64,000 nt of DNA, from assembly GCA_001793945.1 (NCBI GenBank), contig MGIW01000005.1, positions 57,923-121,922 on the forward strand, read 5' to 3'. This DNA comes from Candidatus Wolfebacteria bacterium RIFOXYD12_FULL_48_21. Lineage in GTDB: Bacteria; Patescibacteriota; Minisyncoccia; UBA6257; UBA9933. The notes beneath the pieces are model-generated. The model saw nothing but the letters and a program-made list of their open reading frames with translations. It was not told the origin of the DNA and searched no databases. Both the position numbers and the translations under genes were made by a program. How positions within the stretch are numbered: the stretch's first letter is position 1; each line of letters opens with the position of its first letter. Below, piece by piece: positions 1 to 64,000 of this stretch.

Positions 1-2189
1 CGAAGCAGTTGTTTAGTCGGGTCGCAACTCATATCACGCTCTCATCGCTGTTTTATGATACGAAGGTATACCAGCGCAGGCCCGGAGGGACCGAGCATCG
101 CGTTGAAGAAGTGGATTATGCAAAGCTCGCCGGCAAGCTCGCCATAGGATCATATAAGTTGAATGTATTCCATGTCGAAGCATTACATCGGCTGTTTGCG
201 CGCAATGCGGCGAACAGACAGATAAAGGTGTCATGGAGCGAACTGCTTGATCTGTTCAAGAAGGGATATTTTGATAAATACACCGAAGAACTAGAGGGGT
301 ACTATAACCTGATGGTCGGGCGGAAGTTTTTGCCGAACACGCCGGCGATCGCGAACTTTGGAAACCATCTCGGCATGGGAAGCGCATGTTTTACATTGGG
401 TGTTGCGGATTCTATCGAATTGATCATGGATACGCTCAAGTCCGCGGCGGTTATATTTAAGTCGGGTGGTGGCGTAGGCTATAACTTTTCACATTTGCGA
501 CCGGAAGGCGATTTTGTGAAAACGACAGGAGGCACTGCTTCGGGGCCAATCAGCTTCATGTCCATGTTCGATAACATGACCGAGGTCATCAAGCAAGGCG
601 GCATTCGCCGAGGCGCGAACATGGGTATTTTAAACAGCAACCATCCCGATATAGAAAAGTTCATCAAGGCAAAAGAGGGCAACAAGGCGTTGCGCAATTT
701 TAATATTTCGGTCATGTTGATGCCGGAGTTCTGGAAAGCGCTTGAAGAAGGGAAGCCGTATCAGCTGTTGAATCCGAGGAGCGGTAAGGTGGTAAAAGAA
801 GTGGATCCGGAACAGTTGTTTGATCTTATTGCCTATCAGGCATGGGAATCGGCAGAGCCGGGAGCGTTGTTCTTTGATAATATCAACGAGCATAATCCGT
901 TCTTGAAATCCATGGGCCCGATCGAAAGCACGAACCCGTGCGGCGAAGTGGTCTTGTACCCATATGAAAGTTGCAATCTTGGCTCGATCAATGTATGGAG
1001 CTATGCGGAAAAGAACGGAGGCAAGAAGGCAATATTCAATTGGGAGCGTCTTGCGGCTGACATTCAGGTTTCGATGCGTCTGCTTGATAATGTCATCGAT
1101 GTAAACAAATATCCGATGCCCGAGATTGAAGCCATGACATTGGCAACCAGAAAGATCGGTTTTGGCATGATGGGCCTCGGCGACCTGTTGTACGAACTTG
1201 AGATCCCGTACGATTCCAAGGAAGGTTTCGCGTTCATGGAGGAGCTTATGGAGTTCTTAAATTATCAGACCAAGGTCGCATCCGTCGATCTTGCAAAGGA
1301 GCGCGGCCGCATGCCGATGTTTGATAAGTCTTCATACAAAGATGGCAAGATGCCTTTCTCGGCATTTAAAGACAAAAAATCGTGGAGGCAGGATTGGAAG
1401 GGATTGGTCGAGAAGGTAAAGAAGTACGGCATCCGCAACGGGTTTACCACGGTGCTCGCACCGACGGGTTCCATTTCGATGATCGCGGGATGTTCGTCGG
1501 GAATCGAACCGGTTTTCAGTCTTGTGTTTGAAAAAAGCATATCAATCGGCAGTTTCTTTTATGTCGATCCGGTGTTTGAAGATCGCATGCAACGGGAAGG
1601 GTTGATGGACGACGCGCTCTTAAAGGATGTTTCGTCGACCGCGGGAAGCGTGCGAAGCATCGGTTACATGCCTCCGAAATTGAAGAAGGTATTTGTGACA
1701 TCTATGGATATCGCGCCGAAGGATCATGTGCGGGTGCTCGCCATTTTGCAGCGCTGGACCGATTCTTCCATTTCTAAAACAAATAACTTGCCGGCAACGG
1801 CGACCGTTGATGATATTAAAGAGATTTATCTGTTGGCGCATGAACTGGGGTGCAAGGGCGTTACCGTGTATCGCGATAAATCATTGACGGCTCAGGTGCT
1901 GAACGCAGGTACCAAGAAAGGAGATAAGGAGCGGGAAGATAAAAGAAAGGAAAGCGAAATGACCGTCATCAAGGATGAAAAAGCGAAAGGAATGACGATC
2001 TACCATAAGGCGGGGGCGGTCACGAGCGCGGTAGAACTCGGCCTGTCGCCGGCACCTTCGACGCTCAACGCGGAAGATTTCACCGGCTCGCTAAAGGAAC
2101 TGACTCATTGCCCAAGCTGTAAAACAAAGCTGGTGCGGCAAGAAGGTTGCCGCAAATGCCCAAACTGCGGCTGGGGATTGTGTAGCTAA
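1..2189 (+). CDS. nrdJ: Ribonucleotide reductase, class II (adenosylcobalamin-dependent-like), 5'-partial or TTG-initiated
   Basis: TNPCGEV active-site motif. C-terminal Cys zinc-ribbon (CPSCKTKLVRQEGCRKCPNCGW) typical of monomeric class II RNR. The ORF runs to the window edge with no upstream stop. Confidence 0.75.
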   Translation, partial: KQLFSRVATHITLSSLFYDTKVYQRRPGGTEHRVEEVDYAKLAGKLAIGSYKLNVFHVEALHRLFARNAANRQIKVSWSELLDLFKKGYFDKYTEELEGYYNLMVGRKFLPNTPAIANFGNHLGMGSACFTLGVADSIELIMDTLKSAAVIFKSGGGVGYNFSHLRPEGDFVKTTGGTASGPISFMSMFDNMTEVIKQGGIRRGANMGILNSNHPDIEKFIKAKEGNKALRNFNISVMLMPEFWKALEEGKPYQLLNPRSGKVVKEVDPEQLFDLIAYQAWESAEPGALFFDNINEHNPFLKSMGPIESTNPCGEVVLYPYESCNLGSINVWSYAEKNGGKKAIFNWERLAADIQVSMRLLDNVIDVNKYPMPEIEAMTLATRKIGFGMMGLGDLLYELEIPYDSKEGFAFMEELMEFLNYQTKVASVDLAKERGRMPMFDKSSYKDGKMPFSAFKDKKSWRQDWKGLVEKVKKYGIRNGFTTVLAPTGSISMIAGCSSGIEPVFSLVFEKSISIGSFFYVDPVFEDRMQREGLMDDALLKDVSSTAGSVRSIGYMPPKLKKVFVTSMDIAPKDHVRVLAILQRWTDSSISKTNNLPATATVDDIKEIYLLAHELGCKGVTVYRDKSLTAQVLNAGTKKGDKEREDKRKESEMTVIKDEKAKGMTIYHKAGAVTSAVELGLSPAPSTLNAEDFTGSLKELTHCPSCKTKLVRQEGCRKCPNCGWGLCS

Positions 2190-2233
2190 CGGCGCGAAAC
2201 GAAGAAAAACGAAACACGAAAAATGGATCAAGC

Positions 2234-2260
2234 AAAAAGGCACGCGTAGCGTGCCTTTTT
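2234..2260 (+). terminator. Rho-independent terminator hairpin after nrdJ
   Basis: aaaaaggcacgcgtagcgtgccttttt: GC stem followed by a T-run. Confidence 0.6.
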
Positions 2261-2316
2261 GGCGAGTTTTCCATATTCCGTTTTTCATTTTTCGAAATCC
2301 TTGATATACTCCCATC

Positions 2317-2967
2317 ATGAGCAACAAAGGAAAAGAGATATTGACATGGGTGGTGTTGGCAATCGGCCTCAGTGCTATCGTAGCCGGAATCTATGGCGCA
2401 GTTGCGCAACCGGGAGAGATAGGTAAAGAAGCCGGTAGTCTTGTTGCTCCGGTGACGGCGACAGATAAAACAAAAGGCAGCGCAGCAGCAAAGGTGACTG
2501 TCGTCGAGTATAGCGATTTTGAATGCCCCGCGTGCAGTTATTTCTACGGCATGCTTAAAAAGCTTGAAGAGGAAAAGGGCGATGCGGTGCGGATCGTGTA
2601 CCGCCATTTCCCGTTGCCACGGCACCGATATGCGCGCATAACGGCACAAGCGGCCGAGGCCGCCGGCATGCAGGGAAAGTTTTGGGAAATGCACGACATG
2701 CTGTTTGAAAAGCAAAAAGAATGGTCAAGGAGTGAAGACATTCAAGGGATACTGATCGGATATGCGAGCGCGATAGGGATAGACACCGCACTGTTCATAA
2801 ATGACTTGAAAAGAGCGGATATTGATGAAAAGATCGATCGTGATATGGCACTGGGCGTTGAACAGAAAATAGAAGGAACTCCGACATTCTTTTTGAATGG
2901 GAATATGATTCAATTCCGGTCATATGAAGAACTAAAACAGCTAGTTGAGGCGGAATTAAGCAAGTGA
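2317..2967 (+). CDS. DsbA-like thiol:disulfide oxidoreductase (thioredoxin fold), membrane-anchored
   Basis: N-terminal TM helix. CPAC active-site motif in the context YSDFECPACSYFY. Confidence 0.75.
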   Translation: MSNKGKEILTWVVLAIGLSAIVAGIYGAVAQPGEIGKEAGSLVAPVTATDKTKGSAAAKVTVVEYSDFECPACSYFYGMLKKLEEEKGDAVRIVYRHFPLPRHRYARITAQAAEAAGMQGKFWEMHDMLFEKQKEWSRSEDIQGILIGYASAIGIDTALFINDLKRADIDEKIDRDMALGVEQKIEGTPTFFLNGNMIQFRSYEELKQLVEAELSK

Positions 2968-2980
2968 GAATCTCTCGCAT

Positions 2981-3090
2981 TGTCATTCCGAGTGAGGCGG
3001 TACTCCGCGGAATCGAGGAATCTGTTTCTGGTTGTGTTATACCGGCGGGTGAGGGCCTGCCCTCGACCTGATCGGAGGCCGGAATCCAGT
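2981..3090. repeat. Composite palindromic repeat element of the GTCATTCC...GGAATCCAG family
   Basis: tgtcattccgagtgaggcgg...ggccggaatccagt. Related copies occur at more than 15 other sites in the window. Confidence 0.8.
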
Positions 3091-3104
3091 ACTACTATAA
3101 CGGT

Positions 3105-3524
3105 ATGAAAAAAAATCTGACAATTTGGGCAATACTCGCGTTGAGCACTATTGGCTTCATTGACTCGGTCTATTTGGCGCTAAAGATCCTTTTGAGCTCT
3201 CCCATAACCTGTTCTGCCTTTGGCGGCGGGTGCGATATTGTCGCGCAATCAAAATATAGCGCCATAGTGGGCGTACCGCTCTCGATGCTGGGTGTGTTGT
3301 TCTACGCGGCGATTATTATCGGCATAACATATTATCTGCAAAGGCGAACAATTAAGTCCCTGGAGTGGATAGCATACGGCTTGCTATTTGGCGGATTGTT
3401 CTCGATTTACCTGCTTGCTCTGCAGGCGTTTGTCATTGAAGCATGGTGCTTGTATTGCGTGGTGGCAGACGCAATCGGGATCGCAAATGCGCTATTGGCG
3501 ATCCGGCTATTGCGAATGAAATAA
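3105..3524 (+). CDS. Vitamin K epoxide reductase (VKOR) family membrane protein
   Basis: Four predicted TM segments. Loop cysteine pair CSAFGGGC. CLYC (CXXC) in the last TM. Sits immediately downstream of the DsbA-like gene. Confidence 0.75.
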   Translation: MKKNLTIWAILALSTIGFIDSVYLALKILLSSPITCSAFGGGCDIVAQSKYSAIVGVPLSMLGVLFYAAIIIGITYYLQRRTIKSLEWIAYGLLFGGLFSIYLLALQAFVIEAWCLYCVVADAIGIANALLAIRLLRMK

Positions 3525-3533
3525 TGGTAAAAA

Positions 3534-3558
3534 CCCCGTTCCTGGGCAAGGAACGGGG
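3534..3558. repeat. Palindromic hairpin CCCCGTTCCT-N5-AGGAACGGGG (copy 1)
   Basis: A perfect 10-bp stem. The same stem recurs at 4779-4804 on the other side of the ATPase gene. Confidence 0.8.
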
Positions 3559-3578
3559 TGGGGGGGGTCTGCATACCC

Positions 3579-3607
3579 TTGACAATTACATAATTATGAT
3601 AAATAAT
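3579..3607 (+). promoter_or_regulatory. Putative sigma70-type promoter upstream of the ATPase gene
   Basis: TTGACA at 3579-3584, with an AATAAT-like -10 element about 17 nt downstream. Confidence 0.35.
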
Positions 3608-3637
3608 GTAACTAATATTACATATTTTATATAAATT

Positions 3638-4771
3638 ATGAAATTAATCAAGCGAATCGCCCAGAAAAATATAGAAAAGGAGCTTTTTAAAGGGAGGGTT
3701 GTTGTAATTTATGGGGCAAGGCAGGTGGGAAAAACGACACTCGCGAAGGAAATTCTTACAAAATATCCCGATGATGGGGTGTATATTAATTGCGAGCAAT
3801 ATGAGGTGAGGCAGGGATTATCCGTGCGGAGCGCAGAAAGAATAAAAGCATTTATCGGAAATAAAAAACTTGTCATACTTGATGAAGCGCAACAAATACC
3901 GGAGATAGGGTTGATTTTGAAGTTAATGGTAGATACATACCCGGAGATGCAGGTCATCGCGACGGGGTCTTCGAGCTTTGATCTCATGAATAGCGTTGGA
4001 GAGCCGCTTGTCGGTAGGGCATCATGGTTCACGCTTTATCCGATCAGTCTTGAAGAAGTCGAACAGGACAAGACATTGTTTGGTGTTGAAGCACATCTTG
4101 AACATATGATGCGGTTCGGATCATACCCGGCGATCTGCTTTGAACCAGAGGAGGGTGCGATGCGAAAATTGGATGCGCTCGCTTCGGGATATTTATATAA
4201 AGATATTCTTGCATTTGAGGGGATACAAAAATCGGGCATATTGGTAAAGTTGACGCAACTTTTGGCACTGCAGGTAGGGAATGAAGTATCGCTCAGCGAA
4301 CTGGCGACGGTATTGGGAATTAGTAGACAATCGGTTTCGAAATATATAGATATTTTGGAAAAATCATTCATCATATTTCGACTACGGGCGTTGAGTAGAA
4401 ATTTGCGGAAAGAAATAGCAAAATCGGAGAAGGTGTATTTCTATGATCTTGGGATCCGTAACGCGGTCATTAGAAATTACAACCCACTGGCGATGCGTAA
4501 TGATGTCGGCGCATTATGGGAGAATTTAATGATCGTCGAGCGGATGAAGCGGAACAGTTACCATGGGCATTTCGCCAATATATATTTTTGGAGAACATAT
4601 GATCAAAAAGAAATTGATTTGATCGAGGAATATGGGGGCCGCCTACAGGGGTATGAATTTAAATGGGGGAATGCCACAGCGCGCGTACCGAAGCTATTTA
4701 TCGAGACATATAAAGATGCTACATGGCAGTTGGTGAATCGTAACAACTATTGGGATTTTATCGGAAAGTAA
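3638..4771 (+). CDS. AAA-type ATPase with C-terminal DUF4143-like domain (COG1373-type ATP-binding protein)
   Basis: Walker A GARQVGKTTL. DEAQ-like Walker B (ILDEAQ). Length and layout match archaeal-type ATPase/DUF4143 proteins. Confidence 0.65.
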   Translation: MKLIKRIAQKNIEKELFKGRVVVIYGARQVGKTTLAKEILTKYPDDGVYINCEQYEVRQGLSVRSAERIKAFIGNKKLVILDEAQQIPEIGLILKLMVDTYPEMQVIATGSSSFDLMNSVGEPLVGRASWFTLYPISLEEVEQDKTLFGVEAHLEHMMRFGSYPAICFEPEEGAMRKLDALASGYLYKDILAFEGIQKSGILVKLTQLLALQVGNEVSLSELATVLGISRQSVSKYIDILEKSFIIFRLRALSRNLRKEIAKSEKVYFYDLGIRNAVIRNYNPLAMRNDVGALWENLMIVERMKRNSYHGHFANIYFWRTYDQKEIDLIEEYGGRLQGYEFKWGNATARVPKLFIETYKDATWQLVNRNNYWDFIGK

Positions 4772-4778
4772 TGGAGAA

Positions 4779-4810
4779 CCCCCGTTCCTTGCTCAGGAAC
4801 GGGGTTTTTT
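4779..4810 (+). terminator. Hairpin plus T-run terminator (copy 2 of the CCCCGTTCCT palindrome)
   Basis: cccccgttccttgctcaggaacggggtttttt. Confidence 0.7.
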
Positions 4811-4824
4811 GGTATGGTATAGGC

Positions 4825-7800
4825 ATGTTAAAGGGAAGAAAAAAGTTTACTCCGAGCGAAGTGGAATCGGAAGTTTTGGAGTTTTGGAAACAAGACAAAA
4901 CATTCGAACGATCGGTCAAGAAACCTGCTCCGAAAGGGGAGTATGTATTTTACGATGGACCTCCGTTTGCGACCGGATTGCCCCACTATGGGCATATTTT
5001 GCAGAGCGTCATCAAGGATGTTGTTCCGCGATATCAGACCATGAACGGCAAGCGCGTGGAGCGTCGCTGGGGTTGGGATTGCCACGGATTGCCGGTTGAG
5101 AATTTGATCGAAAAGGAGCTGGGGCTTGAGACGAAAAAAGATATCGAAAATCTTGGTGTAGAGACCTTCAACGAAGCCGCGCGAGGCAGTGTTATGTCAT
5201 ATGCGCACGATTGGAAGAATATCATTCCGCGCATCGGCCGCTGGGTGGAAATGGAGAAAGACTACAAGACCATGGATGCGAGCTTTACTGAATCGGTAAT
5301 GTGGGTATTCAAGACGCTTTATGACAAAGGGCTGGTCTACGAAGGTCGCAAATCCATGCATGTGTGCCCGCGTTGCGAGACATCGTTGTCCAATTTTGAA
5401 GTTGCGTTGAACTATAAAGATATCGATGATATATCGACCTATGTAAAGTTTGCCGTTGCGGGAGAAAAAAATACCTACTTCATCGCATGGACGACCACGC
5501 CATGGACATTGCCGGGCAATGTGGCGCTGGCGATCAACGCAAAGGCGGAATATGTGACTGTTGAAGCAAGGACTGAAGCGGGTAAGGAGCGCTATATTCT
5601 GGCGAAGGATCGTCTTGCTATTATCGATGGGGAATATGTGATCGTAAAAACGGTAAAGGGCAAAGAGTTGGCCGGTACGGCATATGTGCCGCTGTTTGAT
5701 TACTATCAAAAAGGCGAATTGGAAAACCGCGAAAATGGCTGGAAGGTCTATGCGGCCGATTTTGTGACCATGGAAGACGGTTCGGGTATTGTGCATATCG
5801 CGCCGGCGTTCGGTGTCGACGATATGGAGGTAGCTCGCAAAGAAAAACTGCCATTTGTGCAGCATGTGGCCATGGATGGGCATTTCAAGCCGGAGGTGAA
5901 GGATTTCCCGGGATTGGCGGTAAAGCCGCGGGGAGACCACAAGGCGACCGATATAGAGGTCATCAAGTGGCTTGCGCACCATGGTAATTTGCTCAAGAAG
6001 CAAAAGCTGGTCCACTCATATCCGCATTGCTGGCGCTGTGAAACGCCGTTGCTGAACTACGCAACATCATCATGGTTCGTGGAAGTGACCAAGATCCGCG
6101 ATACAAAGAACGGGTTGGTGGAAAATAATAAAAAGGTCAACTGGATCCCAGGGCATATCAAAACGGGGCGTTTTGGCAACTGGGTGGCAGATGCGCGCGA
6201 TTGGGCCGTTTCCCGCTCGCGATTTTGGGGTGCACCCATTCCGGTATGGCGTTGCGATGAGTGTGGCGAGATAAAAGTAATGGGTTCCATTGCGGATATC
6301 AAAAAGAATGTGCCGAAATCGGGTAATGTTTATTTTACATTGCGCCATGGCGAGTCGCAGAATAACGCGCTCAATTTGGCAAGCTCAAATCCGAAGAACA
6401 CATATCATCTGACAAATAAAGGCAAGGCGCAGGTAGAAAAATCGGTTAAGGCATTCATAAAGCAGCTCAAGGGAAAGAAGATCGATCTGATCGTATCGTC
6501 TGATTTTGCACGGGCTCACGAAACGGCGGAACTCACCGCAAAGCTGCTCGGGTACGGAGCGAAGATCGTCATCGACAAGCGGTTGCGCGAGATCGACTGC
6601 GGCATTTTTGATGACAAGCCGATCGGTGAGTATCATGCGTATTTTGCATCGCTGGAAGAAAAGTTTATCAAGACCGCGCCGAAAGGAGAGAGTTTGAACG
6701 ATGTAAAAAAGCGCATAACGGAATTCGTATACGAAATTGATGCGAAGTATAAAGGGAAAAACATTTTGATCGTAAGTCATGAGTATCCCATTTGGGCGCT
6801 CTTTGCGGGTGTGCAAGGGTTCGATGGCAGAAAAGCGGTCGCCATGCGCAAGCCGAACAAGGACTTTATCGTCAATGCCGAAATAAAGAAATTGGATTTC
6901 AGCGTTATTCCGCATAACAAAAATTATGAACTGGATTTGCATCGCCCGTACATCGACCGGGTGGAATTGCAATGCGCAAAAGGGCACGCCATGAAGCGCG
7001 TACCGGATGTGTTTGATTGTTGGTTTGAGTCGGGTTCCATGCCGTATGGACAGGCACATTATCCGTTTGAAAATAAAAAGAAATTCGAAAAGAATTTCCC
7101 GGCAGAGTTTATTGCCGAAGCGGTTGACCAAACGCGCGGCTGGTTCTATACACTTATGGTTTTATCGACGGGCTTGTTCGGAAAGCCTGCATTTAAGAAT
7201 GTCATAACGACAGGATTGGTTCTTGCCGAAGACGGACAAAAGATGTCCAAAAAGCTGAAGAACTACCCTGATCCGATGACGATCGTGGACAAGTATGGCG
7301 CGGATGCGCTGCGCTTGTATTTGGTGTCATCGCCGATCGTTCGGGGAGAGGTGCTTAATTTTTCGGAAAAGGGTGTTGATGAATTGTACAAGAAGGTCAT
7401 TTCGCGCCTATGGAATGTATATAGTTTTTATGACATGTACGGGAAACAACTGATAACCAAAAACCAAAAACCAATAACGAAAAATGTGTTGGATACATGG
7501 ATGCTGGGTCGGCTTGATGAATTGATCGCCGAAACGACCGGCGCCATGAATAGCTATGAGCTTGACCGCGCGGTGCGCCCGATCGGTCAGTTTGTCGATG
7601 ACCTGTCGACATGGTATGTGCGTCGCTCCCGCCGCCGGTTCCAGAAGCCGGATGACAAAAAAGACTGGGAGCTCGCATCAAAAACGCTCGCGTATATTTT
7701 GTTTGAAACAAGCAAAGTAATGGCGCCGTTTACGCCGTTCTTTGCAGATGCATTGTATAAGTCGCTGAATACGAAAAAGAACGCATCCGTGCATTTGGAT

Positions 7801-8352
7801 GCGTGGCCGAAAGTCACATCGTTGGCAGTTTTGAAGGCGCATAAAAAGGCGGGGGTAATGATGGCCGAGGTGCGGACCTTGGCAAGCGTGGCGCTCGCAA
7901 AGCGCGCGCAGTTGGGCATCAAGGTGCGGCAGCCATTGTCTTCATTGACGGTCCAGTCGACCGTCGCAGGATTGAAGACAAATAAGGAGCTGTTGGCGAT
8001 CCTTGCCGACGAAGTAAATGTAAAGAATATCATCATAAAGCAATCCGTCGAGGGCATTGTCGAATTCGATACGCGTATCACACCGGAACTGTTGGAAGAG
8101 GGAATCATTCGCGAAAGTGTGCGCATGATCCAAGGGCTTCGGCAGGATGCAGGCTATGAGCCGAAGGACAAAATAACCCTGTTTGTCGACAGCGCCGCAT
8201 TGGGCGATATGGTCAAAAAATATGAAGAATTATTGAAAAAGGAAGTGGGGGCAAAGGTAATCATATTTGCCCAGGATCCGGAACATATTGATGCGTACTC
8301 CGAGCTGGTGCTCGAAGGTGATCGAATTTGGTTTGGCATCAGAAGAGCATAA
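4825..8352 (+). CDS. ileS: Isoleucyl-tRNA synthetase carrying an internal histidine-phosphatase-like domain insertion
   Basis: HIGH region PHYGHIL. KMSKKL (KMSKS). Zinc motifs CWRCETP and WRCDECGE. A start at the ATG at 4825 is preferred over the track start at 4750, which overlaps the hairpin. Confidence 0.9.
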   Translation: MLKGRKKFTPSEVESEVLEFWKQDKTFERSVKKPAPKGEYVFYDGPPFATGLPHYGHILQSVIKDVVPRYQTMNGKRVERRWGWDCHGLPVENLIEKELGLETKKDIENLGVETFNEAARGSVMSYAHDWKNIIPRIGRWVEMEKDYKTMDASFTESVMWVFKTLYDKGLVYEGRKSMHVCPRCETSLSNFEVALNYKDIDDISTYVKFAVAGEKNTYFIAWTTTPWTLPGNVALAINAKAEYVTVEARTEAGKERYILAKDRLAIIDGEYVIVKTVKGKELAGTAYVPLFDYYQKGELENRENGWKVYAADFVTMEDGSGIVHIAPAFGVDDMEVARKEKLPFVQHVAMDGHFKPEVKDFPGLAVKPRGDHKATDIEVIKWLAHHGNLLKKQKLVHSYPHCWRCETPLLNYATSSWFVEVTKIRDTKNGLVENNKKVNWIPGHIKTGRFGNWVADARDWAVSRSRFWGAPIPVWRCDECGEIKVMGSIADIKKNVPKSGNVYFTLRHGESQNNALNLASSNPKNTYHLTNKGKAQVEKSVKAFIKQLKGKKIDLIVSSDFARAHETAELTAKLLGYGAKIVIDKRLREIDCGIFDDKPIGEYHAYFASLEEKFIKTAPKGESLNDVKKRITEFVYEIDAKYKGKNILIVSHEYPIWALFAGVQGFDGRKAVAMRKPNKDFIVNAEIKKLDFSVIPHNKNYELDLHRPYIDRVELQCAKGHAMKRVPDVFDCWFESGSMPYGQAHYPFENKKKFEKNFPAEFIAEAVDQTRGWFYTLMVLSTGLFGKPAFKNVITTGLVLAEDGQKMSKKLKNYPDPMTIVDKYGADALRLYLVSSPIVRGEVLNFSEKGVDELYKKVISRLWNVYSFYDMYGKQLITKNQKPITKNVLDTWMLGRLDELIAETTGAMNSYELDRAVRPIGQFVDDLSTWYVRRSRRRFQKPDDKKDWELASKTLAYILFETSKVMAPFTPFFADALYKSLNTKKNASVHLDAWPKVTSLAVLKAHKKAGVMMAEVRTLASVALAKRAQLGIKVRQPLSSLTVQSTVAGLKTNKELLAILADEVNVKNIIIKQSVEGIVEFDTRITPELLEEGIIRESVRMIQGLRQDAGYEPKDKITLFVDSAALGDMVKKYEELLKKEVGAKVIIFAQDPEHIDAYSELVLEGDRIWFGIRRA

Positions 8353-8364
8353 TGCTCATATATT

Positions 8365-8428
8365 TGTCATTCCGGCCCGTTCGTCCGCCAGCTGGCGGAT
8401 CAGGGTAAAACTCCGGCCGGAATCCAGT
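8365..8428. repeat. Palindromic repeat element (GTCATTCC...GGAATCCAG family)
   Basis: tgtcattccggcccgttcgtccgccagctggcggatcagggtaaaactccggccggaatccagt. Confidence 0.8.
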
Positions 8429-8436
8429 AAAAAGTT

Positions 8437-9252
8437 ATGATTGATATTGCAATACAGATCGTCAATTACAAAACAAAGGCATATTTATCGCGCTGTATCG
8501 AGTCGGTGCTTAAAGACATGCGGGATTCCGGTATTGTGTATCGGGTAATTGTGCTGGAAAACGGCTCAGGTGATGATCTGCGCGATCTCGAAGATAGTTA
8601 CAAAGGGGAGCTCGTGGATTTTCAGTATTCCGGTAAAAATCTTGGGTTTGGAGGTGGGCACAATGCATTGTCGAAGAAATTGGAAAGCAAGTATATATTC
8701 GCATTAAATCCCGATACGCATATAGAAAAAGGCGCCATAAAGATATTGTTTGATTTTATGGAGGCGCATCCCGAAGCGGGTATGTGCGGTCCTCGGGTGC
8801 TATTGCCTGAGAAAAATTTTTTTTGGCACAAGAAGCCATTTTGGCCGAAGCAGTTTGTCTGGAAGGAATTTTTTGAACGGTACTTCGGAATTCGTATAAT
8901 GAAAAATATTGCATTTCTTGAGCATGACCCAATTATCGGTTCGGCACTTTTTATTCGGCGCGACGCGTATGAGAAAGTGGGAGGGTTTGACGAGCATCTG
9001 TTTTTATATTTTGAGGAAGGAGACCTTTGTAATTCATTGAAGAAAGAGGGGTATGGTATATTTTTTGTATATGATGCCATAGTGGTTCATTTCTATGGGA
9101 AGAGTGATGTGTCAAAAAGAAGGAAAGTAGAGGAGTTTAAAAAGTCCCGAAGGTATTTCTATATAAAATGGTATGGCGAGGAAAAAGCAAAAGAAATGTT
9201 GGCGAAGGAAGAAAATATACTGAACGACAAGCGCCTTGAAAAGGTGCTATAA
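8437..9252 (+). CDS. Glycosyltransferase family 2
   Basis: N-terminal IVNYKT...SV motif. DxD-like ALNPDT. GT2-like fold, about 270 aa. Confidence 0.65.
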   Translation: MIDIAIQIVNYKTKAYLSRCIESVLKDMRDSGIVYRVIVLENGSGDDLRDLEDSYKGELVDFQYSGKNLGFGGGHNALSKKLESKYIFALNPDTHIEKGAIKILFDFMEAHPEAGMCGPRVLLPEKNFFWHKKPFWPKQFVWKEFFERYFGIRIMKNIAFLEHDPIIGSALFIRRDAYEKVGGFDEHLFLYFEEGDLCNSLKKEGYGIFFVYDAIVVHFYGKSDVSKRRKVEEFKKSRRYFYIKWYGEEKAKEMLAKEENILNDKRLEKVL

Positions 9253-10181
9253 TGACAGATATGCTATCCACCATATTAGTTTCACTGCCGATATTTCTGA
9301 TTATCTTTGCCGGCTGGCTATTCCAAAAGGCAAAGGTCATGGAGGGGGACTGGGTCCATCAGGCAAATGCATTTGCCTACTACGCGGCCTTGCCAGCGCT
9401 GATCGTGGTCAGTCTGTGGGATATCAATTTTCGAAGTCCCGAGATCATACGGCTTACGCTGGCGAGCCTCGCGAGCATGACGGCATTTTTGGCTGTGTTA
9501 TTTGTGGTGCTTTCGTTGTTTACTGCTATGAAGCGCGACACCAAGGCGGCAATCTTTTTGACTGCGGCAACTGGTAATACGCTCTACATGGGCATTGCAT
9601 TGGTTGAAGTGGGATTCGGGAAAGGGCAGGTGCCGGCGGCGGCCTTGGTCGGGAATATATACCTCATCATCCCGTTGGTACTTTCTATATTGGTCGTGCG
9701 CTATTGGCACACCAAAGACCATGGTATTAAGGATGAACTGATGGCATTTTTAAAAAATCCGCTGGTGTTGTCTGTGGCGCTTGGTATAGCGTTGAGTTTT
9801 GTGCCGGTGGAGCACGCAGCTGTGGCGAGCCTAAAAAAGACCATGCAAATGCTCGGCAGTACATCTTCGCCCGTTGCGTTGTTTGCATTGGGAGGGTTTT
9901 TGTACGGGAAGTTTCTCAAGAAGGACCTGCATATGGTCATGTTTATCACGGCGCTGAAAATGATCGTATTTCCGCTGGTGGTCTTCGGGATATATGCATA
10001 CTTCGCAAAGGGTGTATCTGCGGAGATACCGGTGCTGCTGGCGACTATGCCGGTTGCGGTAACCACATTCGTCATAGCGGAAAAGTTCAAGTTGAACACG
10101 GCGTTGGTGGGTAACGCGATCGTGTTTGCAACACTTATGTCGTTCATAACCGCCCCGATCATATTATTGCTATTTAAATAA
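9252..10181 (+). CDS. AEC family (auxin efflux carrier / malate permease-like) membrane transporter
   Basis: About 10 TM helices. N-terminal LPIFLIIFAGW motif typical of the Mem_trans family. ATG overlaps the GT2 stop (TAATG). Confidence 0.55.
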   Translation: MTDMLSTILVSLPIFLIIFAGWLFQKAKVMEGDWVHQANAFAYYAALPALIVVSLWDINFRSPEIIRLTLASLASMTAFLAVLFVVLSLFTAMKRDTKAAIFLTAATGNTLYMGIALVEVGFGKGQVPAAALVGNIYLIIPLVLSILVVRYWHTKDHGIKDELMAFLKNPLVLSVALGIALSFVPVEHAAVASLKKTMQMLGSTSSPVALFALGGFLYGKFLKKDLHMVMFITALKMIVFPLVVFGIYAYFAKGVSAEIPVLLATMPVAVTTFVIAEKFKLNTALVGNAIVFATLMSFITAPIILLLFK

Positions 10182-10291
10182 ATATGTGTTCGCTGTCATC
10201 CTGAGCGGATCCGTCAGCAGACGGAGGAGCCGAAGGATCTGAAGCAGATTCCTCGGCAAGCTCGGAATGACAAGAGGGTGCAATTAAAACC

Positions 10292-11626
10292 ATGTCCCAT
10301 ATTAAAAACACAAAAAAACTCGCAAAAACCGCACTGCGCAAAAAAGCGTTGCAGATTGTTGAAGCAGGCTACGCTGCCATAGAAATACAAACGGCCATCA
10401 AAAGCCGCATCACGGTGGCCAAGGGCGTATTGACGGTGCGCGTCTTTGATAAAAAAGCGGAAGATGTGCGCATAGACCTGAATGACTATAAGCGGGTGTT
10501 TTTGGTGGGTATCGGAAAGGGCTCCGCTCTGGCAACCGTTGCCGTGGCTCGCGTATTGGGCAAGCACCTGACCAAAGGCATCGCACTGGATGTAGAAAAA
10601 CCGAATTTCAAATTTAAAATTTCAAATTTAAAATTATTGACCGGTACCCATCCGTTGCCGTCTCCGAAAAATGTAGCGGCAACGCAAAAGATCATGCATA
10701 TGGTCCGTGACTTAAATACGGATGATTTGGTGATCGTGTTTATGTGCGGAGGCGGCTCGGCACTGGCTGTTGCATCGGATGATGAGCTGCAGGCATCGAC
10801 GACCGTATTTAAAGAGCTAACCAAGGCGGGTGCAAACATCATCGAGCTGAACACGGTACGCAAGCATGTATCTGATATCAAGGGAGGTAATTTGGCGAAG
10901 GCGATCCATCCGGCAACGCTATTGACCTTGATGGCTTCCGATGTAATCGGGAACGATATGGAAATGATCGCATCGGGTCCGACGATATTGGATACGACCA
11001 CCAAGGCGGGTGCAGAGGCGATCCTGAAAAAATATGGCGTATCGAAAAAAGGTATCTCGTTAAAGGAAACGCCTAAGGAAGGCCGCTATTTTAAAAATGC
11101 AAAAAATGTATTGTTTGTTTCCAATAGTGATGCGGTGCGGGCGATGGCTGATATGGCGAAAAGGCTCGGGCTGAAGGCGAAGGTAAAAACACTTATATTT
11201 GAAGGCGAGGCAAAGCATGCGCTCGTGCCGATCGTACGGACGATCAAAAAAGGGGAGGCGATTTTGTTGGGCGGCGAAACAACGGTAACGCTGAGCGATG
11301 TCCCTGCGGGCAAAAAACCGGGCAAAGGGGGTAGAAATCAGGAAGTTGCGCTGGGGGTGATTGCGGCATGTGAGGCAATGCCGGAAAGGCTTGCCGATAT
11401 CGTGGCGATATCATACGCAAGCGATGGGCATGACAATTCCGACGCTGCAGGGGCAATAGCCGACGGCTATGCGCTAAAGGCGGCAAAGCGGGCGGGGCAA
11501 TCGGCGGGCGAGGCATTGGCATTGCATGCATCCTTTAGTTTCTTTGAAAAGAGCGGGAATTTGATACAGGTAAAGAACAAAAGTTTTAATGTGGCGGACT
11601 TGATGCTCGTAATCCGAGGGGAATAG
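10292..11626 (+). CDS. Glycerate kinase, MOFRL family (glycerate 2-kinase / hydroxypyruvate reductase-like)
   Basis: LVGIGKGSALA. GGETTVTLSD...GKGGRNQEVALG. DGHDNSDAAGA. The last two are characteristic MOFRL motifs. Confidence 0.7.
   Translation: MSHIKNTKKLAKTALRKKALQIVEAGYAAIEIQTAIKSRITVAKGVLTVRVFDKKAEDVRIDLNDYKRVFLVGIGKGSALATVAVARVLGKHLTKGIALDVEKPNFKFKISNLKLLTGTHPLPSPKNVAATQKIMHMVRDLNTDDLVIVFMCGGGSALAVASDDELQASTTVFKELTKAGANIIELNTVRKHVSDIKGGNLAKAIHPATLLTLMASDVIGNDMEMIASGPTILDTTTKAGAEAILKKYGVSKKGISLKETPKEGRYFKNAKNVLFVSNSDAVRAMADMAKRLGLKAKVKTLIFEGEAKHALVPIVRTIKKGEAILLGGETTVTLSDVPAGKKPGKGGRNQEVALGVIAACEAMPERLADIVAISYASDGHDNSDAAGAIADGYALKAAKRAGQSAGEALALHASFSFFEKSGNLIQVKNKSFNVADLMLVIRGE
10605..10636. 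repeat. AT-rich 16-bp tandem motif (AATTTCAAATTTAAAA x2) inside the glycerate kinase CDS
   Basis: Related copies lie in intergenic DNA at 20877-20907, 54113-54147 and 61527-61562. Confidence 0.7.
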
Positions 11627-11770
11627 TGCATGGGGAAACGGTTTATTTTCACGGAAAATGCCGTTTTTACTTTTAGTGGAAAATGGGTATACTTAAGGTA
11701 TGCAATTTAACCTGTTCCCGATGAATTCGTGGGAGGTATCAAGGAAGAAGTTGGGGAACAATAGACTATT

Positions 11771-13294
11771 ATGTATCAAAATCCATTGTTGTGGATCGTT
11801 TTGGTTGTCGGGGGGGCCGTCGGAGGCTACTACGCTCGGCAGGCAATCGGGCTGAAGAAGAAAAATAATATAGAGCAGATCATCGAGCGACAGATCGATG
11901 AAGCAAAGGTAAAGGCAAAGGAAATAGTGCTCGAGGGTCAGGAGCGGGCGTCTGCGCTCGTAGAGGAGGCAAAGCGCGAAGAGCGCGAGCGAAAGAGCCA
12001 AATAGACCGCATGGAAGAGCGGCTCGTAAAGAAAGAGGAATCGTTTGAGCGGGACCTGCACAATGTCCGCACAAAAGAAAATCGGCTCAACGAAGAAGCC
12101 ACGCAGCTGAAGGCAAAGGAAGGTGCGATTGAAGACCTAAAGCGCAAGGCGGAAGATCTGGTGGAAAAAAGCGCCGGACTGACGACGGAGCAGGCGCGCG
12201 AGATCATTATCAAGCGCACGCAGGAAGCGTATCAAAAGGATCTCGTGCAGATGGTACAAAAGTTGGAGCACGAGCGCGTGGAAGAGCTGGAAAAAAAGAG
12301 CCTCGATATTTTAACGACCGCAATCCAGCGATATAGTCGCAGTCATGTAGCAGAAGTGACTACGAGTATTTTTCACCTGCCGAACGAAGATCTGAAAGGA
12401 AAGATCATCGGCCGGGAAGGGCGCAATATCAAAGCCCTTGAGCGTCTGACGGGCGTGGAGTTTATTATCGACGAGGCTCCCGATTACATTGTCATTTCAT
12501 CGTTTGACCCGATGCGCCGCGAGGTCGCGGGGCTGACGCTTGAAAAGTTGTTGAAGGACGGCCGCATTCAGCCGGCGCGCATCGAAGAAAAGGTGGAGGA
12601 GTCAAAGAATGAGCTGACTAAGCGTGCATTTGAGATAGGCGAACAGGCAGCCCATGAGGTAGGCATTTATGACCTCCCGAAGGAATTGATCCAGCTTCTG
12701 GGTCGCCTACATTTCCGCACGAGCTATGGGCAGAACGCGTTGGTGCATTCCATAGAAGCGGCACATTTAGCGGGCATGATCGCATCGGAGCTTGGCATAA
12801 ATGCGGATGTTTCCCGCAAAGCGGCATTGCTGCACGATATTGGCAAGGCGATAGACCATGAGGTCGCGGGAAGCCATGTGGAGCTTGGACAAAAGATATT
12901 GAAGAAATATAACATCAGTGAAAAGGTGATCCAGGCAATGGAATCGCATCATGAGGATTATCCGTTTGCTTCGCCCGAGGCGTATGTCGTTGCGGCGACC
13001 GACGCCTTGTCGGCAGCCCGACCGGGTGCCCGACGCGAGAATATAGACAATTACATTAAGCGTCTTGAGGAGCTTGAAAAGATCGCAGGCGAGTTTAGCG
13101 GCGTGAAGCAGGCTTATGCAATCTCGGCCGGCAGGGAGCTGCGCATTTTCGTAACCCCTGAAAAGATGGACGATTTTGCCGCATTCCAGCTGGCGCATGA
13201 TGTGGCCAATAAGATCGAAGCCGAGTTAAAATACCCCGGCGAAATAAAAGTAGTAGTCATCCGCGAGATGCGAGCCGTCGAATATGCGCGCTAA
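11771..13294 (+). CDS. rny: Ribonuclease Y
   Basis: N-terminal TM, coiled coil, KH domain (GREGRNIKALE) and HD domain (LLHDIGKA). Confidence 0.9.
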   Translation: MYQNPLLWIVLVVGGAVGGYYARQAIGLKKKNNIEQIIERQIDEAKVKAKEIVLEGQERASALVEEAKREERERKSQIDRMEERLVKKEESFERDLHNVRTKENRLNEEATQLKAKEGAIEDLKRKAEDLVEKSAGLTTEQAREIIIKRTQEAYQKDLVQMVQKLEHERVEELEKKSLDILTTAIQRYSRSHVAEVTTSIFHLPNEDLKGKIIGREGRNIKALERLTGVEFIIDEAPDYIVISSFDPMRREVAGLTLEKLLKDGRIQPARIEEKVEESKNELTKRAFEIGEQAAHEVGIYDLPKELIQLLGRLHFRTSYGQNALVHSIEAAHLAGMIASELGINADVSRKAALLHDIGKAIDHEVAGSHVELGQKILKKYNISEKVIQAMESHHEDYPFASPEAYVVAATDALSAARPGARRENIDNYIKRLEELEKIAGEFSGVKQAYAISAGRELRIFVTPEKMDDFAAFQLAHDVANKIEAELKYPGEIKVVVIREMRAVEYAR

Positions 13295-13497
13295 TGCGCG
13301 CATATGACGGCGAAGTCATGAGTGTAATCGAATGGCGCGCAGTAGAGTACGCCCGATAGGGCGGACACTACTGCGCGCCCTGATCCGCCGGCTGGCGGAC
13401 GAATGGGCGAGCTGTCGAATACGCGCGGTAACCAATGACCGATAACCAATAACTCATAACGGGTAACAAAAAGGCGGGACGCAATGCGTCCCGCTTT

Positions 13498-13620
13498 TGT
13501 CATTCCCGTGAAAACGGGAATCCATGTCCTGATTGTAACGCATACTGGATCCCGTATCGGAGTACGGGATGACAATGCGTTTAGCGTGTCATTCCCGTCC
13601 GCCCACTGGCGGAGGAATCC
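13498..13620. repeat. Cluster of palindromic repeat elements in the rny-hup intergenic region
   Basis: tgtcattcccgtgaaaacgggaatccat...gtcattcccgtccgcccactggcggaggaatcc. Confidence 0.75.
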
Positions 13621-13631
13621 ATAACGGAAAT

Positions 13632-13669
13632 AAAAAACGACTCGTCACCATTCGACGAGTTGTTTTTTA
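13632..13669 (+). terminator. Rho-independent terminator
   Basis: aaaaaacgactcgtcaccattcgacgagttgtttttt. Confidence 0.55.
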
Positions 13670-13873
13670 TTCTGCGCTTTGGACTCTAATACACCACTAA
13701 AGTACCGCTATGGTCAATATCCCCCAAAACTATTGTTTACACCGCATAAATACTATATAATTTGACTATAAGTAAATAAGTCAAAGGTCGAGGTAGGAAA
13801 AAGCATTATCCGACAGGTGCGGGGACACGAATTTCGTTGATCCGTAATCAGTTGGGGACATGCGCATTGCTCA

Positions 13874-14149
13874 ATGAACAAAGTAGAATTGATCGACGCA
13901 GTACAGCAGGCAGCCGGCATCGAAATGAAGAAGCAGGCGGTTATGGCTGTAGAAGCGGTATTCGATACCATCACCAAGGCATTGGCACGCGGAGAGGAAG
14001 TTGCGGTTTCCGGTTTCGGAAGCTTCAAAGCCACCAAGCGCGCCGCTCGCATGGGTGTAAACCCGAAGACTGGTGAAAAGATCCAGATCGCGGCATCCAT
14101 CGCGCCGAAGTTCAAGGCTGCAAAGGCCTTCAAGGACGCAGTCAAATGA
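13874..14149 (+). CDS. hup: DNA-binding protein HU
   Basis: MNKVELIDAV...GFGSF...NPKTGE signature. 91 aa. Confidence 0.9.
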   Translation: MNKVELIDAVQQAAGIEMKKQAVMAVEAVFDTITKALARGEEVAVSGFGSFKATKRAARMGVNPKTGEKIQIAASIAPKFKAAKAFKDAVK

Positions 14150-14209
14150 CCCGCATCCAAGGGTCATCCTGATCCGCCAGCCGGCGGATTCAGGATCTCG
14201 TGGCATGAA

Positions 14210-14330
14210 GCATAAACAAAAATACCCCCTTGCCCCGTAGTAGATTTTCGACGGTACTTGCGTACGCTTTCCAAAGGAAAGCGAAGTCGAAAATTCACTA
14301 CAGGGCTTGCGTGGGTATTTTTGTTTATGC
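14210..14330. other. Large imperfect palindrome / structured element (possible ncRNA or regulatory cruciform)
   Basis: The outer 18-bp arms gcataaacaaaaataccc / gggtatttttgtttatgc are perfect complements. The inner arms are partly complementary, with a central hairpin gctttccaaaggaaagc. Confidence 0.5.
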
Positions 14331-14369
14331 CATAATGGATATAGCAAATAATAATAGGGGGAATGAACT

Positions 14370-14870
14370 ATGGCGACAATAAACAGGGAAGTTACGCTGT
14401 GCCTACTGGTAAGGGATGGAAACATCTATTTGGCAAAGAAAAAAAGAGGATTCGGAAAGGATAGATGGAACGGCTACGGCGGGAAGGTCGAATCAGGCGA
14501 GGCAATAAGAGTTGCGGCAATACGCGAATTGCTTGAGGAGACAAATAGCGAGAACGGGCGGGGGGTTGTGGTAGATATTGACCAGCTGGAGCCGGTCGCA
14601 ATTATCGACTTCCATTTTAATCTGAAGCCCGAGTGGAACCAGCGTGCGCATGTGTTCATAGTGCGAGAATGGGGCGGCGAACCGCAGGAGACGGAAGAGA
14701 TGATGCCGGAACGGTTTGCCATCACGGACATTCCATATCATGAGATGTGGCCCGAGGATAGAATATGGTTTCCGCGCATACTTGCAGGCGAACGGTTGCG
14801 GGGAGAAATCGTGTTTAGGGACAACGAAGGAAATGCGGAGCGCATCGAATTCCAGCCCATGGCAGTATGA
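14370..14870 (+). CDS. NUDIX hydrolase
   Basis: Nudix box GGKVESGEAIRVAAIRELLEETN. Confidence 0.8.
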   Translation: MATINREVTLCLLVRDGNIYLAKKKRGFGKDRWNGYGGKVESGEAIRVAAIRELLEETNSENGRGVVVDIDQLEPVAIIDFHFNLKPEWNQRAHVFIVREWGGEPQETEEMMPERFAITDIPYHEMWPEDRIWFPRILAGERLRGEIVFRDNEGNAERIEFQPMAV

Positions 14871-14880
14871 AAAAGCCGCT

Positions 14881-14910
14881 CAATGAAGCGGCCTTTTTTT
14901 ATACCGTATA
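14881..14910 (+). terminator. Rho-independent terminator
   Basis: aaaagccgctcaatgaagcggccttttttt. Confidence 0.65.
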
Positions 14911-14943
14911 CCTTATACTGTATACTCTATACCTGCTACCGAT

Positions 14944-15816
14944 TTACTTCCTGATCCGATCGTTCATCTTGAAGAACAATTCGTACGCGGCTTTAATCTC
15001 TTTGAGTGATTCCTTTGCGAGGTCTCTTACTTGATCTTGTGAATCGATCTCGGCAAGTTCTTCGGCAGGGGATTGCTCCTGCGGTGCGATGGGCTTAAGC
15101 TCTTCGGCTGAGACTTCTTTTTTCGGCTGGAGCGGTGCGACGCTGGTGGTAAAATAGATACCCTTTGCCTTGTCGGTTAGTATTTTCGCATTTTTTAACG
15201 AATGTTCTGCCTGTGTAAGATATTTTTTGAGTGCGTCGGTATTCACAAGTTTCTGCTTGTCCAACTTTTTGATGTCGTTGCCGATCTTAATGGCGCGGAG
15301 TTGCACGACGCCATGTACGGTTTCGGTTTGAATGATAAGGATCAAATTGCCGGTCTCTTTCAGAGCGGGGGTGTAGGTCGTCTCTCTCCACGCTTTCAGG
15401 TCGGTAGCAATGGCTTTGATCTCATCCAAAGAAATATCTTCCTTGGCGAGTCTGGCTTCCAAGCCGGCATAATATTTGCTGGATGTTGCAAGTGTGGCGA
15501 CAAAATGATCGCGCGCCAAAGACCATGCATCGTCGAGCTTGAGGTCGTTCAGCGTGTCGGTAAGGGTCTTGATCTCGTTTTGAGAGGCGGAAATGACCTC
15601 TTTAAGGATGGCCTTGCGCTGTTCTGCGGTAAGGGTTTCTGCTGATTCTTCCTTTGCGATTGCGGTATTGATAAGCGATGCGGTGATTTCCGTGGCTTGT
15701 GCGCTCGGAGCAGACATAAAAAGACCGCCAAATATCGCGATGGCAAAAGAAGAAATAAATAATGTGATTCGTGTGTGTTTCATGGTATTAACGGGATACT
15801 TCATCGAGTATGTCAT
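14944..15816 (-). CDS. Hypothetical secreted coiled-coil protein; last gene of the ECF sigma operon
   Basis: Signal peptide ending AQA. Helical, Lys/Glu-rich. Co-directional with, and overlapping, the upstream anti-sigma-like gene. Confidence 0.4.
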   Translation of the reverse strand: MTYSMKYPVNTMKHTRITLFISSFAIAIFGGLFMSAPSAQATEITASLINTAIAKEESAETLTAEQRKAILKEVISASQNEIKTLTDTLNDLKLDDAWSLARDHFVATLATSSKYYAGLEARLAKEDISLDEIKAIATDLKAWRETTYTPALKETGNLILIIQTETVHGVVQLRAIKIGNDIKKLDKQKLVNTDALKKYLTQAEHSLKNAKILTDKAKGIYFTTSVAPLQPKKEVSAEELKPIAPQEQSPAEELAEIDSQDQVRDLAKESLKEIKAAYELFFKMNDRIRK

Positions 15817-16333
15817 TGATTTGTCGTTCTGCTGATATTTCCGACGAATCGCTTTTGATAAGGAACGCGCCTATGTCAGTAGTTGTCGTTGCGGATGCCG
15901 TATCTGCGGGCGCTGCAAGCATCATAGTTGCAGCAGGAGCAGTAGGGGATTCCGACTTGCTGATCTCTGCGATCTTGGTCAGCGTGGTTTGATTGGAAGT
16001 GTCGAGATAATCGATGGTTTCAAGGGTGACCTCTATGGAAGCATTGATCTCGTCCGCCTCGGCAATCAAGCTGCGATGATTGAGGCCTTCAAGCGCAAGC
16101 GGGGAATAGGTTTCGTTGATGTAGGTGGTGCCGCCAAGGATCATGAATATTCCGATAAGTCCCAAACCGACAATGCTCGAAATGCGGAAAAATGTACTAA
16201 CGCGCAATGCATTGGCGTGCGCCGGTGATTGCTGAGGGGAAGCCAAAATGAGCATTCGGGAATGCTTTGCGTAGTCGGAATCGGGATGAATGTGTTTCAA
16301 CTCCCGTAAAGTTTTGAAAATGTCAGTTTTCAT
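15788..16333 (-). CDS. Putative anti-sigma factor (single-pass membrane protein)
   Basis: About 55-aa cytoplasmic N-terminus, one TM helix (FFRISSIVGLGLIGIFMILGG) and an extracytoplasmic Ser/Thr-rich domain. Sits immediately downstream of the ECF sigma gene. Confidence 0.4.
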   Translation of the reverse strand: MKTDIFKTLRELKHIHPDSDYAKHSRMLILASPQQSPAHANALRVSTFFRISSIVGLGLIGIFMILGGTTYINETYSPLALEGLNHRSLIAEADEINASIEVTLETIDYLDTSNQTTLTKIAEISKSESPTAPAATMMLAAPADTASATTTTDIGAFLIKSDSSEISAERQINDILDEVSR

Positions 16334-16338
16334 GAATG

Positions 16339-16887
16339 CTATGCGTCTTTATTCAATAATGCCTTGAGTTGTTTGATGGCCCGGTGCTGGAGCACGCGAA
16401 CTGTAGTTTCAGGTTTTTTGAGGATGCGGGCCACTTCGGAAGGGCTGAGCTCTTCGATGTACCGCATAATGATGATGTCTTGGTAGTCCTGCTTGAGCTG
16501 CTTTAGAGCCTCCTTTACGGTAGCGACCTGGAATTGGAAATGCACGGCATCTTCGAGGGAAGACTCATGGCGGGGAATATCCGCTTCATGAAGGCCTTCA
16601 ATATCGATGGTGGATTTTTTGGTCCGGTAATGGTCGATGACCTTATTGCGGGCAATTTGGTAGAGCAGGCTCGAAAAAGGGAAGCCTCTGTGTTTATAGC
16701 CTGCTATGTGTTGCCATGCGTTTAAAAAAACATGGTGGGTGATATCCTCGGCTTCCTCACGATGGCTGACCTTAAGATAGACAAAACGATAGATTTGACC
16801 GTGGTATTTATCGTACAGTAGGCCAAAAGCCAAGGTATCACCCCCAATGGCGCGGTCGATTATGGATTTTTCTTCGCCATCTAACAT
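16339..16887 (-). CDS. RNA polymerase sigma-70 factor, ECF subfamily
   Basis: Region 2 (YRFVYLKV...DITHHVFLNAW) and region 4 (LSPSEVARILKKPETTVRVLQHRAIKQLK). Confidence 0.8.
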   Translation of the reverse strand: MLDGEEKSIIDRAIGGDTLAFGLLYDKYHGQIYRFVYLKVSHREEAEDITHHVFLNAWQHIAGYKHRGFPFSSLLYQIARNKVIDHYRTKKSTIDIEGLHEADIPRHESSLEDAVHFQFQVATVKEALKQLKQDYQDIIIMRYIEELSPSEVARILKKPETTVRVLQHRAIKQLKALLNKDA

Positions 16888-17130
16888 ATAGAACGAATAA
16901 AAACCTGTTTAGTTTCAGTCCCTATTCAGAAACCTATAATACCACAAATCCTATTTAAAAGCCATGGGCAGGGCTTCATTCCGGCCTAAGTCTGTCCGCT
17001 ATCTGCCTGTCGGTTGGCAGGTGGCGGACAGTTGGAATCCATATGTCAAAAAATCGCATAAGTTGTCATTCCGGCGGAAGCCGGAATCTATAAAAATCAA
17101 AAAATCGCCGGAGGCGATTTTTCTTCTCTG

Positions 17131-17202
17131 AGCGGTAGACCGGGCTCGAACCGGCGACCTCCTCCTTGGCAAGGAGGCGTTCTACCACTGAACTACTACC
17201 GC
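17131..17202 (-). tRNA. tRNA-Gly (anticodon GCC)
   Basis: Cloverleaf: GCGGTAG acceptor, loop TTGCCAA, T-arm GGTTCGAGCCCGG, discriminator U. Terminator hairpin at 17097-17125. Confidence 0.85.
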
Positions 17203-17263
17203 TTAGTAAAATTGAGTATACTATATGGAAAGAATAATATCAAGATAATTTTTCTTACATTTT

Positions 17264-17292
17264 TGTCATTCCGGCGAAGGCCGGAATCCAGA
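17264..17292. repeat. Minimal palindromic repeat unit
   Basis: tgtcattccggcgaaggccggaatccag. A similar unit lies at 17060-17090. Confidence 0.8.
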
Positions 17293-17392
17293 GGGTGAAT
17301 ATTTAAGTGGATCAAAGATGGAAAAACATAGATCACGGCCGGAGTTTTACCCTGAGCTTGTCGAACGGACCGGGATGACAAACATTCTTAAT

Positions 17393-18571
17393 ATGAAAAT
17401 GTATTGTAAAAAAACCGCATGCGGGGGTCTGCTCGCAGTCGTATTCTTCGCCGGAGTCGCGTTTCCGGGCGGCGCGGCAAAAGCCGCATCGATAGGAGAG
17501 TTAACGGCGCAGATACAGGTGTTGATGGCGCAGGTCATCGAGTTGCAACGCCAATTATCAGCGATGACAGCAGTAACGCCACAATTATCGGTTAATTTGG
17601 CATATGGGATAAAGGGGAGCGCAGAAGTTCAAAAGTTGCAGCAATTTCTTATCCGGCGGGGATATTTAGGAGAAGGGTTTGCCACGGGGAACTTTTTTTC
17701 GTTGACGCGTGACGCCGTGCGTCGATTTCAGCAGGCGAGTGGGCTGCCAGTCACGGGAGTGGCGGACGAAGAAACAGTAAAGGTTATTAACGACCTGTTG
17801 GTGCGGCAGGCGGAAGTGGATCGAATGGAAGCGGGAAGCGAGACATTAACCGTAAAGGTTGCGACATCAACTCCATTGATCGGGCAGGATGCCGTCCTTG
17901 TGGCGGAGCGGCCGGAATATCAGATCGATTCTCGGCCGGCCTACGATCTGGCGGCCATAGAGCAGGCAACCTTTGACATGGTTAATCTGGAGCGGCAAAA
18001 ACAGGGGCTTGGCATACTCCGGTGGAACGAGCAAGTTGCTACGGTGGCGCGTGCGCACAGTAGCGATCAGGCGGGAGATAACGAGGTAATCACAAACCCC
18101 GATGTGGCATGTCTTTACCCATTCATACGGCACGAGGGATTTGTGTTCGGATTCAAATCGGGAGAGCGGTTGGAGCGCTCGGGCGTGCGCTATCGGCTTG
18201 CAGGAGAAAACATTATCATATTGCCGATGACAAAAAATATGATCTATCGGGCGGAGGAAGCGGTGCCTCCTTGTGCTACGACAAAAGAAACAGAGGGGCA
18301 GCAGGGAGAAACGATCGAGGAGGCCCGTATACGCATTAAGGCGATGCTCGATGAGCGAATCGCCCTCATGCGGGGGCAGGAGCAGCTGGACTGGGCAAAT
18401 AGGGAATGGCGGAGCGTGCAAGAGATCGCAAGTGAATCAACGGCCGATTGGATGGCTTCGGAGGGGCATAAGCGAAACATACTGACCGCGGATTTTGAAG
18501 AGGGTGCTATTGGGGCTGCGGTCGTGAATGATTATATTATCCTGACACAGGTCTTTCTTAAAAAACCATGA
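17393..18571 (+). CDS. Secreted protein with peptidoglycan-binding (PG_binding_1) and CAP/YkwD-like domains
   Basis: Signal peptide MKMYCKKTACGGLLAVVFFAG. VQKLQQFLIRRGYL...GLPVTGVADEET (PG-binding). NLERQKQGLGILRWNEQVATVARAHS (CAP). A start at the internal ATG is preferred. Confidence 0.55.
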   Translation: MKMYCKKTACGGLLAVVFFAGVAFPGGAAKAASIGELTAQIQVLMAQVIELQRQLSAMTAVTPQLSVNLAYGIKGSAEVQKLQQFLIRRGYLGEGFATGNFFSLTRDAVRRFQQASGLPVTGVADEETVKVINDLLVRQAEVDRMEAGSETLTVKVATSTPLIGQDAVLVAERPEYQIDSRPAYDLAAIEQATFDMVNLERQKQGLGILRWNEQVATVARAHSSDQAGDNEVITNPDVACLYPFIRHEGFVFGFKSGERLERSGVRYRLAGENIIILPMTKNMIYRAEEAVPPCATTKETEGQQGETIEEARIRIKAMLDERIALMRGQEQLDWANREWRSVQEIASESTADWMASEGHKRNILTADFEEGAIGAAVVNDYIILTQVFLKKP

Positions 18572-18672
18572 GAGCGTGAGGCTTGAGGTTGGAGGTATGA
18601 ATAATAGGGAAAGAGGGTTATAATAAAGCATTCTATCGGAACTCATACCTCCATACTCCTAACGCTAAAAAT

Positions 18673-19707
18673 GTGACCAAAGAAAAAATACAGCACAATT
18701 TCTTTTTTATCTTGTTGGGCGTGATGACGGTTGCCGGGCTTGTTTTGTTGAGCCCCTATGCCGGCATGTTCTTCGTTTCCATTATGTTTGCGATCATATT
18801 CAAACCAATGCATTTGCGAGTACGACATCTGTTCGGCGGACACCGGAATACAAGTGCGTTGATTACGACATTGATCGTCATGATGGTGGTGTTGATTCCG
18901 TTGGGTTTTTTCGGGTTCCAAATATTTGAGGAAGCAAAAGATCTCTACCTGCTGATTGCCAATGAAGACATGGGAAACGGCATTGTGGCAAAAACAGGCA
19001 CTGCCTTGCAACGGTATGCGCCGCAACTTGCCCCCGCGCTCTCTGAAGATATCGGGCAATATCTCGGCAAGGGGTTGCAATGGGCGGTTACCAATTTGGG
19101 AGTGATATTTTCAAGCGTCGCAACGACCATGGTTGATTTCGTACTGGTGCTGTTCACATTATTCTTTCTTTTTAGAGACGAGGAGACCTTTAGAAAAATG
19201 ATATTGGCGTTAAGCCCACTGCAGGATGCACACAGTGCCGAATTGCTCGATAGGGTGGAGGCGGCCATAGCATCGGTAACAAAAGGAACTATTCTGGTTG
19301 CGCTACTGCAAGGTGTTTTGACGGGTCTCGGGTTTGCGCTTGTGGGTATGCCCAATCCGGTATTGTGGGCCAGTATTGCCGCATTTGCCGCGATGGTTCC
19401 CGCAATCGGCACCGGCTTGGTCATCGTGCCGGCAGTTGCGTATCTGGCATTGATCGGGCACATGTCTGCGGCAACGATACTCGCTGTGTGGGGAGTGGGA
19501 ATCGTGGGAACGGTAGACAATCTGTTGCGCCCCATGCTCATAGGCAGGGGCATAAAAATACATCCTTTGATTATTTTGTTTTCCGCATTGGGCGGGTTGC
19601 AGTTCTTCGGGATCATTGGATTCTTCGTGGGGCCGGTGGTCCTGGCGGTCCTGTTTACGCTATTTGAGATGTATCCGAAGATCATGCAAAGCCATACGGA
19701 AGTGTGA
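18673..19707 (+). CDS. AI-2E family transporter (UPF0118 / PerM-like permease)
   Basis: About 8 TM helices, 344 aa. A Gly-rich C-terminal TM cluster typical of the family. Confidence 0.5.
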   Translation: MTKEKIQHNFFFILLGVMTVAGLVLLSPYAGMFFVSIMFAIIFKPMHLRVRHLFGGHRNTSALITTLIVMMVVLIPLGFFGFQIFEEAKDLYLLIANEDMGNGIVAKTGTALQRYAPQLAPALSEDIGQYLGKGLQWAVTNLGVIFSSVATTMVDFVLVLFTLFFLFRDEETFRKMILALSPLQDAHSAELLDRVEAAIASVTKGTILVALLQGVLTGLGFALVGMPNPVLWASIAAFAAMVPAIGTGLVIVPAVAYLALIGHMSAATILAVWGVGIVGTVDNLLRPMLIGRGIKIHPLIILFSALGGLQFFGIIGFFVGPVVLAVLFTLFEMYPKIMQSHTEV

Positions 19708-19712
19708 TCAAT

Positions 19713-19750
19713 AAAAAACCGCCCGACGCGCAAGCGCCGGGCATTTTTTT
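19713..19750 (+). terminator. Rho-independent terminator
   Basis: aaaaaaccgcccgacgcgcaagcgccgggcattttttt. Confidence 0.7.
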
Positions 19751-19756
19751 GCACTA

Positions 19757-19784
19757 TTGCAAAAAAAGACAAAAGGAATATACT
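19757..19784 (+). promoter_or_regulatory. Sigma70-like promoter for pyk
   Basis: TTGCAA, a 16-nt spacer, then TATACT, about 30 nt upstream of the pyk ATG. Confidence 0.5.
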
Positions 19785-19814
19785 GGTAAACTTACGCTAA
19801 TCAAAAACAAGACC

Positions 19815-20876
19815 ATGAAAACAAAAATAATAGCGACCATCGGACCAAAATCCGAGTCATACGAAGAATTGAAGGCCATGACCGAGGCCGGGTTGAACAT
19901 AGCGCGTATGAACTTCTCGCATTGCACAGTTGAAGAATATCAGCTAAGAAAGGCGAACATCGAACGCATAAACAAGGAGTTGGGGACATCCGTCGAGATT
20001 CTGCAGGACCTGCAAGGCCCGCGGATCCGTGTAGGAAAGCTGCCGACGGAAGGTGTAGAACTCGAAGAGGGCAAAACATATGTTTTTTCATATGAGCAAA
20101 AGGAGTATGAACCGGGAGGAGTGATACCGATCGGCGATCCGTATTTGCATGTCGATGTGAAGGTCGGTGAACCGTTCTATTTGGCGAACGGAGATATGGA
20201 GCTGGTTATTACGGATGTGCAGGGATCGCAGATCTATGCAAAGGTGGTAACCGAGGGTACATTGTTTTCGCGCAAGGCAATCAATGTGCCGCGCACGAAT
20301 TTGACATGCGGAGGCGTGACCGAAAAGGACATCGAGGACGCGAAGTTCGGCGTGGTGCAGGGAGCTGATTATATCGCATTGTCGTTCGTGCAATCTGCGG
20401 ATGATATTATAAAACTGCGAAGCGTATTTCCGGATAAAAAGATCAAGATCATAGCCAAGATCGAACGCGCATTGGCGCTCGACAACATAGACGCGATCAT
20501 AGAAGAATCGGACGGTATTATGATCGCCCGCGGAGATCTTGGCATAGAGATCCCTATGGAAGACCTGCCGATCATTCAAAAGAACCTCATACGGCATGCG
20601 CACTGGCACAACAAGCCGGCGATTGTCGCGACGCAGATGATGATGTCGATGGTAGACCACGAGCATCCGTCGCGCGCCGAAGTGAGCGATGTGGCTAATG
20701 CCGTGTTTGAGGGAGGGGATGCGGTCATGTTGTCCGACGAAACAGCGGCAGGAAAGCACCCGGCAAAGGCGGTCGCCATGATGGTAAAGATCGTAAAGCG
20801 TACGGAAGATTACACAAAGCGGGAAAGCTTCTTTGAAATGGAAACCCTCGGGGAATACAAAAAGGCGAAGAAATAA
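19815..20876 (+). CDS. pyk: Pyruvate kinase, short form lacking the C-terminal (allosteric) domain
   Basis: MKTKIIATIGPKSES...RMNFSHC. MIARGDLGIEIP. AEVSDVANAV. MLSDETAAGKHP. The protein ends about 120 aa early relative to canonical PK. Confidence 0.8.
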   Translation: MKTKIIATIGPKSESYEELKAMTEAGLNIARMNFSHCTVEEYQLRKANIERINKELGTSVEILQDLQGPRIRVGKLPTEGVELEEGKTYVFSYEQKEYEPGGVIPIGDPYLHVDVKVGEPFYLANGDMELVITDVQGSQIYAKVVTEGTLFSRKAINVPRTNLTCGGVTEKDIEDAKFGVVQGADYIALSFVQSADDIIKLRSVFPDKKIKIIAKIERALALDNIDAIIEESDGIMIARGDLGIEIPMEDLPIIQKNLIRHAHWHNKPAIVATQMMMSMVDHEHPSRAEVSDVANAVFEGGDAVMLSDETAAGKHPAKAVAMMVKIVKRTEDYTKRESFFEMETLGEYKKAKK

Positions 20877-20907
20877 TTTGAAATTAAAAATTTTAAATTT
20901 AAAATTC
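20877..20907. repeat. AT-rich AAATTTAAAATT-type motif copy
   Basis: tttgaaattaaaaattttaaatttaaaattc. Confidence 0.6.
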
Positions 20908-20913
20908 CAAAAA

Positions 20914-20950
20914 GAAAAGTACCGCTTATAAGCGGTACTTTTCTTTTTGG
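20914..20950 (+). terminator. Rho-independent terminator after pyk
   Basis: aaaagtaccgcttataagcggtacttttcttttt. Confidence 0.7.
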
Positions 20951-21270
20951 TGCGCATAGACGGTAAAACATCGAACCGCCTAAAAGCATACCTTGCACGC
21001 TTCTGGGAATTTTATCAATCAAGCCCCGGCCTACAAAGAGCCCTTGCAAATGCTTAATTTCGCATTGATTAGGCACTCTGCCTTACCACATAGCATATAT
21101 CTAAATAGAGTAGATAATTGGGTATAGGTATGGAGAACTATTTTTAGTTATTGATTCGTAGTGGTATACTTACTGCAATGGCGATATATGAGTCGCATCG
21201 AAACCTCACTTTTAAAAATCCTCATTTAAATCCTTAGACAGAAGTCTGTGGAAATTTATATAAAATCAAA

Positions 21271-22293
21271 ATGAATAAAAAATCATTATATTTTATTGTA
21301 ATAGCAATCATTGCCCTTGTTATTGCCTGGTATGGGTATGGGTATTGGAAATCTACTACTACTACTACTACTACTACTCAAGAGAAGATTGTTATTGGAC
21401 GTGTTGATTGGCCGGGATACCTCGGGCTGATCATTGCAGATAAGAAGGGGTATTTCAGAGATGAGGGGCTCGATGTGGAGGTGCGACGCTATCCGGGATT
21501 GACGGAGCTCTTGCGGGGCTATCGATCTGGCGAGATTCAAGGGAAATTCAATCCTACATTCGATTGCGTTACCGATGCATATGAAGGGATTGATAACATG
21601 GCGGTCATTGCGATTGATCAGAGCAATGGGGCCGACGGGATCATCGCCAGGCCCGGTATCTCCTCGATACGGAATTTGAAGGGGAAAAAGGTGGGTGTTG
21701 AGCGCGGGACTATTGAGGAATTCTTCCTTCGGTATGCCTTGGACCGGTATGATATGAAATTCGAAGATATCATACCGGTCAATCTGACCGCTGAGCAAGC
21801 GGCGGATGCAGTCGTTGCCGGTGATGTCGATTCCTCGGTCACGTATGAACCGTACATGACGAAGGCGATCAAAAAGAGCGGAGGAACGTTATTGTTTTCT
21901 TCTGCGGATGCGTTAGGAGTGGTGGTAGACGTGCTTACAATGAGGGCCGATTTTATCGATCAATATCCCGATAAGGTGCAGGCCATTGTTAGGGCCTATT
22001 TTCGTGCCATTGATTTTTGGAAAGCGAATCCCATGGAGGCAAATGATATTGTCGCGAAAGAGCTTGGGTCTTCTCCGGAAGACATCCTGGCGCAACTCAA
22101 GGGCATTTCCGTGCTTGATGCGACCGATAATCGAACCGCATTTACGTTTGCGCCCGGGTCTCAGTCGCTGTATGGAAATATGCGGGCGGTCGACAATTTC
22201 ATCAAACTGTCAGGCAAATCATCGAAGACGGTCGATACCGATGCCATGGTTGAACCACGATTTATTCGCGATCTATTCCGATCCAATCAGTAG
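21271..22293 (+). CDS. Membrane-anchored substrate-binding protein, NMT1/SsuA/TauA-like (NitT/TauT family SBP fold)
   Basis: N-terminal TM helix. Poly-Thr linker encoded by the (ACT)8 run at 21355-21378. The SBP fold begins at IGRVDWPGYLGL. Confidence 0.55.
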   Translation: MNKKSLYFIVIAIIALVIAWYGYGYWKSTTTTTTTTQEKIVIGRVDWPGYLGLIIADKKGYFRDEGLDVEVRRYPGLTELLRGYRSGEIQGKFNPTFDCVTDAYEGIDNMAVIAIDQSNGADGIIARPGISSIRNLKGKKVGVERGTIEEFFLRYALDRYDMKFEDIIPVNLTAEQAADAVVAGDVDSSVTYEPYMTKAIKKSGGTLLFSSADALGVVVDVLTMRADFIDQYPDKVQAIVRAYFRAIDFWKANPMEANDIVAKELGSSPEDILAQLKGISVLDATDNRTAFTFAPGSQSLYGNMRAVDNFIKLSGKSSKTVDTDAMVEPRFIRDLFRSNQ

Positions 22294-22309
22294 ATTGCGT
22301 TGCTATTTT

Positions 22310-24493
22310 ATGAAATTAACAACAAAAGTTGCGCTTATCTTTGGCGGGGGTGCTACCGTAATGATTATGGTCACTTCGTTTTTAATCTTTACTTCAACTC
22401 GCTCGATTCTGAAAAAAAATATCAGCGCTCAGCAAACCATATCCGCCGTTGAGACGATCGACAAGATAGACCGTATATTCAATAATTATCTGCTGACCTT
22501 GCAGACTATGGGAGAAGAGGAGGATCTCGAGCGTTTCTTAGGTGGCGAAAAAAATATTCAACCAGAAATCAATCGGCGCATGCGAGAGCTTACCTTTTTG
22601 ACCGGGCCATGGGATATTCTTTTTGTGGTGGATAGAAACGGTACAATAATTCTTTCGACACGTGCCGATGAGGTCGGTAAATCGATCAAGCAAGAGCCCG
22701 TTAGTAATATCGCGTATGAAAAGGCGCTTGAAGGAGGGACATATTATTCCGGCATGGTCACATCTGAAGATGCTGGGAAGCCGACGGTTATTTTCGCCGC
22801 TCCGATTAAGCAAGAATCAGGTAAAAGGATTGTAGAAGGCGTTATTATAGGGAATATGTCATGGCCGGTCATTTCCGAGGCGTTGCATACCGTTAGTATA
22901 TCGGCTGAGCTTGATCTGTATGACGCCCAAAGCGTGCTCATCGCTACCAATCGGGATGATCCTGCGAATTTATTTACTCGCGATCAAACCGTTGAAAATG
23001 ATAGGCAGAGATATAGGGGGAAACAAAATTCATTTACGACCATCGGAGAGCATGCAGGAGATACCGAGCCATATTTAATAACACATGCCCCCTCATTGGG
23101 TTTCTTGTCGTATAAGGGCAATGGGTGGCTTTTAATTGCCAAAGCGCCAACCAGGGTCGTTTTTGGTCCCGCAACGAGCATTGCATTGAGAACAACTGCA
23201 TTTATGGTGTTGCTCATTATACTAATGATTGGGCTTGTTTCATTTCTTTTTATAAAAATATTTGTGCGCCCTGTCGTCGCAATGACGAATACGGCAGCCG
23301 CCATTGCGAAAGGAGATCTTACGAAGCGCGTTGTCGGGTTGTCGAACGATGAAATAGGTACGCTGGGAAACGAGTTCAATGTGATGACCGAAACATTGAT
23401 CAAAGATGCTGCGCAGATCAGTAGTATATCCGAAGAGTTACGGAAGGAGTTGAATAAAAGCAAAGCACTTATGGAGAGTATTGGCGACGGTGTTGTGGCA
23501 ATCGATCGGGCATGGAATATTGTATTATGGAATAAGACCGCAACGGCAATTTCTGGATGGTCTCAGGGAGAGGCCTTGGGTAAGCCATTCCGCGATGTTG
23601 TAAAATTTATTCGTGAACGCGATCGGGAAGAAAATATTATGTTTATTGAAGAGGCAATGCTGCATAGTAAACCTTTTTCAATGGAAGGTGATACTATTTT
23701 GATAAAAAAGGATGGCAGTGAAATACCGATCAGCGACAGTGCCGCACCGATTATTGAACATGATGGTGTGGTGTCCGGAGCGATCATCATATTCCGGGAT
23801 GCTTCACAGGAGAGGGAGGCACATCGCCTTCATTCCGATTTCGCCTATGCTTCGCATCAAATCCGCACTCCGGTTGCCAAAGCGTTGTGGATGTTGGAAT
23901 CTGCGTTAGATAAAGAAAACGTGCAAGACATTAAGGGGCAGGTGGGTAAAGCATATCAAGCGATCCAGAGCGTAAATAAGTTAAGCGAAGAGCTTATCGA
24001 AGTTTCACGGATAGATCAAAAACAAGTGGCTGTTGAAAAAGACGATGTCGGACTTGGTGATATACTGAGTGGTATCATTAAGGACATGGCTATTAAGGCG
24101 AAGGATAAAGATGTAGCTCTTGAGATCCATAGTATTCCTGAGTCCATGAGAATTACTACAAGCCCTGCATTATTAAAAAAGATACTGCAGGCGCTCATTG
24201 AAAACGCGATTATTTACTGCAAGGAAAAAAGTACGGTTGATATCAATGCAATTATTGATAATAAGGAGTTGTTGATACAGGTGAGTAATATTGGCTTTGG
24301 TATCTTGGGCGAAGATCAGCCCGCCGTCTTTACCAAGTTTTTTAGAGGAAAAAATATTGATACCACGGCAATCGCTGGTGCCGGATTGGGTCTCTATATC
24401 GCAAGAGGATATGCGAAAATTTTAGGCGGTAGAATATGGTTTGATTCGAAAGGAGATAAGATAACATTCTATGTTTCTCTGCCAATCGCATAA
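22310..24493 (+). CDS. Sensor histidine kinase (TM, Cache-like, TM, HAMP, PAS, HisKA, HATPase_c)
   Basis: HAMP region (AIAKGDLTKRV). PAS (IGDGVVAIDRAWNIVLWN). H-box ASHQIRTPV. G-box GAGLGLYIARG. A start at the ATG at 22310 (MKLTTKV) is preferred. Confidence 0.8.
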   Translation: MKLTTKVALIFGGGATVMIMVTSFLIFTSTRSILKKNISAQQTISAVETIDKIDRIFNNYLLTLQTMGEEEDLERFLGGEKNIQPEINRRMRELTFLTGPWDILFVVDRNGTIILSTRADEVGKSIKQEPVSNIAYEKALEGGTYYSGMVTSEDAGKPTVIFAAPIKQESGKRIVEGVIIGNMSWPVISEALHTVSISAELDLYDAQSVLIATNRDDPANLFTRDQTVENDRQRYRGKQNSFTTIGEHAGDTEPYLITHAPSLGFLSYKGNGWLLIAKAPTRVVFGPATSIALRTTAFMVLLIILMIGLVSFLFIKIFVRPVVAMTNTAAAIAKGDLTKRVVGLSNDEIGTLGNEFNVMTETLIKDAAQISSISEELRKELNKSKALMESIGDGVVAIDRAWNIVLWNKTATAISGWSQGEALGKPFRDVVKFIRERDREENIMFIEEAMLHSKPFSMEGDTILIKKDGSEIPISDSAAPIIEHDGVVSGAIIIFRDASQEREAHRLHSDFAYASHQIRTPVAKALWMLESALDKENVQDIKGQVGKAYQAIQSVNKLSEELIEVSRIDQKQVAVEKDDVGLGDILSGIIKDMAIKAKDKDVALEIHSIPESMRITTSPALLKKILQALIENAIIYCKEKSTVDINAIIDNKELLIQVSNIGFGILGEDQPAVFTKFFRGKNIDTTAIAGAGLGLYIARGYAKILGGRIWFDSKGDKITFYVSLPIA

Positions 24494-24542
24494 AAACACA
24501 CAGTACAAAAACCACCGCATCTGCGGTGGTTTTTGTTTTTTG

Positions 24543-24615
24543 TGCACCCCCTGGGAATCGAACCCAGAACCTTGGGCTTAAGAGGCCCCTGCTCTACCAA
24601 TTGAGCTAGAGGTGC
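24543..24615 (-). tRNA. tRNA-Lys (anticodon CTT)
   Basis: Loop CTCTTAA. T-arm GGGTTCGATTCCC. Discriminator A. Confidence 0.75.
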
Positions 24616-24635
24616 GCAATTAACTGATAACTTAT

Positions 24636-24660
24636 AACCTTTAACCTTTAACCTTTAACG
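24636..24660. repeat. Heptamer tandem repeat (ACCTTTA)x3
   Basis: aacctttaacctttaacctttaacg. Confidence 0.7.
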
Positions 24661-24735
24661 CATACATTATAACAACCAGAATGTATTTGCAACTTTGTTA
24701 TAAGTTACTCGTTATTGGTTATTAGTCAAAGGATG

Positions 24736-24809
24736 TGCCCCCGGATGGATTTGAACCATCGACACACTGCTTAAAAGGCAGGTGCTCTACCAGGCTGAGC
24801 TACAGGGGC
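24736..24809 (-). tRNA. tRNA-Lys (anticodon TTT)
   Basis: Loop CTTTTAA. Acceptor GCCCCTG/CGGGGGC. T-arm GATGGTTCAAATCCATC. Confidence 0.85.
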
Positions 24810-24925
24810 GTATAGGTAACTTACAACAAATAACATATGACCTATAACAGATACTTTATAATAATCAGTGTCTGTTTGCAACCTTTGTTATTAGTCATGT
24901 GTTATTGGTTATTAGTCAAAGGATG

Positions 24926-25082
24926 TGCACCCGGAGGGACTCGCCCGCGACTCCATTATGCGTCGTCGCGCGTAATGGGTCTGGGCACCGACTCGCGTGT
25001 GCCATCTGATGGTGCTCCGCCAACTGGCGGATCCGTCGTTCGAGTCCCTCGCGTGGGCAAAGCAGTTTGCCCACTCGGGTAC
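24926..25082 (-). pseudogene. tRNA-Arg 3'-end duplicate / tRNA-like remnant with embedded palindromic-repeat hairpins
   Basis: The last about 18 nt (GAGTCCCTCCGGGTGCAC) nearly match the 3' end of the intact tRNA-Arg at 25106-25179. It is preceded by the same ~55-nt trailer that follows tRNA-Lys(TTT). No canonical cloverleaf can be drawn. Confidence 0.45.
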
Positions 25083-25105
25083 ACAAAAAATAATTGTATT
25101 TTTTG

Positions 25106-25179
25106 TGCACCCGGAGGGATTCGAACCCCCAACCGACTGCTTCGAAGGCAGCTACTCTATCCAATTGAGCTACGGGTGC
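25106..25179 (-). tRNA. tRNA-Arg (anticodon TCG)
   Basis: Acceptor GCACCCG/CGGGTGC. Loop CTTCGAA. T-arm GGGGGTTCGAATCCCTC. Confidence 0.85.
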
Positions 25180-25262
25180 ATTGTTTTAAGTTTTCCGTTC
25201 GTATAGTGTATAATGGAAATCAACAAAAGACAAGATTCGTCAAGGAAATACAAGCTCTATGT

Positions 25263-25380
25263 TGTCATTCCGAGTGGAGCGGTACTCCGTGGAGTCGAGG
25301 AATCTGCCGTATAACATCAGATCCCTCTCCGCCGGCTGGCGGATCGGGATGACAATGCAAAGGGCTCGGGATGACAATGC
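25263..25380. repeat. Composite palindromic repeat element
   Basis: tgtcattccgagtggagcgg...ccgccggctggcggatcgggatgacaatgc. Confidence 0.8.
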
Positions 25381-25386
25381 AAATTC

Positions 25387-26859
25387 ATGCGGAAAAAGGA
25401 AACAAAACAGTTCGAAATACCCAAAGAAGCGCGCGCCATTTGCGCGGTCTTGAAATTGGCAGGGCATGAGGCATATTTGGTCGGCGGGTGCGTACGCGAT
25501 ATGATCGCGGGCATCGAGCCGAAGGATTGGGATATAACCACAAGCGCCCGCCCGGAACAAATACAGGAATTGTTTCCGGAGCATGTATATGAAAACAATT
25601 TTGGAACGGTCGCGGTAAAAACGGAAAGCGAAGATCCGAAGCTTAAGATCGTCGAGGTAACGACATTTCGTATCGAAGGAAAATATTCCGACAAGCGGCA
25701 CCCGGACGAAGTGAAGTTTGCAGACAAGGTGGAAGACGACCTCTCTCGCCGCGATTTTACCGTGAATGCCATGGCGTATGATATAGATGCAAATGAAGTC
25801 ATTGATCCGTATGGTGGCCGTGAAGATTTGGACGCCAAGGTGTTACGGACGGTCGGCGATCCGAACAAGCGTTTTGAGGAAGATGCGCTTCGTCTGATGC
25901 GCGCCGTGCGCTTTGCTGCGGAGTTTGGTTTTACGATTGAGGAATATACCGAGCAGGCATTGCAGAAAAATGCAGGCTTGTTGGAAATGATCGCCAAGGA
26001 GCGTATTCGTGACGAATTTATCAAGATCATTATAACCGCAAAGGCAGTGGAGGGAGTGGAGGAGTTGGAACGCACGGGGTTGTTGCGTTTTGTTATGCCG
26101 GAACTGCGCGACGGCATCGGCGTGGGGCAGAACGAGCACCATATCTATTCCGTGTGGGAACACAATCTTAAATCGCTCGAATACGCGGTAAAAAAGGACT
26201 ATGCGTTGGAGATACGACTTGCCGCGCTGTTGCACGATGTGGGAAAGCCGCGCACAAAAGCGGGCAACGGAAAAACATCGACATTTTATAACCATGAAAT
26301 GGCTGGCGCGCGCATTGCGGCGCGCATGCTGGATCGTTTGCATGTGCCGAAGCATATTGCCGAATCCATCATCCACCTTATTCGTTACCACATGTTTTAT
26401 TACAATGTGGGCGAAGTAAGCGCAGCAGGCGTGCGACGGTTTTTGGCGCGGGTCGGTCCCGAGTCGATCGATGACCTGATCAAAGTGCGCGAGGCGGACC
26501 GCATCGGTTCCGGCGTGCCCAAGGCGGTGCCGTACAAACTGCGTCACTTGCTGTTTATGATAGAAAAGGTAAAACGCGACCCTATTTCCCCGAAGATGCT
26601 CAAGATCAACGGAGAAGAGATCATGGAGTTGCTTGCCATCAAGCCGGGTCCGAAAGTGGGAAAGATACTTGCGGTATTGCTCGAAGAGGTTATCGAGGAT
26701 CCGTTCAAAAACGAACAGGTGCTATTGAAGCGTCGCGTTGAACAGCTAAACGAAATGGAAGAAGAAGAGCTTGCCGCCATGGTAAAAAAGGCAAAAGAAA
26801 CTAAGGACGAATTCGAAGAAGGTGTTGAGCAGAGCATGAAAAAACAGTTTCATGTGTGA
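25387..26859 (+). CDS. cca: CCA-adding tRNA nucleotidyltransferase with HD domain
   Basis: PolyA-polymerase head domain LVGGCVRD...DWDITT. HD motif LLHDVGKP. Confidence 0.8.
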   Translation: MRKKETKQFEIPKEARAICAVLKLAGHEAYLVGGCVRDMIAGIEPKDWDITTSARPEQIQELFPEHVYENNFGTVAVKTESEDPKLKIVEVTTFRIEGKYSDKRHPDEVKFADKVEDDLSRRDFTVNAMAYDIDANEVIDPYGGREDLDAKVLRTVGDPNKRFEEDALRLMRAVRFAAEFGFTIEEYTEQALQKNAGLLEMIAKERIRDEFIKIIITAKAVEGVEELERTGLLRFVMPELRDGIGVGQNEHHIYSVWEHNLKSLEYAVKKDYALEIRLAALLHDVGKPRTKAGNGKTSTFYNHEMAGARIAARMLDRLHVPKHIAESIIHLIRYHMFYYNVGEVSAAGVRRFLARVGPESIDDLIKVREADRIGSGVPKAVPYKLRHLLFMIEKVKRDPISPKMLKINGEEIMELLAIKPGPKVGKILAVLLEEVIEDPFKNEQVLLKRRVEQLNEMEEEELAAMVKKAKETKDEFEEGVEQSMKKQFHV

Positions 26860-26863
26860 AGAT

Positions 26864-26892
26864 TGACAGATTGCATAAAATAGTGCTATATA
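26864..26892 (+). promoter_or_regulatory. Sigma70-like promoter
   Basis: TTGACA, a 17-nt spacer, then TATATA. A strong SD (aaaggaga) follows, 8 nt before the ATG at 26939. Confidence 0.5.
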
Positions 26893-26938
26893 AAAATAGG
26901 ACTATTTAGGATAAAATTTTGAAAAAAGGAGATGCGCA

Positions 26939-27103
26939 ATGGAGAAGTGGGAATATCGCGTGATTTGGATTGAAACAGGGTATGATAGGAGTGGGGCAGA
27001 AATAATACTTAACGAGCTCGGAGAGGAAGGCTGGGAGGTGTGTGCGGCGATAGCGGATGAAAATGGTACTGGTGGCGTTATCCTGAAAAGAAAAAAAAGA
27101 TAA
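26939..27103 (+). CDS. DUF4177-like small protein (54 aa; below the 60-aa ORF-track cutoff)
   Basis: MEKWEYRVIWIETGYDRSGAEIILNELGEEGWEVCAAIADENGTGGVILKRKKR. Good RBS. Terminator at 27133-27159. Confidence 0.55.
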   Translation: MEKWEYRVIWIETGYDRSGAEIILNELGEEGWEVCAAIADENGTGGVILKRKKR

Positions 27104-27132
27104 ACGCACTTTATAAGCGGCATACCACAGAA

Positions 27133-27159
27133 GCGGGAATAACGACCCCGCTTTTTTTT
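27133..27159 (+). terminator. Rho-independent terminator
   Basis: gcgggaataacgaccccgctttttttt. Confidence 0.65.
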
Positions 27160-27200
27160 GTACAACAAAAATCGCCTGGAAAGGCGACTTTTGTTACTAC

Positions 27201-27274
27201 TGGTCGGGGTGCCGGGAATTGAACCCGGATCTTACACACCCGAAGCGCATATACTACCGTTGTACTACACCCCG
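27201..27274 (-). tRNA. tRNA-Pro (anticodon CGG), CCA encoded
   Basis: C1-G72 acceptor pair (a tRNA-Pro hallmark). Loop TTCGGGT with G37. T-arm CCGGGTTCAATTCCCGG. Ends ACCA. Confidence 0.85.
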
Positions 27275-27447
27275 TTCGGATATGTGTTATATAGTAGCCG
27301 TATTTTGCAAAGAACGCAAGAAATCGTGGCGCAGAGCAAGAAAGTTTGACAAAACAAAAAGAAAGTGTTTACATGGGGACAGTAATTTACGAACTGGATA
27401 TAAAAGGTTTTTAACTATAGATCTGCCATGGCGCAAGGAGGAAACGA

Positions 27448-28686
27448 ATGAGCATGCTCGTATTGGAGGAAGATAGCTGGATCAAGCTATTTCCGGATGA
27501 AGGCCGACCGGCATTGCCGAAAGGACTGGTAAAGCCGAGAAATGGAGAAAAAACAACGAGGCAAGCAGAGCTACGGAACGGAAAGAAAGCAGTTTCTGTA
27601 TGTGCGATAGTCGCGCCGGTCGCATCAACACCCAAAGAAGAGCCGACTGGAGAGGATCTCGCGGCGATAGAACTGGATGATATGGGCGAAGACCCGGACG
27701 GGTTCGAAGAATTGAGCGAAGAAGACGGCGAAGAGCTGGAAGTAGCCAAGGTGTCTGCTTCGACCCAAGACCCGTTGCAGTATTACTTGCATGAGCTCAG
27801 GAACTATCCGTTGCTAACCCCACCGGAAGAATTCGCGCTTGCCTTAAAAAAGGAGGCAGGGTGTGCGGCGAGTAAAAAACAACTAGTCGAACGCAACTTG
27901 CGGCTCGTGATCATGATCGCCAAACGGTACCTGTATCGGGGGCTTCCATTGGAAGACCTCATACAAGAGGGAAATGCGGGGCTCATGCGTGCTGCTGAAA
28001 AATTCAGCACGAGCTTCGACTGCAAGTTCGCTACCTATGCGACATGGTGGATTCACCAGGCGATCAAAATTGCGCTGAAGAACAAGACGAGGCCCATTCG
28101 TTTGCCGGCGCATGTCGAAGAACTGTTGTCGTGGCGCATGAAAGCAACCGCTTCGCTCATAGAAAAGCTGGGCCGCAAGCCGGATACCGAGGAGATGATT
28201 GAAGAGATCACTCAACTGATCTTCAAGAACTCTTCGATATACGCTGAAGCTCGAAAGACCGCGTTCTTCACCGACATAGCGATAAAGAGGCTTCGCGCCT
28301 CTGTCCGCCGCATGGAAAGGGCATATGCGCAGACAAAAATGTATTCGCTCGATACCGAGGTAGGGGAAGATGGAACGACGATGATAGACTTTGTCGCCAG
28401 TAGCAAGCCAAACCCCGAAGATATCCTCGGCACCGAAGAAATAAACCGGAAACTGGTGGAGCCTGCGCTTGCAATCCTTACGGAACAACAGCGACACATC
28501 ATGCGTCAGCGGTTCGGGTTCGACGGCGAAGAAAAAACGCTCGAAGAACTCGGCGAGGTTTATGGAGTGACACGGGAACGTATCCGACAGATCGAGTTGA
28601 TAGCGATGAGGCGGCTGTGCCTCTATTTCCAGAGGGAAAAGCGGATAGGAATGGAGGCAATGGAAGCAATGCAGGGTGCGCGGTAG
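27448..28686 (+). CDS. RNA polymerase sigma factor, RpoD/SigA family (regions 1.2-4)
   Basis: Acidic N-terminus. DPLQYYLHEL (region 1.2). LVERNLRLVIMIAKRY...GLMRAAEKF (region 2). Region 4 HTH LEELGEVYGVTRERIRQIE. Strong SD. Confidence 0.8.
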   Translation: MSMLVLEEDSWIKLFPDEGRPALPKGLVKPRNGEKTTRQAELRNGKKAVSVCAIVAPVASTPKEEPTGEDLAAIELDDMGEDPDGFEELSEEDGEELEVAKVSASTQDPLQYYLHELRNYPLLTPPEEFALALKKEAGCAASKKQLVERNLRLVIMIAKRYLYRGLPLEDLIQEGNAGLMRAAEKFSTSFDCKFATYATWWIHQAIKIALKNKTRPIRLPAHVEELLSWRMKATASLIEKLGRKPDTEEMIEEITQLIFKNSSIYAEARKTAFFTDIAIKRLRASVRRMERAYAQTKMYSLDTEVGEDGTTMIDFVASSKPNPEDILGTEEINRKLVEPALAILTEQQRHIMRQRFGFDGEEKTLEELGEVYGVTRERIRQIELIAMRRLCLYFQREKRIGMEAMEAMQGAR

Positions 28687-28741
28687 CGCACCCTGTTTTT
28701 TTATTCCCCTTGGGTCTCGGAGTGTGTATAATGGAGGAGAT

Positions 28742-30004
28742 ATGAAAAAATTGACACTGGACAACGGATTGCGATTAGTATTGGTGCCGCGGGAGGCAAG
28801 CTTGGCGACCACGGTGCTGGTACTGGTGGAAACGGGCTCGAAATATGAAACAAAGGATATTAGCGGCATATCGCATTTCTTAGAGCACATGTGCTTTAAG
28901 GGCACGGAAAAGCGACCGACGGCGTTTGCCATAGCAAGCGAACTCGACGGCATCGGCGCGTCGTACAACGCATTTACAAGTCAGGAATACACGGGTTATT
29001 ACGCCAAGGCGCGCCCCAAACACTTTGGGCAGATATTGGATGTGGTGTCCGATATTTATTTGAATCAAAAATTTGATACGGCGGAGATCGACAAGGAGCG
29101 GGGCGTAATTATCGAAGAGATCAATATGTACGAAGACCTGCCTATGCGCAAGGTGCAGGATGTGTTCATGGCGCTGATGTATGGCGATCAGCCGGCCGGG
29201 TGGCCTATAGCGGGCCACAAGGATGTGGTAAGTAAGATAACGCGGGAAGACTTCGTTGAATATCATAAAAAGCATTATGTTGCTGAAGCGACTATCGTGG
29301 TCATTGCAGGAGCGTTCGACGAACAGGAAGCGCTCGACGGCGTAAAAAAATATTTCGCAAACATTACAACGGGAACAAAAGGGGCGAAGGTAAAAACGAG
29401 CGAATCGCAAAGCACGCCGCAAATCGCGTTAGCGAACAAGAAAACCGACCAAACACATTTGGTCATGGGTGTGCGCGCGTTTGACCTGTTCGACGAACGG
29501 AAATACGCGCTTGAACTGCTTGCCGATATTCTCGGCGGCGGCATGAGTTCGCGCCTGTTCCAGAAGGTGCGCGAAGAAATGGGCGCCGCCTATTACATCG
29601 GCGCAGGCGCAGACCTTTCGACCGATCACGGCTATATGGATATATCCGCGGGCATCGATCATAAAAAGATCGACGATGTACTCGCGGCGATCGTGAGTGA
29701 GTTGAAGCGCATGGCCGCGGAACCGGTCGCGCCCGAAGAACTGACGCGCGCCAAGGAACACTTGATCGGCGGGCTAGTGCTGGGGCTGGAAACATCAAAC
29801 CAATGGGCAGGGTTTTATGGTTCGCAGGAGGCATTGGAGAAAAAAATGATGAGCCCCGAGGAGTTGATCAAAAAAACGCAGGAAGTAACAGCGGAACAAA
29901 TACAGGCCGTCGCACAGGATATTATAAAAAACGAAGGCCTAAACCTTGCCATCATCGGCCCATTCAAAGACAAGGAGAGGTTTGAAAAATTACTGACATT
30001 CTGA
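28742..30004 (+). CDS. M16 family (pitrilysin/insulinase-like) zinc peptidase
   Basis: Inverted zinc motif HFLEHMCFKGT (HxxEH). A start at the ATG at 28742 (MKKLTLDNGLRL), which has an SD, is preferred. Confidence 0.75.
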   Translation: MKKLTLDNGLRLVLVPREASLATTVLVLVETGSKYETKDISGISHFLEHMCFKGTEKRPTAFAIASELDGIGASYNAFTSQEYTGYYAKARPKHFGQILDVVSDIYLNQKFDTAEIDKERGVIIEEINMYEDLPMRKVQDVFMALMYGDQPAGWPIAGHKDVVSKITREDFVEYHKKHYVAEATIVVIAGAFDEQEALDGVKKYFANITTGTKGAKVKTSESQSTPQIALANKKTDQTHLVMGVRAFDLFDERKYALELLADILGGGMSSRLFQKVREEMGAAYYIGAGADLSTDHGYMDISAGIDHKKIDDVLAAIVSELKRMAAEPVAPEELTRAKEHLIGGLVLGLETSNQWAGFYGSQEALEKKMMSPEELIKKTQEVTAEQIQAVAQDIIKNEGLNLAIIGPFKDKERFEKLLTF

Positions 30005-30101
30005 TTAGGTTGTCATTCCCGCACTTTTGCATTGTCATTCCCGTGAAAACGGGAATACAGCATCCCCATGCTACATACTACATACTACACGCTACGCTAA
30101 T

Positions 30102-30845
30102 ATGAAAGTCATTCCAACAATTAACTGCACCGCATTCGCCTGTGTAAAAAAGCGCATAGAAGAAGCGCAAACTTTTTTGCCCAAATCCGCCAGTGGGCGG
30201 AGGTGGCTGCAAATAGATGTGAGTGACGGCAAGTTTAGTGAGTTTGTGTCATCCCCGCCCTCCTCTCTGTCATCCCGGCGAAAGCCGGGATCCACTACTA
30301 ATACCCGCGGAGCGCACGATAGCAGTCCAAAAAGCTGGAACAACCCCGAAAAGCTGGCGGCGTGGCTGAAAGAAAAAAAGATAACCGACATCAATTTTGA
30401 AATACACCTTATGGTAGTAGACCCGAAGCCGTGGGTCATGCGGTGGTTCGAGGCGGGCGCAAAGCGCGTCATCGTGCATGTCGAGGCAATCACCCCGCAG
30501 GACATTCTGTTTTTAAAAGGGTTTGGAAAGGGAAAGGTGGGTATTGCACTGGTTCCGGCAACGCCGCTCAAAAAAGCGGAAAAATATTTGGAGCATTTTC
30601 CATTTGTGCAGCTACTCGCAGTGAAGCCGGGCTATTCGGGACAAAGGTTCGATAGGAAGGTGCTCGAAAAGATCGTGTTTCTGAAAGCGCTCCACCCCGA
30701 TAGTATCGTAGAAATAGACGGGGGAGTGAACGCGACCACCGCACCGGCGATCAAAGACGCGGGCGCCGACATCATCGTTTCCGGTTCGTATATCTTCGAA
30801 GCCAAAGACAAAAAAGCAGCGTACAAGGAATTGAAGAAGATTTAA
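30102..30845 (+). CDS. Ribulose-phosphate 3-epimerase family protein (divergent), carrying an in-frame repeat-element insertion
   Basis: IPTI...IDVSDGKF, HLMVVDP and IDGGVN...SGSYIF align with RPE motifs. The catalytic His in DxxDGHF is replaced by Lys. The segment 30247-30300 is a copy of the palindromic repeat. Confidence 0.5.
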   Translation: MKVIPTINCTAFACVKKRIEEAQTFLPKSASGRRWLQIDVSDGKFSEFVSSPPSSLSSRRKPGSTTNTRGAHDSSPKSWNNPEKLAAWLKEKKITDINFEIHLMVVDPKPWVMRWFEAGAKRVIVHVEAITPQDILFLKGFGKGKVGIALVPATPLKKAEKYLEHFPFVQLLAVKPGYSGQRFDRKVLEKIVFLKALHPDSIVEIDGGVNATTAPAIKDAGADIIVSGSYIFEAKDKKAAYKELKKI

Positions 30846-31073
30846 CGCAAATTGCTCGCCCCGTGGTCCGCCATGGGCGGACTTTACGGGGTCATTTCTG
30901 ACGCGGGTCCCGGCTTTTGCCGGGATAAACTCCAGCAGGAATCCAGTATTCCGTTATCGGTTATCGGTTATAGGTCATGAGTTGTCCCCCATATTGTCAT
31001 TCCCGTGAAAACGGGAATCCAGTATTCTACGCAATTATGTTAAATAGGTGCATAATATAAAAATAAAAAGTAT

Positions 31074-31328
31074 ATGGCAGGTAATAAGATTGATTTTATA
31101 AAACGCTATAAGGAGCTGGTAGAGAAAGTAGAAAAAGGAGAAATAGCTATCGGAGATGCATGTTACGAAATAGGAAGAGGCATGGCGGTAAGGACATTGA
31201 GGATCGATCCGAAACTGGAAGGAATCATGAGAGAAGCTGAGGAGTTTGAGTCGTCTCCCAAAGAAACCCAAGGGAGCAGAGAGGAACGATGGGCTAAGTT
31301 AAAAAACAAGATCGAAAGTTTGCGATAA
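31074..31328 (+). CDS. Hypothetical small protein, translationally coupled to recQ
   Basis: 84-aa ORF. Its stop lies 3 nt before the recQ start. Confidence 0.35.
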   Translation: MAGNKIDFIKRYKELVEKVEKGEIAIGDACYEIGRGMAVRTLRIDPKLEGIMREAEEFESSPKETQGSREERWAKLKNKIESLR

Positions 31329-31331
31329 GCC

Positions 31332-32849
31332 ATGAAAACCCTCCTTAAAAAACATTTTGGATATGAGGAATTCAGGCCGCTGCAGGAAGAGATCATCAAG
31401 AGGGTATTGACCGGGAAAGACTGCGTCGTATTGATGCCGACGGGAGGAGGAAAATCCCTGTGCTTCCAGCTCCCGGCGCTTATCTTGGAAGGTGCGGTGA
31501 TCGTTATTTCGCCTCTTATTTCGTTGATGAAAGATCAAGTGGATGCGCTGTGCGCAAACGGCATTGCGGCGGGCCTGATCAACAGCACGCTTTCTCAAAG
31601 TGAGATTACGGATGTCATGGAGCAAGTAAGAGAAGGGGCGATAAAGATCCTCTACATAGCTCCGGAACGATTTGCCGTGCCGGGATTTGAGAGTTTTTTG
31701 CATGCACTGAACATAGGGTTGATTGCCGTCGACGAGGCGCATTGCATCTCCGAATGGGGGCATGACTTTAGGCCGGATTATAGAAACTTAAGATCGTTAC
31801 GGAGCAAATTCCCGACGGTTCCGATCATCGCACTTACCGCCACCGCAACCGAAAAAGTGCGCGAAGATATCGTTAAGCAGCTCAATATAGAAGATGCAAA
31901 AGTTTTTATTTCCAGTTTTAACCGGCCTAATTTAAGTTACGAGGTATTGCCCAAAAAGGATTCGATTAAGACGGTCATATCATTACTGAGTAGCTATAAA
32001 GACGAAAGTAGTATCATCTATTGTTTTTCGCGCAATGATACGGAAAAGTTGGTCACCGAATTGAAGAAGTATGGATTCAAGGCTGCGGCGTATCATGCGG
32101 GGTTAAATCAAAAAACAAGAAAAGAAAATCAGGAAAAATTTATCCGTGACGAGATTGACATCATGGTCGCTACTATTGCATTCGGCATGGGGATCGATAA
32201 GCCCGATGTGCGACTGGTCATTCATCACGGTTTGCCGAAATCGATAGAGGGATATTATCAGGAAACCGGACGGGCCGGGCGCGACGGACTGCCTGCCCGG
32301 TGCGTACTCCTTTTTTCGTATGCCGACAAATTCAAACATGACTATTTTATTCGCGCCGTCACAGATAAGATAGAGCGGGAAAAAGCAGAACAAAAGCTCG
32401 AGAGCGTCCTGACATACGGGACTCTTTTTGGATGCCGACGCCGGTTTTTATTGCGTTACTTCGACGAAGGATATGATAAAAAAAATTGCGGGAATTGTGA
32501 TGGATGCGTCAAGCAAGCTCCGCTCGAAATACACGCGATGCCACTTAGGGCGGTAAAGCAGAAAGTTGCGAGTGCATCCGTTTCGGGGAGTGCTCGCGGT
32601 AGCGCTCTATTTGAAGAGTTAAGGGCTATAAGAACACAAGAAGCACAACGATTGAGCGTACCGCCATACATTATCTTCGGAGACAAAACACTGAAAGAGA
32701 TGGTAGCACATCTCCCGCAGACTCCAGCCGAGTTCTTGGAAATAAACGGAGTAGGCGACCAAAAACTCGCCAAGTTCGGAGAACTATTTATGGGTGCTAT
32801 TCGGCGGTATGAGGAAGTAAATAATAAGGCTTCCGAAAGGGATTGCTGA
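31332..32849 (+). CDS. recQ: ATP-dependent DNA helicase RecQ
   Basis: Walker A in the context LMPTGGGKSLC. DEAHCISEWGHDFRPDY. Zinc-binding CRRRFLLRYFDEGYDKKNCGNCDGC. C-terminal HRDC domain. Confidence 0.9.
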   Translation: MKTLLKKHFGYEEFRPLQEEIIKRVLTGKDCVVLMPTGGGKSLCFQLPALILEGAVIVISPLISLMKDQVDALCANGIAAGLINSTLSQSEITDVMEQVREGAIKILYIAPERFAVPGFESFLHALNIGLIAVDEAHCISEWGHDFRPDYRNLRSLRSKFPTVPIIALTATATEKVREDIVKQLNIEDAKVFISSFNRPNLSYEVLPKKDSIKTVISLLSSYKDESSIIYCFSRNDTEKLVTELKKYGFKAAAYHAGLNQKTRKENQEKFIRDEIDIMVATIAFGMGIDKPDVRLVIHHGLPKSIEGYYQETGRAGRDGLPARCVLLFSYADKFKHDYFIRAVTDKIEREKAEQKLESVLTYGTLFGCRRRFLLRYFDEGYDKKNCGNCDGCVKQAPLEIHAMPLRAVKQKVASASVSGSARGSALFEELRAIRTQEAQRLSVPPYIIFGDKTLKEMVAHLPQTPAEFLEINGVGDQKLAKFGELFMGAIRRYEEVNNKASERDC

Positions 32850-32875
32850 TAATAAGACTGGCATCGCGTAAAAGC

Positions 32876-33013
32876 GTGTCATCCCGTTGAAAAACGGGAT
32901 CCAGAGCCATTCCCCGCATTGTAATTCCCGCGAGTGAGGGCCTGTCCTCGACTTGATCGGGGACGGGAATCCAGTGTCCCTCGCATTGTCATTCCGGCCT
33001 CCGAGCCGGAATC
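32876..33013. repeat. Cluster of three palindromic repeat units
   Basis: gtgtcatcccgttgaaaaacgggatccag...ttgtaattcccgcgagtgagggcctgtcctcgacttgatcggggacgggaatccagt...ttgtcattccggcctccgagccggaatc. Confidence 0.8.
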
Positions 33014-33123
33014 TGCTAGTCATTTGGTGTCGTTTGGTTGCCAAATTCAACCTTTTCTCTTACAATACGGAGGTGTTTTGAGCCTATGTCATCAGTTATT
33101 GGTTATTGGTTGTAGGTTAATTT

Positions 33124-33212
33124 GGAGAGGTCGCATAGAGGCCTAGTGCGGCGGTTTGCTAAACCGCTATGCGGGTTAAACCGCATCGAGGGTTCGAATC
33201 CCTCCCTCTCCG
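33124..33212 (+). tRNA. tRNA-Ser (anticodon GCT), class II with long variable arm
   Basis: Acceptor GGAGAGG. 3-bp D-stem. Loop TTGCTAA. Variable arm TGCGGGTTAAACCGCA. T-arm GAGGGTTCGAATCCCTC. Discriminator G. Confidence 0.85.
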
Positions 33213-33417
33213 CAGAGACAATTTAGTATCGGATAGACCCGAGTGTCTCAAAAAGCATCTAAAGAGTGCAATTGTAGTAACGCTCTTTAAGTATCATGTA
33301 ATGGAATTTATATGAAATAGATAACCGCTTGCAAACCATATATAAGGGCGTACAATAAGTACAAGAGAAGACTTACCGCTAAGCTTTTGGAAATATTAAC
33401 TCTTAAATAGAGATTAT

Positions 33418-33855
33418 ATGCATCTATCAAATAAAAATATAATTATCATGACATTAGTATTGTCAGTTATATTAAATGCCTATCTTTTATTTTTACCAAA
33501 AAAATTGATCGTTACTAAAGAGATTGCATGGTCAACGGATAGTATGAGTGCAAGAGGTTATTTAGAGCCAGTAAATTATGAGGAGCCAAAAGATTGGAAT
33601 ACAATATTTTTTATTGATGCTTTAAATATTGGGGAGAGAGAAAAAGCAAGGTTTTTTGCAAAAGAGATTGTTGTTGCAGGCGGAGTTTTAATCAATCTTA
33701 ATCTTAAAGAATATCCTATAGTAGAAGCTAATGAGGGAAAAATCGTTGCCCAAGATAATACTTATAGGTTTGAGATTACAAAAGATGAAGTGTCTATTAC
33801 AGACAAAGATGGGGAGGTGGCGAGGTTAAGCGATATGTATAAAATTGAATTATAA
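33418..33855 (+). CDS. Hypothetical membrane-anchored protein (AT-rich island gene A)
   Basis: 145-aa ORF with an N-terminal TM helix. GC is markedly lower than the flanks. Confidence 0.35.
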   Translation: MHLSNKNIIIMTLVLSVILNAYLLFLPKKLIVTKEIAWSTDSMSARGYLEPVNYEEPKDWNTIFFIDALNIGEREKARFFAKEIVVAGGVLINLNLKEYPIVEANEGKIVAQDNTYRFEITKDEVSITDKDGEVARLSDMYKIEL

Positions 33856-33961
33856 ATATTGAAAAAATAAAAACTATGTTTTATCGGAATTGTAATACTC
33901 TAAAATAGAAGTTCTTATCCCTTATGGGTATTACTATTAGAAATAACTTTAGAAGTAAAAT

Positions 33962-34270
33962 ATGAAGAATTATTTTGGGAAAAATAGGAAACTGATTTTT
34001 GCAATATTAATCGCTACAGTTCTATGGTCTGTCGGAAATTTTTATTTAAGAAGCAAATTCCATTCTGGCGAATGTGTGCGGGCACTTGATGGATACACTT
34101 GGCATATAAACAATTATAGGTTTGGAAAATATTTTTTGATGGGATGGCAGGGTAATGCATGGGGCAATGAAGTGAAAATGGACAAAGACATTCTCGAAAG
34201 GGAAGATATTTCCGGAATAATAGCTTATCATCAAGTTGTTTGTCCCGAGTATAATCCAAATAATAATTAA
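33962..34270 (+). CDS. Hypothetical membrane-anchored protein (AT-rich island gene B)
   Basis: 102-aa ORF with an N-terminal TM helix. Confidence 0.3.
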   Translation: MKNYFGKNRKLIFAILIATVLWSVGNFYLRSKFHSGECVRALDGYTWHINNYRFGKYFLMGWQGNAWGNEVKMDKDILEREDISGIIAYHQVVCPEYNPNNN

Positions 34271-34373
34271 AGATAGTATTTAATTATGTGAACGGGAAAA
34301 AATAAAATTATGGAAATCATCTTTGCGATAATAGTTGGCTGGTATATTTCTGAAAAATTGATTAATAAATGAA

Positions 34374-35012
34374 GTGAATATAAAAGACATAAAAAAATCT
34401 ATTTACCAAAAAAGAGCAGAAGATCCTGCGGTGTGGGCTCTCGCTGGTTTTAGAAATGAAGAAATAGGTAAGTTTTTCCTAAGAAAATATCGCTCATACT
34501 ATTGGCGATTAGAACAAGAACACTTAGAATTGGCATCGGGGGATCTTCTAAAGAAGAAAAGGAGATTCAATCACCGAGATGGGGATTTACATCGATATGT
34601 ACTGATGTTTTTCGGCTATGCTATCGAAAATTATCTTAAAGGCATTTTAATTAAAAGAGGCTGTAGTCCTATAGAGACTGATGCTAAAAGTAAGCTTCGC
34701 TTGGTTGCGTCCATATCAAATCACAAGCTCGTAGATTATTTTAATAATGTTTTCAGTACTACGCCGGATAAAATAGTGGAAGAAGCACTTAAAAATTTGC
34801 AGAGAGCTATTGAGTCTGGCAAATACGGAGTACCAAAATACGAAGATCAATATTATTCTTTTACCGCAAACTTTGATCAGACAATCATTATTGCAAAAGG
34901 ATTAATAAAGAAAATTAAAAAAATATTAAGCCCCAACCCAACCACCCCAAATCCACCACCGCTAAAACCTCAAAAAATCCTTATACTGATTGCAGGTTTG
35001 GGGGTACTATAA
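34374..35012 (+). CDS. Hypothetical protein with a C-terminal Pro-rich linker and TM anchor (island gene C); GTG start
   Basis: Contains RDGDLH (an Rx4H, HEPN-like spacing; speculative). Ends PNPTTPNPPPLKPQKILILIAGLGVL. The start codon sits 1 nt after the stop of a 20-aa TM mini-ORF at 34310-34372. Confidence 0.3.
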   Translation: MNIKDIKKSIYQKRAEDPAVWALAGFRNEEIGKFFLRKYRSYYWRLEQEHLELASGDLLKKKRRFNHRDGDLHRYVLMFFGYAIENYLKGILIKRGCSPIETDAKSKLRLVASISNHKLVDYFNNVFSTTPDKIVEEALKNLQRAIESGKYGVPKYEDQYYSFTANFDQTIIIAKGLIKKIKKILSPNPTTPNPPPLKPQKILILIAGLGVL

Positions 35013-35033
35013 AAGAATCCGAATACTAATCAA

Positions 35034-35120
35034 ATGGAAAAAGATTTCAACAGGTGGAATGAACACAAGAAGCGAGTAGAGGGCGTAGATCAGAAATTTC
35101 TTTTTAAACAAGGAGAGTGA
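35034..35120 (+). pseudogene. Truncated paralogous fragment of the N-terminus of the downstream MazF/PemK-like gene
   Basis: MEKDFNRWNEHKKRVEGVDQKFLFKQGE* parallels MLKDFFKWHSEKEKIHNRESGVYFYERE at 35349 and ends at an in-frame stop. Confidence 0.45.
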
Positions 35121-35348
35121 AAGAAAAACTCGAGACATTGCTCGAGCTTTTCCTAAAATTATCACCAGAGCCGAAGCTCTGGATCGGTGGGTTCCCCCAA
35201 AAGTAATTTAAGTGTAGGCCGTGCTCAGAATAAAGTCAAAACAAAATATCTACATACGAAATATCCGCTTCACACATAGTGAATATATGGCAATATATTT
35301 TTTAAAATTTGTACTGGATTAGTTGGCCATGCTATCATTGTTTCAAAT

Positions 35349-35732
35349 ATGTTGAAAGACTTTTTCAAATGGCATAGCGAGAAAGAGAAAATACACAATA
35401 GAGAAAGCGGTGTATATTTTTATGAACGAGAGATTTGGTGGGCTAGTCTGGGTTTGAATATTGGATACGAAGAAGACGGTAAAAATGAAAAGTTCGAAAG
35501 ACCGATTTTGGTTTTAAAAAAATTCAATAAGTATATTTTATGGGCATTGCCGTTAACAAGCAAAAATAAGGAAAGTAAATATTACTACCCATTCGAATTT
35601 AAAGGAGAAAAATATTCGGTCATTTTATCTCAGCTAAGAATTATCAGTAGCAAGAGGTTATTAAGGAAATTAGGCCAGATGCCCGAAGATGATTTCTCTA
35701 AAATTAGAGAGTCAATAAGAAAGCTTGTATAA
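35349..35732 (+). CDS. Type II toxin-antitoxin system PemK/MazF-family endoribonuclease toxin homolog (orphan)
   Basis: Matches the EndoA/MazF pattern GVYFYEREIWWASLG...ERPILVLKKFN...ALPLTSK...SVILSQLRIISSKRL. No MazE/PemI-sized ORF immediately upstream. Confidence 0.6.
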   Translation: MLKDFFKWHSEKEKIHNRESGVYFYEREIWWASLGLNIGYEEDGKNEKFERPILVLKKFNKYILWALPLTSKNKESKYYYPFEFKGEKYSVILSQLRIISSKRLLRKLGQMPEDDFSKIRESIRKLV

Positions 35733-36101
35733 AACGAAACCCCTTCTTGCGAAGGGGTTTCTCGGAGGCCGAAGCCCATTTATAAAGATATTGTAACAAG
35801 TAGGCAGTCAAAGTCAATAGCTCAAAAATAAAGGGAATAATATATATTATGCGAGCGAGCATCGAAATACAAAAGGAGATATAAACAAAAGAGCCGCGAA
35901 GCGCGACCCTTTTTAATGACATTATTAGTATAGCAATAAGCCGACTAAAGTCAAGAAAAGAAAGTGCTTAACCATAAACTCTGGCCCGTGTCGCATAATT
36001 ACTTAAGGGGTCGGGTACCTTCATCCCAAACTCTCAGACGAGAACAAAAAAATGCGGAAAGCTCGAAGCTTTCCGCATTTGCGAAAGGGGTTGCCGCGCG
36101 G

Positions 36102-36416
36102 TTACGCGGCAGGGCGGTAGCGGAGAACCGTGGGGCTTACCCGCACCGCCGTTTTGATTTTGTGGGGTACGCACCGAACGCCCGTGCGCCTTGAGGGATG
36201 CCAATCCCGCTGGCTCAAGGGGATCATGTTCGGCCCGGCAGGGTCGGCGACCAGCTCAATGGGGACATACCCCTTTTGGGCGGGGTCCCGAAGCGGGTCG
36301 GGGGCGAAGCCGTCATCGAATTCCATGCCGAACAGTTCGTCGGCCCGCATCTCGCCACCCGTCAGTGCCGCACAGGGGCACTTCTGGTCTTTACCGCAAT
36401 AAAGTACTTTCGCCAT
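36102..36416 (-). CDS. Hypothetical protein in the GC-rich block
   Basis: Strong SD (aaggagg) 6 nt before the ATG. About 62% GC. Terminator hairpin downstream at about 36043-36075. Confidence 0.35.
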   Translation of the reverse strand: MAKVLYCGKDQKCPCAALTGGEMRADELFGMEFDDGFAPDPLRDPAQKGYVPIELVADPAGPNMIPLSQRDWHPSRRTGVRCVPHKIKTAVRVSPTVLRYRPAA

Positions 36417-36593
36417 GACTAACCTCCTTAGGGTTATTAGGGAAGTAATAAAATATACTGTTTTTAATCTATCATGTATTTATATATTTGTCAAGGGCTT
36501 CATTGACAAACCACATAGGCGATGGCATATTTATCGCAGGTGGGTCATGATGGCTCAATAAGATAACAATGCACATTAAGAAGGAGGGTGTTT

Positions 36594-37049
36594 ATGAAGT
36601 TCTTCATTCCGCTCAGTATGGTAACTGAACGAGGCGGTAATAGCGATCCTTACGCATCGCTTGCACATGGGGCAGTGTATGGACCCTACGAAAGTGACAG
36701 GGAAATGCGAAAAGCATTTGCGCGCCTTGGCGCGAGTGACAGGGATAAAAAACTTGCCCTTGTCTTTGACGGTCATATAATGCCCATTGAGCAGGAGGCA
36801 ATGGGAAAACCCGAGAGCGAGAAGAGCGAGCCCGGCAATATGGACAACTATATCGCGGATGAAGATAACATCGATAAATTCAGGTGCAAAAAATGCCACG
36901 CGGTTATCATGGGTGCGGTGGTATCGCACCCCATCCATTTGCGCAGTATGCCCGGAGCCGGTTCTGGCCAGTGCCAGCGTGAAACGGTACCCTATTGCCC
37001 GAACTGCGAAACGAAGCCTGACCCCCATGGCGCTCCCGTCTACAAATAA
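36594..37049 (+). CDS. Hypothetical protein with a C-terminal Cys-rich zinc-ribbon-like region (GC-rich block)
   Basis: SD aaggaggg 7 nt upstream. FRCKKCH...CQRETVPYCPNCE. Terminator at 37081-37117. Confidence 0.35.
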   Translation: MKFFIPLSMVTERGGNSDPYASLAHGAVYGPYESDREMRKAFARLGASDRDKKLALVFDGHIMPIEQEAMGKPESEKSEPGNMDNYIADEDNIDKFRCKKCHAVIMGAVVSHPIHLRSMPGAGSGQCQRETVPYCPNCETKPDPHGAPVYK

Positions 37050-37080
37050 TGGGTGGGAGGTAGCTCCTCTGGTATATAAG

Positions 37081-37117
37081 CCCGTCGCGTCTTCGGACCG
37101 CTGACGGGCTTTTTTTG
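37081..37117 (+). terminator. Rho-independent terminator closing the GC-rich block
   Basis: cccgtcgcgtcttcggaccgctgacgggcttttttt. Confidence 0.65.
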
Positions 37118-37176
37118 TTTAGTTTTACTTGGATCATCGTGGCTATCACGAACCGATTTTCATATAATGAAAACAC

Positions 37177-37779
37177 ATGACCGAACCAACCCAAAAACTG
37201 CTTGCGTTTTACGACAAGCACATCGACGAACACGGGTCCGGTCCGCGCGCGGTGGGGTGGGGGAGTGCCGGGTCGCAAAAGGTACGGTTCAAGGAATTGT
37301 CCGAGATAGGCGATTTGAACAATAGTTCCGTGCTCGATGTCGGGTGCGGGTTGGGGGATCTGTATGAATATCTCGCCGGTCGTTACGACGGCGTGGAGTA
37401 CACGGGCATAGACATCAATCCGCGCTATGTGGAGCGCGCACGGGAGGCGCACCCCGAAGCACATTTTGAGGTTGCGGATTTTGGAACATATGAAGGCAAA
37501 AAGTTTGACTACATACTTGCATCAGGTGCGTTTTCGGTAAAAATCCAGAATTATAAAGAGGTATATTTCAAGCATATCGAAAAAATGTTCGCCATGGCCC
37601 GCAAGGGGGTTGCGTTTAATATCCTCGACAAGGAACACCATCCCGACGATGAATCGTATGCCGCGTATTCGGTAGCTGAAGTACGCAATTTCTGCCTTTC
37701 CTTGACCGATAATGTCGTCATACGACACGACTATCTTCCGCACGATTTTACGGTGCTATCGGGAAAGCGCTTTATTTAG
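37177..37779 (+). CDS. Class I SAM-dependent methyltransferase
   Basis: Motif I VLDVGCGLGDL. About 200 aa. Confidence 0.65.
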   Translation: MTEPTQKLLAFYDKHIDEHGSGPRAVGWGSAGSQKVRFKELSEIGDLNNSSVLDVGCGLGDLYEYLAGRYDGVEYTGIDINPRYVERAREAHPEAHFEVADFGTYEGKKFDYILASGAFSVKIQNYKEVYFKHIEKMFAMARKGVAFNILDKEHHPDDESYAAYSVAEVRNFCLSLTDNVVIRHDYLPHDFTVLSGKRFI

Positions 37780-37794
37780 CATGCAGAAGCCAGT

Positions 37795-38274
37795 GTGGTA
37801 TGGTATACTAAAACCACTATGGAAAAGAATGAGGCAATGAAACAGGAGGCACTCGATTTTTTGAAGGACCATGTCGTGGCGGTCATCGCATCGACGGATA
37901 AAGATCATCGCCCGAACGCCGCAACGATCCTGTACCATATCGACGACGATATGAATTTCTTTTTCATGACCCGCAGGCAGACGCGCAAATACGAAAACAT
38001 CATGGCGAACCCGCGCGTGGCTATTGTGGTCGGCATAGGCGATGGGCCCGGCACGGTGCAGGCAGAAGGCGAGGCGCATGTCATAAAGGATGGTTTGGAA
38101 AAGTTTTTTAAAGAGATAGGGGATAACAAAATGTTGAAAGAAATGTACTACGGTCCATTTTTGATGCTGCCGGGTACGGATCTTGAAGTGGTGCGCGTGC
38201 GCATCGATTGGATGCGCTATCTGCATTTGAACACGGATACGCAAACGGAGGAATATTATAGAATCGTCGGTTAA
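37795..38274 (+). CDS. Pyridoxamine 5'-phosphate oxidase family (FMN-binding split barrel) protein
   Basis: FLKDHVVAVIAS...RPNAATILYH...FFFMTRRQTRKYENIMANPRVAIVV. Confidence 0.6.
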   Translation: MVWYTKTTMEKNEAMKQEALDFLKDHVVAVIASTDKDHRPNAATILYHIDDDMNFFFMTRRQTRKYENIMANPRVAIVVGIGDGPGTVQAEGEAHVIKDGLEKFFKEIGDNKMLKEMYYGPFLMLPGTDLEVVRVRIDWMRYLHLNTDTQTEEYYRIVG

Positions 38275-38287
38275 GCGAACACGCAGT

Positions 38288-39466
38288 ATGAAAGTTTTAT
38301 TTCCAAGAACACAAAAGATCAATCTTTCGCCGATAAAACAGATAGAACTGGAAGCGTCGCAGATCCCCGATGTCATTTCTTTGGCACAAGGCATTCCGTC
38401 GTTCGATACACCGGAGGTCGTCAAAAAGGCGGCCATCAAGGCGCTGAACAAAGGACTGGTGGCAAAGTATTCATTGACCTACGGATTGCCAGAATTGCGT
38501 GAGACCATCGAGGAAAAGCTTGCGGAGGAGGGAATGTACTACGATTTTGAAAATGAAATAGTGGTAACGGTAGGTTCAATCGAGGCGATTACGGCATCGT
38601 TGATCACGATCATAGACGGAAAAAAGAACGAAGTCGTTCTTTTTTCGCCGAGCTATGCATCGTACGCGGAAGCGGTGAAGGTTGCCGGGGGAAAACCGAT
38701 ATTTGTGAATCTCGATGAAAAAAACGGTTGGAGCGTAGACTTTGAAGCGTTGGCAAAAAAGATCACGGCCAACACGGCGGGGATTCTGTTTGCGAACCCG
38801 AACAACCCCACCGGAACGGTCATGGGGAAGGAAACGCTATTGCGCATAGCCGAGCTCGCGGAAAAGAAAAAGTGTTATATCATATCCGATGAGGTGTATA
38901 AGGATTTTTTGTACGGCGAATACGAGGGGGAGTCTTTGTTCTCCTTGGCGCAAGTTCCCGCATTGCGCAAGCGGGTCATTCGCGTATTTAGCTTATCGAA
39001 GGCATATGCCATGACCGGGTGGCGCATAGGGTTCGTGCATAGCGATGAAGAAGTGATTAAAGAAATCGTAAAGGTGCACGACGCGATGGTCACATGCGCA
39101 CCGGTCATCTCGCAATACGCAGCCATGGCCGCACTCGATTTCGCAGATAAAGATATTGAGCGATTTCGTGAAGAATATGCACGGCGCAGGGATATCACTA
39201 TGGCGCATCTTGATGATCTTTCGGAGTTCTTCTCTTATGAAAAGCCAAACGGAGCATACTTCGTATTTCCGAAACTGTTGCCCAAGCGGGATTCGTGGCA
39301 ATTCGCACATGACCTGCTCGAAAAGGCCGGGGTCGCCGTGGTGCCGGGGGTCGCATTTGGACCGAACGGTGAAAGCCATATTCGCATTTCATTCGGACGG
39401 ACGGAAAAGGATATTGATAGGGCGTTTGAGAGGATTAAAGCGTATTTTAGGAAAGAGGCAAAATGA
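38288..39466 (+). CDS. PLP-dependent aminotransferase, class I/II (aspartate aminotransferase-like)
   Basis: SLSKAYAMTGWRIGF (PLP-lysine region). NPNNPTG. Confidence 0.8.
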   Translation: MKVLFPRTQKINLSPIKQIELEASQIPDVISLAQGIPSFDTPEVVKKAAIKALNKGLVAKYSLTYGLPELRETIEEKLAEEGMYYDFENEIVVTVGSIEAITASLITIIDGKKNEVVLFSPSYASYAEAVKVAGGKPIFVNLDEKNGWSVDFEALAKKITANTAGILFANPNNPTGTVMGKETLLRIAELAEKKKCYIISDEVYKDFLYGEYEGESLFSLAQVPALRKRVIRVFSLSKAYAMTGWRIGFVHSDEEVIKEIVKVHDAMVTCAPVISQYAAMAALDFADKDIERFREEYARRRDITMAHLDDLSEFFSYEKPNGAYFVFPKLLPKRDSWQFAHDLLEKAGVAVVPGVAFGPNGESHIRISFGRTEKDIDRAFERIKAYFRKEAK

Positions 39467-39524
39467 GGAGGGTGTCATACCTACGCCTGCCTGCCAGTGG
39501 GCAGGAAAGCAGGGCGCATAGTAT

Positions 39525-39669
39525 TGTCATCCCGCCCTCCCCCCCCCGTATTGTCATCCCGAGCGCAATGCAATGGAGTCGAGGGATCTGATTTAAGAAA
39601 GCAGATTCCTCGACTGCACGGAGTACTGCGGAGTTTATCCTGAGCTTGTCGAACGGGCTCGGAATGACA
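39525..39669. repeat. Composite palindromic repeat cluster
   Basis: ttgtcatcccgccctccc...ttgtcatcccgagcg...tcctgagcttgtcgaacgggctcggaatgaca. The tcctgagcttgtcgaacgg segment is also found at 17345-17365. Confidence 0.8.
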
Positions 39670-39704
39670 GGGGAGTCAATGGAAGAGTTTGCCATATAAT
39701 CACA

Positions 39705-40526
39705 ATGAACACGATCGCAAAACGAACAACTCAATGTATCCTGAAATGGCTCGCAAAGGCACATATCGCCAAAACGAAGCCATATATTATCGTGATCGCG
39801 GGTACGACCAGACGCGCATGGATAAAGGAAGCGGTGGAGCGCGCGTTACTCGAGCGCAACACATTGGTCCGCTCGAGTAAAAAGCATTTCAATGCGGAAC
39901 TTGGGTTGCCGTTGTCTATTCTGGATCTTCCGTCAGGGGAGGGGAACGCGCGCAAATGGATTGGCGTGCTATGGCAGGCTTTCAAAAAGGTTGCCGATTT
40001 TAGAAAAAAGACGATAAGCAGGGAGCGAATAGAACACCTTGTGCTTGAGTTGGCGATTGATACTCCGCGAGACATGGATTATTTGTTGAGCATCGTAAAG
40101 CCGAACATGGTGGTCATGACGACGGTGACCATGGTCTATGCGGAACAATTCGAAACCTTGGACAATGTTGCGCATGAATTCGAGGCGCTCGCCGCAGCAC
40201 TCCCATGGAATGGCATATTGGTACTGAATGCCGATGACGATCGCATCCGTGAGCTTTCGCATGCATACAAGGGCAAAACGGTAACCTATGGTTTTGCCGA
40301 AGATGCGCAGTTCAGGGCGGTCGACGCCCGCAGAACGGAAACGGGCGAGGAGTTCCGCTTTGAGGTAAAGCGCAAGGAGCTCGAGTCGTATCGCAAAAAA
40401 ATCAACAGGTTCGGCAAGCATCATATCTATGCGGAGCTGGTTCGCGAAATTGTGCTTGACAACTTCAAGGCCCAACCAAAAGATTTCTTCAACCGCATGG
40501 CAAAGGGGTTGTTGGATAGGGGATAG
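39705..40526 (+). CDS. Mur ligase-like protein with degenerate P-loop (probable pseudoenzyme)
   Basis: IIVIAGTTRRAWIKEAVERAL aligns to ITGTNGKTTT with GKT replaced by RRA. ILVLNADDDRI matches the MurF-type motif. Confidence 0.35.
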   Translation: MNTIAKRTTQCILKWLAKAHIAKTKPYIIVIAGTTRRAWIKEAVERALLERNTLVRSSKKHFNAELGLPLSILDLPSGEGNARKWIGVLWQAFKKVADFRKKTISRERIEHLVLELAIDTPRDMDYLLSIVKPNMVVMTTVTMVYAEQFETLDNVAHEFEALAAALPWNGILVLNADDDRIRELSHAYKGKTVTYGFAEDAQFRAVDARRTETGEEFRFEVKRKELESYRKKINRFGKHHIYAELVREIVLDNFKAQPKDFFNRMAKGLLDRG

Positions 40527-40530
40527 AATG
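40473..40530 (+). repeat. 58-bp direct repeat, copy 1 (the 3' end of the Mur ligase-like CDS)
   Basis: caaccaaaagatttcttcaaccgcatggcaaaggggttgttggataggggatagaatg. Has one mismatch to copy 2 at 41451-41508. Confidence 0.85.
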
Positions 40531-40585
40531 ATGGAGGATAAAAAGTGGGCTGGATTTTAATGTGTTTTTATGATATAATATAAAA

Positions 40586-40816
40586 ATGAAAACGCTTGAT
40601 AAAAAATCGCTGTTTTGGGATGTTCGCGATATCGATCCGCAAAAAAATGCACGGTTTATAATCGAGCGGATCTTGGCGTTTGGCGACTTGGACGACTTCA
40701 AATGGTTGGTAGACAGGTACGGAGTTGAAAAGATTAAGGATGTATGCGCGCACAGCAAGGTGCTTGATAGAAAATCGGCATCGTTTTGGAACAATTATTT
40801 TCGTCGAAACGCATAA
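40586..40816 (+). CDS. Small hypothetical protein, candidate cognate partner (antitoxin?) of the downstream AbiEii-like gene
   Basis: 76 aa. Its stop lies 3 nt before the start of the next gene. Confidence 0.35.
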   Translation: MKTLDKKSLFWDVRDIDPQKNARFIIERILAFGDLDDFKWLVDRYGVEKIKDVCAHSKVLDRKSASFWNNYFRRNA

Positions 40817-40818
40817 TA

Positions 40819-41448
40819 ATGCATACAGAATCAATCCACGAAGAAACAAAGAAGGTATTGGAACTATTGTCGGCGAGCGGTGTCGTCGACGGTTTTTATT
40901 TAGCGGGCGGGACGGCGCTGGCAATACAGCTCGGGCATCGGGAATCGATCGATCTTGATTGGTTTTGCAGTGCAGGTTTTTCAAACGAACAGCTGATATC
41001 CCTCTTGGCGAAGCTGGGCGTTTTTTCGCTCACGAGCGAAGATGTTGATACGGTGCACGGTGTATTGAATGGAGTAAAAATAAGTTTTTTGAAATACGAC
41101 CATGAGCAACTGTTTCCATTTGTCGAGTTTGATGGCGTGCGAGTGGCAGACGAGCGCGATATAGCGGCGATGAAGATCAGCGCCATATCGTCACGCGGAA
41201 GCAAAAAGGATTTTATCGATCTGTATTTTCTGATGCAGAAATATCACATAACTGAATTGCTTGTGTTGTTTGAGCGGAAGCATAGCGGCATTCAATATAA
41301 CATGCTGCACATTTTGAAAAGCTTGGATTTTTTCGATAGCGCGGACGATGACCCGATGCCAATCATGCTCAAGCCGATTGAATGGCCAGAGGTTAAACGG
41401 GCGATCGAGCGGGAGGTGGACGGTTATATTGCAAAATATAGGAAGTAA
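40819..41448 (+). CDS. Nucleotidyltransferase of the AbiEii/AbiGii (DUF1814) toxin family
   Basis: GGTAL motif with RESIDLDWF (FYLAGGTALAIQLGHRESIDLDWF). About 210 aa. A start at the ATG at 40819 is preferred. Confidence 0.6.
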   Translation: MHTESIHEETKKVLELLSASGVVDGFYLAGGTALAIQLGHRESIDLDWFCSAGFSNEQLISLLAKLGVFSLTSEDVDTVHGVLNGVKISFLKYDHEQLFPFVEFDGVRVADERDIAAMKISAISSRGSKKDFIDLYFLMQKYHITELLVLFERKHSGIQYNMLHILKSLDFFDSADDDPMPIMLKPIEWPEVKRAIEREVDGYIAKYRK

Positions 41449-41450
41449 GA

Positions 41451-41508
41451 CAACCAAAAGATTTCTTCAACCGCATGGCAAAAGGGTTGTTGGATAGGGG
41501 ATAGAATG
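41451..41508 (+). repeat. 58-bp direct repeat, copy 2
   Basis: caaccaaaagatttcttcaaccgcatggcaaaagggttgttggataggggatagaatg. Confidence 0.85.
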
Positions 41509-41518
41509 GTATGGAATA

Positions 41519-41548
41519 AAAACGCCGCCGGATTTTCGGCGGCATTTT
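41519..41548 (+). terminator. Rho-independent terminator
   Basis: aaaaacgccgccggattttcggcggcatttt. Confidence 0.65.
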
Positions 41549-41561
41549 GCTGTGCGTCAAA

Positions 41562-41589
41562 AATAAAAGGTTTGACAAATACTATAAAT
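41562..41589 (+). promoter_or_regulatory. Sigma70-like promoter
   Basis: TTGACA, a 16-nt spacer, then CATAAT. Confidence 0.4.
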
Positions 41590-41655
41590 AATGCATAATT
41601 TATCCAGATAGCAAATTACAGGCCTTAAAAAATAAATAGCGGAAGGGAGAAGACC

Positions 41656-42243
41656 ATGACAGATGATCTCGGGAAGTTTATCAATGGGAGGGTTGTTTCA
41701 GAACTGGAGAAAAGGGGTGTGACCGAAGCGGATATCAACTTGGTTGTGGAAAAGGGTGAAGTATTGGCAGTCGACATATTCGTCGACGCCTTCTTGAAGT
41801 GCCTCCAGCGGGTTAAGGAGGCATTCCGTACTATGACCGGAGGCACCCGCACGACCGATGAGGTCGTTGCCGCCGGCAACTATGACTGGGTGAACTCCAT
41901 GGTCAACGGGGATAACTTCCCGATGCGGCCCATGCCCGATGGTCCCCGCGAGATAGTGTTCCTCGAATTCGATCACGATACGACATCCGAGGAAGCCCTT
42001 GCGGAAGCGGAGCGACAAGGGCTTGAGCGTCCTCTGTACGAAGACGCACTGTTTTTCGGAGAACAGCATCCCGAAGAACAGCGCAAAGACCCGATCGTAT
42101 TCCTGCACGAACCGTGGCAGGACCCGTGCGGCAACCTGAGCGTGCTGGTACTCGACTGCGGTGACAGGTACCGCTACCTGCGCCTGGGCTACTTCGGCGA
42201 CAGTTGGGATCGGCGGTGTCGGTTCGCGTTCGTCCGAAAGTAA
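41656..42243 (+). CDS. Hypothetical protein (GC-rich, likely foreign)
   Basis: 195-aa ORF at about 60% GC, with SD gggaga. Followed by a terminator at 42301-42329. Confidence 0.35.
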   Translation: MTDDLGKFINGRVVSELEKRGVTEADINLVVEKGEVLAVDIFVDAFLKCLQRVKEAFRTMTGGTRTTDEVVAAGNYDWVNSMVNGDNFPMRPMPDGPREIVFLEFDHDTTSEEALAEAERQGLERPLYEDALFFGEQHPEEQRKDPIVFLHEPWQDPCGNLSVLVLDCGDRYRYLRLGYFGDSWDRRCRFAFVRK

Positions 42244-42300
42244 CTTGGATTCTGAGAATCTTGTGCCTTGTCGGGCACTTGGACCCTTGGAATCTTTCTA

Positions 42301-42329
42301 CGGCCCTCGCTATGCGAGGGCCTTTTTTG
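42301..42329 (+). terminator. Rho-independent terminator
   Basis: cggccctcgctatgcgagggcctttttt. Confidence 0.65.
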
Positions 42330-42390
42330 TTAGAGAGCAAATATTTTTTGTATTATTGCACAATTATACTATATTTAGTACAATTAAATC

Positions 42391-43230
42391 ATGGGAAGAA
42401 AAATGGTATCCATTTCAATAGAGAAATTAAGGGAACTGTATATCGATAAATACTTATCATCCTATGAAATCGGGGAGCAATTTAATTGTTCGGATGCTAC
42501 CATTAGAAATAAATTAAAAGAGGCGGGAATCAAATTGCGATCAGGCGGTAGGAAAAAGTTCAAATATAAAAAATATTCCTTCGCGGGGAATGATACGATA
42601 AAGGCATATATGGTTGGGTTCAGAATCGGAGATCTAAATGTATATCGGCCGAGCGTCAATTCGAGAATATTAGTGATAAGGTGTCATACGACCATATTGC
42701 ATCAAGTAGATGTTATAAAATTTTTGTTTGGTAAATATGGGAAAGTAGAGGATGCAATTGGGAAAACTGGATCATATCATGTTAATGTTTATCTGGACCA
42801 GTCATTCGATTTTTTAGTGAGTAAAACAGAAATACCCCAATGGATAAAGGAGGGGGATTCTGCCGTTAAGTGGTCATTTATAGCGGGGTATGTAGACGCC
42901 GAAGGGTCTTTTAAGCTAAATCAAGGCAAGGGGCGATTTAAGATAGATGCGTACGATTACTTTATTTTGGAATGGATTAATGAATTTTTGCAAAATGAGC
43001 AGATCAATGGTAAGTTTAGGCGAATATGCGAGAAGGGGGAGCTTAAGTATGCATCCTATGTATGGAAGGATGACCTATGGAGATTGGAAGTAAATTCTGC
43101 GCATTGCTTGGAGCGGTTTATACAAGGGATGATGCCATATCTCTTACATGTCGATAGAATAAAAGATGCTAAAATAGTATTAGAGAATATCAATGAACGA
43201 AAAAAACGGGGGACAATTAAGTCATATTAG
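42391..43230 (+). CDS. Free-standing double-motif LAGLIDADG homing endonuclease-like protein with N-terminal HTH
   Basis: Motif 1 YMVGFRIGDLNV. Motif 2 FIAGYVDAEGSF. N-terminal HTH LRELYIDKYLSSYEIGEQFNCSDATIRNKLKEAG. An AT-rich gene. Confidence 0.65.
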   Translation: MGRKMVSISIEKLRELYIDKYLSSYEIGEQFNCSDATIRNKLKEAGIKLRSGGRKKFKYKKYSFAGNDTIKAYMVGFRIGDLNVYRPSVNSRILVIRCHTTILHQVDVIKFLFGKYGKVEDAIGKTGSYHVNVYLDQSFDFLVSKTEIPQWIKEGDSAVKWSFIAGYVDAEGSFKLNQGKGRFKIDAYDYFILEWINEFLQNEQINGKFRRICEKGELKYASYVWKDDLWRLEVNSAHCLERFIQGMMPYLLHVDRIKDAKIVLENINERKKRGTIKSY

Positions 43231-45013
43231 AAACTTTGCGATAATAGCCCACATAGATGCGGGAAAGTCCACATTGGCTGACCGTCTATTGGAGATTACC
43301 AAGACCGTGGAAGTGCGCGACATGAAGGCGCAATTTTTGGATCAAATGGATCTCGAGCGTGAGCGGGGCATTACTATAAAAATGGCTCCGGTGCGCATGG
43401 ACTATGTGAGCCAACGCGACGGAAAGAAATACATATTGAATCTTATAGACACGCCGGGTCACCCCGACTTTGCATATGAGGTATCGCGCGCGTTTAAGGC
43501 GGTAGAGGGCGTCATTTTGTTGGTGGATGCGACGCAGGGCATACAGGCGCAGACCTTGGCGAATTTTGAAATGGCAAAAAAGGCGGGCGTCAAAGTGATC
43601 GGTGCGTTGAACAAGGTAGACATGAACCCGCCGCAGCTCGAGACGGTATTACTTGAAACTGCGCAGCTGTTGGATTGTCCGCTTGAAGATATATTCAGAA
43701 TATCGGGAAAAACCGGCGCGGGCGTGCAGGAACTGCTCGAAGAAGTGATCGTGAAACTTCCGCCTCCGAAGGAGTGGGAACAAGGATCGAAAGAACAAAA
43801 GGCAGAATCCACGGCAGGGAGGGCGGCGCTGGTGTTTGATTCGGTGTACGACGACCACAAGGGCATCATCGCATTCGTGCGGGTGTTTCATGGCGAGTTT
43901 GCGGGCAACCAAGATACAAAACTGGTGGCGACGAATGTGAAAATAAAAACAAAGGAGGTCGGCTACTTCCAGCCGAAAATGAAGGCATCGCCGAAGATAA
44001 CAAAAGGGGAGATTGGTTACATCGCGACCGGCATCAAGGATCCGGATAAATTGAAGATCGGCGATACGATCGGCGACACCGATTTGGGAGGATATCAGGA
44101 ACCGCAACCGCGGGTATTTGTTTCCTTCTTCCCGGAAGATGGTAGCGAATATGAAGAACTGAAAAAATCGTTTCAAAAATTGAAATTGACCGACCCGGCA
44201 CTTAAGACCGACCCGGATTACAACGATGTATTGGGCCGAGGATTTAAAGTTGGCTTTTTGGGCAAGTTGCATTTTGAGATCATTTCGCAGCGATTGGAGC
44301 AGGATTTTGACATGAGTACGGTAAACAGCTTCCCGTCGGTGGCGTACAAAATAAAGAAGCCGCATGGAAAGGAATTGGTGGTGATAGAAAACCCGCAGGA
44401 CCTGCCGGCGGAATATGACGAAATATGGGAGCCGATGATCGAGCTGGAGATATTGGCGCCCACGGTCTATTTGGGGCCGATCATGAAGCTAAAAGAGATG
44501 TTTCGCATGGGAGAAATGCAGACGACCAACATGGTCGATCGCGTGCTCATCAAAACGCGCATGCCGCTCATGGAATTGATATCCGACTTCGACGACCAGC
44601 TGAAATCGCTGACCCACGGGTTTGCGTCATTTAGTTACGAAATGTCCGAATACCAAAAGGCGGACCTTGCGCGCATCGATGTGATGGTTGCAAAGGATAT
44701 GGTGGTCGGCTTGTCGCGCATTTTGCCAAAAAAAGACATAGAATACGAGGCACGACAAATGGCGATACGCTTGAAGGATCTTTTACCGCAACAACAGTTT
44801 GCGCAGGCTATTCAGATCACAACGGGAGCGAAAGTCATCGCGCGCGAAACGATAGCGCCGATGCGCAAGGATGTGACGGGGTATTTGTACGGTGGCGACA
44901 GAACGCGCAAAATGAAACTGTGGAAAAAGCAGAAAGAAGGAAAGAAACGGTTGCTTTCCATGGCAAAGGTAAATGTATCCGCCGATGTGTTCAAGGAACT
45001 GCTGAAGAAGTGA
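43193..45013 (+). CDS. lepA: Translation elongation factor 4 (LepA)
   Basis: NFAIIAHIDAGKSTL G1 motif. DTPGH. NKVD. About 600 aa, with a LepA-specific C-terminal domain. Confidence 0.9.
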   Translation: MNEKNGGQLSHIRNFAIIAHIDAGKSTLADRLLEITKTVEVRDMKAQFLDQMDLERERGITIKMAPVRMDYVSQRDGKKYILNLIDTPGHPDFAYEVSRAFKAVEGVILLVDATQGIQAQTLANFEMAKKAGVKVIGALNKVDMNPPQLETVLLETAQLLDCPLEDIFRISGKTGAGVQELLEEVIVKLPPPKEWEQGSKEQKAESTAGRAALVFDSVYDDHKGIIAFVRVFHGEFAGNQDTKLVATNVKIKTKEVGYFQPKMKASPKITKGEIGYIATGIKDPDKLKIGDTIGDTDLGGYQEPQPRVFVSFFPEDGSEYEELKKSFQKLKLTDPALKTDPDYNDVLGRGFKVGFLGKLHFEIISQRLEQDFDMSTVNSFPSVAYKIKKPHGKELVVIENPQDLPAEYDEIWEPMIELEILAPTVYLGPIMKLKEMFRMGEMQTTNMVDRVLIKTRMPLMELISDFDDQLKSLTHGFASFSYEMSEYQKADLARIDVMVAKDMVVGLSRILPKKDIEYEARQMAIRLKDLLPQQQFAQAIQITTGAKVIARETIAPMRKDVTGYLYGGDRTRKMKLWKKQKEGKKRLLSMAKVNVSADVFKELLKK

Positions 45014-45119
45014 CCCGCCTCAAGCGGGTCATCCCGGACTTGATCCGGGATCTCGTGTAAGGCAAGGAGATTCCGGCTCCCCGTATCGTGGTACGGGGCA
45101 GGCTCCGGGCCGGAATGAC
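45011..45119. repeat. Composite palindromic repeat after lepA
   Basis: gacccgcctcaagcgggtcatcccggacttgatccgggatctcg...gggccggaatgacag. Confidence 0.75.
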
Positions 45120-45209
45120 AGTAGACTCATTTTACGGTATAGTATATATGGTTAGGGAAAGCGCTCTTTCCGCCGTGAACCAAGAACTGTTAACTGTGAA
45201 CCATTTACT

Positions 45210-45473
45210 ATGGGTAAATATATTACAATCGCGATTTTGGCAGTTATCATTGTGTTTGTCTCGATAAAGGCCTTCGGGATGTTCGGGAAGGGGCGTGATA
45301 TGGGCGACCAACTACAGGCATCCAAGGAAAAGATGGAACTGCTGAGCAAGGAAAACGAAGAATTACAGGCGCAGCTAAATTATTTTTCCCACGAAGAAAA
45401 TCTTGAAAAGGAACTACGGGCAAAATTCAATTATAAAAAGCCGGATGAAAAGATCATGATCATCACGCCGTAA
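45210..45473 (+). CDS. Septum formation initiator family protein (FtsB/DivIC-like)
   Basis: N-terminal TM helix followed by a coiled coil (ELLSKENEELQAQLNYFSHEENLEKELRAKFNYKKPDEKIM). Confidence 0.55.
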   Translation: MGKYITIAILAVIIVFVSIKAFGMFGKGRDMGDQLQASKEKMELLSKENEELQAQLNYFSHEENLEKELRAKFNYKKPDEKIMIITP

Positions 45474-45480
45474 TACCATT

Positions 45481-46068
45481 ATGAAACCCAAAAAAATAGT
45501 AAAACTGACTGCACTCATCGGAGGAGGAATTATATTGATTGGAGGTATTGTGATCGGGGTGACCGGCTTATGGCCGGTTGCGCGCGTGGGTGCTTCACCG
45601 ATCACCTATGCGGCATTCAGGGATAATTTCATGATGGTGGATTATTTTTATCGGAGCAATGTGCGGATCACCGGCGGAAGCGACCAGGCGGTAAATACGA
45701 ATGAGGTCCAGCGCGATCTGCAGCGCGTGACTATGGAGGGCTTGATCGACAGGATATTGATCGATCGCGAGCTGAAAAAGCGCTATACCGATGACGATCT
45801 CGAGCGGTTGATCGCAAATAAGATAGAGGGAGTCGATTTGACTTCGGAAACGATGGTAGAAGCGATGAGACTGATGTACGGATTGGAAGCGGAGGGATTT
45901 AAGGAGCTGGTATTGATCCCGAAAGCGAAGCAAGAGATTCTCGAGGGAAATCTATCCCTGCAAAATGGAACATTCAGCGATTGGTTGGCAGCACAAAAAA
46001 CGGAAGCAAGTATTCTTGTGTTTGTGCCGAGCCTTCAGTGGAGCGGAGATGAGGTGCGGGTTCGATAA
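45481..46068 (+). CDS. Hypothetical membrane-anchored protein (possibly SurA-N-like chaperone domain)
   Basis: An N-terminal TM helix and a helical extracytoplasmic domain. Confidence 0.3.
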   Translation: MKPKKIVKLTALIGGGIILIGGIVIGVTGLWPVARVGASPITYAAFRDNFMMVDYFYRSNVRITGGSDQAVNTNEVQRDLQRVTMEGLIDRILIDRELKKRYTDDDLERLIANKIEGVDLTSETMVEAMRLMYGLEAEGFKELVLIPKAKQEILEGNLSLQNGTFSDWLAAQKTEASILVFVPSLQWSGDEVRVR

Positions 46069-46094
46069 TAAACACATGCCCGCGTAACGCGGGC

Positions 46095-47855
46095 ATGTTT
46101 GATGATATGATGCGCACGATACATGACTCAAAGGAATTGTCGGTAGTATGGAAAAATCTCCGAAATAAGCAACGGGTCATTCGGGGTGCCGTTGTTGCGG
46201 TCATTGCGAGCATCATCGCGGCGGTATTGCCGTATCTCTATGGCCGGTTGGCGGACATCGCACTGGATGCACGGGCGAGCGTCACGCTTATGGCGACACT
46301 GGTCGTGCTTTGGTTGGTATTGTCCATCGTGCGCGATTGGATGGATCGGAGCAGTATATTCACGGCGGAAGAAATATCGGTTGAATTGTACGATGATCTG
46401 ACTGTCGAGTTTATGATGCATGTGGTTCGCTTGCCGCTCGAATTTCATAAAAGTAAAAAAATAGGCAAGGTCATGAGCCAAATCGCGCGTGGCGTGGACG
46501 ATATAAGCGACCTGTTCCGGGACATGTTCACATTTTTGCCCGCGATTATTTCGTTTGTGGCGGCGAATATTATTCTGCTGCTCGTTGAATGGCGTTTGAG
46601 TGTTATTTTGTCGGTTGCATGTGCGTCCTATGTCATGGTAACGCTCAAATATACCGAGCGCATAGGACGGGAGCAAAAGAAGATGCGAAAATACCGCAAC
46701 GCGGCACACGGAGAATTGCACGAAGCGGTCATGAATGTCGAGGCAATCAAGGCGACCACGAACGAGCGGTTTGAGAACACGCGACTGCGGAAGAAATTCA
46801 GAAAAGCGACAGACCTGTACATGCGGCACTTGGCCATTTGGCGGAGGCTCGAAGCGTGGCAAGGAAATATTTTGACGATAGGATTTATCATCGTATTTTC
46901 GATGGGCGTGTGGATGCTTCGCATGGGAACGATGACGCCGGGCAAGCTCATGATGTTCGTGGGATACATTGGGTTGTTGACCGGGCCGCTTTCGCAATTG
47001 GCAAACCAATATAGACAGGTAAAGATAGGGTGGGATGCGTTCAAAAGCGCGTTGGAATATTATGAAATGGAACCGGAGCGGGATGCGGAGGGTGCAAAAC
47101 CGTTGCGGGATGTTAAGGGGGAGGTTGTGTTCGAAGAAGTATCGTTCAGATATGAAAAAGGAAGAAGGATCCTTGAAGATGTTTCTTTTACGGCGCGTTC
47201 GGGAGAAACGGTTGCCGTGGTGGGGGGGAGCGGTGCGGGTAAATCGACACTACTTAGTTTGATCAGTCGGCATTACGCGCCGCAAAAGGGGCGTGTATTG
47301 ATCGACGGAACGGACATCATGACGGCAACGCTTGCATCTATTAGATCGCAGATAGCGATCGTGCCGCAGGAGGTCATGTTATTTAATAGTTCCATCAAGG
47401 AAAACATCCGCTATGGCAATAGACGGGCGACCGACGAGGAAGTATTCGCGGCGGCAACCGCAGCAAACGCCCATGTGTTCATAGAAAAGTTTCCGAAAGG
47501 ATACAACCAACCGGTGGGGGAGCGCGGCGTAAAACTATCGACCGGGCAAAAGCAACGGCTTGCGATCGCACGCGCCATCTTGCGGAATCCGAAGATATTG
47601 ATATTGGACGAAGCGACATCGGCACTCGATTCCGCTTCGGAAAAATTGGTTCAAGAGGCATTGGAGCGGCTTACGCGCAATCGCACGACATTTGTCATCG
47701 CGCATCGCTTGAGCACGATTAAAAACGCGAACAAGATAATCGTGTTTGAAAAAGGAACCATAACGGAACGCGGGACGCATGACGAACTGATGCAAAAGGA
47801 AGGAGGTTCCTATAGAAGATTTTGGGAACTGCAGACATCGGCGAATAAAAAATGA
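46095..47855 (+). CDS. ABC transporter, fused permease/ATP-binding exporter (ABCB/MsbA-like)
   Basis: 6-TM N-terminal domain. Walker A GGSGAGKST. Signature LSTGQKQRLAIARA. Walker B ILILDEATSALD. Confidence 0.85.
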   Translation: MFDDMMRTIHDSKELSVVWKNLRNKQRVIRGAVVAVIASIIAAVLPYLYGRLADIALDARASVTLMATLVVLWLVLSIVRDWMDRSSIFTAEEISVELYDDLTVEFMMHVVRLPLEFHKSKKIGKVMSQIARGVDDISDLFRDMFTFLPAIISFVAANIILLLVEWRLSVILSVACASYVMVTLKYTERIGREQKKMRKYRNAAHGELHEAVMNVEAIKATTNERFENTRLRKKFRKATDLYMRHLAIWRRLEAWQGNILTIGFIIVFSMGVWMLRMGTMTPGKLMMFVGYIGLLTGPLSQLANQYRQVKIGWDAFKSALEYYEMEPERDAEGAKPLRDVKGEVVFEEVSFRYEKGRRILEDVSFTARSGETVAVVGGSGAGKSTLLSLISRHYAPQKGRVLIDGTDIMTATLASIRSQIAIVPQEVMLFNSSIKENIRYGNRRATDEEVFAAATAANAHVFIEKFPKGYNQPVGERGVKLSTGQKQRLAIARAILRNPKILILDEATSALDSASEKLVQEALERLTRNRTTFVIAHRLSTIKNANKIIVFEKGTITERGTHDELMQKEGGSYRRFWELQTSANKK

Positions 47856-47957
47856 TCTATGGAGGTCATTTTTTGTTCGCATTCATTCGTGTAAAGGTGT
47901 ATAATGAATGTACTAATATATTTTAATAAAAGGTCGCGGAAATACGATACATACGAT

Positions 47958-48473
47958 ATGAAAAAACAATACATATGCATGCTCGCAGGATGTGTGGCAT
48001 TGCTGGGTTCAGCTGTGTTGGTCCATGCACAGGCGCCGACTTCGGTGCCCGGAACGGCTACGACGACTGCGGCGGCAAAAAAGGCCCGCTTGCAGGGGGC
48101 GGTTGCAGCCATGGAGCGCAATTTTGAGGTTAGGATAGCGGGCCTTGAAAGTCTTGCCGGGCGCATTCAAACGCGCATCGCGAAGATACAGATAGGTGGA
48201 AAGGATATGACGGCAGCCAGTGCCAAACTCGTAGCGGCGCAAAAATTGATCGCCGAAGCAAAAGCGGAATTGGCAAATTTGAAAAAGGCCGATACGACGA
48301 TGGTCGCTGCGGCAAAGCCGGCAACGGCATTCGGCAATGTAAAGAACAGATTTGCCAAGAATGTGACGGCAAAGATAAAAGCGGCCCATGCGGCGCTGGT
48401 CGAAACCATTGTCATTATGAAGGGTCAAGGGGCTTCGGGCTCGGCGACATCAAGCACCCCGACAGTTCAATAA
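47958..48473 (+). CDS. Hypothetical secreted protein
   Basis: Signal peptide MKKQYICMLAGCVALLGSAVLVHAQA, then an Ala-rich helical region. Confidence 0.4.
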   Translation: MKKQYICMLAGCVALLGSAVLVHAQAPTSVPGTATTTAAAKKARLQGAVAAMERNFEVRIAGLESLAGRIQTRIAKIQIGGKDMTAASAKLVAAQKLIAEAKAELANLKKADTTMVAAAKPATAFGNVKNRFAKNVTAKIKAAHAALVETIVIMKGQGASGSATSSTPTVQ

Positions 48474-48491
48474 TCAATAAAAAAATAGACC

Positions 48492-49094
48492 ATGGATAAT
48501 TTTGAGATGGAAAAAAACACCACGCCGGCAGCGGAAGGGTCTGCACCAGTACAACCGCCGGTAGCAACGCCGGCACCGGCACCCATGCCAGCCGCCGCAC
48601 CCGTAGAGCCGACGCCAATGGTTCCGCCGATGTCGCAACAGTCTACGGCTATGCCGTCTGCGCCGAGCGAGCCGATTGCTCCGATGGTGCAACCGGTAGA
48701 GTCCGCTGTACCACAGGCTGATATGCGCATGGAAACGCCGATAGAACCGATCATGCGACCGATCGATCTTTCGGCACATGAAGGAACGACACCGCAGGCA
48801 AGCGCATCAATGGATAAGGGAAAAAAGAAATTGATCATCATTGCCATCGTTATTGTTGCAGGGTTGGTCGCAGGAGTAGGAGGATTCTTCATATGGAGAA
48901 TGATGAATACTCCGGCGGAAGTCATTCCGGCAACGGAGCAGATGACACCCGAAGCGGTGACTCCGCCAGTTGCGGTGCCGGCGCTTGAGGTTGATGACAT
49001 ATCGGTCATCGAAAAAGAACTCAGCGCGTTTACTGCAACGGATATCGACAAAGAGGCGCAAAGTAGCCTTGATGCGATCAACTCGGCGCTTTGA
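48492..49094 (+). CDS. Hypothetical Pro/Ala-rich single-pass membrane protein
   Basis: A low-complexity Pro/Ala N-terminal region followed by a TM helix (LIIIAIVIVAGLVAGVGGFFIW). Confidence 0.35.
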   Translation: MDNFEMEKNTTPAAEGSAPVQPPVATPAPAPMPAAAPVEPTPMVPPMSQQSTAMPSAPSEPIAPMVQPVESAVPQADMRMETPIEPIMRPIDLSAHEGTTPQASASMDKGKKKLIIIAIVIVAGLVAGVGGFFIWRMMNTPAEVIPATEQMTPEAVTPPVAVPALEVDDISVIEKELSAFTATDIDKEAQSSLDAINSAL

Positions 49095-49143
49095 GTTTGT
49101 TGCGTTGAAAACGCCGATAGTGTATACTGTAATGGTATGTTAA

Positions 49144-49172
49144 AGAACCGCCTGTGAGGGGCGGTTTTTTTG
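49144..49172 (+). terminator. Rho-independent terminator (the same hairpin recurs after serS)
   Basis: aaccgcctgtgaggggcggttttttt. An identical stem-loop lies at 58858-58880. Confidence 0.65.
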
Positions 49173-49261
49173 TGGCTATGGGAGTTTGACAGGGCTTACG
49201 ATTATTTGTATGGTATCGTTAGCTGTTAAACAATTATTTATTGACCAAGCGGAGGGGGATC

Positions 49262-49630
49262 ATGAGCAAGAAGGTTTTAGTGGTGGATGATTCGTTGTCC
49301 ATGCGGGAGTTTTTGTCGCTCCTGCTACTGACGGAGCTGAAGAATCTCGACATCGAGGTTACGACGGCCAGCGATGGCTGGACGGCGTTCGATGCGATAG
49401 GCAAGATGAGCTTTGACCTCGTGCTGACCGACAACAACATGCCGGGTATGCAAGGAGCGGAGCTGGTGGTCGCAGTGCATGACCTTGGCTGCAAGACCCC
49501 GTTTATCATGGTCACCGGCGACGAAGAAAATGATGTTCCTCCTGTCGCAAAAAAGATGTTGAAGGCGTTCGTGCCTAAGCCGTTTTTAGTGGATGATTTT
49601 TTGGAGTTAATAAGGGAAACGCTGCAGTGA
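49262..49630 (+). CDS. Response regulator receiver-domain protein (CheY-like, single domain)
   Basis: VLVVDDS...LTDNNMPGMQG...KPF. Only a receiver domain; no output domain. Confidence 0.7.
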   Translation: MSKKVLVVDDSLSMREFLSLLLLTELKNLDIEVTTASDGWTAFDAIGKMSFDLVLTDNNMPGMQGAELVVAVHDLGCKTPFIMVTGDEENDVPPVAKKMLKAFVPKPFLVDDFLELIRETLQ

Positions 49631-49688
49631 TCTGCAGTTTGCCCCGCAAAAAAGCCCCCGTGTTTGGGGGCCTTTTATTTCATGTCCG

Positions 49689-49895
49689 TTATTTTGCAAG
49701 CTCGGTTTCCATGAACGAGATCCAATCTTGGGTCTCTTTTTTGTTTGCGGCAAGCTTGGCCATCTCGTCGAGAATATGCTTGTGCTGCTCCTCTCCGTAT
49801 TTCTTTTGCAGATATGTTTCGGTGAGTTCGATGCGGATCAGGGATTCCTTTGCATTATCGAGGAACTCCTGTACTATTTCTTGTTTGGTTTTCAT
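49689..49895 (-). CDS. Hypothetical small protein
   Basis: 68-aa ORF between two terminator-like hairpins. Confidence 0.3.
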   Translation of the reverse strand: MKTKQEIVQEFLDNAKESLIRIELTETYLQKKYGEEQHKHILDEMAKLAANKKETQDWISFMETELAK

Positions 49896-50146
49896 AGGTT
49901 TTTAGTATAGCGGAAAATGGTCATTTTGCAAATCGAATAATGGTGTGTAAGCGGGGAATATAAGGAATTGTCATTCCGACCGTATCCGTCAGCTGACGGA
50001 GGAGTGGAGGAATCTGCAGGCGGGCTCAGATCCCTTTGTAGTCCATTTGGCAGACTCAAGGCATGGCTTCCCCAGATGATAGAAATGGTAGTTTTAAATT
50101 CGTTGTGGGTTGTAGGTTGTCGGTCGTTGGTTTACAATTGGGTAAT

Positions 50147-51577
50147 ATGTTGAAGATCTACGATCCGATAGGCAAAAGGAATAGGGAATTCGAAGCGATC
50201 GACCCGGAAAAGGTTGGTCTTTACGGGTGCGGCCCGACCGTGTATGACCATGTGCATGTGGGCAATTTACGCGCCTATGTGTTTGTCGACCTGTTGAAGC
50301 GATATCTGCGGTATAGCGGGTACGATGTGCGACATGTTATGAACATAACCGATGTGGACGACAAGACCATCAAAGGAAGTCGCGCGGCGGGTAGATCGTT
50401 GAAGGAGTTTACTGAAAAATATTTGACGGCGTTTCTGGAAGATCTCGAAAAGGTGAACATCGAACTTCCGGATGTAATGCCCAAGGCGACCGACCATATT
50501 GAAGAAATGGTCGTACTTATAGAACAGCTATTGGAAAAAGGCTATGCATATCGGGTTGAAGGTTCTGTTTATTTTCGCATCGCCCGGTTTCCGAAGTATG
50601 GCGAACTGGTCGGGTTGGAAAAGCAGGAACTGAAGAAAGATGCCGATGGGCGTCTTGGCAACGCCGATGAATATGGAAAGGAAGAAGCAAATGATTTTGT
50701 GCTGTGGAAGGGATATCGCGAAGAGGATGGCGATGTGTATTGGGATACCCGCATAGGCAAGGGCAGGCCGGGCTGGCACATAGAATGCTCGGCTATGGCC
50801 ATGAAGTACCTGGGGGAAACACTCGACATCCACTGCGGCGGCGTCGACCTGATGTTCCCGCATCATGTGAACGAAATAGCGCAGTCGGAGGCGGCAACAG
50901 GGAAGACATTTGTGAATAATTGGATGCACAATGCGCATGTGATCATCGACGGGCAGAAAATGTCCAAATCGCTCGGCAACGCATATACCGTGCGGGACTT
51001 GATGGAAAAAGGATATGATCCGCTCCTGTTGCGCATAATCCTGCTGAAGACGCATTATCGCGCGGTGATCAATTTTACCCTCGAAGATTTTGTGCAGGTG
51101 CGGGCAATGGCTGATAGGTTCGAGGAGTTCATGCTGCATATAGACAATGTGATCAATGTCGAATACAACGAAGTCGACATCGAGGCGCTGATCGTGGAGT
51201 ATCGTGGCAAGTTCATTGAAGCGATGGACGATGACCTGAATATCAGTGGGGCTTTTGCGGCGGTGTTTGATTTTATGAATGAGGTCAACGGGCACATGGA
51301 CGAGCTCAACACCGAGCAGGCGAAGAACATAAAGATATGCATATTTGAAATAGACGAGGTACTCGGATTTATTCGGGAGTTGTATGATCGATATCGTATG
51401 GAATTGACCAAGCGGATAGACGAAGCAAATGCGGATGAGCTGGTAAAGCAACGCAACGAAGCACGCAAGGCTGGCGATTATGCGAAAGCGGACGAGATTC
51501 GGGATACATTGACCAAGCACGGGATTGAATTAAAAGACGGAACCCACGGGACGATTATCGCTCTTATTAAACTTTGA
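50147..51577 (+). CDS. cysS: Cysteinyl-tRNA synthetase
   Basis: HIGH region CGPTVYDHVHVGN. KMSKSLGN. A start at the ATG at 50147 (MLKIYDP) is preferred. Confidence 0.9.
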   Translation: MLKIYDPIGKRNREFEAIDPEKVGLYGCGPTVYDHVHVGNLRAYVFVDLLKRYLRYSGYDVRHVMNITDVDDKTIKGSRAAGRSLKEFTEKYLTAFLEDLEKVNIELPDVMPKATDHIEEMVVLIEQLLEKGYAYRVEGSVYFRIARFPKYGELVGLEKQELKKDADGRLGNADEYGKEEANDFVLWKGYREEDGDVYWDTRIGKGRPGWHIECSAMAMKYLGETLDIHCGGVDLMFPHHVNEIAQSEAATGKTFVNNWMHNAHVIIDGQKMSKSLGNAYTVRDLMEKGYDPLLLRIILLKTHYRAVINFTLEDFVQVRAMADRFEEFMLHIDNVINVEYNEVDIEALIVEYRGKFIEAMDDDLNISGAFAAVFDFMNEVNGHMDELNTEQAKNIKICIFEIDEVLGFIRELYDRYRMELTKRIDEANADELVKQRNEARKAGDYAKADEIRDTLTKHGIELKDGTHGTIIALIKL

Positions 51578-51593
51578 ATTACGAAACTCGCTT

Positions 51594-51673
51594 TGTCATT
51601 CTGATCCGCCAGCCGGCGGATTCAGAATCTGATTGATATCGCTAAGAGATCCTGAAATAAATTCAGGATGACA
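51594..51673. repeat. Palindromic repeat element
   Basis: ttgtcattctgatccgccagccggcggattcagaatctg...tcaggatgacag. Confidence 0.75.
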
Positions 51674-51722
51674 GTGCTATTTTAAAGCAGCAAATGGAGT
51701 TTCGTAATCCAAAGTATTAAAT

Positions 51723-51754
51723 AAAAAATACCCGCCATCCGGCGGGTATTTTTT
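51723..51754. terminator. Bidirectional terminator between cysS and the convergent membrane-protein gene
   Basis: aaaaaatacccgccatccggcgggtattttttat. Confidence 0.65.
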
Positions 51755-52331
51755 ATAGCAGTTGAGCGGCGTGAATGATAAGGAAAATGCCGGCCACATT
51801 GAGAAAGAATACAAGAAGGATGAACTTCCATTGTTTGACATGGGAAAGTCCGAGGATACTCACACCGACTTCGTCGGGGAATGGCGACGCCACGATGATG
51901 GCACCGATGATCGGCGTAAGCCATAGGAAATACGGGGTATGAAAGAGCTGATACAGGGTGGTAGAGCCTTCAAGCTTTTTGAAAAGCGGCTTTAGCTCTT
52001 CGGTAATGCCATCGCGAACGAATCGAAAGAGAAGAAAATCGCCCGCGACCGATCCGATGCCCGCGACTAATGCGATCGTAAATGGGGAGTAAATCGCGGT
52101 GAACTCATACAAAATGGCGAGCGCCGGCGCGACGGTAAAGGTAAAAACATAAAACATGCCGACGATAAACATGCCCGGGTATCCCCATGTGCCGACATTA
52201 GTAACGATGTCATGTACGAATTGTGTTTCGGCAATAAAAAAGAAAAGTACAAGACTCGCGGCCAACAGTCCGGTATTGCGGTATTTCCATGCGCGATAAT
52301 AGGCAAGCGGATGGGGAAGGTGGACATTCAT
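51753..52331 (-). CDS. Hypothetical polytopic membrane protein
   Basis: About 5 TM helices. A start at the internal Met (MNVHLP) is preferred over the longer track ORF, which would overlap the DUF378 gene. Confidence 0.35.
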   Translation of the reverse strand: MNVHLPHPLAYYRAWKYRNTGLLAASLVLFFFIAETQFVHDIVTNVGTWGYPGMFIVGMFYVFTFTVAPALAILYEFTAIYSPFTIALVAGIGSVAGDFLLFRFVRDGITEELKPLFKKLEGSTTLYQLFHTPYFLWLTPIIGAIIVASPFPDEVGVSILGLSHVKQWKFILLVFFLNVAGIFLIIHAAQLL

Positions 52332-52416
52332 GGGTATATGCACAAGTATACTACGAACGGAACGGGAGGAAAAGGAAACATAAAAAACCCTCGCGGGTTC
52401 TTTATGGTGTAGTGGG

Positions 52417-52653
52417 TCACATCGTTTGTCCCGATGCAGGCATTTCGGCGGAGCAGACTTTGCAATCCTTTTTGTGGGTTGCTGCGACTGCAATGGCGGA
52501 AAGACCAACGAGAATATAGATGATGCGGGAAAGAATGGCTTCTTGGCTTCCGAACAGCAGCATGCCGATATCCCACTTGAATATTCCGACCAAGAGCCAA
52601 TTAAGGCCGCCGATCACGAGCAATGCAAATGTGATGTAGTGGAGTACTTTCAT
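52417..52653 (-). CDS. DUF378-family small membrane protein
   Basis: ALLVIGGLNWLLVGIF...SRIIYILVGLSAIA matches the DUF378 pattern. Confidence 0.55.
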   Translation of the reverse strand: MKVLHYITFALLVIGGLNWLLVGIFKWDIGMLLFGSQEAILSRIIYILVGLSAIAVAATHKKDCKVCSAEMPASGQTM

Positions 52654-52836
52654 GGTAGCAACAAACAACGAACAACTGGCTACCGACAACAATCATTATA
52701 CACGCGTTGGTATATTGCGTTGTGGGTTATAGGTTATAGGTTGTCGGTTATTTTGCCGACCTTTTATATAAGTATACCACGGGACGGGAAAAAGGAGTAT
52801 AATAGGGAAAAGGTCATTAATATATTCACAAACAAT

Positions 52837-53220
52837 ATGGAAAGAAAAGAAGATATGTGTGGTATGTGCGAGGGAAGTGCATGTGGGCAGTGCGATATGC
52901 GCCCTATGCAGGAAGAGGGCAGCCAGTGCGGCATGGGTTGCCAACAGATGTACGGTATGCGATGTGGCGGGAGACACTTCCTGCTTCGTTGGATTCTTGG
53001 CATCTTGATCCTCGTGGTCGTATTCGTTGCGGGCCTCAAGCTCGGCGAGTTCAAAGAGCGCGCATGGGGTGGTAGCTATGGCGGACGCATGATGGAACGC
53101 AATCTCGACAAAATGTCGGGCTACGGCATGATGCAGTACCGCGACGATGTCGATGCGTACTATCGTTCCGGCATGATGCGCGGAGCGGGGGCTGGCGTTC
53201 CAGCGGCTCCGGTTCAATAA
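52837..53220 (+). CDS. Hypothetical Cys-rich / Met-rich small membrane protein
   Basis: CGMC, CGQC and CGMGC motifs, a TM helix, then a Met/Gly/Tyr-rich tail with MM pairs. Confidence 0.35.
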   Translation: MERKEDMCGMCEGSACGQCDMRPMQEEGSQCGMGCQQMYGMRCGGRHFLLRWILGILILVVVFVAGLKLGEFKERAWGGSYGGRMMERNLDKMSGYGMMQYRDDVDAYYRSGMMRGAGAGVPAAPVQ

Positions 53221-53227
53221 GAACACA

Positions 53228-53262
53228 AAAAAACAGCCCCTTGCGTGGCTGTTTTTTTGTGT
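53228..53262. terminator. Bidirectional terminator (long inverted repeat)
   Basis: gaacacaaaaaaacagccccttgcgtggctgtttttttgtgttc. Confidence 0.65.
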
Positions 53263-53272
53263 TCTATTTGGG

Positions 53273-53734
53273 TTACTCGAATGGGAATAGTTCAAACCCT
53301 TCTTCGCCATACAGTTCTTCATTAAAGAACTTGATCGTCGTGGGGCGTATCTTGTACGCGCGTGATTTGAGGATCTTATTGCGGAAGTTATTAATGCTGA
53401 TAATCGCCTCCATGCCCGGATTCGTGGAGTTCCATAGGTTAATGATCGCGTCGAATTGTTCAAGGCCGCTGACATCTTCCACAATTCCCTTTATTTGTGC
53501 CCCGATTTTCTTTGCGCTTACGACTTGGTGCGAATCGGCGATGACGCAGGCAACATGCGGATCTTTTGCGATGTTGGTGCAGTGTTCGCTATCCGGTTCG
53601 CTAATGAAATAAAAACTAAAATCCCCATCGACGGCAAAGTAGACGGCGCAGTTGGCAGGGGCCTCGCCATAAGTGGCAAGCGACATAAGATTTTGCGACT
53701 TCAGATATGCGTGAAGAGATTCCTTGTTTGTCAT
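53273..53734 (-). CDS. Pyridoxamine 5'-phosphate oxidase-like FMN-binding protein
   Basis: LMSLATYGEAPANCAVYFAVDGDFSFYFIS...VACVIAD split-barrel pattern. Confidence 0.5.
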   Translation of the reverse strand: MTNKESLHAYLKSQNLMSLATYGEAPANCAVYFAVDGDFSFYFISEPDSEHCTNIAKDPHVACVIADSHQVVSAKKIGAQIKGIVEDVSGLEQFDAIINLWNSTNPGMEAIISINNFRNKILKSRAYKIRPTTIKFFNEELYGEEGFELFPFE

Positions 53735-53979
53735 TGTTATGATAATAGCATAAAAAATAAAACTAAAAAATGGGTGCGTTGCGGCCTAAAGAGAGCCTAA
53801 AGGGGTCAGGTACCTTTAATTTGTCACATGGCCCTTGTAAAATAACACAAGGCAACCCATCGAATAGCTAAAAGCCATGAGCGAGTCGAACGGTTTGCCC
53901 TGTGATAACGCAAAAAAGCCCCTTCAAGAGGGGCTGATTTTACGGGGCTAAAAGCTATGAGCGAGTGAAACGAGTCGAA

Positions 53980-54053
53980 TGGCTGGGGGACAGGGATTCG
54001 GACCCCGATTCGCGGCTTCAAAGGCCGATGTCCTACCATTAGACGATCCCCCA
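53980..54053 (-). tRNA. tRNA-Gln (anticodon TTG), CCA encoded
   Basis: U1-A72 pair and a 3-bp D-stem, as in bacterial tRNA-Gln. Loop CTTTGAA. Ends CAGCCA. Confidence 0.8.
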
Positions 54054-54112
54054 AAATTTACTTATCAGCCCATTCTATCACACCTTTTGACCATTCCGCA
54101 AATAGTACGAAT

Positions 54113-54147
54113 AATTTAAAATTTCAAATTATAAATTTAAAATTTAT
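54113..54147. repeat. AT-rich AAATTTAAAATT-type motif copy
   Basis: aatttaaaatttcaaattataaatttaaaattt. Confidence 0.6.
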
Positions 54148-54202
54148 CGGTGTGGATAAAGGAACTTGCAATAAAAGGCGCGAAAGGTGGTATAATGGAT
54201 AT

Positions 54203-55189
54203 ATGAATAAATATATCATTGTAATTATGGCGACGATGCTATTTGCGGCAAATGCATCGGCGCAAGAAGCGACCACTACGACAGCCACTACCGTTACGGC
54301 GACAACCGCGCCTTCGGCAACATCCGTCCCGCCGGTTAGGAAAACGCTGATCCAGGATGCGCTGGATGCAAATAGGGTATTGCGACAAGATGCGCTTCGT
54401 GAGGCGGAGGAGATGAAACAAGGACTCCGCGAAACAAACGAAGCGTCCCGCGAGGGAGTGCACACACTGCAGGAGGGGATCCGAAAAGAACTGGAACAGA
54501 AACGCGAAGAGATTCGCGGCGGCATTGCCACATCATCGCGTGAAGAGCTGCGCAAGACCATGGAAGAACAGCGCGAAGCGGTAAAGCAAAAGATGGAGCA
54601 GGTAAGGAAAGAAATCGAAGCGCGGCGCGAAGCGTTTAAGGACGCGATGGAAGCAAAGCGCGAAGAAGTAAAGCGCACGATAGAAGCGCGACGCGAAGAG
54701 CTGAAAACGAAGCTCGAAGCGATCCGCGATGAAAGAAAGCGCACCGCGGTAGAAACGATCGACAAGCGATTTGAAGAAATAAATGCGAACAGGCTCGAGC
54801 ATTTCTCCAATGCGGTGGATCAGCTGGAAAAGGTGTTGCAAAGCGTAGAATCGCGAACTGCAAAGGCAGAGGAAGCAGGGAAGGATGTTTCGACGGTAAA
54901 GACAGCCATTACGGCGGCGAAAACGGCCATTACGGCGGCACGCGCGGCTATCGTAGCGCAGTCAGCAAAGACATATGTGCCGACCATCGGACAAGAAGAC
55001 GCATTGCGCGCCGATGTGGGTAAAACGCGCCAAGCATTGCAAGCGGATCTGAAGGTTGTGCAGGATGCGGTACGCGCAGTGCAGGAAGCCATCCGCAAGG
55101 CAGCCACCGACCTGGCAAAGATTCCGGGTGTGAACACGGTCGACATTCCGGCGACGGCAACATCGACGGCAACTTCAACTAACCAATAA
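54203..55189 (+). CDS. Hypothetical secreted coiled-coil protein with EARRE/KREE-type repeats
   Basis: Signal peptide MNKYIIVIMATMLFAANASA, followed by repetitive charged helical repeats. The antisense Ser-rich ORF at 54124-54810 is judged spurious. Confidence 0.5.
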   Translation: MNKYIIVIMATMLFAANASAQEATTTTATTVTATTAPSATSVPPVRKTLIQDALDANRVLRQDALREAEEMKQGLRETNEASREGVHTLQEGIRKELEQKREEIRGGIATSSREELRKTMEEQREAVKQKMEQVRKEIEARREAFKDAMEAKREEVKRTIEARREELKTKLEAIRDERKRTAVETIDKRFEEINANRLEHFSNAVDQLEKVLQSVESRTAKAEEAGKDVSTVKTAITAAKTAITAARAAIVAQSAKTYVPTIGQEDALRADVGKTRQALQADLKVVQDAVRAVQEAIRKAATDLAKIPGVNTVDIPATATSTATSTNQ

Positions 55190-55197
55190 TACGATCT

Positions 55198-55410
55198 ATG
55201 AATAAAAAGAACTATGCGATCATTGCGATAATCCTTGTTGCCATTGTGGCCGGATTCATATGGTGGAGCGGCAGGCAAATGGACCAACTTCCGGAAACCA
55301 TAGCGCCGGCCGATACGACCGATGCCATTCAAGCGGAATTGGACGGCATTGACATAGGCGAGCTTGACGCCGAGTTTGCCGATGTTGACGAAGTGATCAA
55401 AGGACTGTAA
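55198..55410 (+). CDS. Hypothetical small membrane protein
   Basis: 70 aa with an N-terminal TM helix and an acidic tail. Terminator at 55422-55449. Confidence 0.35.
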   Translation: MNKKNYAIIAIILVAIVAGFIWWSGRQMDQLPETIAPADTTDAIQAELDGIDIGELDAEFADVDEVIKGL

Positions 55411-55587
55411 AAAGCAGCATAAAAACACCCCGTGACGGGGTGTTTTTGTTGTATTGTCATTCCCGCGGAAGCGGGAATCCACTTCAATTTCATGCGAAGT
55501 GCATAATGTAATAATTATAGATGCGCGTACCGCATAAAAGTGTAATGGATTCCGGCTCGGAGGCCGGAATGACAGAAAGAAATCGTA

Positions 55588-56694
55588 TTACGATGTTTTG
55601 AGATTCTCAATAAGAGCCAGCTCCAGCGGAACGATGGCAAACGGACTGTAGCGCATTTCGGTATAGGCGACGATCAGCGCTTTGACGAGCGCGATGGTTG
55701 CCTTTTCTTCGATCGATTTACTATGGCGTAAAATAGTATCCACTTCGCGGGAAGTATAGAGCTGTCGAAAATCGTGTTCAAGCTTGGGGCTAAAACGAAT
55801 GGCAAGTACGCGCCGATAGTAGTGGATAAGGTCTTTTGCGAACTGCACGATGTTGTGTCCGTCTTCGTGCACGCCATTGATGTTTGCCAGCGCTCCGGCA
55901 AGATCTTTTGTGATGATCAAGTCGACAAGATCGCTGACACGGGAAAATGCAACACGGCCAAGAATACGCTCGACGCTTTCGACGCTGATCGTTTCTTCCA
56001 TTGCGGCGATCTGGTCGAGGAGTGATTCGGCATCGCGAAAACTGCCGTCCGCTCCGGCCGCGATCAATTCAAGTGCTTCTTCATCGAAGGATATTTTTTC
56101 TTCAGATACGATCTTCTTGAGCTTATCGACAAGTTCCTTAAGGGGGACCTTCTTAAAGTGGAACCGCTGCGCGCGCGAGGCTACGGTCGGCGGAACTTTA
56201 TCATATTCGGTGGTCGCTAAAATAAAGATCGCGTGCCGGGGCGGTTCTTCGAGTATTTTGAGGAGCGCGTTGAATGCGTCCTTACTGAGCTGGTGAACTT
56301 CATCGATGATGAATACTTTGTATGTGTAGGAAGACGGGGATAGGAGTGCTCCTTCTTTAAGACTACGGATATCATCGATCCCGCGGGTCGAGGCGGCATC
56401 GATTTCGATGATGTCCATGGCGTTTCCGCTGTCTATTTCGATGCAGGCTTGGCAGGTGTTGCACGGCTCGCCAAGTTTCTTGAATTCGGGATCAGATAGC
56501 CGTTTTTGGCAGTTTGCGATTTTTGCGATCAGGCGTGCGGTGGTCGTCTTACCGCTTCCGCGGGCACCATAAAAAAGATAGGCATGGCTTAACCGATCCG
56601 TTTTTGCGGCATTTTTGATGATACGGATGATGGATTCCTGACCCAAAACATCCTCGAACCGTTTAGGGCGGTATTTGCGATAGAGTGCAAGCAT
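55588..56694 (-). CDS. dnaX: DNA polymerase III subunit gamma/tau, short (gamma-length) form
   Basis: YGARGSGKTTTARLIAK. Zinc module CQKRLSDPEFKKLGEPCNTCQAC. Sensor motifs. 368 aa. Confidence 0.85.
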   Translation of the reverse strand: MLALYRKYRPKRFEDVLGQESIIRIIKNAAKTDRLSHAYLFYGARGSGKTTTARLIAKIANCQKRLSDPEFKKLGEPCNTCQACIEIDSGNAMDIIEIDAASTRGIDDIRSLKEGALLSPSSYTYKVFIIDEVHQLSKDAFNALLKILEEPPRHAIFILATTEYDKVPPTVASRAQRFHFKKVPLKELVDKLKKIVSEEKISFDEEALELIAAGADGSFRDAESLLDQIAAMEETISVESVERILGRVAFSRVSDLVDLIITKDLAGALANINGVHEDGHNIVQFAKDLIHYYRRVLAIRFSPKLEHDFRQLYTSREVDTILRHSKSIEEKATIALVKALIVAYTEMRYSPFAIVPLELALIENLKTS

Positions 56695-56834
56695 GGTATA
56701 TGGAATAATTGTACGCTATGGCAAGGGTATTTGCCAACGCCTTTACAAAATAAAAGAAAATATGTAGCATGCGAATAGACTGTGCGGAAATGCACGACAT
56801 TAACAAACATACAGAGGACGGGAGGACGGTTGCC

Positions 56835-57425
56835 ATGGCACAATCAAAAAGCGCTTTTTGGGGAGGGTTTGTTATGCTGTCAGGGGCAGTACTGCTGATT
56901 CGCGAAGGGCTGGTGCTGATGCGGGGAGTTGGACAGCAAAAGGTATTCGCTGTGATCAGCGGCGTGCTCGAGCTTCCGATTCCGCAGATTGATACCATAC
57001 TGGGCTGGACACTGAATTATGTAGGCGCGCTGGCGGTAGCGGCCATGACATATGGCATCGCGAAGTATACCATGGACAAAAAAGATGCCGTGCTCGGTTT
57101 TGCCGGGTTTGCTATCGGGTTTGGCCTATTGGCTGCCGGTCTCGCAGGTTCGGCGTGGTTTCCTTGGTTGCTCGTGTCATTGGCAACGGGAATGGCGACC
57201 GCATATGCTTCAGAAAAAGCACGCGCATTTCCCGCATCGGAAGTATTTTCCTTGGAGATGGGTGCGATCATCGGTATGACGGCCAGTGTGGCGCTGGAGT
57301 ATGGACTGTTCATGGCCGCCGTGGTGGAGTTCTGGGTCGGCTGCTTGTACTGGGTAGGCGCTCTCGCAGTCGTTCTGCACTTTGAAGGCAAGAAAAACAG
57401 ATACGACGAAGAGGATAGTTGGTAA
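56835..57425 (+). CDS. Hypothetical polytopic membrane protein
   Basis: SD ggagga before the ATG at 56835. Five or six TM helices. Confidence 0.35.
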   Translation: MAQSKSAFWGGFVMLSGAVLLIREGLVLMRGVGQQKVFAVISGVLELPIPQIDTILGWTLNYVGALAVAAMTYGIAKYTMDKKDAVLGFAGFAIGFGLLAAGLAGSAWFPWLLVSLATGMATAYASEKARAFPASEVFSLEMGAIIGMTASVALEYGLFMAAVVEFWVGCLYWVGALAVVLHFEGKKNRYDEEDSW

Positions 57426-57516
57426 AAAGATCAGCACGGCCGGGGAGAAGACTCCGGCAACAAGAAAGGACCTACTACGGTAGGTCCTTTATTTTTGGGC
57501 TTTTTTGGCGTACAAT

Positions 57517-58845
57517 TTTCGTATTATGGTAGATATTAAATACATTAGGGATAATGTGGAAGCGGTCAAAGGTGCCATTAAAAACAAGCACATTGACCTT
57601 AATTTGGATGAATTATTGGAAGCGGACAAGACGCGTGTCGATTTGCAACAGAAGGTCGAGCGGTTGAGCGCATTGAAGAACGAACTGAATGAGCGCATGA
57701 AAACAGCATCGGCAGATGAGCGGGGACCGATCATCGAAGAAGGGAAAAAGGTAAAGGAAGATCTGCTTGCCGCCGAGCCGGCCTATCGCGAAGCAAAGCA
57801 GAAGTTTGATGAACTGATGGTACGCGTGCCGACCGTACCGTCGAGCGATACGCCGCTCGGCGCGAGCGATGCGGACAATGTGGAAATCTACCGTTGGGGC
57901 GAGCCGAAAAAGTTCGATTTCGAACCGAAAGATCATGTGCAATTGGCGCAGGAGCTCGACATTATCGATTTTGAAAAGGGCGCCAAGGTAAGCGGATATC
58001 GCGGGTATTATTTGAAAAACGAAGGCACGCAGTTGGTAATGGCGTTAATGATGTACGCCGTCAACAAAATGGCGCAAAAAGGATACACGCCCATGATCCC
58101 GCCGACATTGGTCAAAGGGTTCTCGTTGTTCGGAAGCGGGTACTTCAAAGGAATGGATTACGACCCGGAAGTGGACGAGATCTACCAAATAGCGACATCG
58201 GACAAAGATGCCGAAGGCGCAACCGCAAAAGATAAAAAGTTTTTGGTCGGAACCGCCGAGCCGTCATTGCTTGCATATTATTCGGACGAAGTGTTAAAGG
58301 AAGAGCAGCTGCCGATTCGTTTGGCAGGGTACAGCCAGTGCTATCGCAGTGAAATAGGAAGCTACGGCAAAGATACGAAGGGCATGTATCGCGTGCACGA
58401 GTTCATGAAGGTAGAGCAGGTGGTCATCGCCAAAGCAGATGCAGAAGAAGCGAACAAGCTTCAGCAGGAGATGATGGATATCTCGCGCGAGATGCACGAG
58501 GAGCTTGGTTTGCCGTATCGGCAGATACAGATCTGTGCGGGCGACATGAGCGCAGGCAAGTTTCGCGCATTCGATATAGAGGCATGGATGCCGGGCCTGA
58601 ACCGTTGGGGTGAAACCGGGTCGGCGAGCAACTTTGTCGATTGGCAGGCGCGCCGCCTGAATGTAAAATATGTCGATGCGAACGGCGAGCGGAAATATGT
58701 GTATATGTTGAACAACACGGCATTGCCGAGCCCGCGCAGCTTCATAGCGGTGCTGGAGAATTACCAGCAAGCCGATGGCAGTATAGTGATTCCCGAGGTC
58801 TTGCAAAAATACACGGGATTCGCCAAAATAGAAAGACGCAAATAA
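57517..58845 (+). CDS. serS: Seryl-tRNA synthetase
   Basis: N-terminal MVDIKYIRDN coiled-coil arm. Class II motifs (FRxE-like RSEIGS, GLPYRQIQICAGDMSAGKFRAFDIE). A TTG 21 nt upstream is an alternative start. Confidence 0.9.
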   Translation, partial: FRIMVDIKYIRDNVEAVKGAIKNKHIDLNLDELLEADKTRVDLQQKVERLSALKNELNERMKTASADERGPIIEEGKKVKEDLLAAEPAYREAKQKFDELMVRVPTVPSSDTPLGASDADNVEIYRWGEPKKFDFEPKDHVQLAQELDIIDFEKGAKVSGYRGYYLKNEGTQLVMALMMYAVNKMAQKGYTPMIPPTLVKGFSLFGSGYFKGMDYDPEVDEIYQIATSDKDAEGATAKDKKFLVGTAEPSLLAYYSDEVLKEEQLPIRLAGYSQCYRSEIGSYGKDTKGMYRVHEFMKVEQVVIAKADAEEANKLQQEMMDISREMHEELGLPYRQIQICAGDMSAGKFRAFDIEAWMPGLNRWGETGSASNFVDWQARRLNVKYVDANGERKYVYMLNNTALPSPRSFIAVLENYQQADGSIVIPEVLQKYTGFAKIERRK

Positions 58846-59069
58846 TCTTGCGATGCAAACCGCCTGTGAGGGGCGGTTCTGTATGCCAGTGTAGCTTCGT
58901 TGCGACTTGCCGTTGCTAGTGATCCGCCAGCGGGCGGAGAATGTGCAACGCGGCGGAGTGTCGGTTGCGCATTCGTTTTTCGCGCAACCGACGAGAGCAC
59001 TGTGCCCGACAGGGCGCTTGCGAATAGCGAACAGAGAGGAGCATTGAAAATTTGGAAAGCGGGGTAATT

Positions 59070-59142
59070 CGCCAGTGTAGCTCAGTTGGTAGAGCAACGC
59101 ACTCGTAACGCGTAGGTCGCCGGTTCGATTCCGGCCACTGGC
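59070..59142 (+). tRNA. tRNA-Thr (anticodon CGT)
   Basis: Acceptor GCCAGTG/CACTGGC. Loop CTCGTAA. T-arm GCCGGTTCGATTCCGGC. Confidence 0.8.
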
Positions 59143-59144
59143 TC

Positions 59145-59513
59145 ATGGAGAGGATAGCAATAAATGTATTGGCAATTAGGGATAATGAGATTCTTCTTGT
59201 AAAAAAGAATGAAACTTGGATTTTGCCGGGAGGAAAACCGATGGAAGGGGAATCCGATACAGATTGCTTACTCAGAGAGGTAAAGGAGGAGTTGCCATTA
59301 GTGGAAGTCTCAAACATTAGATACTTTAATGATTTTGTCGGTATTACGCCGCATAAGGGAGACATGCTACGCGCGAAAGTATATTGGGGCGATGTGGAAG
59401 GGGAAATTAAACCGAATGCCGAAATCAATTCGGCGCAGTGGGTAAAAAGAGAGAAAATGGAAGAATATGCATTAAGCGACATTACACAAAAAATAGTTAA
59501 TGCGTTGAAATAA
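59145..59513 (+). CDS. NUDIX hydrolase
   Basis: Nudix box [21 protein letters not shown]. The start codon abuts the tRNA-Thr 3' end. Confidence 0.7.
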
Positions 59514-59518
59514 AAATC

Positions 59519-60604
59519 ATGACAGAAGAATCAAAACGACAACTCGAAGACATTAAAACAGAAGCCGCTCACTTGCGCGCTTCTTTTGATATTGAAACAA
59601 AGGCGAACCGCGTAAAGGAGTTGGAATACGAAATGGGTGATCCTGATTTTTGGAACAACAGGGAAAATGCGGATGCGAAGATCAAGGAATTGGGCGAGGT
59701 GAATGAGATGGTAAAAAAGTTCAAGGAAATAGGCGAAGATATCGAGATGATCGAATTGTTGGCGGGAGATAAGAAAGAAGACGAAGAGATTGCAACCGCG
59801 TTAGCTGCATTAAAAAAGAAGCTGCAGAAGATCGAGATAGAAAAACTGTTCAGCGGGAAATACGACATGCAATCGGCTATCATCACGATTCAGGCAGGGG
59901 CTGGAGGAAACGAGTCTGAAGATTGGGCAGGTATGTTGTGCGAAATGTACGAAGGCTATGCCCGCCGCCGCGGTTGGAAGTTTACAATCATCGATGAAAG
60001 CGAAGGGGAACAATCCAAGACGGCGCGCCACGCATACAAGGGAGTGACCTTTGAAGTAAAAGGAAAATATGCCTATGGGTATTTAAAAAAGGAATACGGC
60101 GTACATCGGCTGGTTCGCATCTCGCCGTTTTCCGCCGAAGATAAGCGGCATACATCGTTTTGCTTGGTCGAGGTTATGCCCGATTTGCCGCAGGTAGACA
60201 TGGAAGGATTCATCATTCCGGAAGACGACCTGAAGGTCGAGTTTTCGCGTGCCGGAGGTCCGGGCGGACAGAATGTGAACAAGGTGGAAACCGCGGTGCG
60301 CATCACGCATGTGCCGACAGGGCTCGTGTCATCATCGCGCGTAGAGCGTTCGCAAATGGCGAACCGCCAATTGGCTATGAATCTTTTGCGCGCGCGTTTG
60401 GTGAAATTAATGGAAGAACAGCAGGCAAAGGAAGTGGGAGATCTTAAAACGCGAACGAAGGTAGAGTGGGGAAGTCAGATTCGTTCTTATGTGTTGAACC
60501 CGTACAAGATGGTCAAGGATCATCGCACGGGAGTGGAAACATCGCAGGCGGAGCGGGTATTGGGTGGAGAACTGGATGAATTCATCGATGCGGAATTGGG
60601 ATGA
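59519..60604 (+). CDS. prfB: Peptide chain release factor 2, encoded without programmed frameshift
   Basis: SPF motif (RISPFSAED). GGQ ([25 protein letters not shown]). A single uninterrupted 361-aa ORF. Confidence 0.85.
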
Positions 60605-60771
60605 TAAAAAACGGCTAAACATATAGCCGTTTTTTGTCGTTGGACACGGTCGGCGCGAATTTGGTATACTAAAAAGACTATTGAGAGGTAGTGCAGGATA
60701 GATTCCTGTGTTCGTAGGAAGGATAATAAACGGAATCAGTTCATAATTCTTGATTCTTTATTCGTGCCATT

Positions 60772-61464
60772 ATGATTATTTTTCAAAATGTTACCAAGAT
60801 CTACAAGATGGACGACCATGAAACGGTCGCCGTGGAAGACATCAATCTACACATTCATCAAAAGGAATTCGTTTCCATGGTGGGGAAGTCGGGAGCGGGA
60901 AAGTCTACGCTGATTAAATTGCTCACCGGCGAAGAAAAGCCGACCAAGGGGAAAGTGAGTTTTGGTTCATATAATGTAAACAAGCTGAAGCCGAATGAAT
61001 TGCCGTTTTTGCGTCGAAAGATGGGGGTTATTTTTCAGGACTTCCGATTGTTGCCGAACAAAAACGCATACGAAAATGTAGCATTTGCATTGGAGGTGGC
61101 CGGCAGAACCCAGCAGGAGATCATGGAGTTCGTACCGCAGGCGCTTGAAATGGTGGGGCTAAAAGACAAAATGCGCAATTTTCCGCGCGAACTGTCGGGT
61201 GGTGAAAAACAGCGCGTGGCCATTGCCCGCGCCATGATCAATCACCCCGATGTGATCATCGCCGACGAGCCTACCGGAAATCTTGACCCGGTCAACACAT
61301 GGGAAATTCTCAAGCTTTTGTTGAAGATCAACGAGCTGGGAACGACCGTCATTTTGACGACGCATAACAAAGACATTGTGAATAGCATCAATAAACGGGT
61401 GATCAGCGTGGAAGACGGTCGGATCATCCGGGACGAAGAAGAAGGAAAGTATATATTGGTATAA
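60772..61464 (+). CDS. ftsE: Cell division ATP-binding protein FtsE
   Basis: Walker A GKSGAGKST. Signature LSGGEKQRVAIARA. Directly upstream of ftsX. Confidence 0.85.
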   Translation: MIIFQNVTKIYKMDDHETVAVEDINLHIHQKEFVSMVGKSGAGKSTLIKLLTGEEKPTKGKVSFGSYNVNKLKPNELPFLRRKMGVIFQDFRLLPNKNAYENVAFALEVAGRTQQEIMEFVPQALEMVGLKDKMRNFPRELSGGEKQRVAIARAMINHPDVIIADEPTGNLDPVNTWEILKLLLKINELGTTVILTTHNKDIVNSINKRVISVEDGRIIRDEEEGKYILV

Positions 61465-61526
61465 CTCAAAGGTTTGAATTTAAATCAAAGACAGTGACTT
61501 CGAAAAGTAAAATCGCTTGCCACATG

Positions 61527-61562
61527 TTTTAAATTTTAAATTTTAAATTTTAAATTTTTAAG
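61527..61562. repeat. (TTTTAAA)n-type AT-rich tandem repeat
   Basis: ttttaaattttaaattttaaattttaaatttttaag. Confidence 0.7.
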
Positions 61563-62471
61563 ATGCTCACTACACTCTCACGCGTTATCAAATATGGACT
61601 GGTTGGTTTTTGGAGGAATGGCTGGTTGTCTACCGCGACAATCGCCATAGTCTTCTTGGTGCTGGTTGGCTTCGGCGGACTGCTGATGTTCAACTCATTG
61701 GCAAATATCGTATTGGCGGACATACAGGACAAAATAGACATCAGCATCTATTTCAAGGTAGACGCGCCCGAGGATCGCATATTGGAAGTACAGCGCGCGC
61801 TTGAAAGCCTGCCAGAAGTAAAAGAAGTGGAATATGTATCCCGCGATGTGGCATTGGAAACATTCCGGGAACAGCACAAGGATGACCCGACGGTTTCGCA
61901 GGCATTGGAAGCGCTTGATGAAAATCCACTTGCCGCAGCCATCAATATCAAAGCGCGTGAGCTGAAAGATTACGAAGCGATTGCCGGATACCTTGATAAG
62001 GAATCATATAAGGACATTACCGACAAGATATCCTATGCGCAAAACATTGGCGTTATAGACCGCCTGAAGAGCATTAAAAGCACGGTAGAGCAGGGAGGAT
62101 TGTTGCTCATCATATTCATCAGTCTTGTAGCCGCGCTGATCATATTCAATACCATTCGCCTTGCGATCTATTCGAATCGCGAAGAGCTTGCGGTCATGCG
62201 ATTGGTAGGCGCTTCGAACTTCTTCATCCGGGGACCGTATATGATCGAAGGGATCATCTACGGCGTAGTGGGAAGTGTTATGAGCGTGGCAATGGTCACG
62301 ATAGGCGTATTCTATGCCGCGCCGTATGTAAAGATATTTGTACCGGACATCAACGGCTGGGCATATTACCTTTCAAACTTTTTCATGTTCATGTCCGCGC
62401 AGATATTCTTTGGCGTTGGACTGGGTGTAATCTCGAGTTACATCGCAGTTAGAAAATATTTGAAGATATAA
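61563..62471 (+). CDS. ftsX: Cell division permease FtsX
   Basis: Large extracytoplasmic loop between TM1 and the C-terminal 3-TM bundle. 302 aa. Downstream of ftsE. Confidence 0.8.
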   Translation: MLTTLSRVIKYGLVGFWRNGWLSTATIAIVFLVLVGFGGLLMFNSLANIVLADIQDKIDISIYFKVDAPEDRILEVQRALESLPEVKEVEYVSRDVALETFREQHKDDPTVSQALEALDENPLAAAINIKARELKDYEAIAGYLDKESYKDITDKISYAQNIGVIDRLKSIKSTVEQGGLLLIIFISLVAALIIFNTIRLAIYSNREELAVMRLVGASNFFIRGPYMIEGIIYGVVGSVMSVAMVTIGVFYAAPYVKIFVPDINGWAYYLSNFFMFMSAQIFFGVGLGVISSYIAVRKYLKI

Positions 62472-62472
62472 T

Positions 62473-62497
62473 AAAAAGCCCCGAAAGGGGCTTTTGT
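62473..62497. terminator. Bidirectional terminator
   Basis: aaaaagccccgaaaggggctttt. Confidence 0.65.
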
Positions 62498-62522
62498 GCA
62501 CGCAGGGCATAAGTCCGTTGCC

Positions 62523-63104
62523 CTACGATGTAAAGAGTATGGCTATATATCGTATCGCCTCCGCTTTCTCTTTGCTGCCATATGGCACCGACTTGTATGC
62601 TTCAAGCATTTCCGCAAGCGTAGCGCAATAGGATAGCCGCTTGCGCATAGCCGCAAGGCTTTCGGGACTCTTGAGTGGCGCGTTCGTCTGCGCTTCGCAG
62701 GCTTCCGCAAGATCACTCGCTCGTTCTATCTCGGCGGCTGAAAGTTTTCGCCACCTGCGCAACGCTTCCGTCTGAATGACGCTTTTGTTGGGGGTGTAAT
62801 GGAATACTATCCGCGCCTGTTTGGCGGTAGTGCAGAGAGCGAGCCAAATAAGAATCAGATCAACCTCTTCCTGACTCCCGTGGGGTACGCACCGATATTT
62901 TTGCAGTGCCTCTTCGAATGTACTGATCGGTTGAATGTGGGGCGGAGGCAAAAGTCCTAAAGCGCTGACAATGAGATCGATAGGGATGTCGGTCTTTTCC
63001 CCCATGATGCAGATCTGTTCCGGAGTAAGCATGGAATATCCTCCAAATGTAAAGGTTGCTGGGTCGAATGGGTGCTGACTTCTTGATACCATATGGCTCA
63101 GCAT
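62523..63104 (-). CDS. Hypothetical protein with an internal tandem duplication
   Basis: EEALQKYRCVPHGSQEEVDLILIWLAL and AEMLEAYKSVPYGSKEKAEAIRYIAIL are paralogous halves. Confidence 0.3.
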   Translation of the reverse strand: MLSHMVSRSQHPFDPATFTFGGYSMLTPEQICIMGEKTDIPIDLIVSALGLLPPPHIQPISTFEEALQKYRCVPHGSQEEVDLILIWLALCTTAKQARIVFHYTPNKSVIQTEALRRWRKLSAAEIERASDLAEACEAQTNAPLKSPESLAAMRKRLSYCATLAEMLEAYKSVPYGSKEKAEAIRYIAILFTS

Positions 63105-63148
63105 TTGTAAACGAAGCTAAAAAAGCGCGCCATATGGCGCGCTTTTCG

Positions 63149-64000
63149 TTACTGAAGATGATAGATAAAGATCGATGTGCCGGCACGGGCATCGGGGTCG
63201 TAGGGTGACCGTTCTTTTACGAGCCACGGGTATTCATCTTCCGGCTTGCGATAAAACCCGGGTGCGGTTGGTGCGATGGCGTTTTGCAGATTGTTGATCG
63301 AAATGGCGAGCCATTCGATGCCCTCCTGCTTTGGATCGCCCATGGTAGAGTTCCAATCTACAGCCTTGTCTCCTAAATAGTAATGCACGCTGCCGCCGCC
63401 GAAGTAGTTGACGGCGATCTTGTCGATATTGTGTTCTTCGGTAAATTGGGCGAGCCGCTTAAGGTCTTGGCCCCAATCATAATTCGAATCGGTTACGATG
63501 CGGTAGCCGTTAGGCGTGCCACCGGCAAGCGTATTGAAGTATGAAATGAAGTAGGGGCCGGTCAAAAGCGATTCGGCGATGTACCACACGACAAAGAAAA
63601 TGACGGCAGCCGTTTTGAAGGACGATTTGACCATACCAACGATGGCGGTCATGAGGTTGCGGAACAACCCTTGCGTAAAATCGAAATCCTGTCGCGTCCA
63701 CCGTTTGATGCGTCCGGCGGCGATGATGTACATAAGCGGAATGGTCGGCAACACATGTCTGATGCCGATGTTGAGCGGACTCTTCATGCTGTAGGCCCAG
63801 TAAAGCACGATGAACGAAAGCATGGAAAACTCGGCGAAGTTCAAATTAACATAGGTAAAGAAGCGATCCTTGAGACTGGCTGGTCCGCGGAAGTTTTTAA
63901 GGAATGAACCGATGCCGAGCAATAGTGCAAAACCAAGAAGGATGAGCGACGGCAGTGGTTCCTTGTAGAAGAACACGACAGGGAAGTAATACCACCAACC
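63149..64000 (-). CDS. Membrane protein, C-terminal part; glycosyltransferase GT39/PMT_2-like? The 5' end lies beyond the window.
   Basis: The ORF runs off the window edge. TM-rich with a large soluble C-terminal domain (YDWGQDLKRLAQFTEEH). Confidence 0.3.
   Translation of the reverse strand, partial: GWWYYFPVVFFYKEPLPSLILLGFALLLGIGSFLKNFRGPASLKDRFFTYVNLNFAEFSMLSFIVLYWAYSMKSPLNIGIRHVLPTIPLMYIIAAGRIKRWTRQDFDFTQGLFRNLMTAIVGMVKSSFKTAAVIFFVVWYIAESLLTGPYFISYFNTLAGGTPNGYRIVTDSNYDWGQDLKRLAQFTEEHNIDKIAVNYFGGGSVHYYLGDKAVDWNSTMGDPKQEGIEWLAISINNLQNAIAPTAPGFYRKPEDEYPWLVKERSPYDPDARAGTSIFIYHLQ

What the first reader, a model, noticed from the sequence alone, without database searches (positions are those of the whole stretch)
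2981..58945. Dispersed family of short palindromic repeat elements (core GTCATTCC-N-GGAATCCAG and GATCCGCCAGCCGGCGGATC variants) occupying most intergenic regions
At least 20 copies were seen, including 2981-3090, 8365-8428, 13498-13620, 14161-14200, 17060-17090, 17264-17292, 25263-25380, 30005-30060, 30985-31025, 32876-33013, 39525-39669, 45011-45119, 49966-50030, 51594-51673, 55449-55478, 55545-55575 and 58915-58945. Copies share inverted termini (TGTCATTCC / GGAATGACA-like) and often nest or concatenate. They usually lie directly after stop codons, where they may act as terminators or mRNA-stabilising stem-loops. Partial copies are embedded in a tRNA-like remnant and in an rpe-like CDS. The repeats are not regularly spaced, so this is not a CRISPR array. 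They look like MITE/REP-like elements that structure this genome.
Basis: seen in the sequence. Interest (0 to 1): 0.5.

Follow-up and report, generated by a model that had tools for sequence, protein, structure and literature searches.

The report
NTS/dRS3-like hairpin repeats in Wolfebacteria
The short repeats scattered between the genes of this groundwater CPR bacterium are real, and they belong to the oriented DNA-hairpin family first seen in Neisseria (dRS3/NTS, "Ssn-related motifs"), which is cut as single-stranded DNA by a small GIY-YIG nuclease, so the kind is known but the host and some details are new.

Summary
About 30 oriented hairpin units, (T)TGTC-AT(T/C)C(C/T)NNN-loop-NNN(G/A)G(A/G)AT-C(C/T)(A/G), lie in about 21 of 57 intergenic regions, and one lies in-frame inside the rpe gene. 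That is roughly a third of the intergenic regions, not "most". A second, nested mini-hairpin, TCCGYC-N4-GRCGGA, has 11 copies against 0 expected by chance.

The units match the published Neisseria NTS/dRS3 element and the degenerate "Ssn-related motif" (SRM) of Chenal et al. 2025. They keep the 5' GTC and the 3' C that SsnA needs for cutting and binding. Stems covary with Watson-Crick pairs only and no G-T pairs.

Relatives of this organism show presence/absence differences at the same sites, so the elements turn over. All 17 unpaired units sit on the G-rich strand.

The best reading is that these are ssDNA hairpin sites for an Ssn-type nuclease. They are not MITEs, REP/RAYT repeats or canonical terminators. 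No Ssn gene lies in the window or in the 10 kb of flanks I could reach, and the rest of the genome could not be read.

The verdict is a new member of a known kind, of moderate interest.

The parts
2982..3022 (+). SRM-type unit with a long interior (GTCATTCCGAG...CGAGGAATC). It starts 14 nt after the DsbA stop.
   Evidence: (family D19, 91% identical to 25262-25306)
3036..3086 (+). SRM-type unit with a degenerate head (GTTATACC...GGCCGGAATC). It is homologous to 32921-32971.
   Evidence: (D14, 84% identity)
8366..8424 (+). SRM unit with a 9-bp stem. It carries the lineage-specific payload (CGTTCG...TCAGGGTAAAACTCC), which in turn carries the mini-hairpin at 8384-8399.
   Evidence: (z -2.8)
10195..10271 (.). 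Tail-to-tail doublet: a + unit at 10195-10239 (mini-hairpin variant at 10210-10225) and a - unit at 10247-10271.
   Evidence: (z -3.7)
13378..13408 (-). Isolated payload fragment with the mini-hairpin (13384-13399). It is the reverse complement of 8375-8405.
   Evidence: (I7, 94% complementary)
13499..13619 (.). Three units: 13499-13522 (+, exact dRS3), 13548-13573 (-) and 13588-13619 (+, with the mini-hairpin at 13598-13613).
14163..14197 (+). SRM unit whose loop is replaced by the mini-hairpin (14173-14188). It starts 13 nt after the HU stop.
   Evidence: (z -4.5)
17065..17088 (+). Simple SRM hairpin lying between two minus-strand genes (sigma factor and tRNA-Gly). It is antisense to local transcription but still on the + strand.
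17265..17379 (.). Doublet: a simple + unit at 17265-17288 (3 mismatches from the Neisseria NTS) and a - unit with payload at 17331-17379. The - unit overlaps the annotated 5' end of ORF 17318-18571.
25016..25031 (.). Mini-hairpin TCCGCCAACTGGCGGA inside an unannotated tRNA-like stretch (about 24920-25090, minus strand).
25264..25375 (.). Doublet plus a truncated head: a + unit at 25264-25304, a - unit at 25320-25353 (mini-hairpin 25328-25343) and a - truncated head at 25354-25375.
   Evidence: (z -2.8)
30012..30057 (+). Truncated head (30012-30022) followed by a simple unit at 30034-30057 (exact dRS3). The 3' C is mutated to A here but is intact in the relative L253.
30186..30201 (.). Mini-hairpin inside the rpe coding sequence. 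It is a net +12 nt, in-frame change encoding SASGRR, and is absent from L255 and from the 215-aa orthologues.
30240..30329 (+). In-frame insertion of about 84 nt in rpe. It holds a truncated head (30248-30262) and a complete SRM (30268-30295). It is absent from the close relative L253/P0122.
30856..30943 (+). A hairpin with a mini-hairpin-like core (30867-30881), then an SRM unit (30891-30943) whose loop holds a 33-nt payload. The same site in L253 is a simple SRM with loop CGAA.
   Evidence: (z -4.6)
30996..31019 (+). Simple SRM unit (exact dRS3), 3 mismatches from the NTS consensus.
32878..33013 (+). Head-to-tail array of three units (32878-32901, 32921-32971, 32988-33013), resembling a NIME array.
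   Evidence: z -3.5
39526..39668 (.). Truncated head (39526-39540), a + unit (39553-39588) and a - unit with payload (39604-39668), arranged tail to tail.
   Evidence: z -3.4
45028..45119 (.). Doublet: a + unit at 45028-45052 and a - unit at 45069-45119. It starts 14 nt after the lepA stop. The relative L255 has only a decayed remnant at this site.
   Evidence: (z -3.2)
49970..50014 (+). SRM-type unit with the mini-hairpin variant TCCGTCAGCTGACGGA (49985-50000).
   Evidence: (D17)
51595..51672 (.). Doublet: a + unit at 51595-51629 (mini-hairpin 51605-51620) and a - simple unit at 51648-51672.
   Evidence: (z -5.2)
55456..55573 (.). Doublet between convergent genes: a + unit at 55456-55479 (3 mismatches from the NTS, exact dRS3) and a - unit at 55548-55573, which lies 14 nt after the dnaX stop.
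   Evidence: (z -4.8)
58923..58938 (.). Stand-alone mini-hairpin TCCGCCAGCGGGCGGA.

Best explanation
These repeats are a Wolfebacteria (CPR) population of the oriented hairpin repeats known as dRS3/NTS in Neisseria and, more broadly, as Ssn-related motifs (SRM).

Shown here: each unit is a DNA hairpin with an 8-bp stem that starts AT(T/C)C and a loop of 4-6 nt or a larger inserted payload. An asymmetric frame (5' TGTC, 3' C) gives each unit an orientation. The units are strongly over-represented, their stems covary, and they are gained, lost and remodelled between close relatives.

Inferred: when DNA is single-stranded (at the replication fork, or as incoming transforming DNA) the forward strand folds. 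A small GIY-YIG nuclease of the Ssn family, encoded elsewhere in the genome, binds the stem plus the 3' C and nicks a few bases 5' of GTC. This would modulate recombination of repeat-bearing DNA and probably also drive the spread and remodelling of the repeats.

A second mini-hairpin (TCCGYC-N4-GRCGGA) and a lineage-specific payload preferentially replace the apical loops of these hairpins, which produces mosaics.

In this compact genome the units sit as close to stop codons as a terminating ribosome would allow. They may therefore also serve as 3' RNA hairpins, but that would be secondary.
For: Sequence identity to the described family:
- The published SRM pattern gives 5 hits against 0.12 in shuffles.
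- The 28-nt Neisseria NTS consensus gives 3 hits at 3 mismatches or fewer against 0 expected.
- There are 4 exact dRS3 matches.

The features that matter for SsnA (5' GTC for cleavage, C after the palindrome for binding; PMC11893778) are present. Perfect hairpins were ascertained without regard to flanks, and 13 of 13 have GTC on one side and 12 of 13 have C on the other.

Hairpin constraint: 11 different stems are all complementary. At variable positions there are 90 Watson-Crick pairs, 0 G-T pairs and 5 mismatches out of 95. Five of 8 stem pairs change on both sides. DNA folding z-scores are -2.8 to -5.2 for most blocks.

The exact 25-mer TTGTCATTCCCGTGAAAACGGGAAT occurs in more than 118 stretches from many phyla. 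In a viral contig (L038) a GIY-YIG gene is bracketed by such repeats, as in the paper.

Turnover: there is an 84-nt in-frame insertion in rpe with an empty site in a relative about 92-94% identical in DNA (96% in the Rpe protein). The same SRM site carries loop CGAA in one strain and a 33-nt payload in the other.

Strand asymmetry expected for a single-strand process: 17 of 17 unpaired units lie on the G-rich + strand. This includes 17065, which lies between two minus-strand genes.
Against: No Ssn or GIY-YIG ORF exists in the window or in the flanks I could read, 7.7 kb to the left and 2.7 kb to the right. The rest of the genome could not be read.

The small GIY-YIG proteins I found in other CPR genomes are not flanked by these repeats. 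They sit in their own cassettes bounded by CCCCCACACC-type inverted repeats or next to tRNA genes, so they are not evidence for a CPR partner.

Many units here have long interiors that fall outside the published SRM pattern, and SsnA is sensitive to stem sequence.

Orientation is confounded with transcription, because most genes are on the + strand.

No biochemical or expression data exist for this organism.
Confidence: 0.68

Rival explanations
1. The repeats act at the RNA level. They are transcribed with the upstream gene and act as 3' stem-loops that terminate transcription or protect mRNA from 3' exonucleases. Their abundance reflects selection for that role.
For: The first unit starts 7-17 nt after the stop codon in 7 of 12 cases, with a mode at 13-14 nt, and 14 nt after the dnaX stop on the minus strand. 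In every such case the unit is in sense orientation. Several intergenic regions consist of little more than the element. No separate canonical terminator was found in those regions within 1-20 kb.
Against: No unit is followed by a T-run, and canonical hairpin-plus-T terminators exist elsewhere in the window (4780-4804, 14875-14892, 17123-17099). There are no G-T(U) pairs among 95 variable stem positions, which is unusual for a constraint on RNA. Units also occur in divergent promoter regions (25264-25375, 49970), antisense to both neighbours (17065) and inside a coding sequence. In 238 loci from other genomes the same repeats show no sense bias and no proximity to stops. The conserved unpaired GTC and C have a demonstrated role in protein recognition of ssDNA.
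Confidence: 0.15
2. The repeats are REP/BIME-type elements mobilised by a REP-associated tyrosine transposase (RAYT, IS200/IS605-like Y1 enzyme).
For: The architecture is analogous: an unpaired conserved 5' motif followed by a hairpin, inverted doublets, a strand bias and intergenic clustering.
Against: The head is GTC plus an AT(T/C)C stem, identical to NTS/SRM and not to the GTAG/GGAG REP heads (REP heads from my own knowledge). No Y1_Tnp domain appears among the precomputed Pfam hits for the genes of the window and its flanks. The family has a demonstrated different partner (PMC11893778).
Confidence: 0.06
3. The repeats are double-stranded palindromic sites for a recombinase or integrase (as dRS3 is for the IS110-like integrase of Neisseria filamentous phages) or for a dimeric DNA-binding protein.
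For: dRS3 was proposed as a recombinase target and is a phage integration site in Neisseria (PMC1797815; PMC11893778). The Watson-Crick-only stems are equally compatible with a dsDNA palindrome.
Against: The variable stem positions covary freely across 11 stem variants, which a sequence-reading dimer would not tolerate. The conserved parts are the asymmetric flanks. All unpaired units lie on one strand. No integrase or prophage lies next to the units in the window.
Confidence: 0.07
4. The repeats are MITEs, that is non-autonomous derivatives of a DDE transposon moved through terminal inverted repeats.
For: The doublets have inverted ends (TTGTCAT...ATGACAA). An IS3-like transposase lies on a contig (L252) that shares part of the window's right-hand region.
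Against: More than half of the units are single hairpins without inverted ends. No target-site duplications are present, and the two halves of a doublet are different subtypes. Filled and empty sites show replacement of 4-6 nt.
Confidence: 0.03

Closest known systems
Neisseria Transformation Sequence (NTS) / Ssn-related motifs (SRM) with SsnA GIY-YIG ssDNA nuclease (Chenal et al., Nat Commun 2025, PMC11893778)
   Same: The core is the same (GTCATTCCCG-loop-CGGGAATCC), with the same oriented frame (5' GTC, 3' C), the same hairpin and the same strong over-representation. Three copies are within 3 mismatches of the 28-nt NTS consensus, and 5 match the published SRM pattern.
   Different: The host is a CPR/Patescibacteria organism, a group the paper does not mention. 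The base before GTC is T rather than C. Many units carry long or nested interiors that fall outside the SRM pattern. No ssn gene was found in the 74 kb I could read. There is a one-strand bias, tight spacing after stops and an in-frame copy in a coding sequence, none of which the paper reports.
dRS3 repeats and neisserial intergenic mosaic elements (NIMEs) (PMC1797815)
   Same: ATTCCC-N8-GGGAAT matches exactly in 4 copies. Units are separated by short, variable segments and form arrays and doublets. There is sequence divergence next to the rpe insertion.
   Different: The arrays are short (2-3 units) compared with the long Neisseria arrays. The interiors are lineage-specific. NIMEs were reported as specific to Neisseria.
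REP/BIME/REPIN elements with RAYT transposases
   Same: Each is a hairpin with a conserved unpaired 5' motif. They form inverted doublets, are intergenic and are presumed to be handled as ssDNA.
   Different: The head motif differs and no RAYT was found. The doublets here join two different subtypes tail to tail, whereas REPINs are two near-identical inverted copies.
Rickettsia palindromic elements (RPE) (from my own knowledge: Ogata et al. 2000)
   Same: Palindromic repeats are inserted in-frame into conserved protein-coding genes without destroying the reading frame, as in rpe here. Rickettsia is also among the SRM-rich genera, and the exact 25-mer occurs in a Rickettsia endosymbiont (L174).
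   Different: RPEs are longer (about 100-150 bp). Their sequence relation to SRMs was not tested here.

Membership tests
Ssn-related motif (SRM) / NTS | Matches the published degenerate pattern HGTCWYN(0-2)YYVSBRHN(0-5)WNVSBRGN(0-2)RNCYNB or the NTS consensus | tested here: met
   There are 5 SRM matches against 0.12 in 100 shuffles, and 3 NTS matches at 3 mismatches or fewer against 0. Units with long interiors do not match the pattern.
Ssn-related motif (SRM) / NTS | Palindromic hairpin core with conserved non-palindromic flanks that give orientation (GTC 5', C 3') | tested here: met
   With flank-independent ascertainment, 13 of 13 hairpins have GTC on one side and 12 of 13 have C on the other. 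Covariation is shown.
Ssn-related motif (SRM) / NTS | Genome-wide enrichment over dinucleotide shuffles | tested here: met
   for the window only.
Ssn-related motif (SRM) / NTS | A cd10448-type GIY-YIG (ssn) gene in the same genome, often flanked by the repeats | tested here: inconclusive
   None is present in the window, in 7.7 kb to the left or in 2.7 kb to the right. The remaining roughly 0.8 Mb of the genome could not be read with these tools.
Ssn-related motif (SRM) / NTS | Bound and cut only as single-stranded DNA, on the forward strand, a few nt 5' of the motif | not testable with these tools
   This needs biochemistry.
dRS3 / NIME | 20-bp ATTCCC-N8-GGGAAT units flanking 50-150-bp variable repeat segments in arrays | tested here: inconclusive
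   There are 4 exact dRS3 units. Doublets and one triple array with 20-90-nt spacers exist, but there are no long arrays.
REP / RAYT | REP-associated Y1 transposase gene, with a conserved GTAG/GGAG-type head | tested here: not met
   No Y1_Tnp domain appears among the Pfam hits of the called genes. The head is GTC. The test covers the window only.
MITE | Terminal inverted repeats plus target-site duplication | tested here: not met
   Single units lack inverted ends. No direct duplications flank the doublets. Comparison of filled and empty sites shows replacement of a few bases.
Intrinsic terminator | G+C-rich hairpin followed directly by a T-run | tested here: not met
   No SRM hairpin scores as terminator-like in 1-20 kb; the one listed site nearby (2964-2978) is a weak 6-bp stem just upstream of the 2982 unit. 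Direct reading of all the units shows the tails CCAG/CTAT/CTCG.
CRISPR array | Regularly spaced identical direct repeats with unique spacers | tested here: not met
   The repeats are dispersed over 56 kb with irregular spacing and on both orientations.

The most novel reading that the evidence does not exclude
The hairpins may form a hierarchy of parasitic ssDNA elements that insert into one another's apical loops. The 16-nt mini-hairpin TCCGYC-N4-GRCGGA and a lineage-specific payload each replace 4-6 nt at the tip of an SRM hairpin, and once inside a coding sequence in-frame. This would imply an undescribed copy mechanism that targets hairpin loops, has no transposase-like ends, and may be driven by an Ssn-type nick. 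The nuclease plus its hairpin would then be a minimal class of single-strand mobile element that is active in CPR bacteria.
Probability: 0.15. Interest if true: 0.7.

Novelty: new member of a known kind. Interest (0 to 1): 0.4.

Why it matters
The work assigns a nuisance class of intergenic repeats to a family with a demonstrated biochemical partner. These repeats also generate spurious ORFs and odd N-termini in CPR annotations.

It extends that family to a candidate-phyla-radiation genome of under 1 Mb, where the repeats take up about 17% of the scarce intergenic DNA.

The empty and filled sites between close strains, the loop-in-loop nesting and the in-frame insertion in rpe give concrete substrates for asking how Ssn-related hairpins spread. 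That question is open even in Neisseria.

If an Ssn gene is present, these bacteria would offer a compact natural system for studying control of recombination through ssDNA hairpins.

Tried and rejected
1. I searched for the partner nuclease in the window. A six-frame GIY-YIG regular expression, phmmer and jackhmmer with a repeat-flanked Ssn-like protein from L038 and an HMM built from four GIY-YIG proteins run over the window and all flanks all found nothing.

2. I spent the single genome-contig scan on the 25-mer, hoping to sample the source genome. The motif turned out to be present across many phyla, and the source genome was not among the rows returned.

3. I took two small GIY-YIG proteins from CPR loci (L186, L208) as candidate partners and searched for their relatives and their loci. 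Of those 80 loci, about a third (some 23-28) are bracketed by a different inverted motif (CCCCCACACC-type), and two other members of the family (L208, L256) lie beside tRNA fragments. None is bracketed by GTCAT hairpins. I rejected them as evidence for a partner.

4. I tried to recognise a source-genome copy by contig counts, sample names or accession numbers. This gave no result.

5. I screened 238 loci for any other protein family bracketed by the repeats. Only the L038 GIY-YIG protein emerged.

6. Rfam gave no match for the repeats or for the tRNA-like stretch.

7. I compared the window with contigs L001-L006 and L127-L130 to look for polymorphism. They are the same population (99.6-100% identical) or contain assembly gaps.

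8. A literature search for the mini-hairpin sequence found nothing.

Full report
**Source and setting.** The window comes from a groundwater CPR bacterium. Exact protein look-ups place it in Candidatus Wolfebacteria RIFOXYD1_FULL_48_65 / RIFOXYD12_FULL_48_21 (GCA_001793935.1 and GCA_001793975.1), and the same sequence occurs on contigs of up to 893 kb. G+C content is about 48%. GC skew is positive across all 64 kb and most genes are on the + strand, so the + strand is presumably the leading strand of one replichore (inference).

**Check of the observation.** GTCATTCC occurs 20 times against 2.15 expected. The frame GTCATYCY-N10-RGRATC occurs 7 times against 0.01 expected. De novo repeat finding recovers the families.

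Against a curated gene map built from the public gene calls, 57 intergenic regions are at least 25 nt long (8,705 nt in total). About 21 of them carry an element, amounting to about 1.6 kb or roughly 17% of intergenic DNA. "Most intergenic regions" is therefore overstated. The low-G+C island at 33.2-36.6 kb has none.

**Anatomy.**
- The basic unit is (T)TGTC, then an 8-bp stem AT(T/C)C(C/T)NNN, then a loop of 4-6 nt (GAAA, GGAA, GAAG, CTCCGA and others), then the complementary arm, then C(C/T)(A/G).
- I ascertained perfect hairpins without regard to their flanks. All 13 carry GTC on exactly one side and 12 of 13 carry C on the other, so the asymmetry is real.
- I then ascertained units only by their invariant parts. 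The variable stem positions give 90 Watson-Crick pairs, 0 G-T pairs and 5 mismatches out of 95. Five of the 8 stem pairs show changes on both sides, across 11 different stems. That alignment was built from perfect hairpins, so its 100% pairing is by construction; one search is the unbiased count.
- Folded as ssDNA, most blocks fold far better than shuffles (z -2.8 to -5.2). A few composite blocks do not (2978-3092, 49966-50034, 17261-17383, 30243-30330).

**Higher-order forms.**
- There are 8 tail-to-tail doublets (-> <-), and none in the opposite arrangement.
- There are head-to-tail arrays, such as 32878-33013.
- Some truncated heads are followed by a C-rich spacer and then a full unit (30012, 30248, 39526).
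- Some units have an enlarged interior. One enlargement is a lineage-specific payload (CGTTCG...TCAGGRTAAA(A)CTCC). The other is a second hairpin family, TCCGYC-N4-GRCGGA, with 11 copies against 0.00 expected.
- Seven or eight of the 12 mini-hairpins sit at the apex of an SRM or of a payload.
- Three comparisons of related units with and without the mini-hairpin show that it replaces 4-6 nt: 8366 against 17379-/39668-, 14163/51595 against 51672-, and rpe in the window against L255.

**Identity.** A full-text search for the core sequence led to Chenal et al. 2025 (PMC11893778). The paper makes these points.
- dRS3 (ATTCCC-N8-GGGAAT) is the core of a longer oriented element, the NTS (CGTCATTCCCGCGMAVGCGGGAATCYRG).
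- Related "Ssn-related motifs" occur across bacteria.
- The 94-aa GIY-YIG protein SsnA binds the NTS only as ssDNA, on the forward strand, and cuts a few nt upstream.
- The C after the palindrome is critical for binding, and the three nt before the palindrome are critical for cutting.
- SsnA lowers transformation by DNA that carries the NTS.

The window gives 5 matches to the paper's SRM pattern against 0.12 in shuffles. It gives 3 copies within 3 mismatches of the NTS against 0 expected, and 4 exact dRS3 matches.

The exact 25-mer TTGTCATTCCCGTGAAAACGGGAAT occurs in more than 118 stretches from Desulfobacterota, Bacteroidota, Nitrospirota, Chloroflexota, Rickettsia, several CPR lineages and others. 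A slightly degenerate version occurs in more than 120 IMG/VR contigs. In L038 a 97-aa GIY-YIG gene is bracketed by such units, which is the NTS-ssn-NTS arrangement. The paper does not mention Patescibacteria, strand bias or copies in coding sequences.

**Turnover.** The rpe product is 247 aa, whereas its orthologues are 215 aa. Alignment to solved Rpe structures places about 31 extra residues after the DGxF strand. Alignment A3 shows two differences.
- A 28-aa insertion is absent from P0122 (96% identical protein) and from the 215-aa orthologues, and is present in variant form in P0123 and P0124.
- A 4-aa insertion (SASGRR) is encoded by the mini-hairpin.

At the DNA level the filled site carries about 84 nt that include a truncated head and a complete SRM (30268-30295). 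The empty site in L253 keeps the ancestral NPN codons. There is no target duplication, and substitutions cluster just upstream of the junction. All the length variants keep the reading frame.

Downstream of rpe, the same SRM site has loop CGAA in L253 and a 33-nt payload in the window. In the more distant relative L255, the aminotransferase-Mur and lepA-divIC spacers hold related units that are differently built or decayed.

**Position and orientation.** All 17 unpaired units are on the + strand. This includes 17065-17088, which lies between two minus-strand genes. The first unit begins 7-17 nt after the upstream stop codon in 7 of 12 cases, with a mode at 13-14 nt, and the minus-strand unit at 55573 lies 14 nt after the dnaX stop. 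No unit has a T-run, and canonical terminators occur elsewhere. In 238 loci from other genomes the same repeats show neither a sense bias nor proximity to stops (this used crude ORF calls). These two features are therefore specific to this compact genome.

**The partner.** No GIY-YIG ORF exists in the window or in the flanks I could reach (L249, L252). Two small GIY-YIG genes near SRMs in other CPR loci (L186, L208) looked promising. However, 80 metagenome loci of that protein family carry almost no GTCAT hairpins near the gene. About a third of them (some 23-28 of the 80) are instead bracketed by a CCCCCACACC-type inverted pair, and two other members of the family, L208 and L256, lie beside tRNA fragments. 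I therefore do not count them as evidence. Whether this Wolfebacteria genome encodes an Ssn protein remains open.

**Conclusion.** The repeats are members of the dRS3/NTS/SRM hairpin family. The most likely mechanism, inferred from the conserved recognition features, is recognition of the folded forward strand by an Ssn-type single-strand nuclease. The MITE, REP/RAYT and canonical-terminator readings fail their defining tests in the window. A secondary role as 3' RNA hairpins is not excluded. The nesting of the mini-hairpin and the payload in hairpin loops, and the in-frame colonisation of rpe, are the new details.

Noticed in passing
L258-L337 (metagenome loci), L186:3900-4260, L208, L256: Small (81-84 aa) CPR GIY-YIG genes form tiny cassettes. 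They are bracketed by an inverted pair of (A/C)CCCCCACACC(AA/TG)TT-like motifs, one 10-45 nt before the ATG and one about 20 nt after the stop. In L208 and L256 they sit between duplicated tRNA fragments instead. They look like mobile or homing-type cassettes and are distinct from the GTCAT hairpin system.
   Followed up: partly
window 24920-25090 (minus strand): An unannotated stretch starts like the 3' end of the neighbouring tRNA-Arg (TGTGCACCCGGAGGGA) and is partly conserved next to a tRNA in the relative L255 (about 1142-1206). ARAGORN and Rfam do not call it. It carries the mini-hairpin at 25016-25031. It may be a disrupted tRNA or an unknown small RNA.
   Followed up: partly
window 40473-40558 and 41451-41536: Direct repeats of 86 nt (87% identical) bracket a DUF6922-AbiEii toxin-antitoxin-like pair. 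The first repeat includes the 3' end of the Mur ligase gene. In the relative L255 the Mur ligase gene is followed directly by lepA, so the roughly 2.6-kb segment 40527-43192 (TA pair, a hypothetical gene, and a LAGLIDADG-like ORF overlapping the lepA start) is an insertion.
   Followed up: partly
window 10604-10635, 20875-20906, 54113-54146, 61527-61558: Tandem heptamer arrays AATTTAA, about 4.6 copies each, lie in AT-rich spots. They are related to one another on both strands.
   Followed up: no
window 7455-7484, 13429-13460, 24628-24659, 24683-24729, 24873-24919, 30952-30983, 33074-33120, 50102-50132, 52725-52751: This is a second set of heptamer-like arrays (GGTTATA / TAACCTT / GGTTGTC). 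Most lie in intergenic regions next to tRNA genes or SRM units. Their function is unknown.
   Followed up: no
window 33200-36600: A low-G+C island (35-41%) holds small hypothetical genes and a PemK-type toxin and carries no hairpin repeats. It is probably recently acquired.
   Followed up: no
window 3529-3558 and 4780-4809: Nearly identical 30-nt terminator-like hairpins (97% complementary to each other) flank the AAA_14/DUF4143 ATPase gene.
   Followed up: no
L249:1598-1951 (about 6 kb left of the window) and L252:6281-7584: A gene with bAvd/23S_rRNA_IVP Pfam hits (the family is known from diversity-generating retroelements, from my own knowledge) lies upstream of the window. An IS3-like transposase lies on contig L252, which matches the window's right end but diverges from it beyond about 60.6 kb.
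   Followed up: no
window 13291-13575 (-), 24837-25352 (+), 17318-17380, 39447-39764 (-): ORFs, or the 5' ends of ORFs, that are made largely of repeat sequence. One was called as a 171-aa gene in a public assembly. These are likely annotation artefacts. The true start of the 17318-18571 gene may be the ATG inside the reverse-complemented head, GGGATGAC.
   Followed up: partly

Follow-up and report, generated by a model that had tools for sequence, protein, structure and literature searches.

A complete histidine phosphatase domain nested in the CP3 hairpin of a Patescibacteria isoleucyl-tRNA synthetase

The ileS gene in the 64,000-nucleotide stretch of DNA analysed here (the window; from contig MGIW01000005.1 of Candidatus Wolfebacteria bacterium RIFOXYD12_FULL_48_21) contains, within its reading frame, a complete branch-1 histidine phosphatase of about 190 residues with two short linkers, encoded at positions 6313-6930. 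In sister Patescibacteria, phosphatases of the same subfamily are encoded by free genes in the argS-ileS interval. Few enzymes are as conserved as the aminoacyl-tRNA synthetases, and most of the known additions to them have no catalytic activity; in this case, from a major uncultivated bacterial radiation, the catalytic core of isoleucyl-tRNA synthetase (IleRS) houses an entire second enzyme.

No account of an IleRS containing a phosphatase or any other catalytic domain came up in full-text literature searches, in line with the first-pass annotation, which was made from the sequence alone and knew of no such architecture. Insert-bearing proteins have been present in public databases for years (e.g. 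UniRef100_A0A1F8E1V8) under labels such as 'class I tRNA ligase family protein', 'hypothetical protein' and even 'GNAT family N-acetyltransferase', and metabolic reconstructions may miss embedded enzymes under such labels.

The host gene and the nested domain

The features of the gene are listed by window position, strand and residue number (aa).
4750..8352, +: uninterrupted open reading frame
4825..8352 including the stop codon, +: ileS, assigned as a type-2 (eukaryote/archaeal-like) IleRS with nested phosphatase, 1175 aa
4825..6312, +: IleRS part 1, aa 1-496; first Rossmann half, CP core, CP1 editing domain, CP2 and first strand of CP3
4981-4995, +: HIGH motif PHYGH, aa 53-57
5488-5508, +: editing motif WTTTPWT, aa 222-228
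5779-5814, +: editing motif GSGIVHIAPAFG (GxGxVHxAPxFG), aa 319-330
6253..6264, +: first half of the CP3 zinc knuckle, Cys477-Asp-Glu-Cys480 (CxxC within WRCDECG)
6313..6930, +: nested histidine phosphatase (His_Phos_1) with linkers, aa 497-702; from HMM, AF2 model, conservation and dN/dS
6343..6351, +: Arg507-His508-Gly509, phosphate-binding Arg and nucleophilic His (RHGES, 507-511)
6511..6513, +: Arg563, second phosphate-binding Arg (ARAHETA)
6589..6591, +: Glu589, presumed proton donor (RLREID)
6778..6780, +: His652, second catalytic His (ILIVSH; VSHEY)
6910..6930, +: fusion-specific C-terminal linker Pro-His-Asn-x-Asn-Tyr-Glu, aa 696-702
6931..8349, +: IleRS part 2, aa 703-1175; remaining CP3, second Rossmann half, anticodon-binding domain and type-2 C-terminal domain (DUF5915)
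start of IleRS part 2, +: LDLHRPYID, aa 703-711, C-terminal flank of the insert
6973-6987, +: Cys717...His721 of CP3
from 7015, +: DCWFESG, second Rossmann half
from 7120, +: DQTRGWF, second Rossmann half
7240-7254, +: KMSKK (KMSKS motif), aa 806-810

The start codon was placed at the ATG at 4825, and the resulting N-terminus agrees with those of homologues. The whole protein matched the ileS model TIGR00392 (E = 9e-261, 867.8 bits vs a cut-off of 621.4) in two stretches divided by the insert. The HIGH, KMSKS and CP1 editing motifs were invariant across 102 homologues, and C477 and C480 were invariant in an alignment of homologues (A2); a zinc motif is also present in the CP3 of Thermus thermophilus IleRS (PMC7191050). 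The C-terminal DUF5915 domain was detected by PF19302 (E = 9e-18). Eukaryotic IleRS, Priestia megaterium IleRS2 and T. thermophilus IleRS were the top PDB sequence matches (E of about 1e-210 or below), and the type 1 IleRS of S. aureus matched more weakly (E = 7e-85). The full-length AF2 model (pLDDT 90.1, pTM 0.84) has a canonical IleRS2 body, with TM scores of 0.84 to P. megaterium IleRS2 (8c8v) and 0.90 to T. thermophilus IleRS (1ile). Scores for the MupA and MupB models (NF000257 and NF000258) were below the cut-off (716 and 728 bits vs 1900). Judged by its sequence and predicted structure, the window protein is a type-2 IleRS. Because all IleRS motifs and the anticodon-binding and C-terminal domains are intact, it should retain tRNA-Ile charging.

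We aligned the protein to solved IleRS structures to locate the insert. Query residue 493 pairs with residue 489 of human IARS1 and residue 704 with 498; approximately 206-210 residues thus stand where the zinc-knuckle hairpin of CP3 otherwise has a loop of 0-8 residues, CP3 being a subdomain whose topology varies among IleRSs. The loop has about 8 residues in the solved structures, and insert-less Patescibacteria IleRSs read '...ELxKxS/DLH(K/R)P', where the slash marks the insertion point. The first-pass annotation had described an intact, in-frame PGAM-like (RHG) phosphatase between the CP zinc region and LDLHRPYID, and HMM, fold and conservation agree with it; its boundaries, 6313 and 6930, were right to within about two codons in the structure alignments. 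The alignments place the insert in the CP region, namely in the CP3 hairpin. It is conserved by lineage and is not a universal CP subdomain, as solved IleRSs and insert-less Patescibacteria IleRSs do not have it.

The His_Phos_1 profile (PF00300) matched residues 506-670 of the whole protein (E = 7.5e-30), and when 6313-6930 was searched alone, as had been proposed, the match covered profile positions 4-166 of 194 (E = 2.1e-31, 109.5 bits vs a gathering score of 21.7). All the motifs named from the sequence (RHGES, ARAHETA, LREID and VSHEY) were found. The isolated domain was modelled by AF2 with a pLDDT of 93.6, and its top Foldseek matches were phosphatases (9mmh, PspA 4ij5/6, Rv2419c and PhoE 1h2e; TM 0.71-0.76). 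This structure search matched 307 PDB entries at E ≤ 0.001, and all 50 of those listed are histidine phosphatases or mutases. A profile search against the PDB gave PhoE (E = 7e-34) and PspA (E = 3e-32) as its best matches. In both structure and profile searches, phosphatases (PhoE, PspA, CobC and a riboflavin-pathway phosphatase) ranked above mutases. The nearest folds are broad-specificity small-molecule phosphatases, and since they share only 20-25% identity with the domain, substrate specificity is not readable from homology. The domain scored below the cut-offs of the specific family models PspA (NF045917, 63 vs 350 bits), CobC (TIGR03162, 68 vs 163), SixA (TIGR00249, 31 vs 74.5), GpmB (NF002901, 59 vs 261) and pgm_1 (TIGR01258, 30.3 vs 81.7). 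The top NCBIfam match, the short archaeal dPGM model NF038349 (E = 2e-25), was likewise below its cut-off (90 vs 225 bits).

Conservation, free-standing relatives and recurrence

Insert-bearing IleRSs occur in hundreds of Patescibacteria species, and the best 120 full-length homologues all carry PF00300. Among 66 full-length insert-bearing sequences, with domain identities of 42-95%, R507, H508, R563, E589 and H652 were 100% conserved and N514 was 97% conserved; the catalytic core as a whole (R507-H508-G509, R563, E589 and H652) was 98-100% conserved. R507 and H508 were also invariant in 94 sequences that included free-standing relatives. Linker residues P696, H697, N698, Y701 and E702 were 97-100% conserved among insert-bearing IleRSs, and the PHNxNYE linker was found neither in the free-standing phosphatases nor in the insert-less IleRSs compared. 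This linker had a pLDDT above 90 in the full-length model vs below 50 in the model of the isolated domain. Measured against homologue L001, dN/dS was 0.099 in the insert, compared with 0.029 elsewhere in the gene. These substitution patterns indicate that the nested domain is maintained by purifying selection.

Reading frames of at least 1100 aa crossed both junctions in 65 of 80 genome loci, including the complete chromosome CP011209, and the identical protein was found on 12 contigs from several sources; mis-assembly, a concern raised with the original observation, is thereby excluded. GC content was 0.456 in the insert vs 0.493 in the rest of the gene, and GC3 was 0.568 vs 0.582. Pfam searches found no HINT or endonuclease domain in the window protein, and neither junction offers a nucleophile (...KKNVPKSGN... 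on the N-terminal side, H697-N698 followed by K699 on the C-terminal side). The earlier view that this is not an intein holds, with a fold other than HINT and with HN followed by Lys/Asn and not by Cys/Ser/Thr, but the statement that there is no C-terminal HN was wrong: His697-Asn698 is an invariant part of the linker. We also considered short proteins with PF00133 and PF00300 (P0019 and P0091, on long contigs) as split-gene intermediates, and rejected them; at their loci ileS consists of three to five fragments, as would be expected from frameshift errors or decay.

The genes of the closest free-standing phosphatases, eight of eight examined, follow argS and precede ileS in the order argS-HP-ileS-(x)-recO, where HP is the free-standing phosphatase gene. 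The gap between HP and ileS is -10 to +15 nt, and the adjoining ileS is insert-less at every one of the eight loci. Among the 80 insert-bearing loci, argS was upstream in 42 and recO downstream in 39; each locus had a single phosphatase match, the free gene being absent. The ORFs in the argS-ileS gap of these loci were heterogeneous and mutually unrelated, and no conserved extra partner was found among them. As a possible sign of RNA binding, we compared isoelectric points: the median pI was 10.0 for free-standing and 6.0 for embedded phosphatases. The ArgRS, IleRS and RecO encoded next to the free-standing ones are equally basic, however, and the window insert has a pI of 9.5, so the difference says nothing about RNA binding.

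In neighbour-joining trees, the only kind built, embedded domains separated from free-standing copies with a bootstrap of 57/100, and six of six embedded domains checked were nearer to other embedded copies than to any free-standing one. The tree of the IleRS body mixes insert-bearing and insert-less architectures: insert-bearing L047 groups with insert-less L084, L086 and L088 (100/100), and insert-less L081 and L090 with insert-bearing L011, L035 and L006 (67/100). A simple one-event history was set aside on account of this mixing and the low bootstrap of the embedded/free-standing split. Gene exchange or more than one switch of architecture is possible from these trees.

The phosphatase subfamily is joined to IleRS at at least four sites. 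Related domains occupy other sites in Gracilibacteria/Peregrinibacteria IleRSs in one to three copies, and one ValRS holds four copies. Fusions to ArgRS and to TsaC/Sua5 exist, each as a single sequence; the ArgRS fusion could reflect a lost stop codon in an argS-HP operon. At one IleRS site, the place of the domain is taken by a HAD phosphatase, which is unrelated to it. A class-Ia synthetase sequence is present in 100 of the 150 best cluster representatives, and none of the four other long proteins among those 150 has a non-tRNA partner. The insertion sites are dispersed over CP3, the second Rossmann half and the start of the anticodon-binding domain, a spread that argues against a fixed geometry with respect to the tRNA 3' end or the catalytic site. 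GNAT, P-loop kinase, DUF559, serine-hydrolase and even Y1-transposase-like domains are housed in these IleRSs as well; IleRS may simply tolerate passenger domains.

Proposed function and competing explanations

By analogy with the family, His508 would attack the phosphoryl group to form a phospho-histidine, Arg507, Arg563 and His652 would hold the phosphate, and Glu589 would protonate the leaving group. The invariant PHNxNY linker is predicted to dock the phosphatase rigidly on CP3. We propose that the nested member of the argS-ileS subfamily is an active phosphomonoesterase that serves adenylate-forming tRNA enzymes, and we give this proposal an even chance. The service to such enzymes is suggested by the associations of the subfamily: its occurrence as operon partner or nested domain, the repeated insertions, the ValRS, the ArgRS and TsaC fusions and the HAD replacement argue that the phosphatase and synthetase activities belong together. 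Its probable task is to clear a phosphorylated product or lesion by which the adenylate-forming tRNA enzymes would be hampered.

We regard pyrophosphate, or a nucleotide by-product that all the partner enzymes share, as an unlikely substrate. To our knowledge, no branch-1 histidine phosphatase is a pyrophosphatase. At least Peribacteria encode an inorganic pyrophosphatase (PMC4736985). A 3'-phosphorylated tRNA end is a still weaker candidate, and the remainder of this rough split goes to something else linked to the partner enzymes. The fusion and operon data make a tie to aminoacylation-type enzymes more likely, with no special preference for the tRNA end.

Rather tentatively, we extend the proposal to a dedicated Patescibacteria phosphatase that would be an accessory subunit or domain of IleRS, ValRS, ArgRS and TsaC and would perform an unrecognised aminoacylation-coupled step, with IleRS as a scaffold for enzymes grafted in frame (phosphatase, kinase, acetyltransferase and hydrolase). 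Local removal of pyrophosphate or nucleotides, and proofreading or repair of phosphorylated tRNA, would be examples of such a step, equally tentative. Should its substrate prove to be a product or lesion of tRNA charging, the phosphatase would represent a new accessory translation step in Patescibacteria. Even as a mere passenger, the family would reveal where a class-I synthetase naturally permits insertions and would show streamlined genomes packing enzymes into essential genes.

Such a passenger would be an ordinary PhoE/PspA/CobC-like phosphatase lodged in a permissive surface loop of an essential, well-expressed gene and kept only for its own metabolic activity, without a mechanistic link to IleRS, the argS-HP-ileS adjacency having eased the rearrangement. 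The closest solved relatives are indeed broad-specificity or metabolic phosphatases, CP3 is structurally variable, and the insert evolves at roughly three times the rate of the IleRS body. The dispersed sites and the other domains found in frame in IleRSs of the CPR (Candidate Phyla Radiation) also agree with it. There is a precedent in Rv2228c, in which an RNase H and a CobC-like phosphatase are fused and seem to have unrelated roles; among NCBIfam models, its NF005567 ranks second for the insert. However, the partners are non-random (IleRS, ValRS, ArgRS and TsaC, with class-Ia synthetases predominating as given above), the operon link was seen at eight of eight loci with overlapping or abutting genes, an unrelated HAD phosphatase took the same IleRS site, and the docking linker is invariant. 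We consider this explanation somewhat unlikely.

The same tRNA-binding partners could point to end healing, an idea that goes back to the first-pass annotation, in which tRNA 2',3'-cyclic or 3'-phosphate ends were named speculatively beside a nucleotide by-product. In this reading the phosphatase would strip a 3'-phosphate, 2',3'-cyclic phosphate or 3'-pyrophosphate from the synthetase-bound tRNA and thereby enable charging. The gene cluster is centred on translation (smpB, infC, rpmI, rplT, argS and ileS), and some Gracilibacteria-type IleRSs pair the phosphatase with an adjacent AAA_33/AAA_18 P-loop kinase, an arrangement that resembles T4 Pnkp, an RNA end-healing enzyme with a kinase-phosphatase pair. 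Yet we know of no histidine phosphatase that acts on RNA 3' ends, the partner TsaC/Sua5 does not handle tRNA 3' ends, and dispersed sites with two to four copies per protein do not suit a geometry-dependent reaction, so that we judge end healing quite improbable.

A divergent cofactor-dependent phosphoglycerate mutase (PGM) filling a gap in glycolysis is very improbable. PGM was undetected in several shallow Parcubacteria clades (Jaffe et al. 2020, PMC7304191), and a dPGM model (NF038349) is the best NCBIfam match; nevertheless, the scores fall under the cut-offs of both NF038349 and TIGR01258, and phosphatases rank above mutases in structure and profile searches. The second catalytic His is followed by HEYP/HGDP, unlike the HGNS(L/I)R of mutases. 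A non-functional origin, as a chimeric assembly, frameshifted pseudogene, intein or mobile element, or dead spacer domain, is barely credible: it could draw on the few entries with ileS broken around the domain (P0019 and P0091) and on the HN dipeptide at the C-terminal junction, but the broken cases are three to five fragments on single contigs and not a clean split, 65 ORFs are intact in independent genomes including CP011209, there is neither a HINT/endonuclease match nor a junction nucleophile, the catalytic residues are invariant at a dN/dS of 0.10, and the composition agrees with that of the host gene.

Comparison with known systems

The body of the window protein is that of the type-2 IleRSs of P. 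megaterium (8C8V), T. thermophilus (1ILE) and the yeast and Candida cytoplasm, with the same domain order, HIGH/KMSKS motifs, CP1 editing domain and DUF5915; its CP3 zinc knuckle is as in T. thermophilus IleRS. The difference lies at the loop of about 8 residues in the solved IleRSs, where the window protein has approximately 206 residues of phosphatase. The insert has the fold (TM 0.71-0.75), catalytic set and approximate size (about 200 aa) of PhoE from Geobacillus stearothermophilus (1H2E/1EBB; broad specificity) and PspA/iPSP1, the Hydrogenobacter thermophilus phosphoserine phosphatase (4IJ5). Those enzymes, in contrast, are free-standing, and at 20-25% identity their substrates are not transferable to the insert, which is nested through two linkers.

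Fusions of related enzymes differ in partner or order. PFKFB (1BIF and others), which was among the PDB profile matches, combines His_Phos_1 with a P-loop kinase in one polypeptide, and some Gracilibacteria-type IleRSs likewise have His_Phos followed by an AAA_18/33 kinase; unlike PFKFB, the window protein has no kinase domain, its domain order and context differ, and nothing points to sugar-bisphosphate chemistry. The Rv2228c-type RNase H/acid phosphatase (NF005567) also joins a branch-1 histidine phosphatase to a nucleic-acid enzyme, and the insert matched its model with E = 6e-23. However, that is an end-to-end fusion with another partner, and at 82 bits vs a cut-off of 326 the insert is not a member.

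Other class-I synthetases have acquired lineage-specific modules, often in the CP region, such as the leucine-specific domain of LeuRS and the eukaryotic GST, WHEP and UNE domains, which have non-catalytic binding or regulatory roles; the IleRS insert, in contrast, is an entire additional enzyme whose active site is conserved. Among curated families, NCBIfam NF040702, IleRS with an N-acetyltransferase domain, sets a precedent for an extra catalytic domain in this synthetase, and GNAT and His_Phos domains co-occur in Gracilibacteria/Peregrinibacteria IleRSs. The window protein differs from NF040702 (307.7 bits vs a cut-off of 1999, with no acetyltransferase match in Pfam) in that the enzyme inserted is a phosphatase.

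Placement and fold of the phosphatase insert in IleRS

The ileS gene was read as a single long open reading frame (ORF) in the window (4750..8352, + strand). Translation from the ATG at 4825, with which the N-terminus aligned with homologues, gives a product of 1175 aa. The isoleucyl-tRNA synthetase profile TIGR00392 matched the whole protein in two stretches (E = 9e-261; 867.8 bits against a cut-off of 621.4), and Pfam His_Phos_1 matched aa 506-670 (E = 7.5e-30). When the region 6313-6930 was searched alone, the His_Phos_1 match reached E = 2.1e-31. The alignment to solved IleRS structures was broken between residues 493 and 704, which pair with residues 489 and 498 of human IARS1, indicating that about 210 residues take the place of a loop of about 8 residues. 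The first-pass annotation had read 6313-6930 as a histidine phosphatase domain inserted into ileS; the profile match and the alignment break bear this out, and the structural alignment places the insert in the connective-peptide subdomain CP3. Every motif that it had named was found in the 1175-aa protein. The phosphatase motifs and those of the IleRS flanks are as follows.

aa 477-480, CDEC, motif in the IleRS flank
aa 507-511, RHGES, phosphatase motif
aa 563, R563, phosphatase motif residue
aa 589, E589, phosphatase motif residue
aa 652, H652, phosphatase motif residue
aa 703-711, LDLHRPYID, motif in the IleRS flank

The host protein is a genuine IleRS of type 2 (eukaryote/archaeal-like). 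Its best PDB matches were the human, yeast, Candida, P. megaterium (IleRS2) and T. thermophilus enzymes, and a C-terminal DUF5915 domain was found. Family membership tests ruled out MupA/MupB and the curated GNAT-containing IleRS family. The full-length AlphaFold model (pLDDT 90.1, pTM 0.84) was superposed on 8c8v (TM 0.84) and 1ile (TM 0.90). Residue 494 aligned with residue 497 of Candida albicans IleRS, inside CP3 (residues 473-534). CP3 forms the connection between CP2 and the second Rossmann half; its topology differs in every solved IleRS, and that of T. thermophilus contains a zinc motif (PMC7191050). The insert lies between the two halves of the zinc knuckle, C477xxC480 and C717xxxH721; relatives without the second half also lacked the first. 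The IleRS around the insert is intact, and the GC and GC3 of the insert matched those of the remaining ileS in the composition profile.

Profile, motifs and fold all assign the insert to the branch-1 histidine phosphatase superfamily. The isolated domain was modelled with a pLDDT of 93.6, and its best structural matches were phosphatases, namely the riboflavin-pathway phosphatase 9mmh, PspA (4ij5/6), Rv2419c and PhoE (1h2e), with TM of 0.71-0.76 at 20-25% identity. The subfamily profile search ranked PhoE first (E = 7e-34), followed by PspA and CobC. No specific NCBIfam equivalog cut-off was reached (dPGM_arch, 90 against 225 bits; PspA, 63 against 350; CobC, 68 against 163; SixA, 31 against 74.5), and thus the insert lies outside all characterised subfamilies and its substrate specificity is not inferable. 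A membership test of the insert ruled out an intein. Free-standing relatives span from 'MKLxNxYF(I/L)LRHG' to '...TGE(L/I)RKL', indicating that a whole protein, from one end to the other, is embedded in IleRS. The C-terminal linker, 'LDFxxxPHNxNYEL', is fusion-specific and nearly invariant. Its pLDDT was above 90 in the full-length model versus below 50 in the isolated domain, and the linker may dock the phosphatase rigidly on CP3.

Conservation and authenticity of the insert

We searched bacterial and archaeal genomes, with each species represented by one genome, for the junction peptide [NDL]Y[EQ]LD[LF]HRP. The scan returned 502 stretches, 485 of which were confirmed as relatives. All of the best 80 loci matched the full insert at 42-95% identity. 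They came from Wolfebacteria, Nomura-, Vogel-, Lloyd-, Kaiser- and Taylorbacteria and other Paceibacterota/Parcubacteria, and one was on a complete chromosome (CP011209). The nearest to the window was from Wolfebacteria (MGIT01000003, 95% identity). In 65 of the 80 loci, from independent assemblies, both junctions were crossed by one unbroken ORF of 1100 aa or more; the remaining loci were mostly cut by contig ends. PF00300 was present in all of the 120 best full-length homologues (53-100% identity). The identical protein occurred on 12 contigs of several sources, and the 90% cluster of the window protein includes its near-identical counterpart UniRef100_A0A1F8E1V8, 'Isoleucine--tRNA ligase' of Candidatus Wolfebacteria.

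Among 66 aligned full-length sequences, R507, H508, R563, E589 and H652 were 100% conserved, in agreement with the earlier reading of the domain as apparently intact, and G509 and N514 were conserved at 98% and 97%. Mean column conservation in this alignment was 0.59 for the insert, 0.585 for the anticodon-binding domain and 0.48 for the C-terminal domain. Compared with the 95%-identical locus L001, dN/dS was 0.099 for the insert and 0.029 for the remaining gene. The intact ORFs, the invariant catalytic residues and the dN/dS of the insert exclude a chimeric assembly, a pseudogene and a dead domain. The domain is intact, conserved and confidently folded, with every catalytic residue of its family.

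Two insert-bearing IleRSs, at locus L016 (ORF of 1367 aa) and in the database protein P0196 (1352 aa), were 150-190 residues longer than the others and may carry a further insertion.

Genetic linkage with argS and ileS

The closest free-standing relatives, of about 190 aa, shared 37-48% identity with the insert. In all eight that were looked up, the next gene downstream on that strand was a type-2 ileS without the insert, and the gene order was argS-HP-ileS-(small gene)-recO, where HP is the gene of the free-standing phosphatase. The gap between HP and ileS was -10 to +15 nt over these loci, with an ATGA overlap in one, and the IleRS identity of the genes downstream of HP was verified. The more distant free-standing relatives P0111 and P0107 did not adjoin ileS. 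Of the 80 insert-bearing loci, 42 had argS upstream on the strand of ileS, 10 of them at no more than 300 nt, and 39 had recO downstream, 21 of them at no more than 200 nt. No second phosphatase was found at these 80 loci, the sole match at each being the copy inside ileS. This synteny, with the sole phosphatase inside ileS, indicates that the nested and free-standing forms are alternative states of one conserved cluster. Genetic linkage of the domain to ileS and argS is tight.

At loci L081-L090 and L097-L099, which encode free-standing phosphatases, the conserved, translation-centred cluster comprised smpB, infC-rpmI-rplT, argS, the phosphatase, ileS, a small gene, recO and a large DUF7619/CLIPPER-like protein; the small gene is unannotated and encodes 108-373 aa without a Pfam match. 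The argS..ileS..recO synteny of many relatives was absent in the window and in L001-L005. The window neighbours of ileS are listed below.

3105-3524, + strand, VKOR-family membrane protein
3638-4771, + strand, AAA_14 + DUF4143 ATPase with HTH, immediately upstream of ileS
8437-9252, + strand, family-2 glycosyltransferase
9252-10181, + strand, Mem_trans (auxin-efflux-carrier-like) permease

The VKOR, glycosyltransferase and Mem_trans neighbours had no obvious link to the nested phosphatase. Eight tRNA genes were located at 17130-59144 (Gly-GCC, Lys-CTT, Lys-TTT, Arg-TCG, Pro-CGG, Ser-GCT, Gln-TTG and Thr-CGT), of which Lys-CTT, Lys-TTT, Arg-TCG and Pro-CGG were clustered on the minus strand at 24.5-27.3 kb; none of the tRNA genes of the window was tRNA-Ile.

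A neighbour-joining tree of the domain separated embedded from free-standing copies (bootstrap 57/100), and all six embedded domains checked were nearer to other embedded copies than to any free-standing copy. The tree of the IleRS body mixed the architectures, grouping the insert-bearing L047 with the insert-less L084, L086 and L088 (100/100), and the insert-less L081 and L090 with three insert-bearing sequences (67/100). The two trees are discordant on the number of switches between nested and free states, which may reflect ileS having moved between Paceibacteria lineages, or rearrangements that happened more than once. A single insertion combined with gene exchange, or more than one switch, may account for the history.

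Other hosts, possible role and known systems

We searched the insert against 1.84 billion cluster representatives and obtained 6785 matches, 39 of them at E ≤ 1e-30. Among the best 150 of the 6785, 100 contained class-Ia synthetase sequence and 46 were of free-standing size. In the Gracilibacteria/Peregrinibacteria-type IleRSs P0310 and P0334, the phosphatase domains occupy other sites than in the window protein. The IleRS P0310 (1419 aa) lacks the CP3 insert and carries two phosphatase domains, one after WFESGSMPYA (site B) and one where the anticodon-binding domain begins (site C); its cluster has six members of the same length, on contigs up to 1.06 Mb. Three domains were found in the IleRS P0334, one within the second knuckle half of CP3 and the others at sites B and C. 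P0305, a single sequence cut by a contig end, is ValRS-like (PPPNVTGxLHLGHA) and has four, one after SPQWF and three in tandem after RIPVWY. The IleRS P0344 has a Y1-transposase-like domain in the editing region, a phosphatase at the site used in the window and GNAT at site B. All complete copies in these four proteins kept the catalytic residues. The relatives of P0310 were IleRSs 1200-1860 aa long, from Gracilibacteria, Peregrinibacteria and Peribacteria; nearly all have His_Phos, many GNAT, and some P-loop kinases, DUF559 or a serine hydrolase. Two fusions with cleanly read junctions, each a single sequence, came from the four other long proteins among the best 150: P0331, an ArgRS with a C-terminal phosphatase (...APEHM|FNNSYFFLRHG), which could reflect a lost stop codon in an argS-HP operon, and P0270, a TsaC/Sua5 of the t6A pathway with a C-terminal phosphatase of the 'RHA' motif variant. 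The phosphatase domain was repeatedly joined to adenylate-forming tRNA enzymes.

In a group of IleRSs (P0449, P0439, P0450, P0474, P0466 and P0388), the site at about aa 560-760 holds His_Phos, an HAD phosphatase or a serine hydrolase, followed in some by a P-loop kinase (AAA_18/33, weak Zeta_toxin) or GNAT; in the editing region, DUF559 endonuclease-like domains were seen. The putative IS200/Y1-transposase-like domains of P0344 and P0472 lie in frame in the editing region of IleRSs with His_Phos and GNAT, and are either real translated domains or mis-called insertion sequences. P0472 gave extra kinase and nSTAND3 matches.

By the chemistry of the family, His508 would take the phosphoryl group, Arg507, Arg563 and His652 would bind the phosphate, and Glu589 would be the proton donor. 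The partner enzymes all work for tRNA and convert ATP to an adenylate and PPi, and then release AMP. The associations of the domain with its partners suggest that phosphatase activity may be the selected trait and may serve adenylate-forming tRNA enzymes. The strongest single argument for selection of the activity is that one IleRS site is occupied by phosphatases of two unrelated folds, the HAD case being one protein, P0449, with HAD in place of His_Phos. The same observation argues against a passenger, that is, a phosphatase merely tolerated in IleRS. The insertion sites are scattered over IleRS and the copy number is variable, which speaks against a mechanism dependent on geometry, and many other kinds of domain are found in the same IleRSs; the passenger model thus remains a serious rival, possible if somewhat doubtful. 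Clearance of PPi or of a nucleotide product is our leading guess for the role, though an unlikely one taken singly, and repair of a phosphorylated tRNA end comes second, with a distinctly smaller chance.

Our full-text literature search found no paper on a phosphatase or any catalytic domain nested in IleRS. Sequences of insert-bearing IleRSs have been public for years, and the JGI automatic annotation of one relative reads 'isoleucyl-tRNA synthetase/phosphohistidine phosphatase SixA/...GNAT'. Both component parts are familiar; what is undescribed is their nesting, how widely it occurs and how it is coupled genetically. A phosphatase nested in IleRS would surprise a synthetase specialist. IleRS with a GNAT domain (NF040702) is a precedent, as is the Rv2228c-type RNase H/phosphatase fusion. 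The idiosyncratic insertions of class-I synthetases are non-catalytic; they too are a precedent, whereas the insert in the window is a complete phosphatase.

Follow-up and report, generated by a model that had tools for sequence, protein, structure and literature searches.

A structured element inserted in the tail of a tRNA-Arg gene of Candidatus Wolfebacteria

In the genome of Candidatus Wolfebacteria bacterium RIFOXYD12_FULL_48_21 (GCA_001793945.1, contig MGIW01000005.1), a partial copy of a tRNA-Arg 3' end lies downstream of the intact gene, which raises the question of whether it is a scar of integration, a dead tRNA or part of something else. The original prediction, made from sequence alone, offered the first two possibilities. 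Within the 64,000-nt stretch that we analysed (the window), the minus strand carries tRNA-Arg(UCG) at 25179-25105, tRNA-Lys(UUU) at 24809-24735 and tRNA-Lys(CUU) at 24615-24542, followed by a strong bidirectional terminator at 24536-24505. The 18-mer GAGTCCCTCCGGGTGCAC lies on the minus strand at 24925-24942, one base from where it had been placed, and matches the 3' end of the working tRNA-Arg at 25105-25122 in 17 of 18 positions, against 0.01 matches expected by chance. Adding C56 gives 19-nt repeats at 24925-24943 and 25105-25123, exactly 180 bp apart. The predicted duplication of the trailer is also real (57 nt at 88% plus 69 nt at 74%, with a 189-190 nt period), and the observation as a whole is thus confirmed.

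We next examined the 161 nt between the repeats (24944-25104). As had been set as a test beforehand, tRNA models were run over this stretch: ARAGORN found nothing between 24810 and 25104, and the Rfam tRNA model gave no hit there at E<=10, in agreement with the prediction that the hairpins of this stretch give no cloverleaf. By contrast, the working tRNA-Arg was found by ARAGORN and scored 69.4 bits with the Rfam model. What had been missed is that the 5' end of the intervening stretch is complementary to the fragment, so that the whole of 24925-25084 closes into a very stable predicted fold (-89.6 kcal/mol, z = -6.9 against shuffles). The palindromic-repeat core noted in the original prediction, CCGCC..GGCGGAT, is a dispersed hairpin, (A/C)TCCGCCNNCTGGCGGAT(C), with 8 copies in the window (8383-8401, 13382-13400, 14171-14189, 25015-25033, 25327-25345, 30184-30202, 51603-51621 and 58921-58939) against 0.02 expected. 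It is often nested inside larger palindromes of the GATCCTGA...TCAGGATGAC type, and one copy is nested in the stretch between the repeats.

The neighbouring CCA-adding enzyme gene, at 25387-26859, places the window in Candidatus Wolfebacteria. Comparison with relatives (L numbers denote the loci compared) revealed empty sites. Strain L004 encodes a CCA-adding enzyme identical to that encoded beside the window's tRNA-Arg, and its flanks are 99.8-100% identical; L010 encodes a 98%-identical enzyme. Both lack the 180 bp, and in both the same trailer runs straight into an intact tRNA-Arg whose T-loop reads GAGUCC, exactly as in the displaced fragment, whereas the working gene of the window reads GAAUCC. 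The displaced copy matches the tRNA-Arg of L010 and L004 over all 19 positions. The fragment is therefore the native 3' end of tRNA-Arg, still attached to its native trailer (24810-24924, minus strand), which is homologous to the tRNA-Lys(UUU) trailer at 24616-24734. Because the trailer similarity is also present in relatives that lack the insertion, it is an old feature of the Arg-Lys-Lys array that predates the insertion and is unrelated to it. The A59 allele of the working gene occurs only in strains that carry the element. The 143-nt trailer next to the element differs from L004 at 7 positions, while 2427 and 4756 nt of flank differ at 0 and 10, and the L004 trailer shares its alleles with L010, suggesting that the element-bearing segment was imported by homologous recombination. 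The direction of change is inferred from parsimony only (G59 is the state in L004, L010 and L012), as precise deletion between the repeats would give the same empty site. A separate insertion of about 60 bp next to the 5' end of tRNA-Lys(UUU), at 2536-2595 of L004 and the same place in L005, is also polymorphic among near-identical strains; it carries the CCGCC hairpin and is flanked by a 12-nt direct repeat ACAGGGGCRTAT (the first 8 nt of the tRNA plus 4 nt of leader), and the empty site in the window is near 24810-24821. All four combinations of the two indels exist, indicating that recombination or precise loss also occurs.

Read on the tRNA-sense (minus) strand, the locus can be divided into the following parts. 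The working tRNA-Arg (25105-25179) ends in the first repeat copy (25105-25123, tRNA positions 56-74), which carries A at T-loop position 59. It is followed by an A/T-only palindromic spacer AAAAAAUACAAUUAUUUUUU (25085-25104), where other members of the family described below have a G+C-stemmed palindromic terminator hairpin; no terminator was called here. The P1 5' strand GUGUACCCG (25076-25084) is complementary to the acceptor 3' strand of the displaced copy (9 pairs, one G-U). The P2 hairpin GUGGGCAAA-CUGC-UUUGCCCAC (25053-25074) is a conserved module of the GCAAAcugcUUUGC type that splits the arm in about half of the family and also appears in L101, L109, L137, L139, L159 and L178. The P3 5' strand GAGGGACUCG plus AAC (25038-25050) is the reverse complement of tRNA positions 53-65; since GAGGG complements CCCUC, it is not a direct copy of the tRNA's GGGGG. 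The conserved core (24944-25037), a three-way junction, comprises P4 CGAC/GUCG, a variable hairpin carrying the nested CCGCC..GGCGG hairpin (25015-25033), the invariant CGGUGCCCAGACC (24978-24990), the P6 hairpin with a CGACGA loop (about 24954-24977) and GAGUCGCGGG (24944-24953). The second repeat copy (24925-24943, positions 56-74, ancestral G59) forms the 3' strands of P3 and P1.

The element is one of a family. L042, a different species whose tRNA-Arg has a different acceptor sequence, carries a 70%-identical element at the same place with an exact 19-nt copy of its own tRNA end. A search pattern taken only from the conserved core retrieved more than 119 metagenome loci, of which about 50 are true members, and the core recurs in about 70 loci overall. 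Of 52 candidates, 36 have a same-strand tRNA ending 61-134 nt upstream of the core motif; most of the others are cut by contig ends or lie in pile-ups, one follows a tmRNA, and six show no tRNA. The host tRNAs cover Arg, Phe, Ser, Gly, Glu, Asn, Thr, Gln, Ala, Leu, Cys, Val, Tyr, Pro and Lys. The 3' end of the element is an exact 19-nt copy of positions 56-74 of its tRNA in ten of these loci. The 5' arm is the reverse complement of positions 53-74, perfect (22/22) in L162, split by P2 in the window and about half of the members, and internally deleted in others. In L103, where the tRNA has an unusual T54-C55, the arm reads GAC instead of AAC, a single case of complementarity outside the duplicated segment. 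Between the tRNA and the arm, most members have a long palindromic intrinsic terminator, of which the window has only the A/T flanks. We define family I by a core CGNC-GGAG..GAG-N'CG-GUGCCCAGACC..hairpin..GAGUCGMGGG, lying between an arm complementary to tRNA positions 53-65+ and a copy of 56-74, directly behind that tRNA. The window copy aligns to the family model over its full length (84.1 bits), but is in the model's seed, and independent support comes instead from the blastn match to L042 and the core pattern shared with about 50 loci.

On an alignment of 48 members, 88.8% of cells in the proposed helices are paired, against 31-44% when partners are slid, and there are 249 cells with compensatory changes, against 40-71 in the controls. 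The search pattern forced invariance at CGGUGCCCAGACC and GAGUCG; however, a divergent copy found later with the covariance model changes CCC/GGG to GCU/AGC and GACC/GUC to GAUU/AAUC, a compensatory change in the otherwise invariant helix. G-U pairs in the two variable hairpins number 34 on the tRNA-sense strand against 13 on the antisense strand, and the sense strand is more stable in 42 of 48 members.

The family model finds one copy in the window, five in 571 kb of Patescibacteria loci, and several on single contigs elsewhere, for example three in 14 kb of L197. Copies sharing a contig are no more alike than copies from different contigs (0.64 against 0.68), giving no sign of recent transposition bursts or of recent spread within a genome. 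No transposase, integrase, recombinase or reverse transcriptase recurs within +-4 kb of 46 other members, whose neighbours are housekeeping genes, and the genes flanking the window copy that were scanned are a histidine kinase and a CCA-adding enzyme. The core was not found in phage or plasmid records, and all 8 pattern hits in viral contigs are chance matches in G+C-rich coding DNA. In an unbiased set of 216 tRNAs, 14 (about 6% of the sampled Patescibacteria tRNA genes) have a copy of their own 3' end within 260 nt downstream, against one in the upstream control. Only about five of these carry this core; others carry a second conserved core between the same kind of arms, or a plain 31-nt partial duplication.

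Rfam 15 has no matching family: searches at gathering thresholds on 12 member loci, and at E<=10 on the window and 7 further loci, gave only tRNAs, one tmRNA and noise. Our literature search found no paper holding the core sequence and no description of small elements targeting tRNA T-loops; a paper on Patescibacteria tRNA introns concerns anticodon-loop group I introns and is unrelated. The one close analogue is RtT RNA/rttR (RF00391), the 178-bp repeats of the E. coli tyrT-tyrV operon, whose mode of action is still called unknown (bioRxiv 10.1101/2024.07.17.603846; PMC3318445). Behind tyrV there are 3.14 units of 178 nt, directly 3' of the tRNA gene on the same strand, each ending in a 19-nt copy of the tRNA-Tyr 3' end and each containing GGGGAAGGAU, the reverse complement of the T-arm 3' half. 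This segment forms the closing helix of the Rfam consensus (GgGaaGG.U / AUCCuuCcC), with the acceptor 3' strand following, as P3 (GAGGGACUCG/CGAGUCCCUC) does in the window. The annotated 171-nt rttR ends at the CCA of the copy. Subfamily members L100, L137 and L172 share GGAUGAGAAC with RtT letter for letter. Nonetheless, homology is not detectable in either direction: RF00391 (gathering threshold 45 bits), which gives 134-138 bits on E. coli, gives no match at E<=10 on window positions 24300-25500 or on seven CPR member loci, and the CPR model gives no hit on E. coli. The core differs; the copy spans positions 58-76 with CCA in E. coli and 56-74 here; and in E. coli the arm covers only positions 59-68, there is no terminator palindrome, and only tRNA-Tyr is involved. 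The window holds a single unit, although tandem or partial units occur in other members (1.3 units in L213, and L152). The relationship is therefore architectural and not shown to be homologous.

With moderate confidence, we interpret positions 24944-25104, together with the flanking repeats, as one copy of a small (about 125-205 nt), non-coding, structured element family that lives on the 3' ends of tRNA and tmRNA genes in Patescibacteria. The analysis itself establishes the membership in a tRNA-linked family, the insertion between U55 and C56, which leaves the tRNA intact because the element supplies a replacement 3' end (positions 56-74) while the native end is left downstream, and the conserved fold on the sense strand. 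The remainder is inferred from sequence alone, without expression data. In this view the element works as a tRNA-sense RNA, which in the window would be co-transcribed with tRNA-Arg, as no terminator separates them. The arm would pair with the displaced 3' end in a stacked helix mimicking the acceptor and T stems of its own tRNA; the transcript would be trimmed at a tRNA-like 3' end and probably given CCA, as the annotated ends of rttR imply for RtT; and the core is probably a protein- or RNA-binding module. Against this, most members have a strong intrinsic terminator between the tRNA and the element and no recognisable promoter of their own. More weakly, we infer that the element behaves as a selfish or semi-selfish passenger, which in this strain seems to have arrived by homologous recombination with the conserved tRNA as the left homology arm. 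The proposed RNA resembles tRNA-like RNAs matured by tRNA enzymes (the tmRNA tRNA-like domain, mascRNA, viral 3' tRNA-like structures) in its stack of acceptor-like and T-stem-like helices without an anticodon arm and in a 3' end identical to that of a tRNA, but a 94-nt junction core replaces the T-loop, and none of these Rfam families hits above noise.

A DNA-level element is possible but less likely. The tRNA-end, palindrome and inverted-arm structure and the core would then function as folded single-stranded DNA or a cruciform, either as a recombination site mimicking the duplex tRNA-gene end or as a REP/MITE-like repeat, and no RNA product would matter. Long near-perfect palindromes centre on the spacer, a terminator blocks tRNA-sense read-through in most members, the family is multi-copy and dispersed, presence varies between strains, and covariation and G-T wobble pairs are also compatible with a folded DNA strand. 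However, the E. coli counterpart is annotated as an RNA whose ends match the unit, the strand asymmetry in G-U pairs fits RNA best, no recombinase is associated, and the element lacks conserved termini of its own, its left part varying freely. In CTX-phage attP(+) and integron attC, two inverted copies of a target-like sequence separated by roughly 90 nt can fold into a hairpin imitating the duplex target; here the intervening 90 nt are conserved and covary, no Xer- or IntI-type partner is known, and, when top- and bottom-strand exchange models were worked through by hand, only insertion of the tRNA-sense strand reproduced the observed order. This is a resemblance, not a tested relationship. 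Like REP, REPIN, MITE and Rickettsia palindromic elements, the element is small, non-coding, palindrome-rich, multi-copy and variable between strains, and can sit inside RNA genes, but it has no terminal inverted repeats of its own and no short fixed target duplication (the duplication is 19 nt), its inverted repeat is made of target tRNA sequence, and its association with tRNA 3' ends is near-exclusive.

The junction also has a group-I-like look, which we keep as a lead only: the arm is complementary to both sides of the insertion point (AUUCG|AAC against GUU|CGAAU), as an internal guide sequence would be, the element ends in G, and the insertion follows U55. The core is, however, far too small for a group I intron, no Rfam intron family hits it, the pair at the junction is A-U and not G-U, and the tRNA-Arg is already complete upstream without splicing. 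A hammerhead or HDV-type ribozyme gained no Rfam hit and no conserved catalytic-core motifs were recognised, and a primer-binding site is disfavoured because, judged by eye, the arm does not extend over CCA.

Unlikely, too, is a vertically inherited small-RNA gene with a cellular function, not mobile at all and lost in most relatives by deletion between the repeats. Copies within a contig are old and diverged, cores are under purifying and compensatory selection, deletion between direct repeats yields a perfect empty site, and gene conversion from the adjacent tRNA could keep the repeat identical. Yet the same core is found behind tRNAs of at least 15 amino-acid types and a tmRNA, which requires movement at some time; only 2 of 49 tRNA-Arg(UCG)-cca loci carry it; the distribution of G59 makes gain in the window lineage more parsimonious; and the element-bearing haplotype carries a local cluster of foreign SNPs.

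The interpretation in the original prediction is partly supported: DNA was indeed inserted into the 3' end of tRNA-Arg, but neither of its specific readings holds. A direct repeat of the tRNA 3' end starting in the T-loop, with the gene restored by an element-supplied end, is the classic signature of integrase-mediated islands and prophages in tRNA and tmRNA genes, and an island whose interior was deleted, leaving attL and attR, would produce it. This is very unlikely here, as the 161 nt align end to end with about 70 elements of the same size at other tRNAs, the insert holds no genes and no integrase, none recurs near other members, the core is absent from the phage and plasmid records searched, and an internal arm complementary to the repeat is not a feature of att sites. 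A decayed fourth tRNA broken up by palindromic repeats is rejected, for although the stretch occupies a tRNA-sized slot with a tRNA-type trailer, acceptor-like and T-stem-like helices and a nested repeat hairpin, it has no D or anticodon arm, close relatives have only the three-tRNA array with the trailer joined directly to tRNA-Arg, and its interior is a conserved non-tRNA core shared with elements behind many other tRNAs.

RtT has been an orphan curiosity of E. coli for over forty years. Here its design, the tRNA's own 3' end, an arm complementary to it and a structured core in between, appears as a large, covarying, multi-copy family in a distant phylum, plus a second family with a different core, which makes RtT-type elements a comparative problem that can be tested rather than a one-off. 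Annotation gains a new RNA family and loses a 171-aa ORF with no Pfam match (24837-25352, plus strand) that several public assemblies, though not the NCBI record, call antisense across the element and tRNA-Arg, and which is almost certainly spurious. Tools that use tRNA 3' fragments to delimit genomic islands should expect such fragments from 0.2-kb elements as well. A more speculative and, on present evidence, doubtful possibility is that both families, and possibly E. coli RtT, form a previously unrecognised class of RNA modules that graft themselves onto tRNA genes, each carrying a 22-nt guide-like arm spanning the T-loop insertion point and reusing the tRNA's own 3' end as its terminus. 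This would be either a new RNA-guided way of targeting tRNA genes or a natural 'tRNA scaffold' by which reduced-genome bacteria make and stabilise small RNAs.

The second family, seen at about 5173-5300 of L031 and also in L033, L020, L045, L051 (tRNA-Pro CGG), L015 (tRNA-Ala) and L051 (tRNA-Lys), has the same inverted arm (..GGAATCGAAC) and a direct copy of the tRNA end (here from G53, about 22 nt), but an unrelated conserved core GGGAAAGGGGTCGGGAAAAC..GTTTTCCCGTGGCGGAA..GACGTTC, indicating that the architecture is shared by different cores. Pile-ups at single tRNAs are of two types. Downstream of tRNA-Pro(CGG) in L015, L046 and L052, and in the upstream units of L121 and L215, we observed either a terminator plus tggctccgYaggaggt plus a 31-nt copy of the tRNA 3' part, or tandem units with still other cores (a long hairpin followed by a CUCC-UGUA-GGAG-like hairpin) ahead of a family I unit. 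At 2824-2987 of L100 (minus strand), a sub-threshold Rfam match to the Xanthomonas sRNA sX4 (35 bits, E = 4e-4) covers a tRNA-Ser plus the spacer ahead of a family I element, and sX4 might be another tRNA-linked RNA.

In the window, both tRNA spacers (24616-24734 and 24810-24924, minus strand) contain TTGCAA-N17-TAATGT / TAAAGT, which looks like a promoter about 35 nt ahead of each tRNA-Lys, although these sites fall below the threshold of the promoter scan; each tRNA may be its own transcription unit. Between tRNA-Arg and the CCA-enzyme gene, nested palindromic repeats (GTCATTCCGAG...CTCGGGATGAC, with a tandem GGMTCGGGATGACAATGCAAA) lie at 25259-25383, and the corresponding stretch in L010 holds different hairpin modules, so this intergenic region turns over fast. 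Among the 80 Patescibacteria loci fetched with the CCA-adding enzyme (L010-L089), a tRNA-Arg(UCG) gene was found within the ~3-kb flank of the enzyme gene in about 45, a conserved synteny between a tRNA and the enzyme that completes CCA-less tRNAs.
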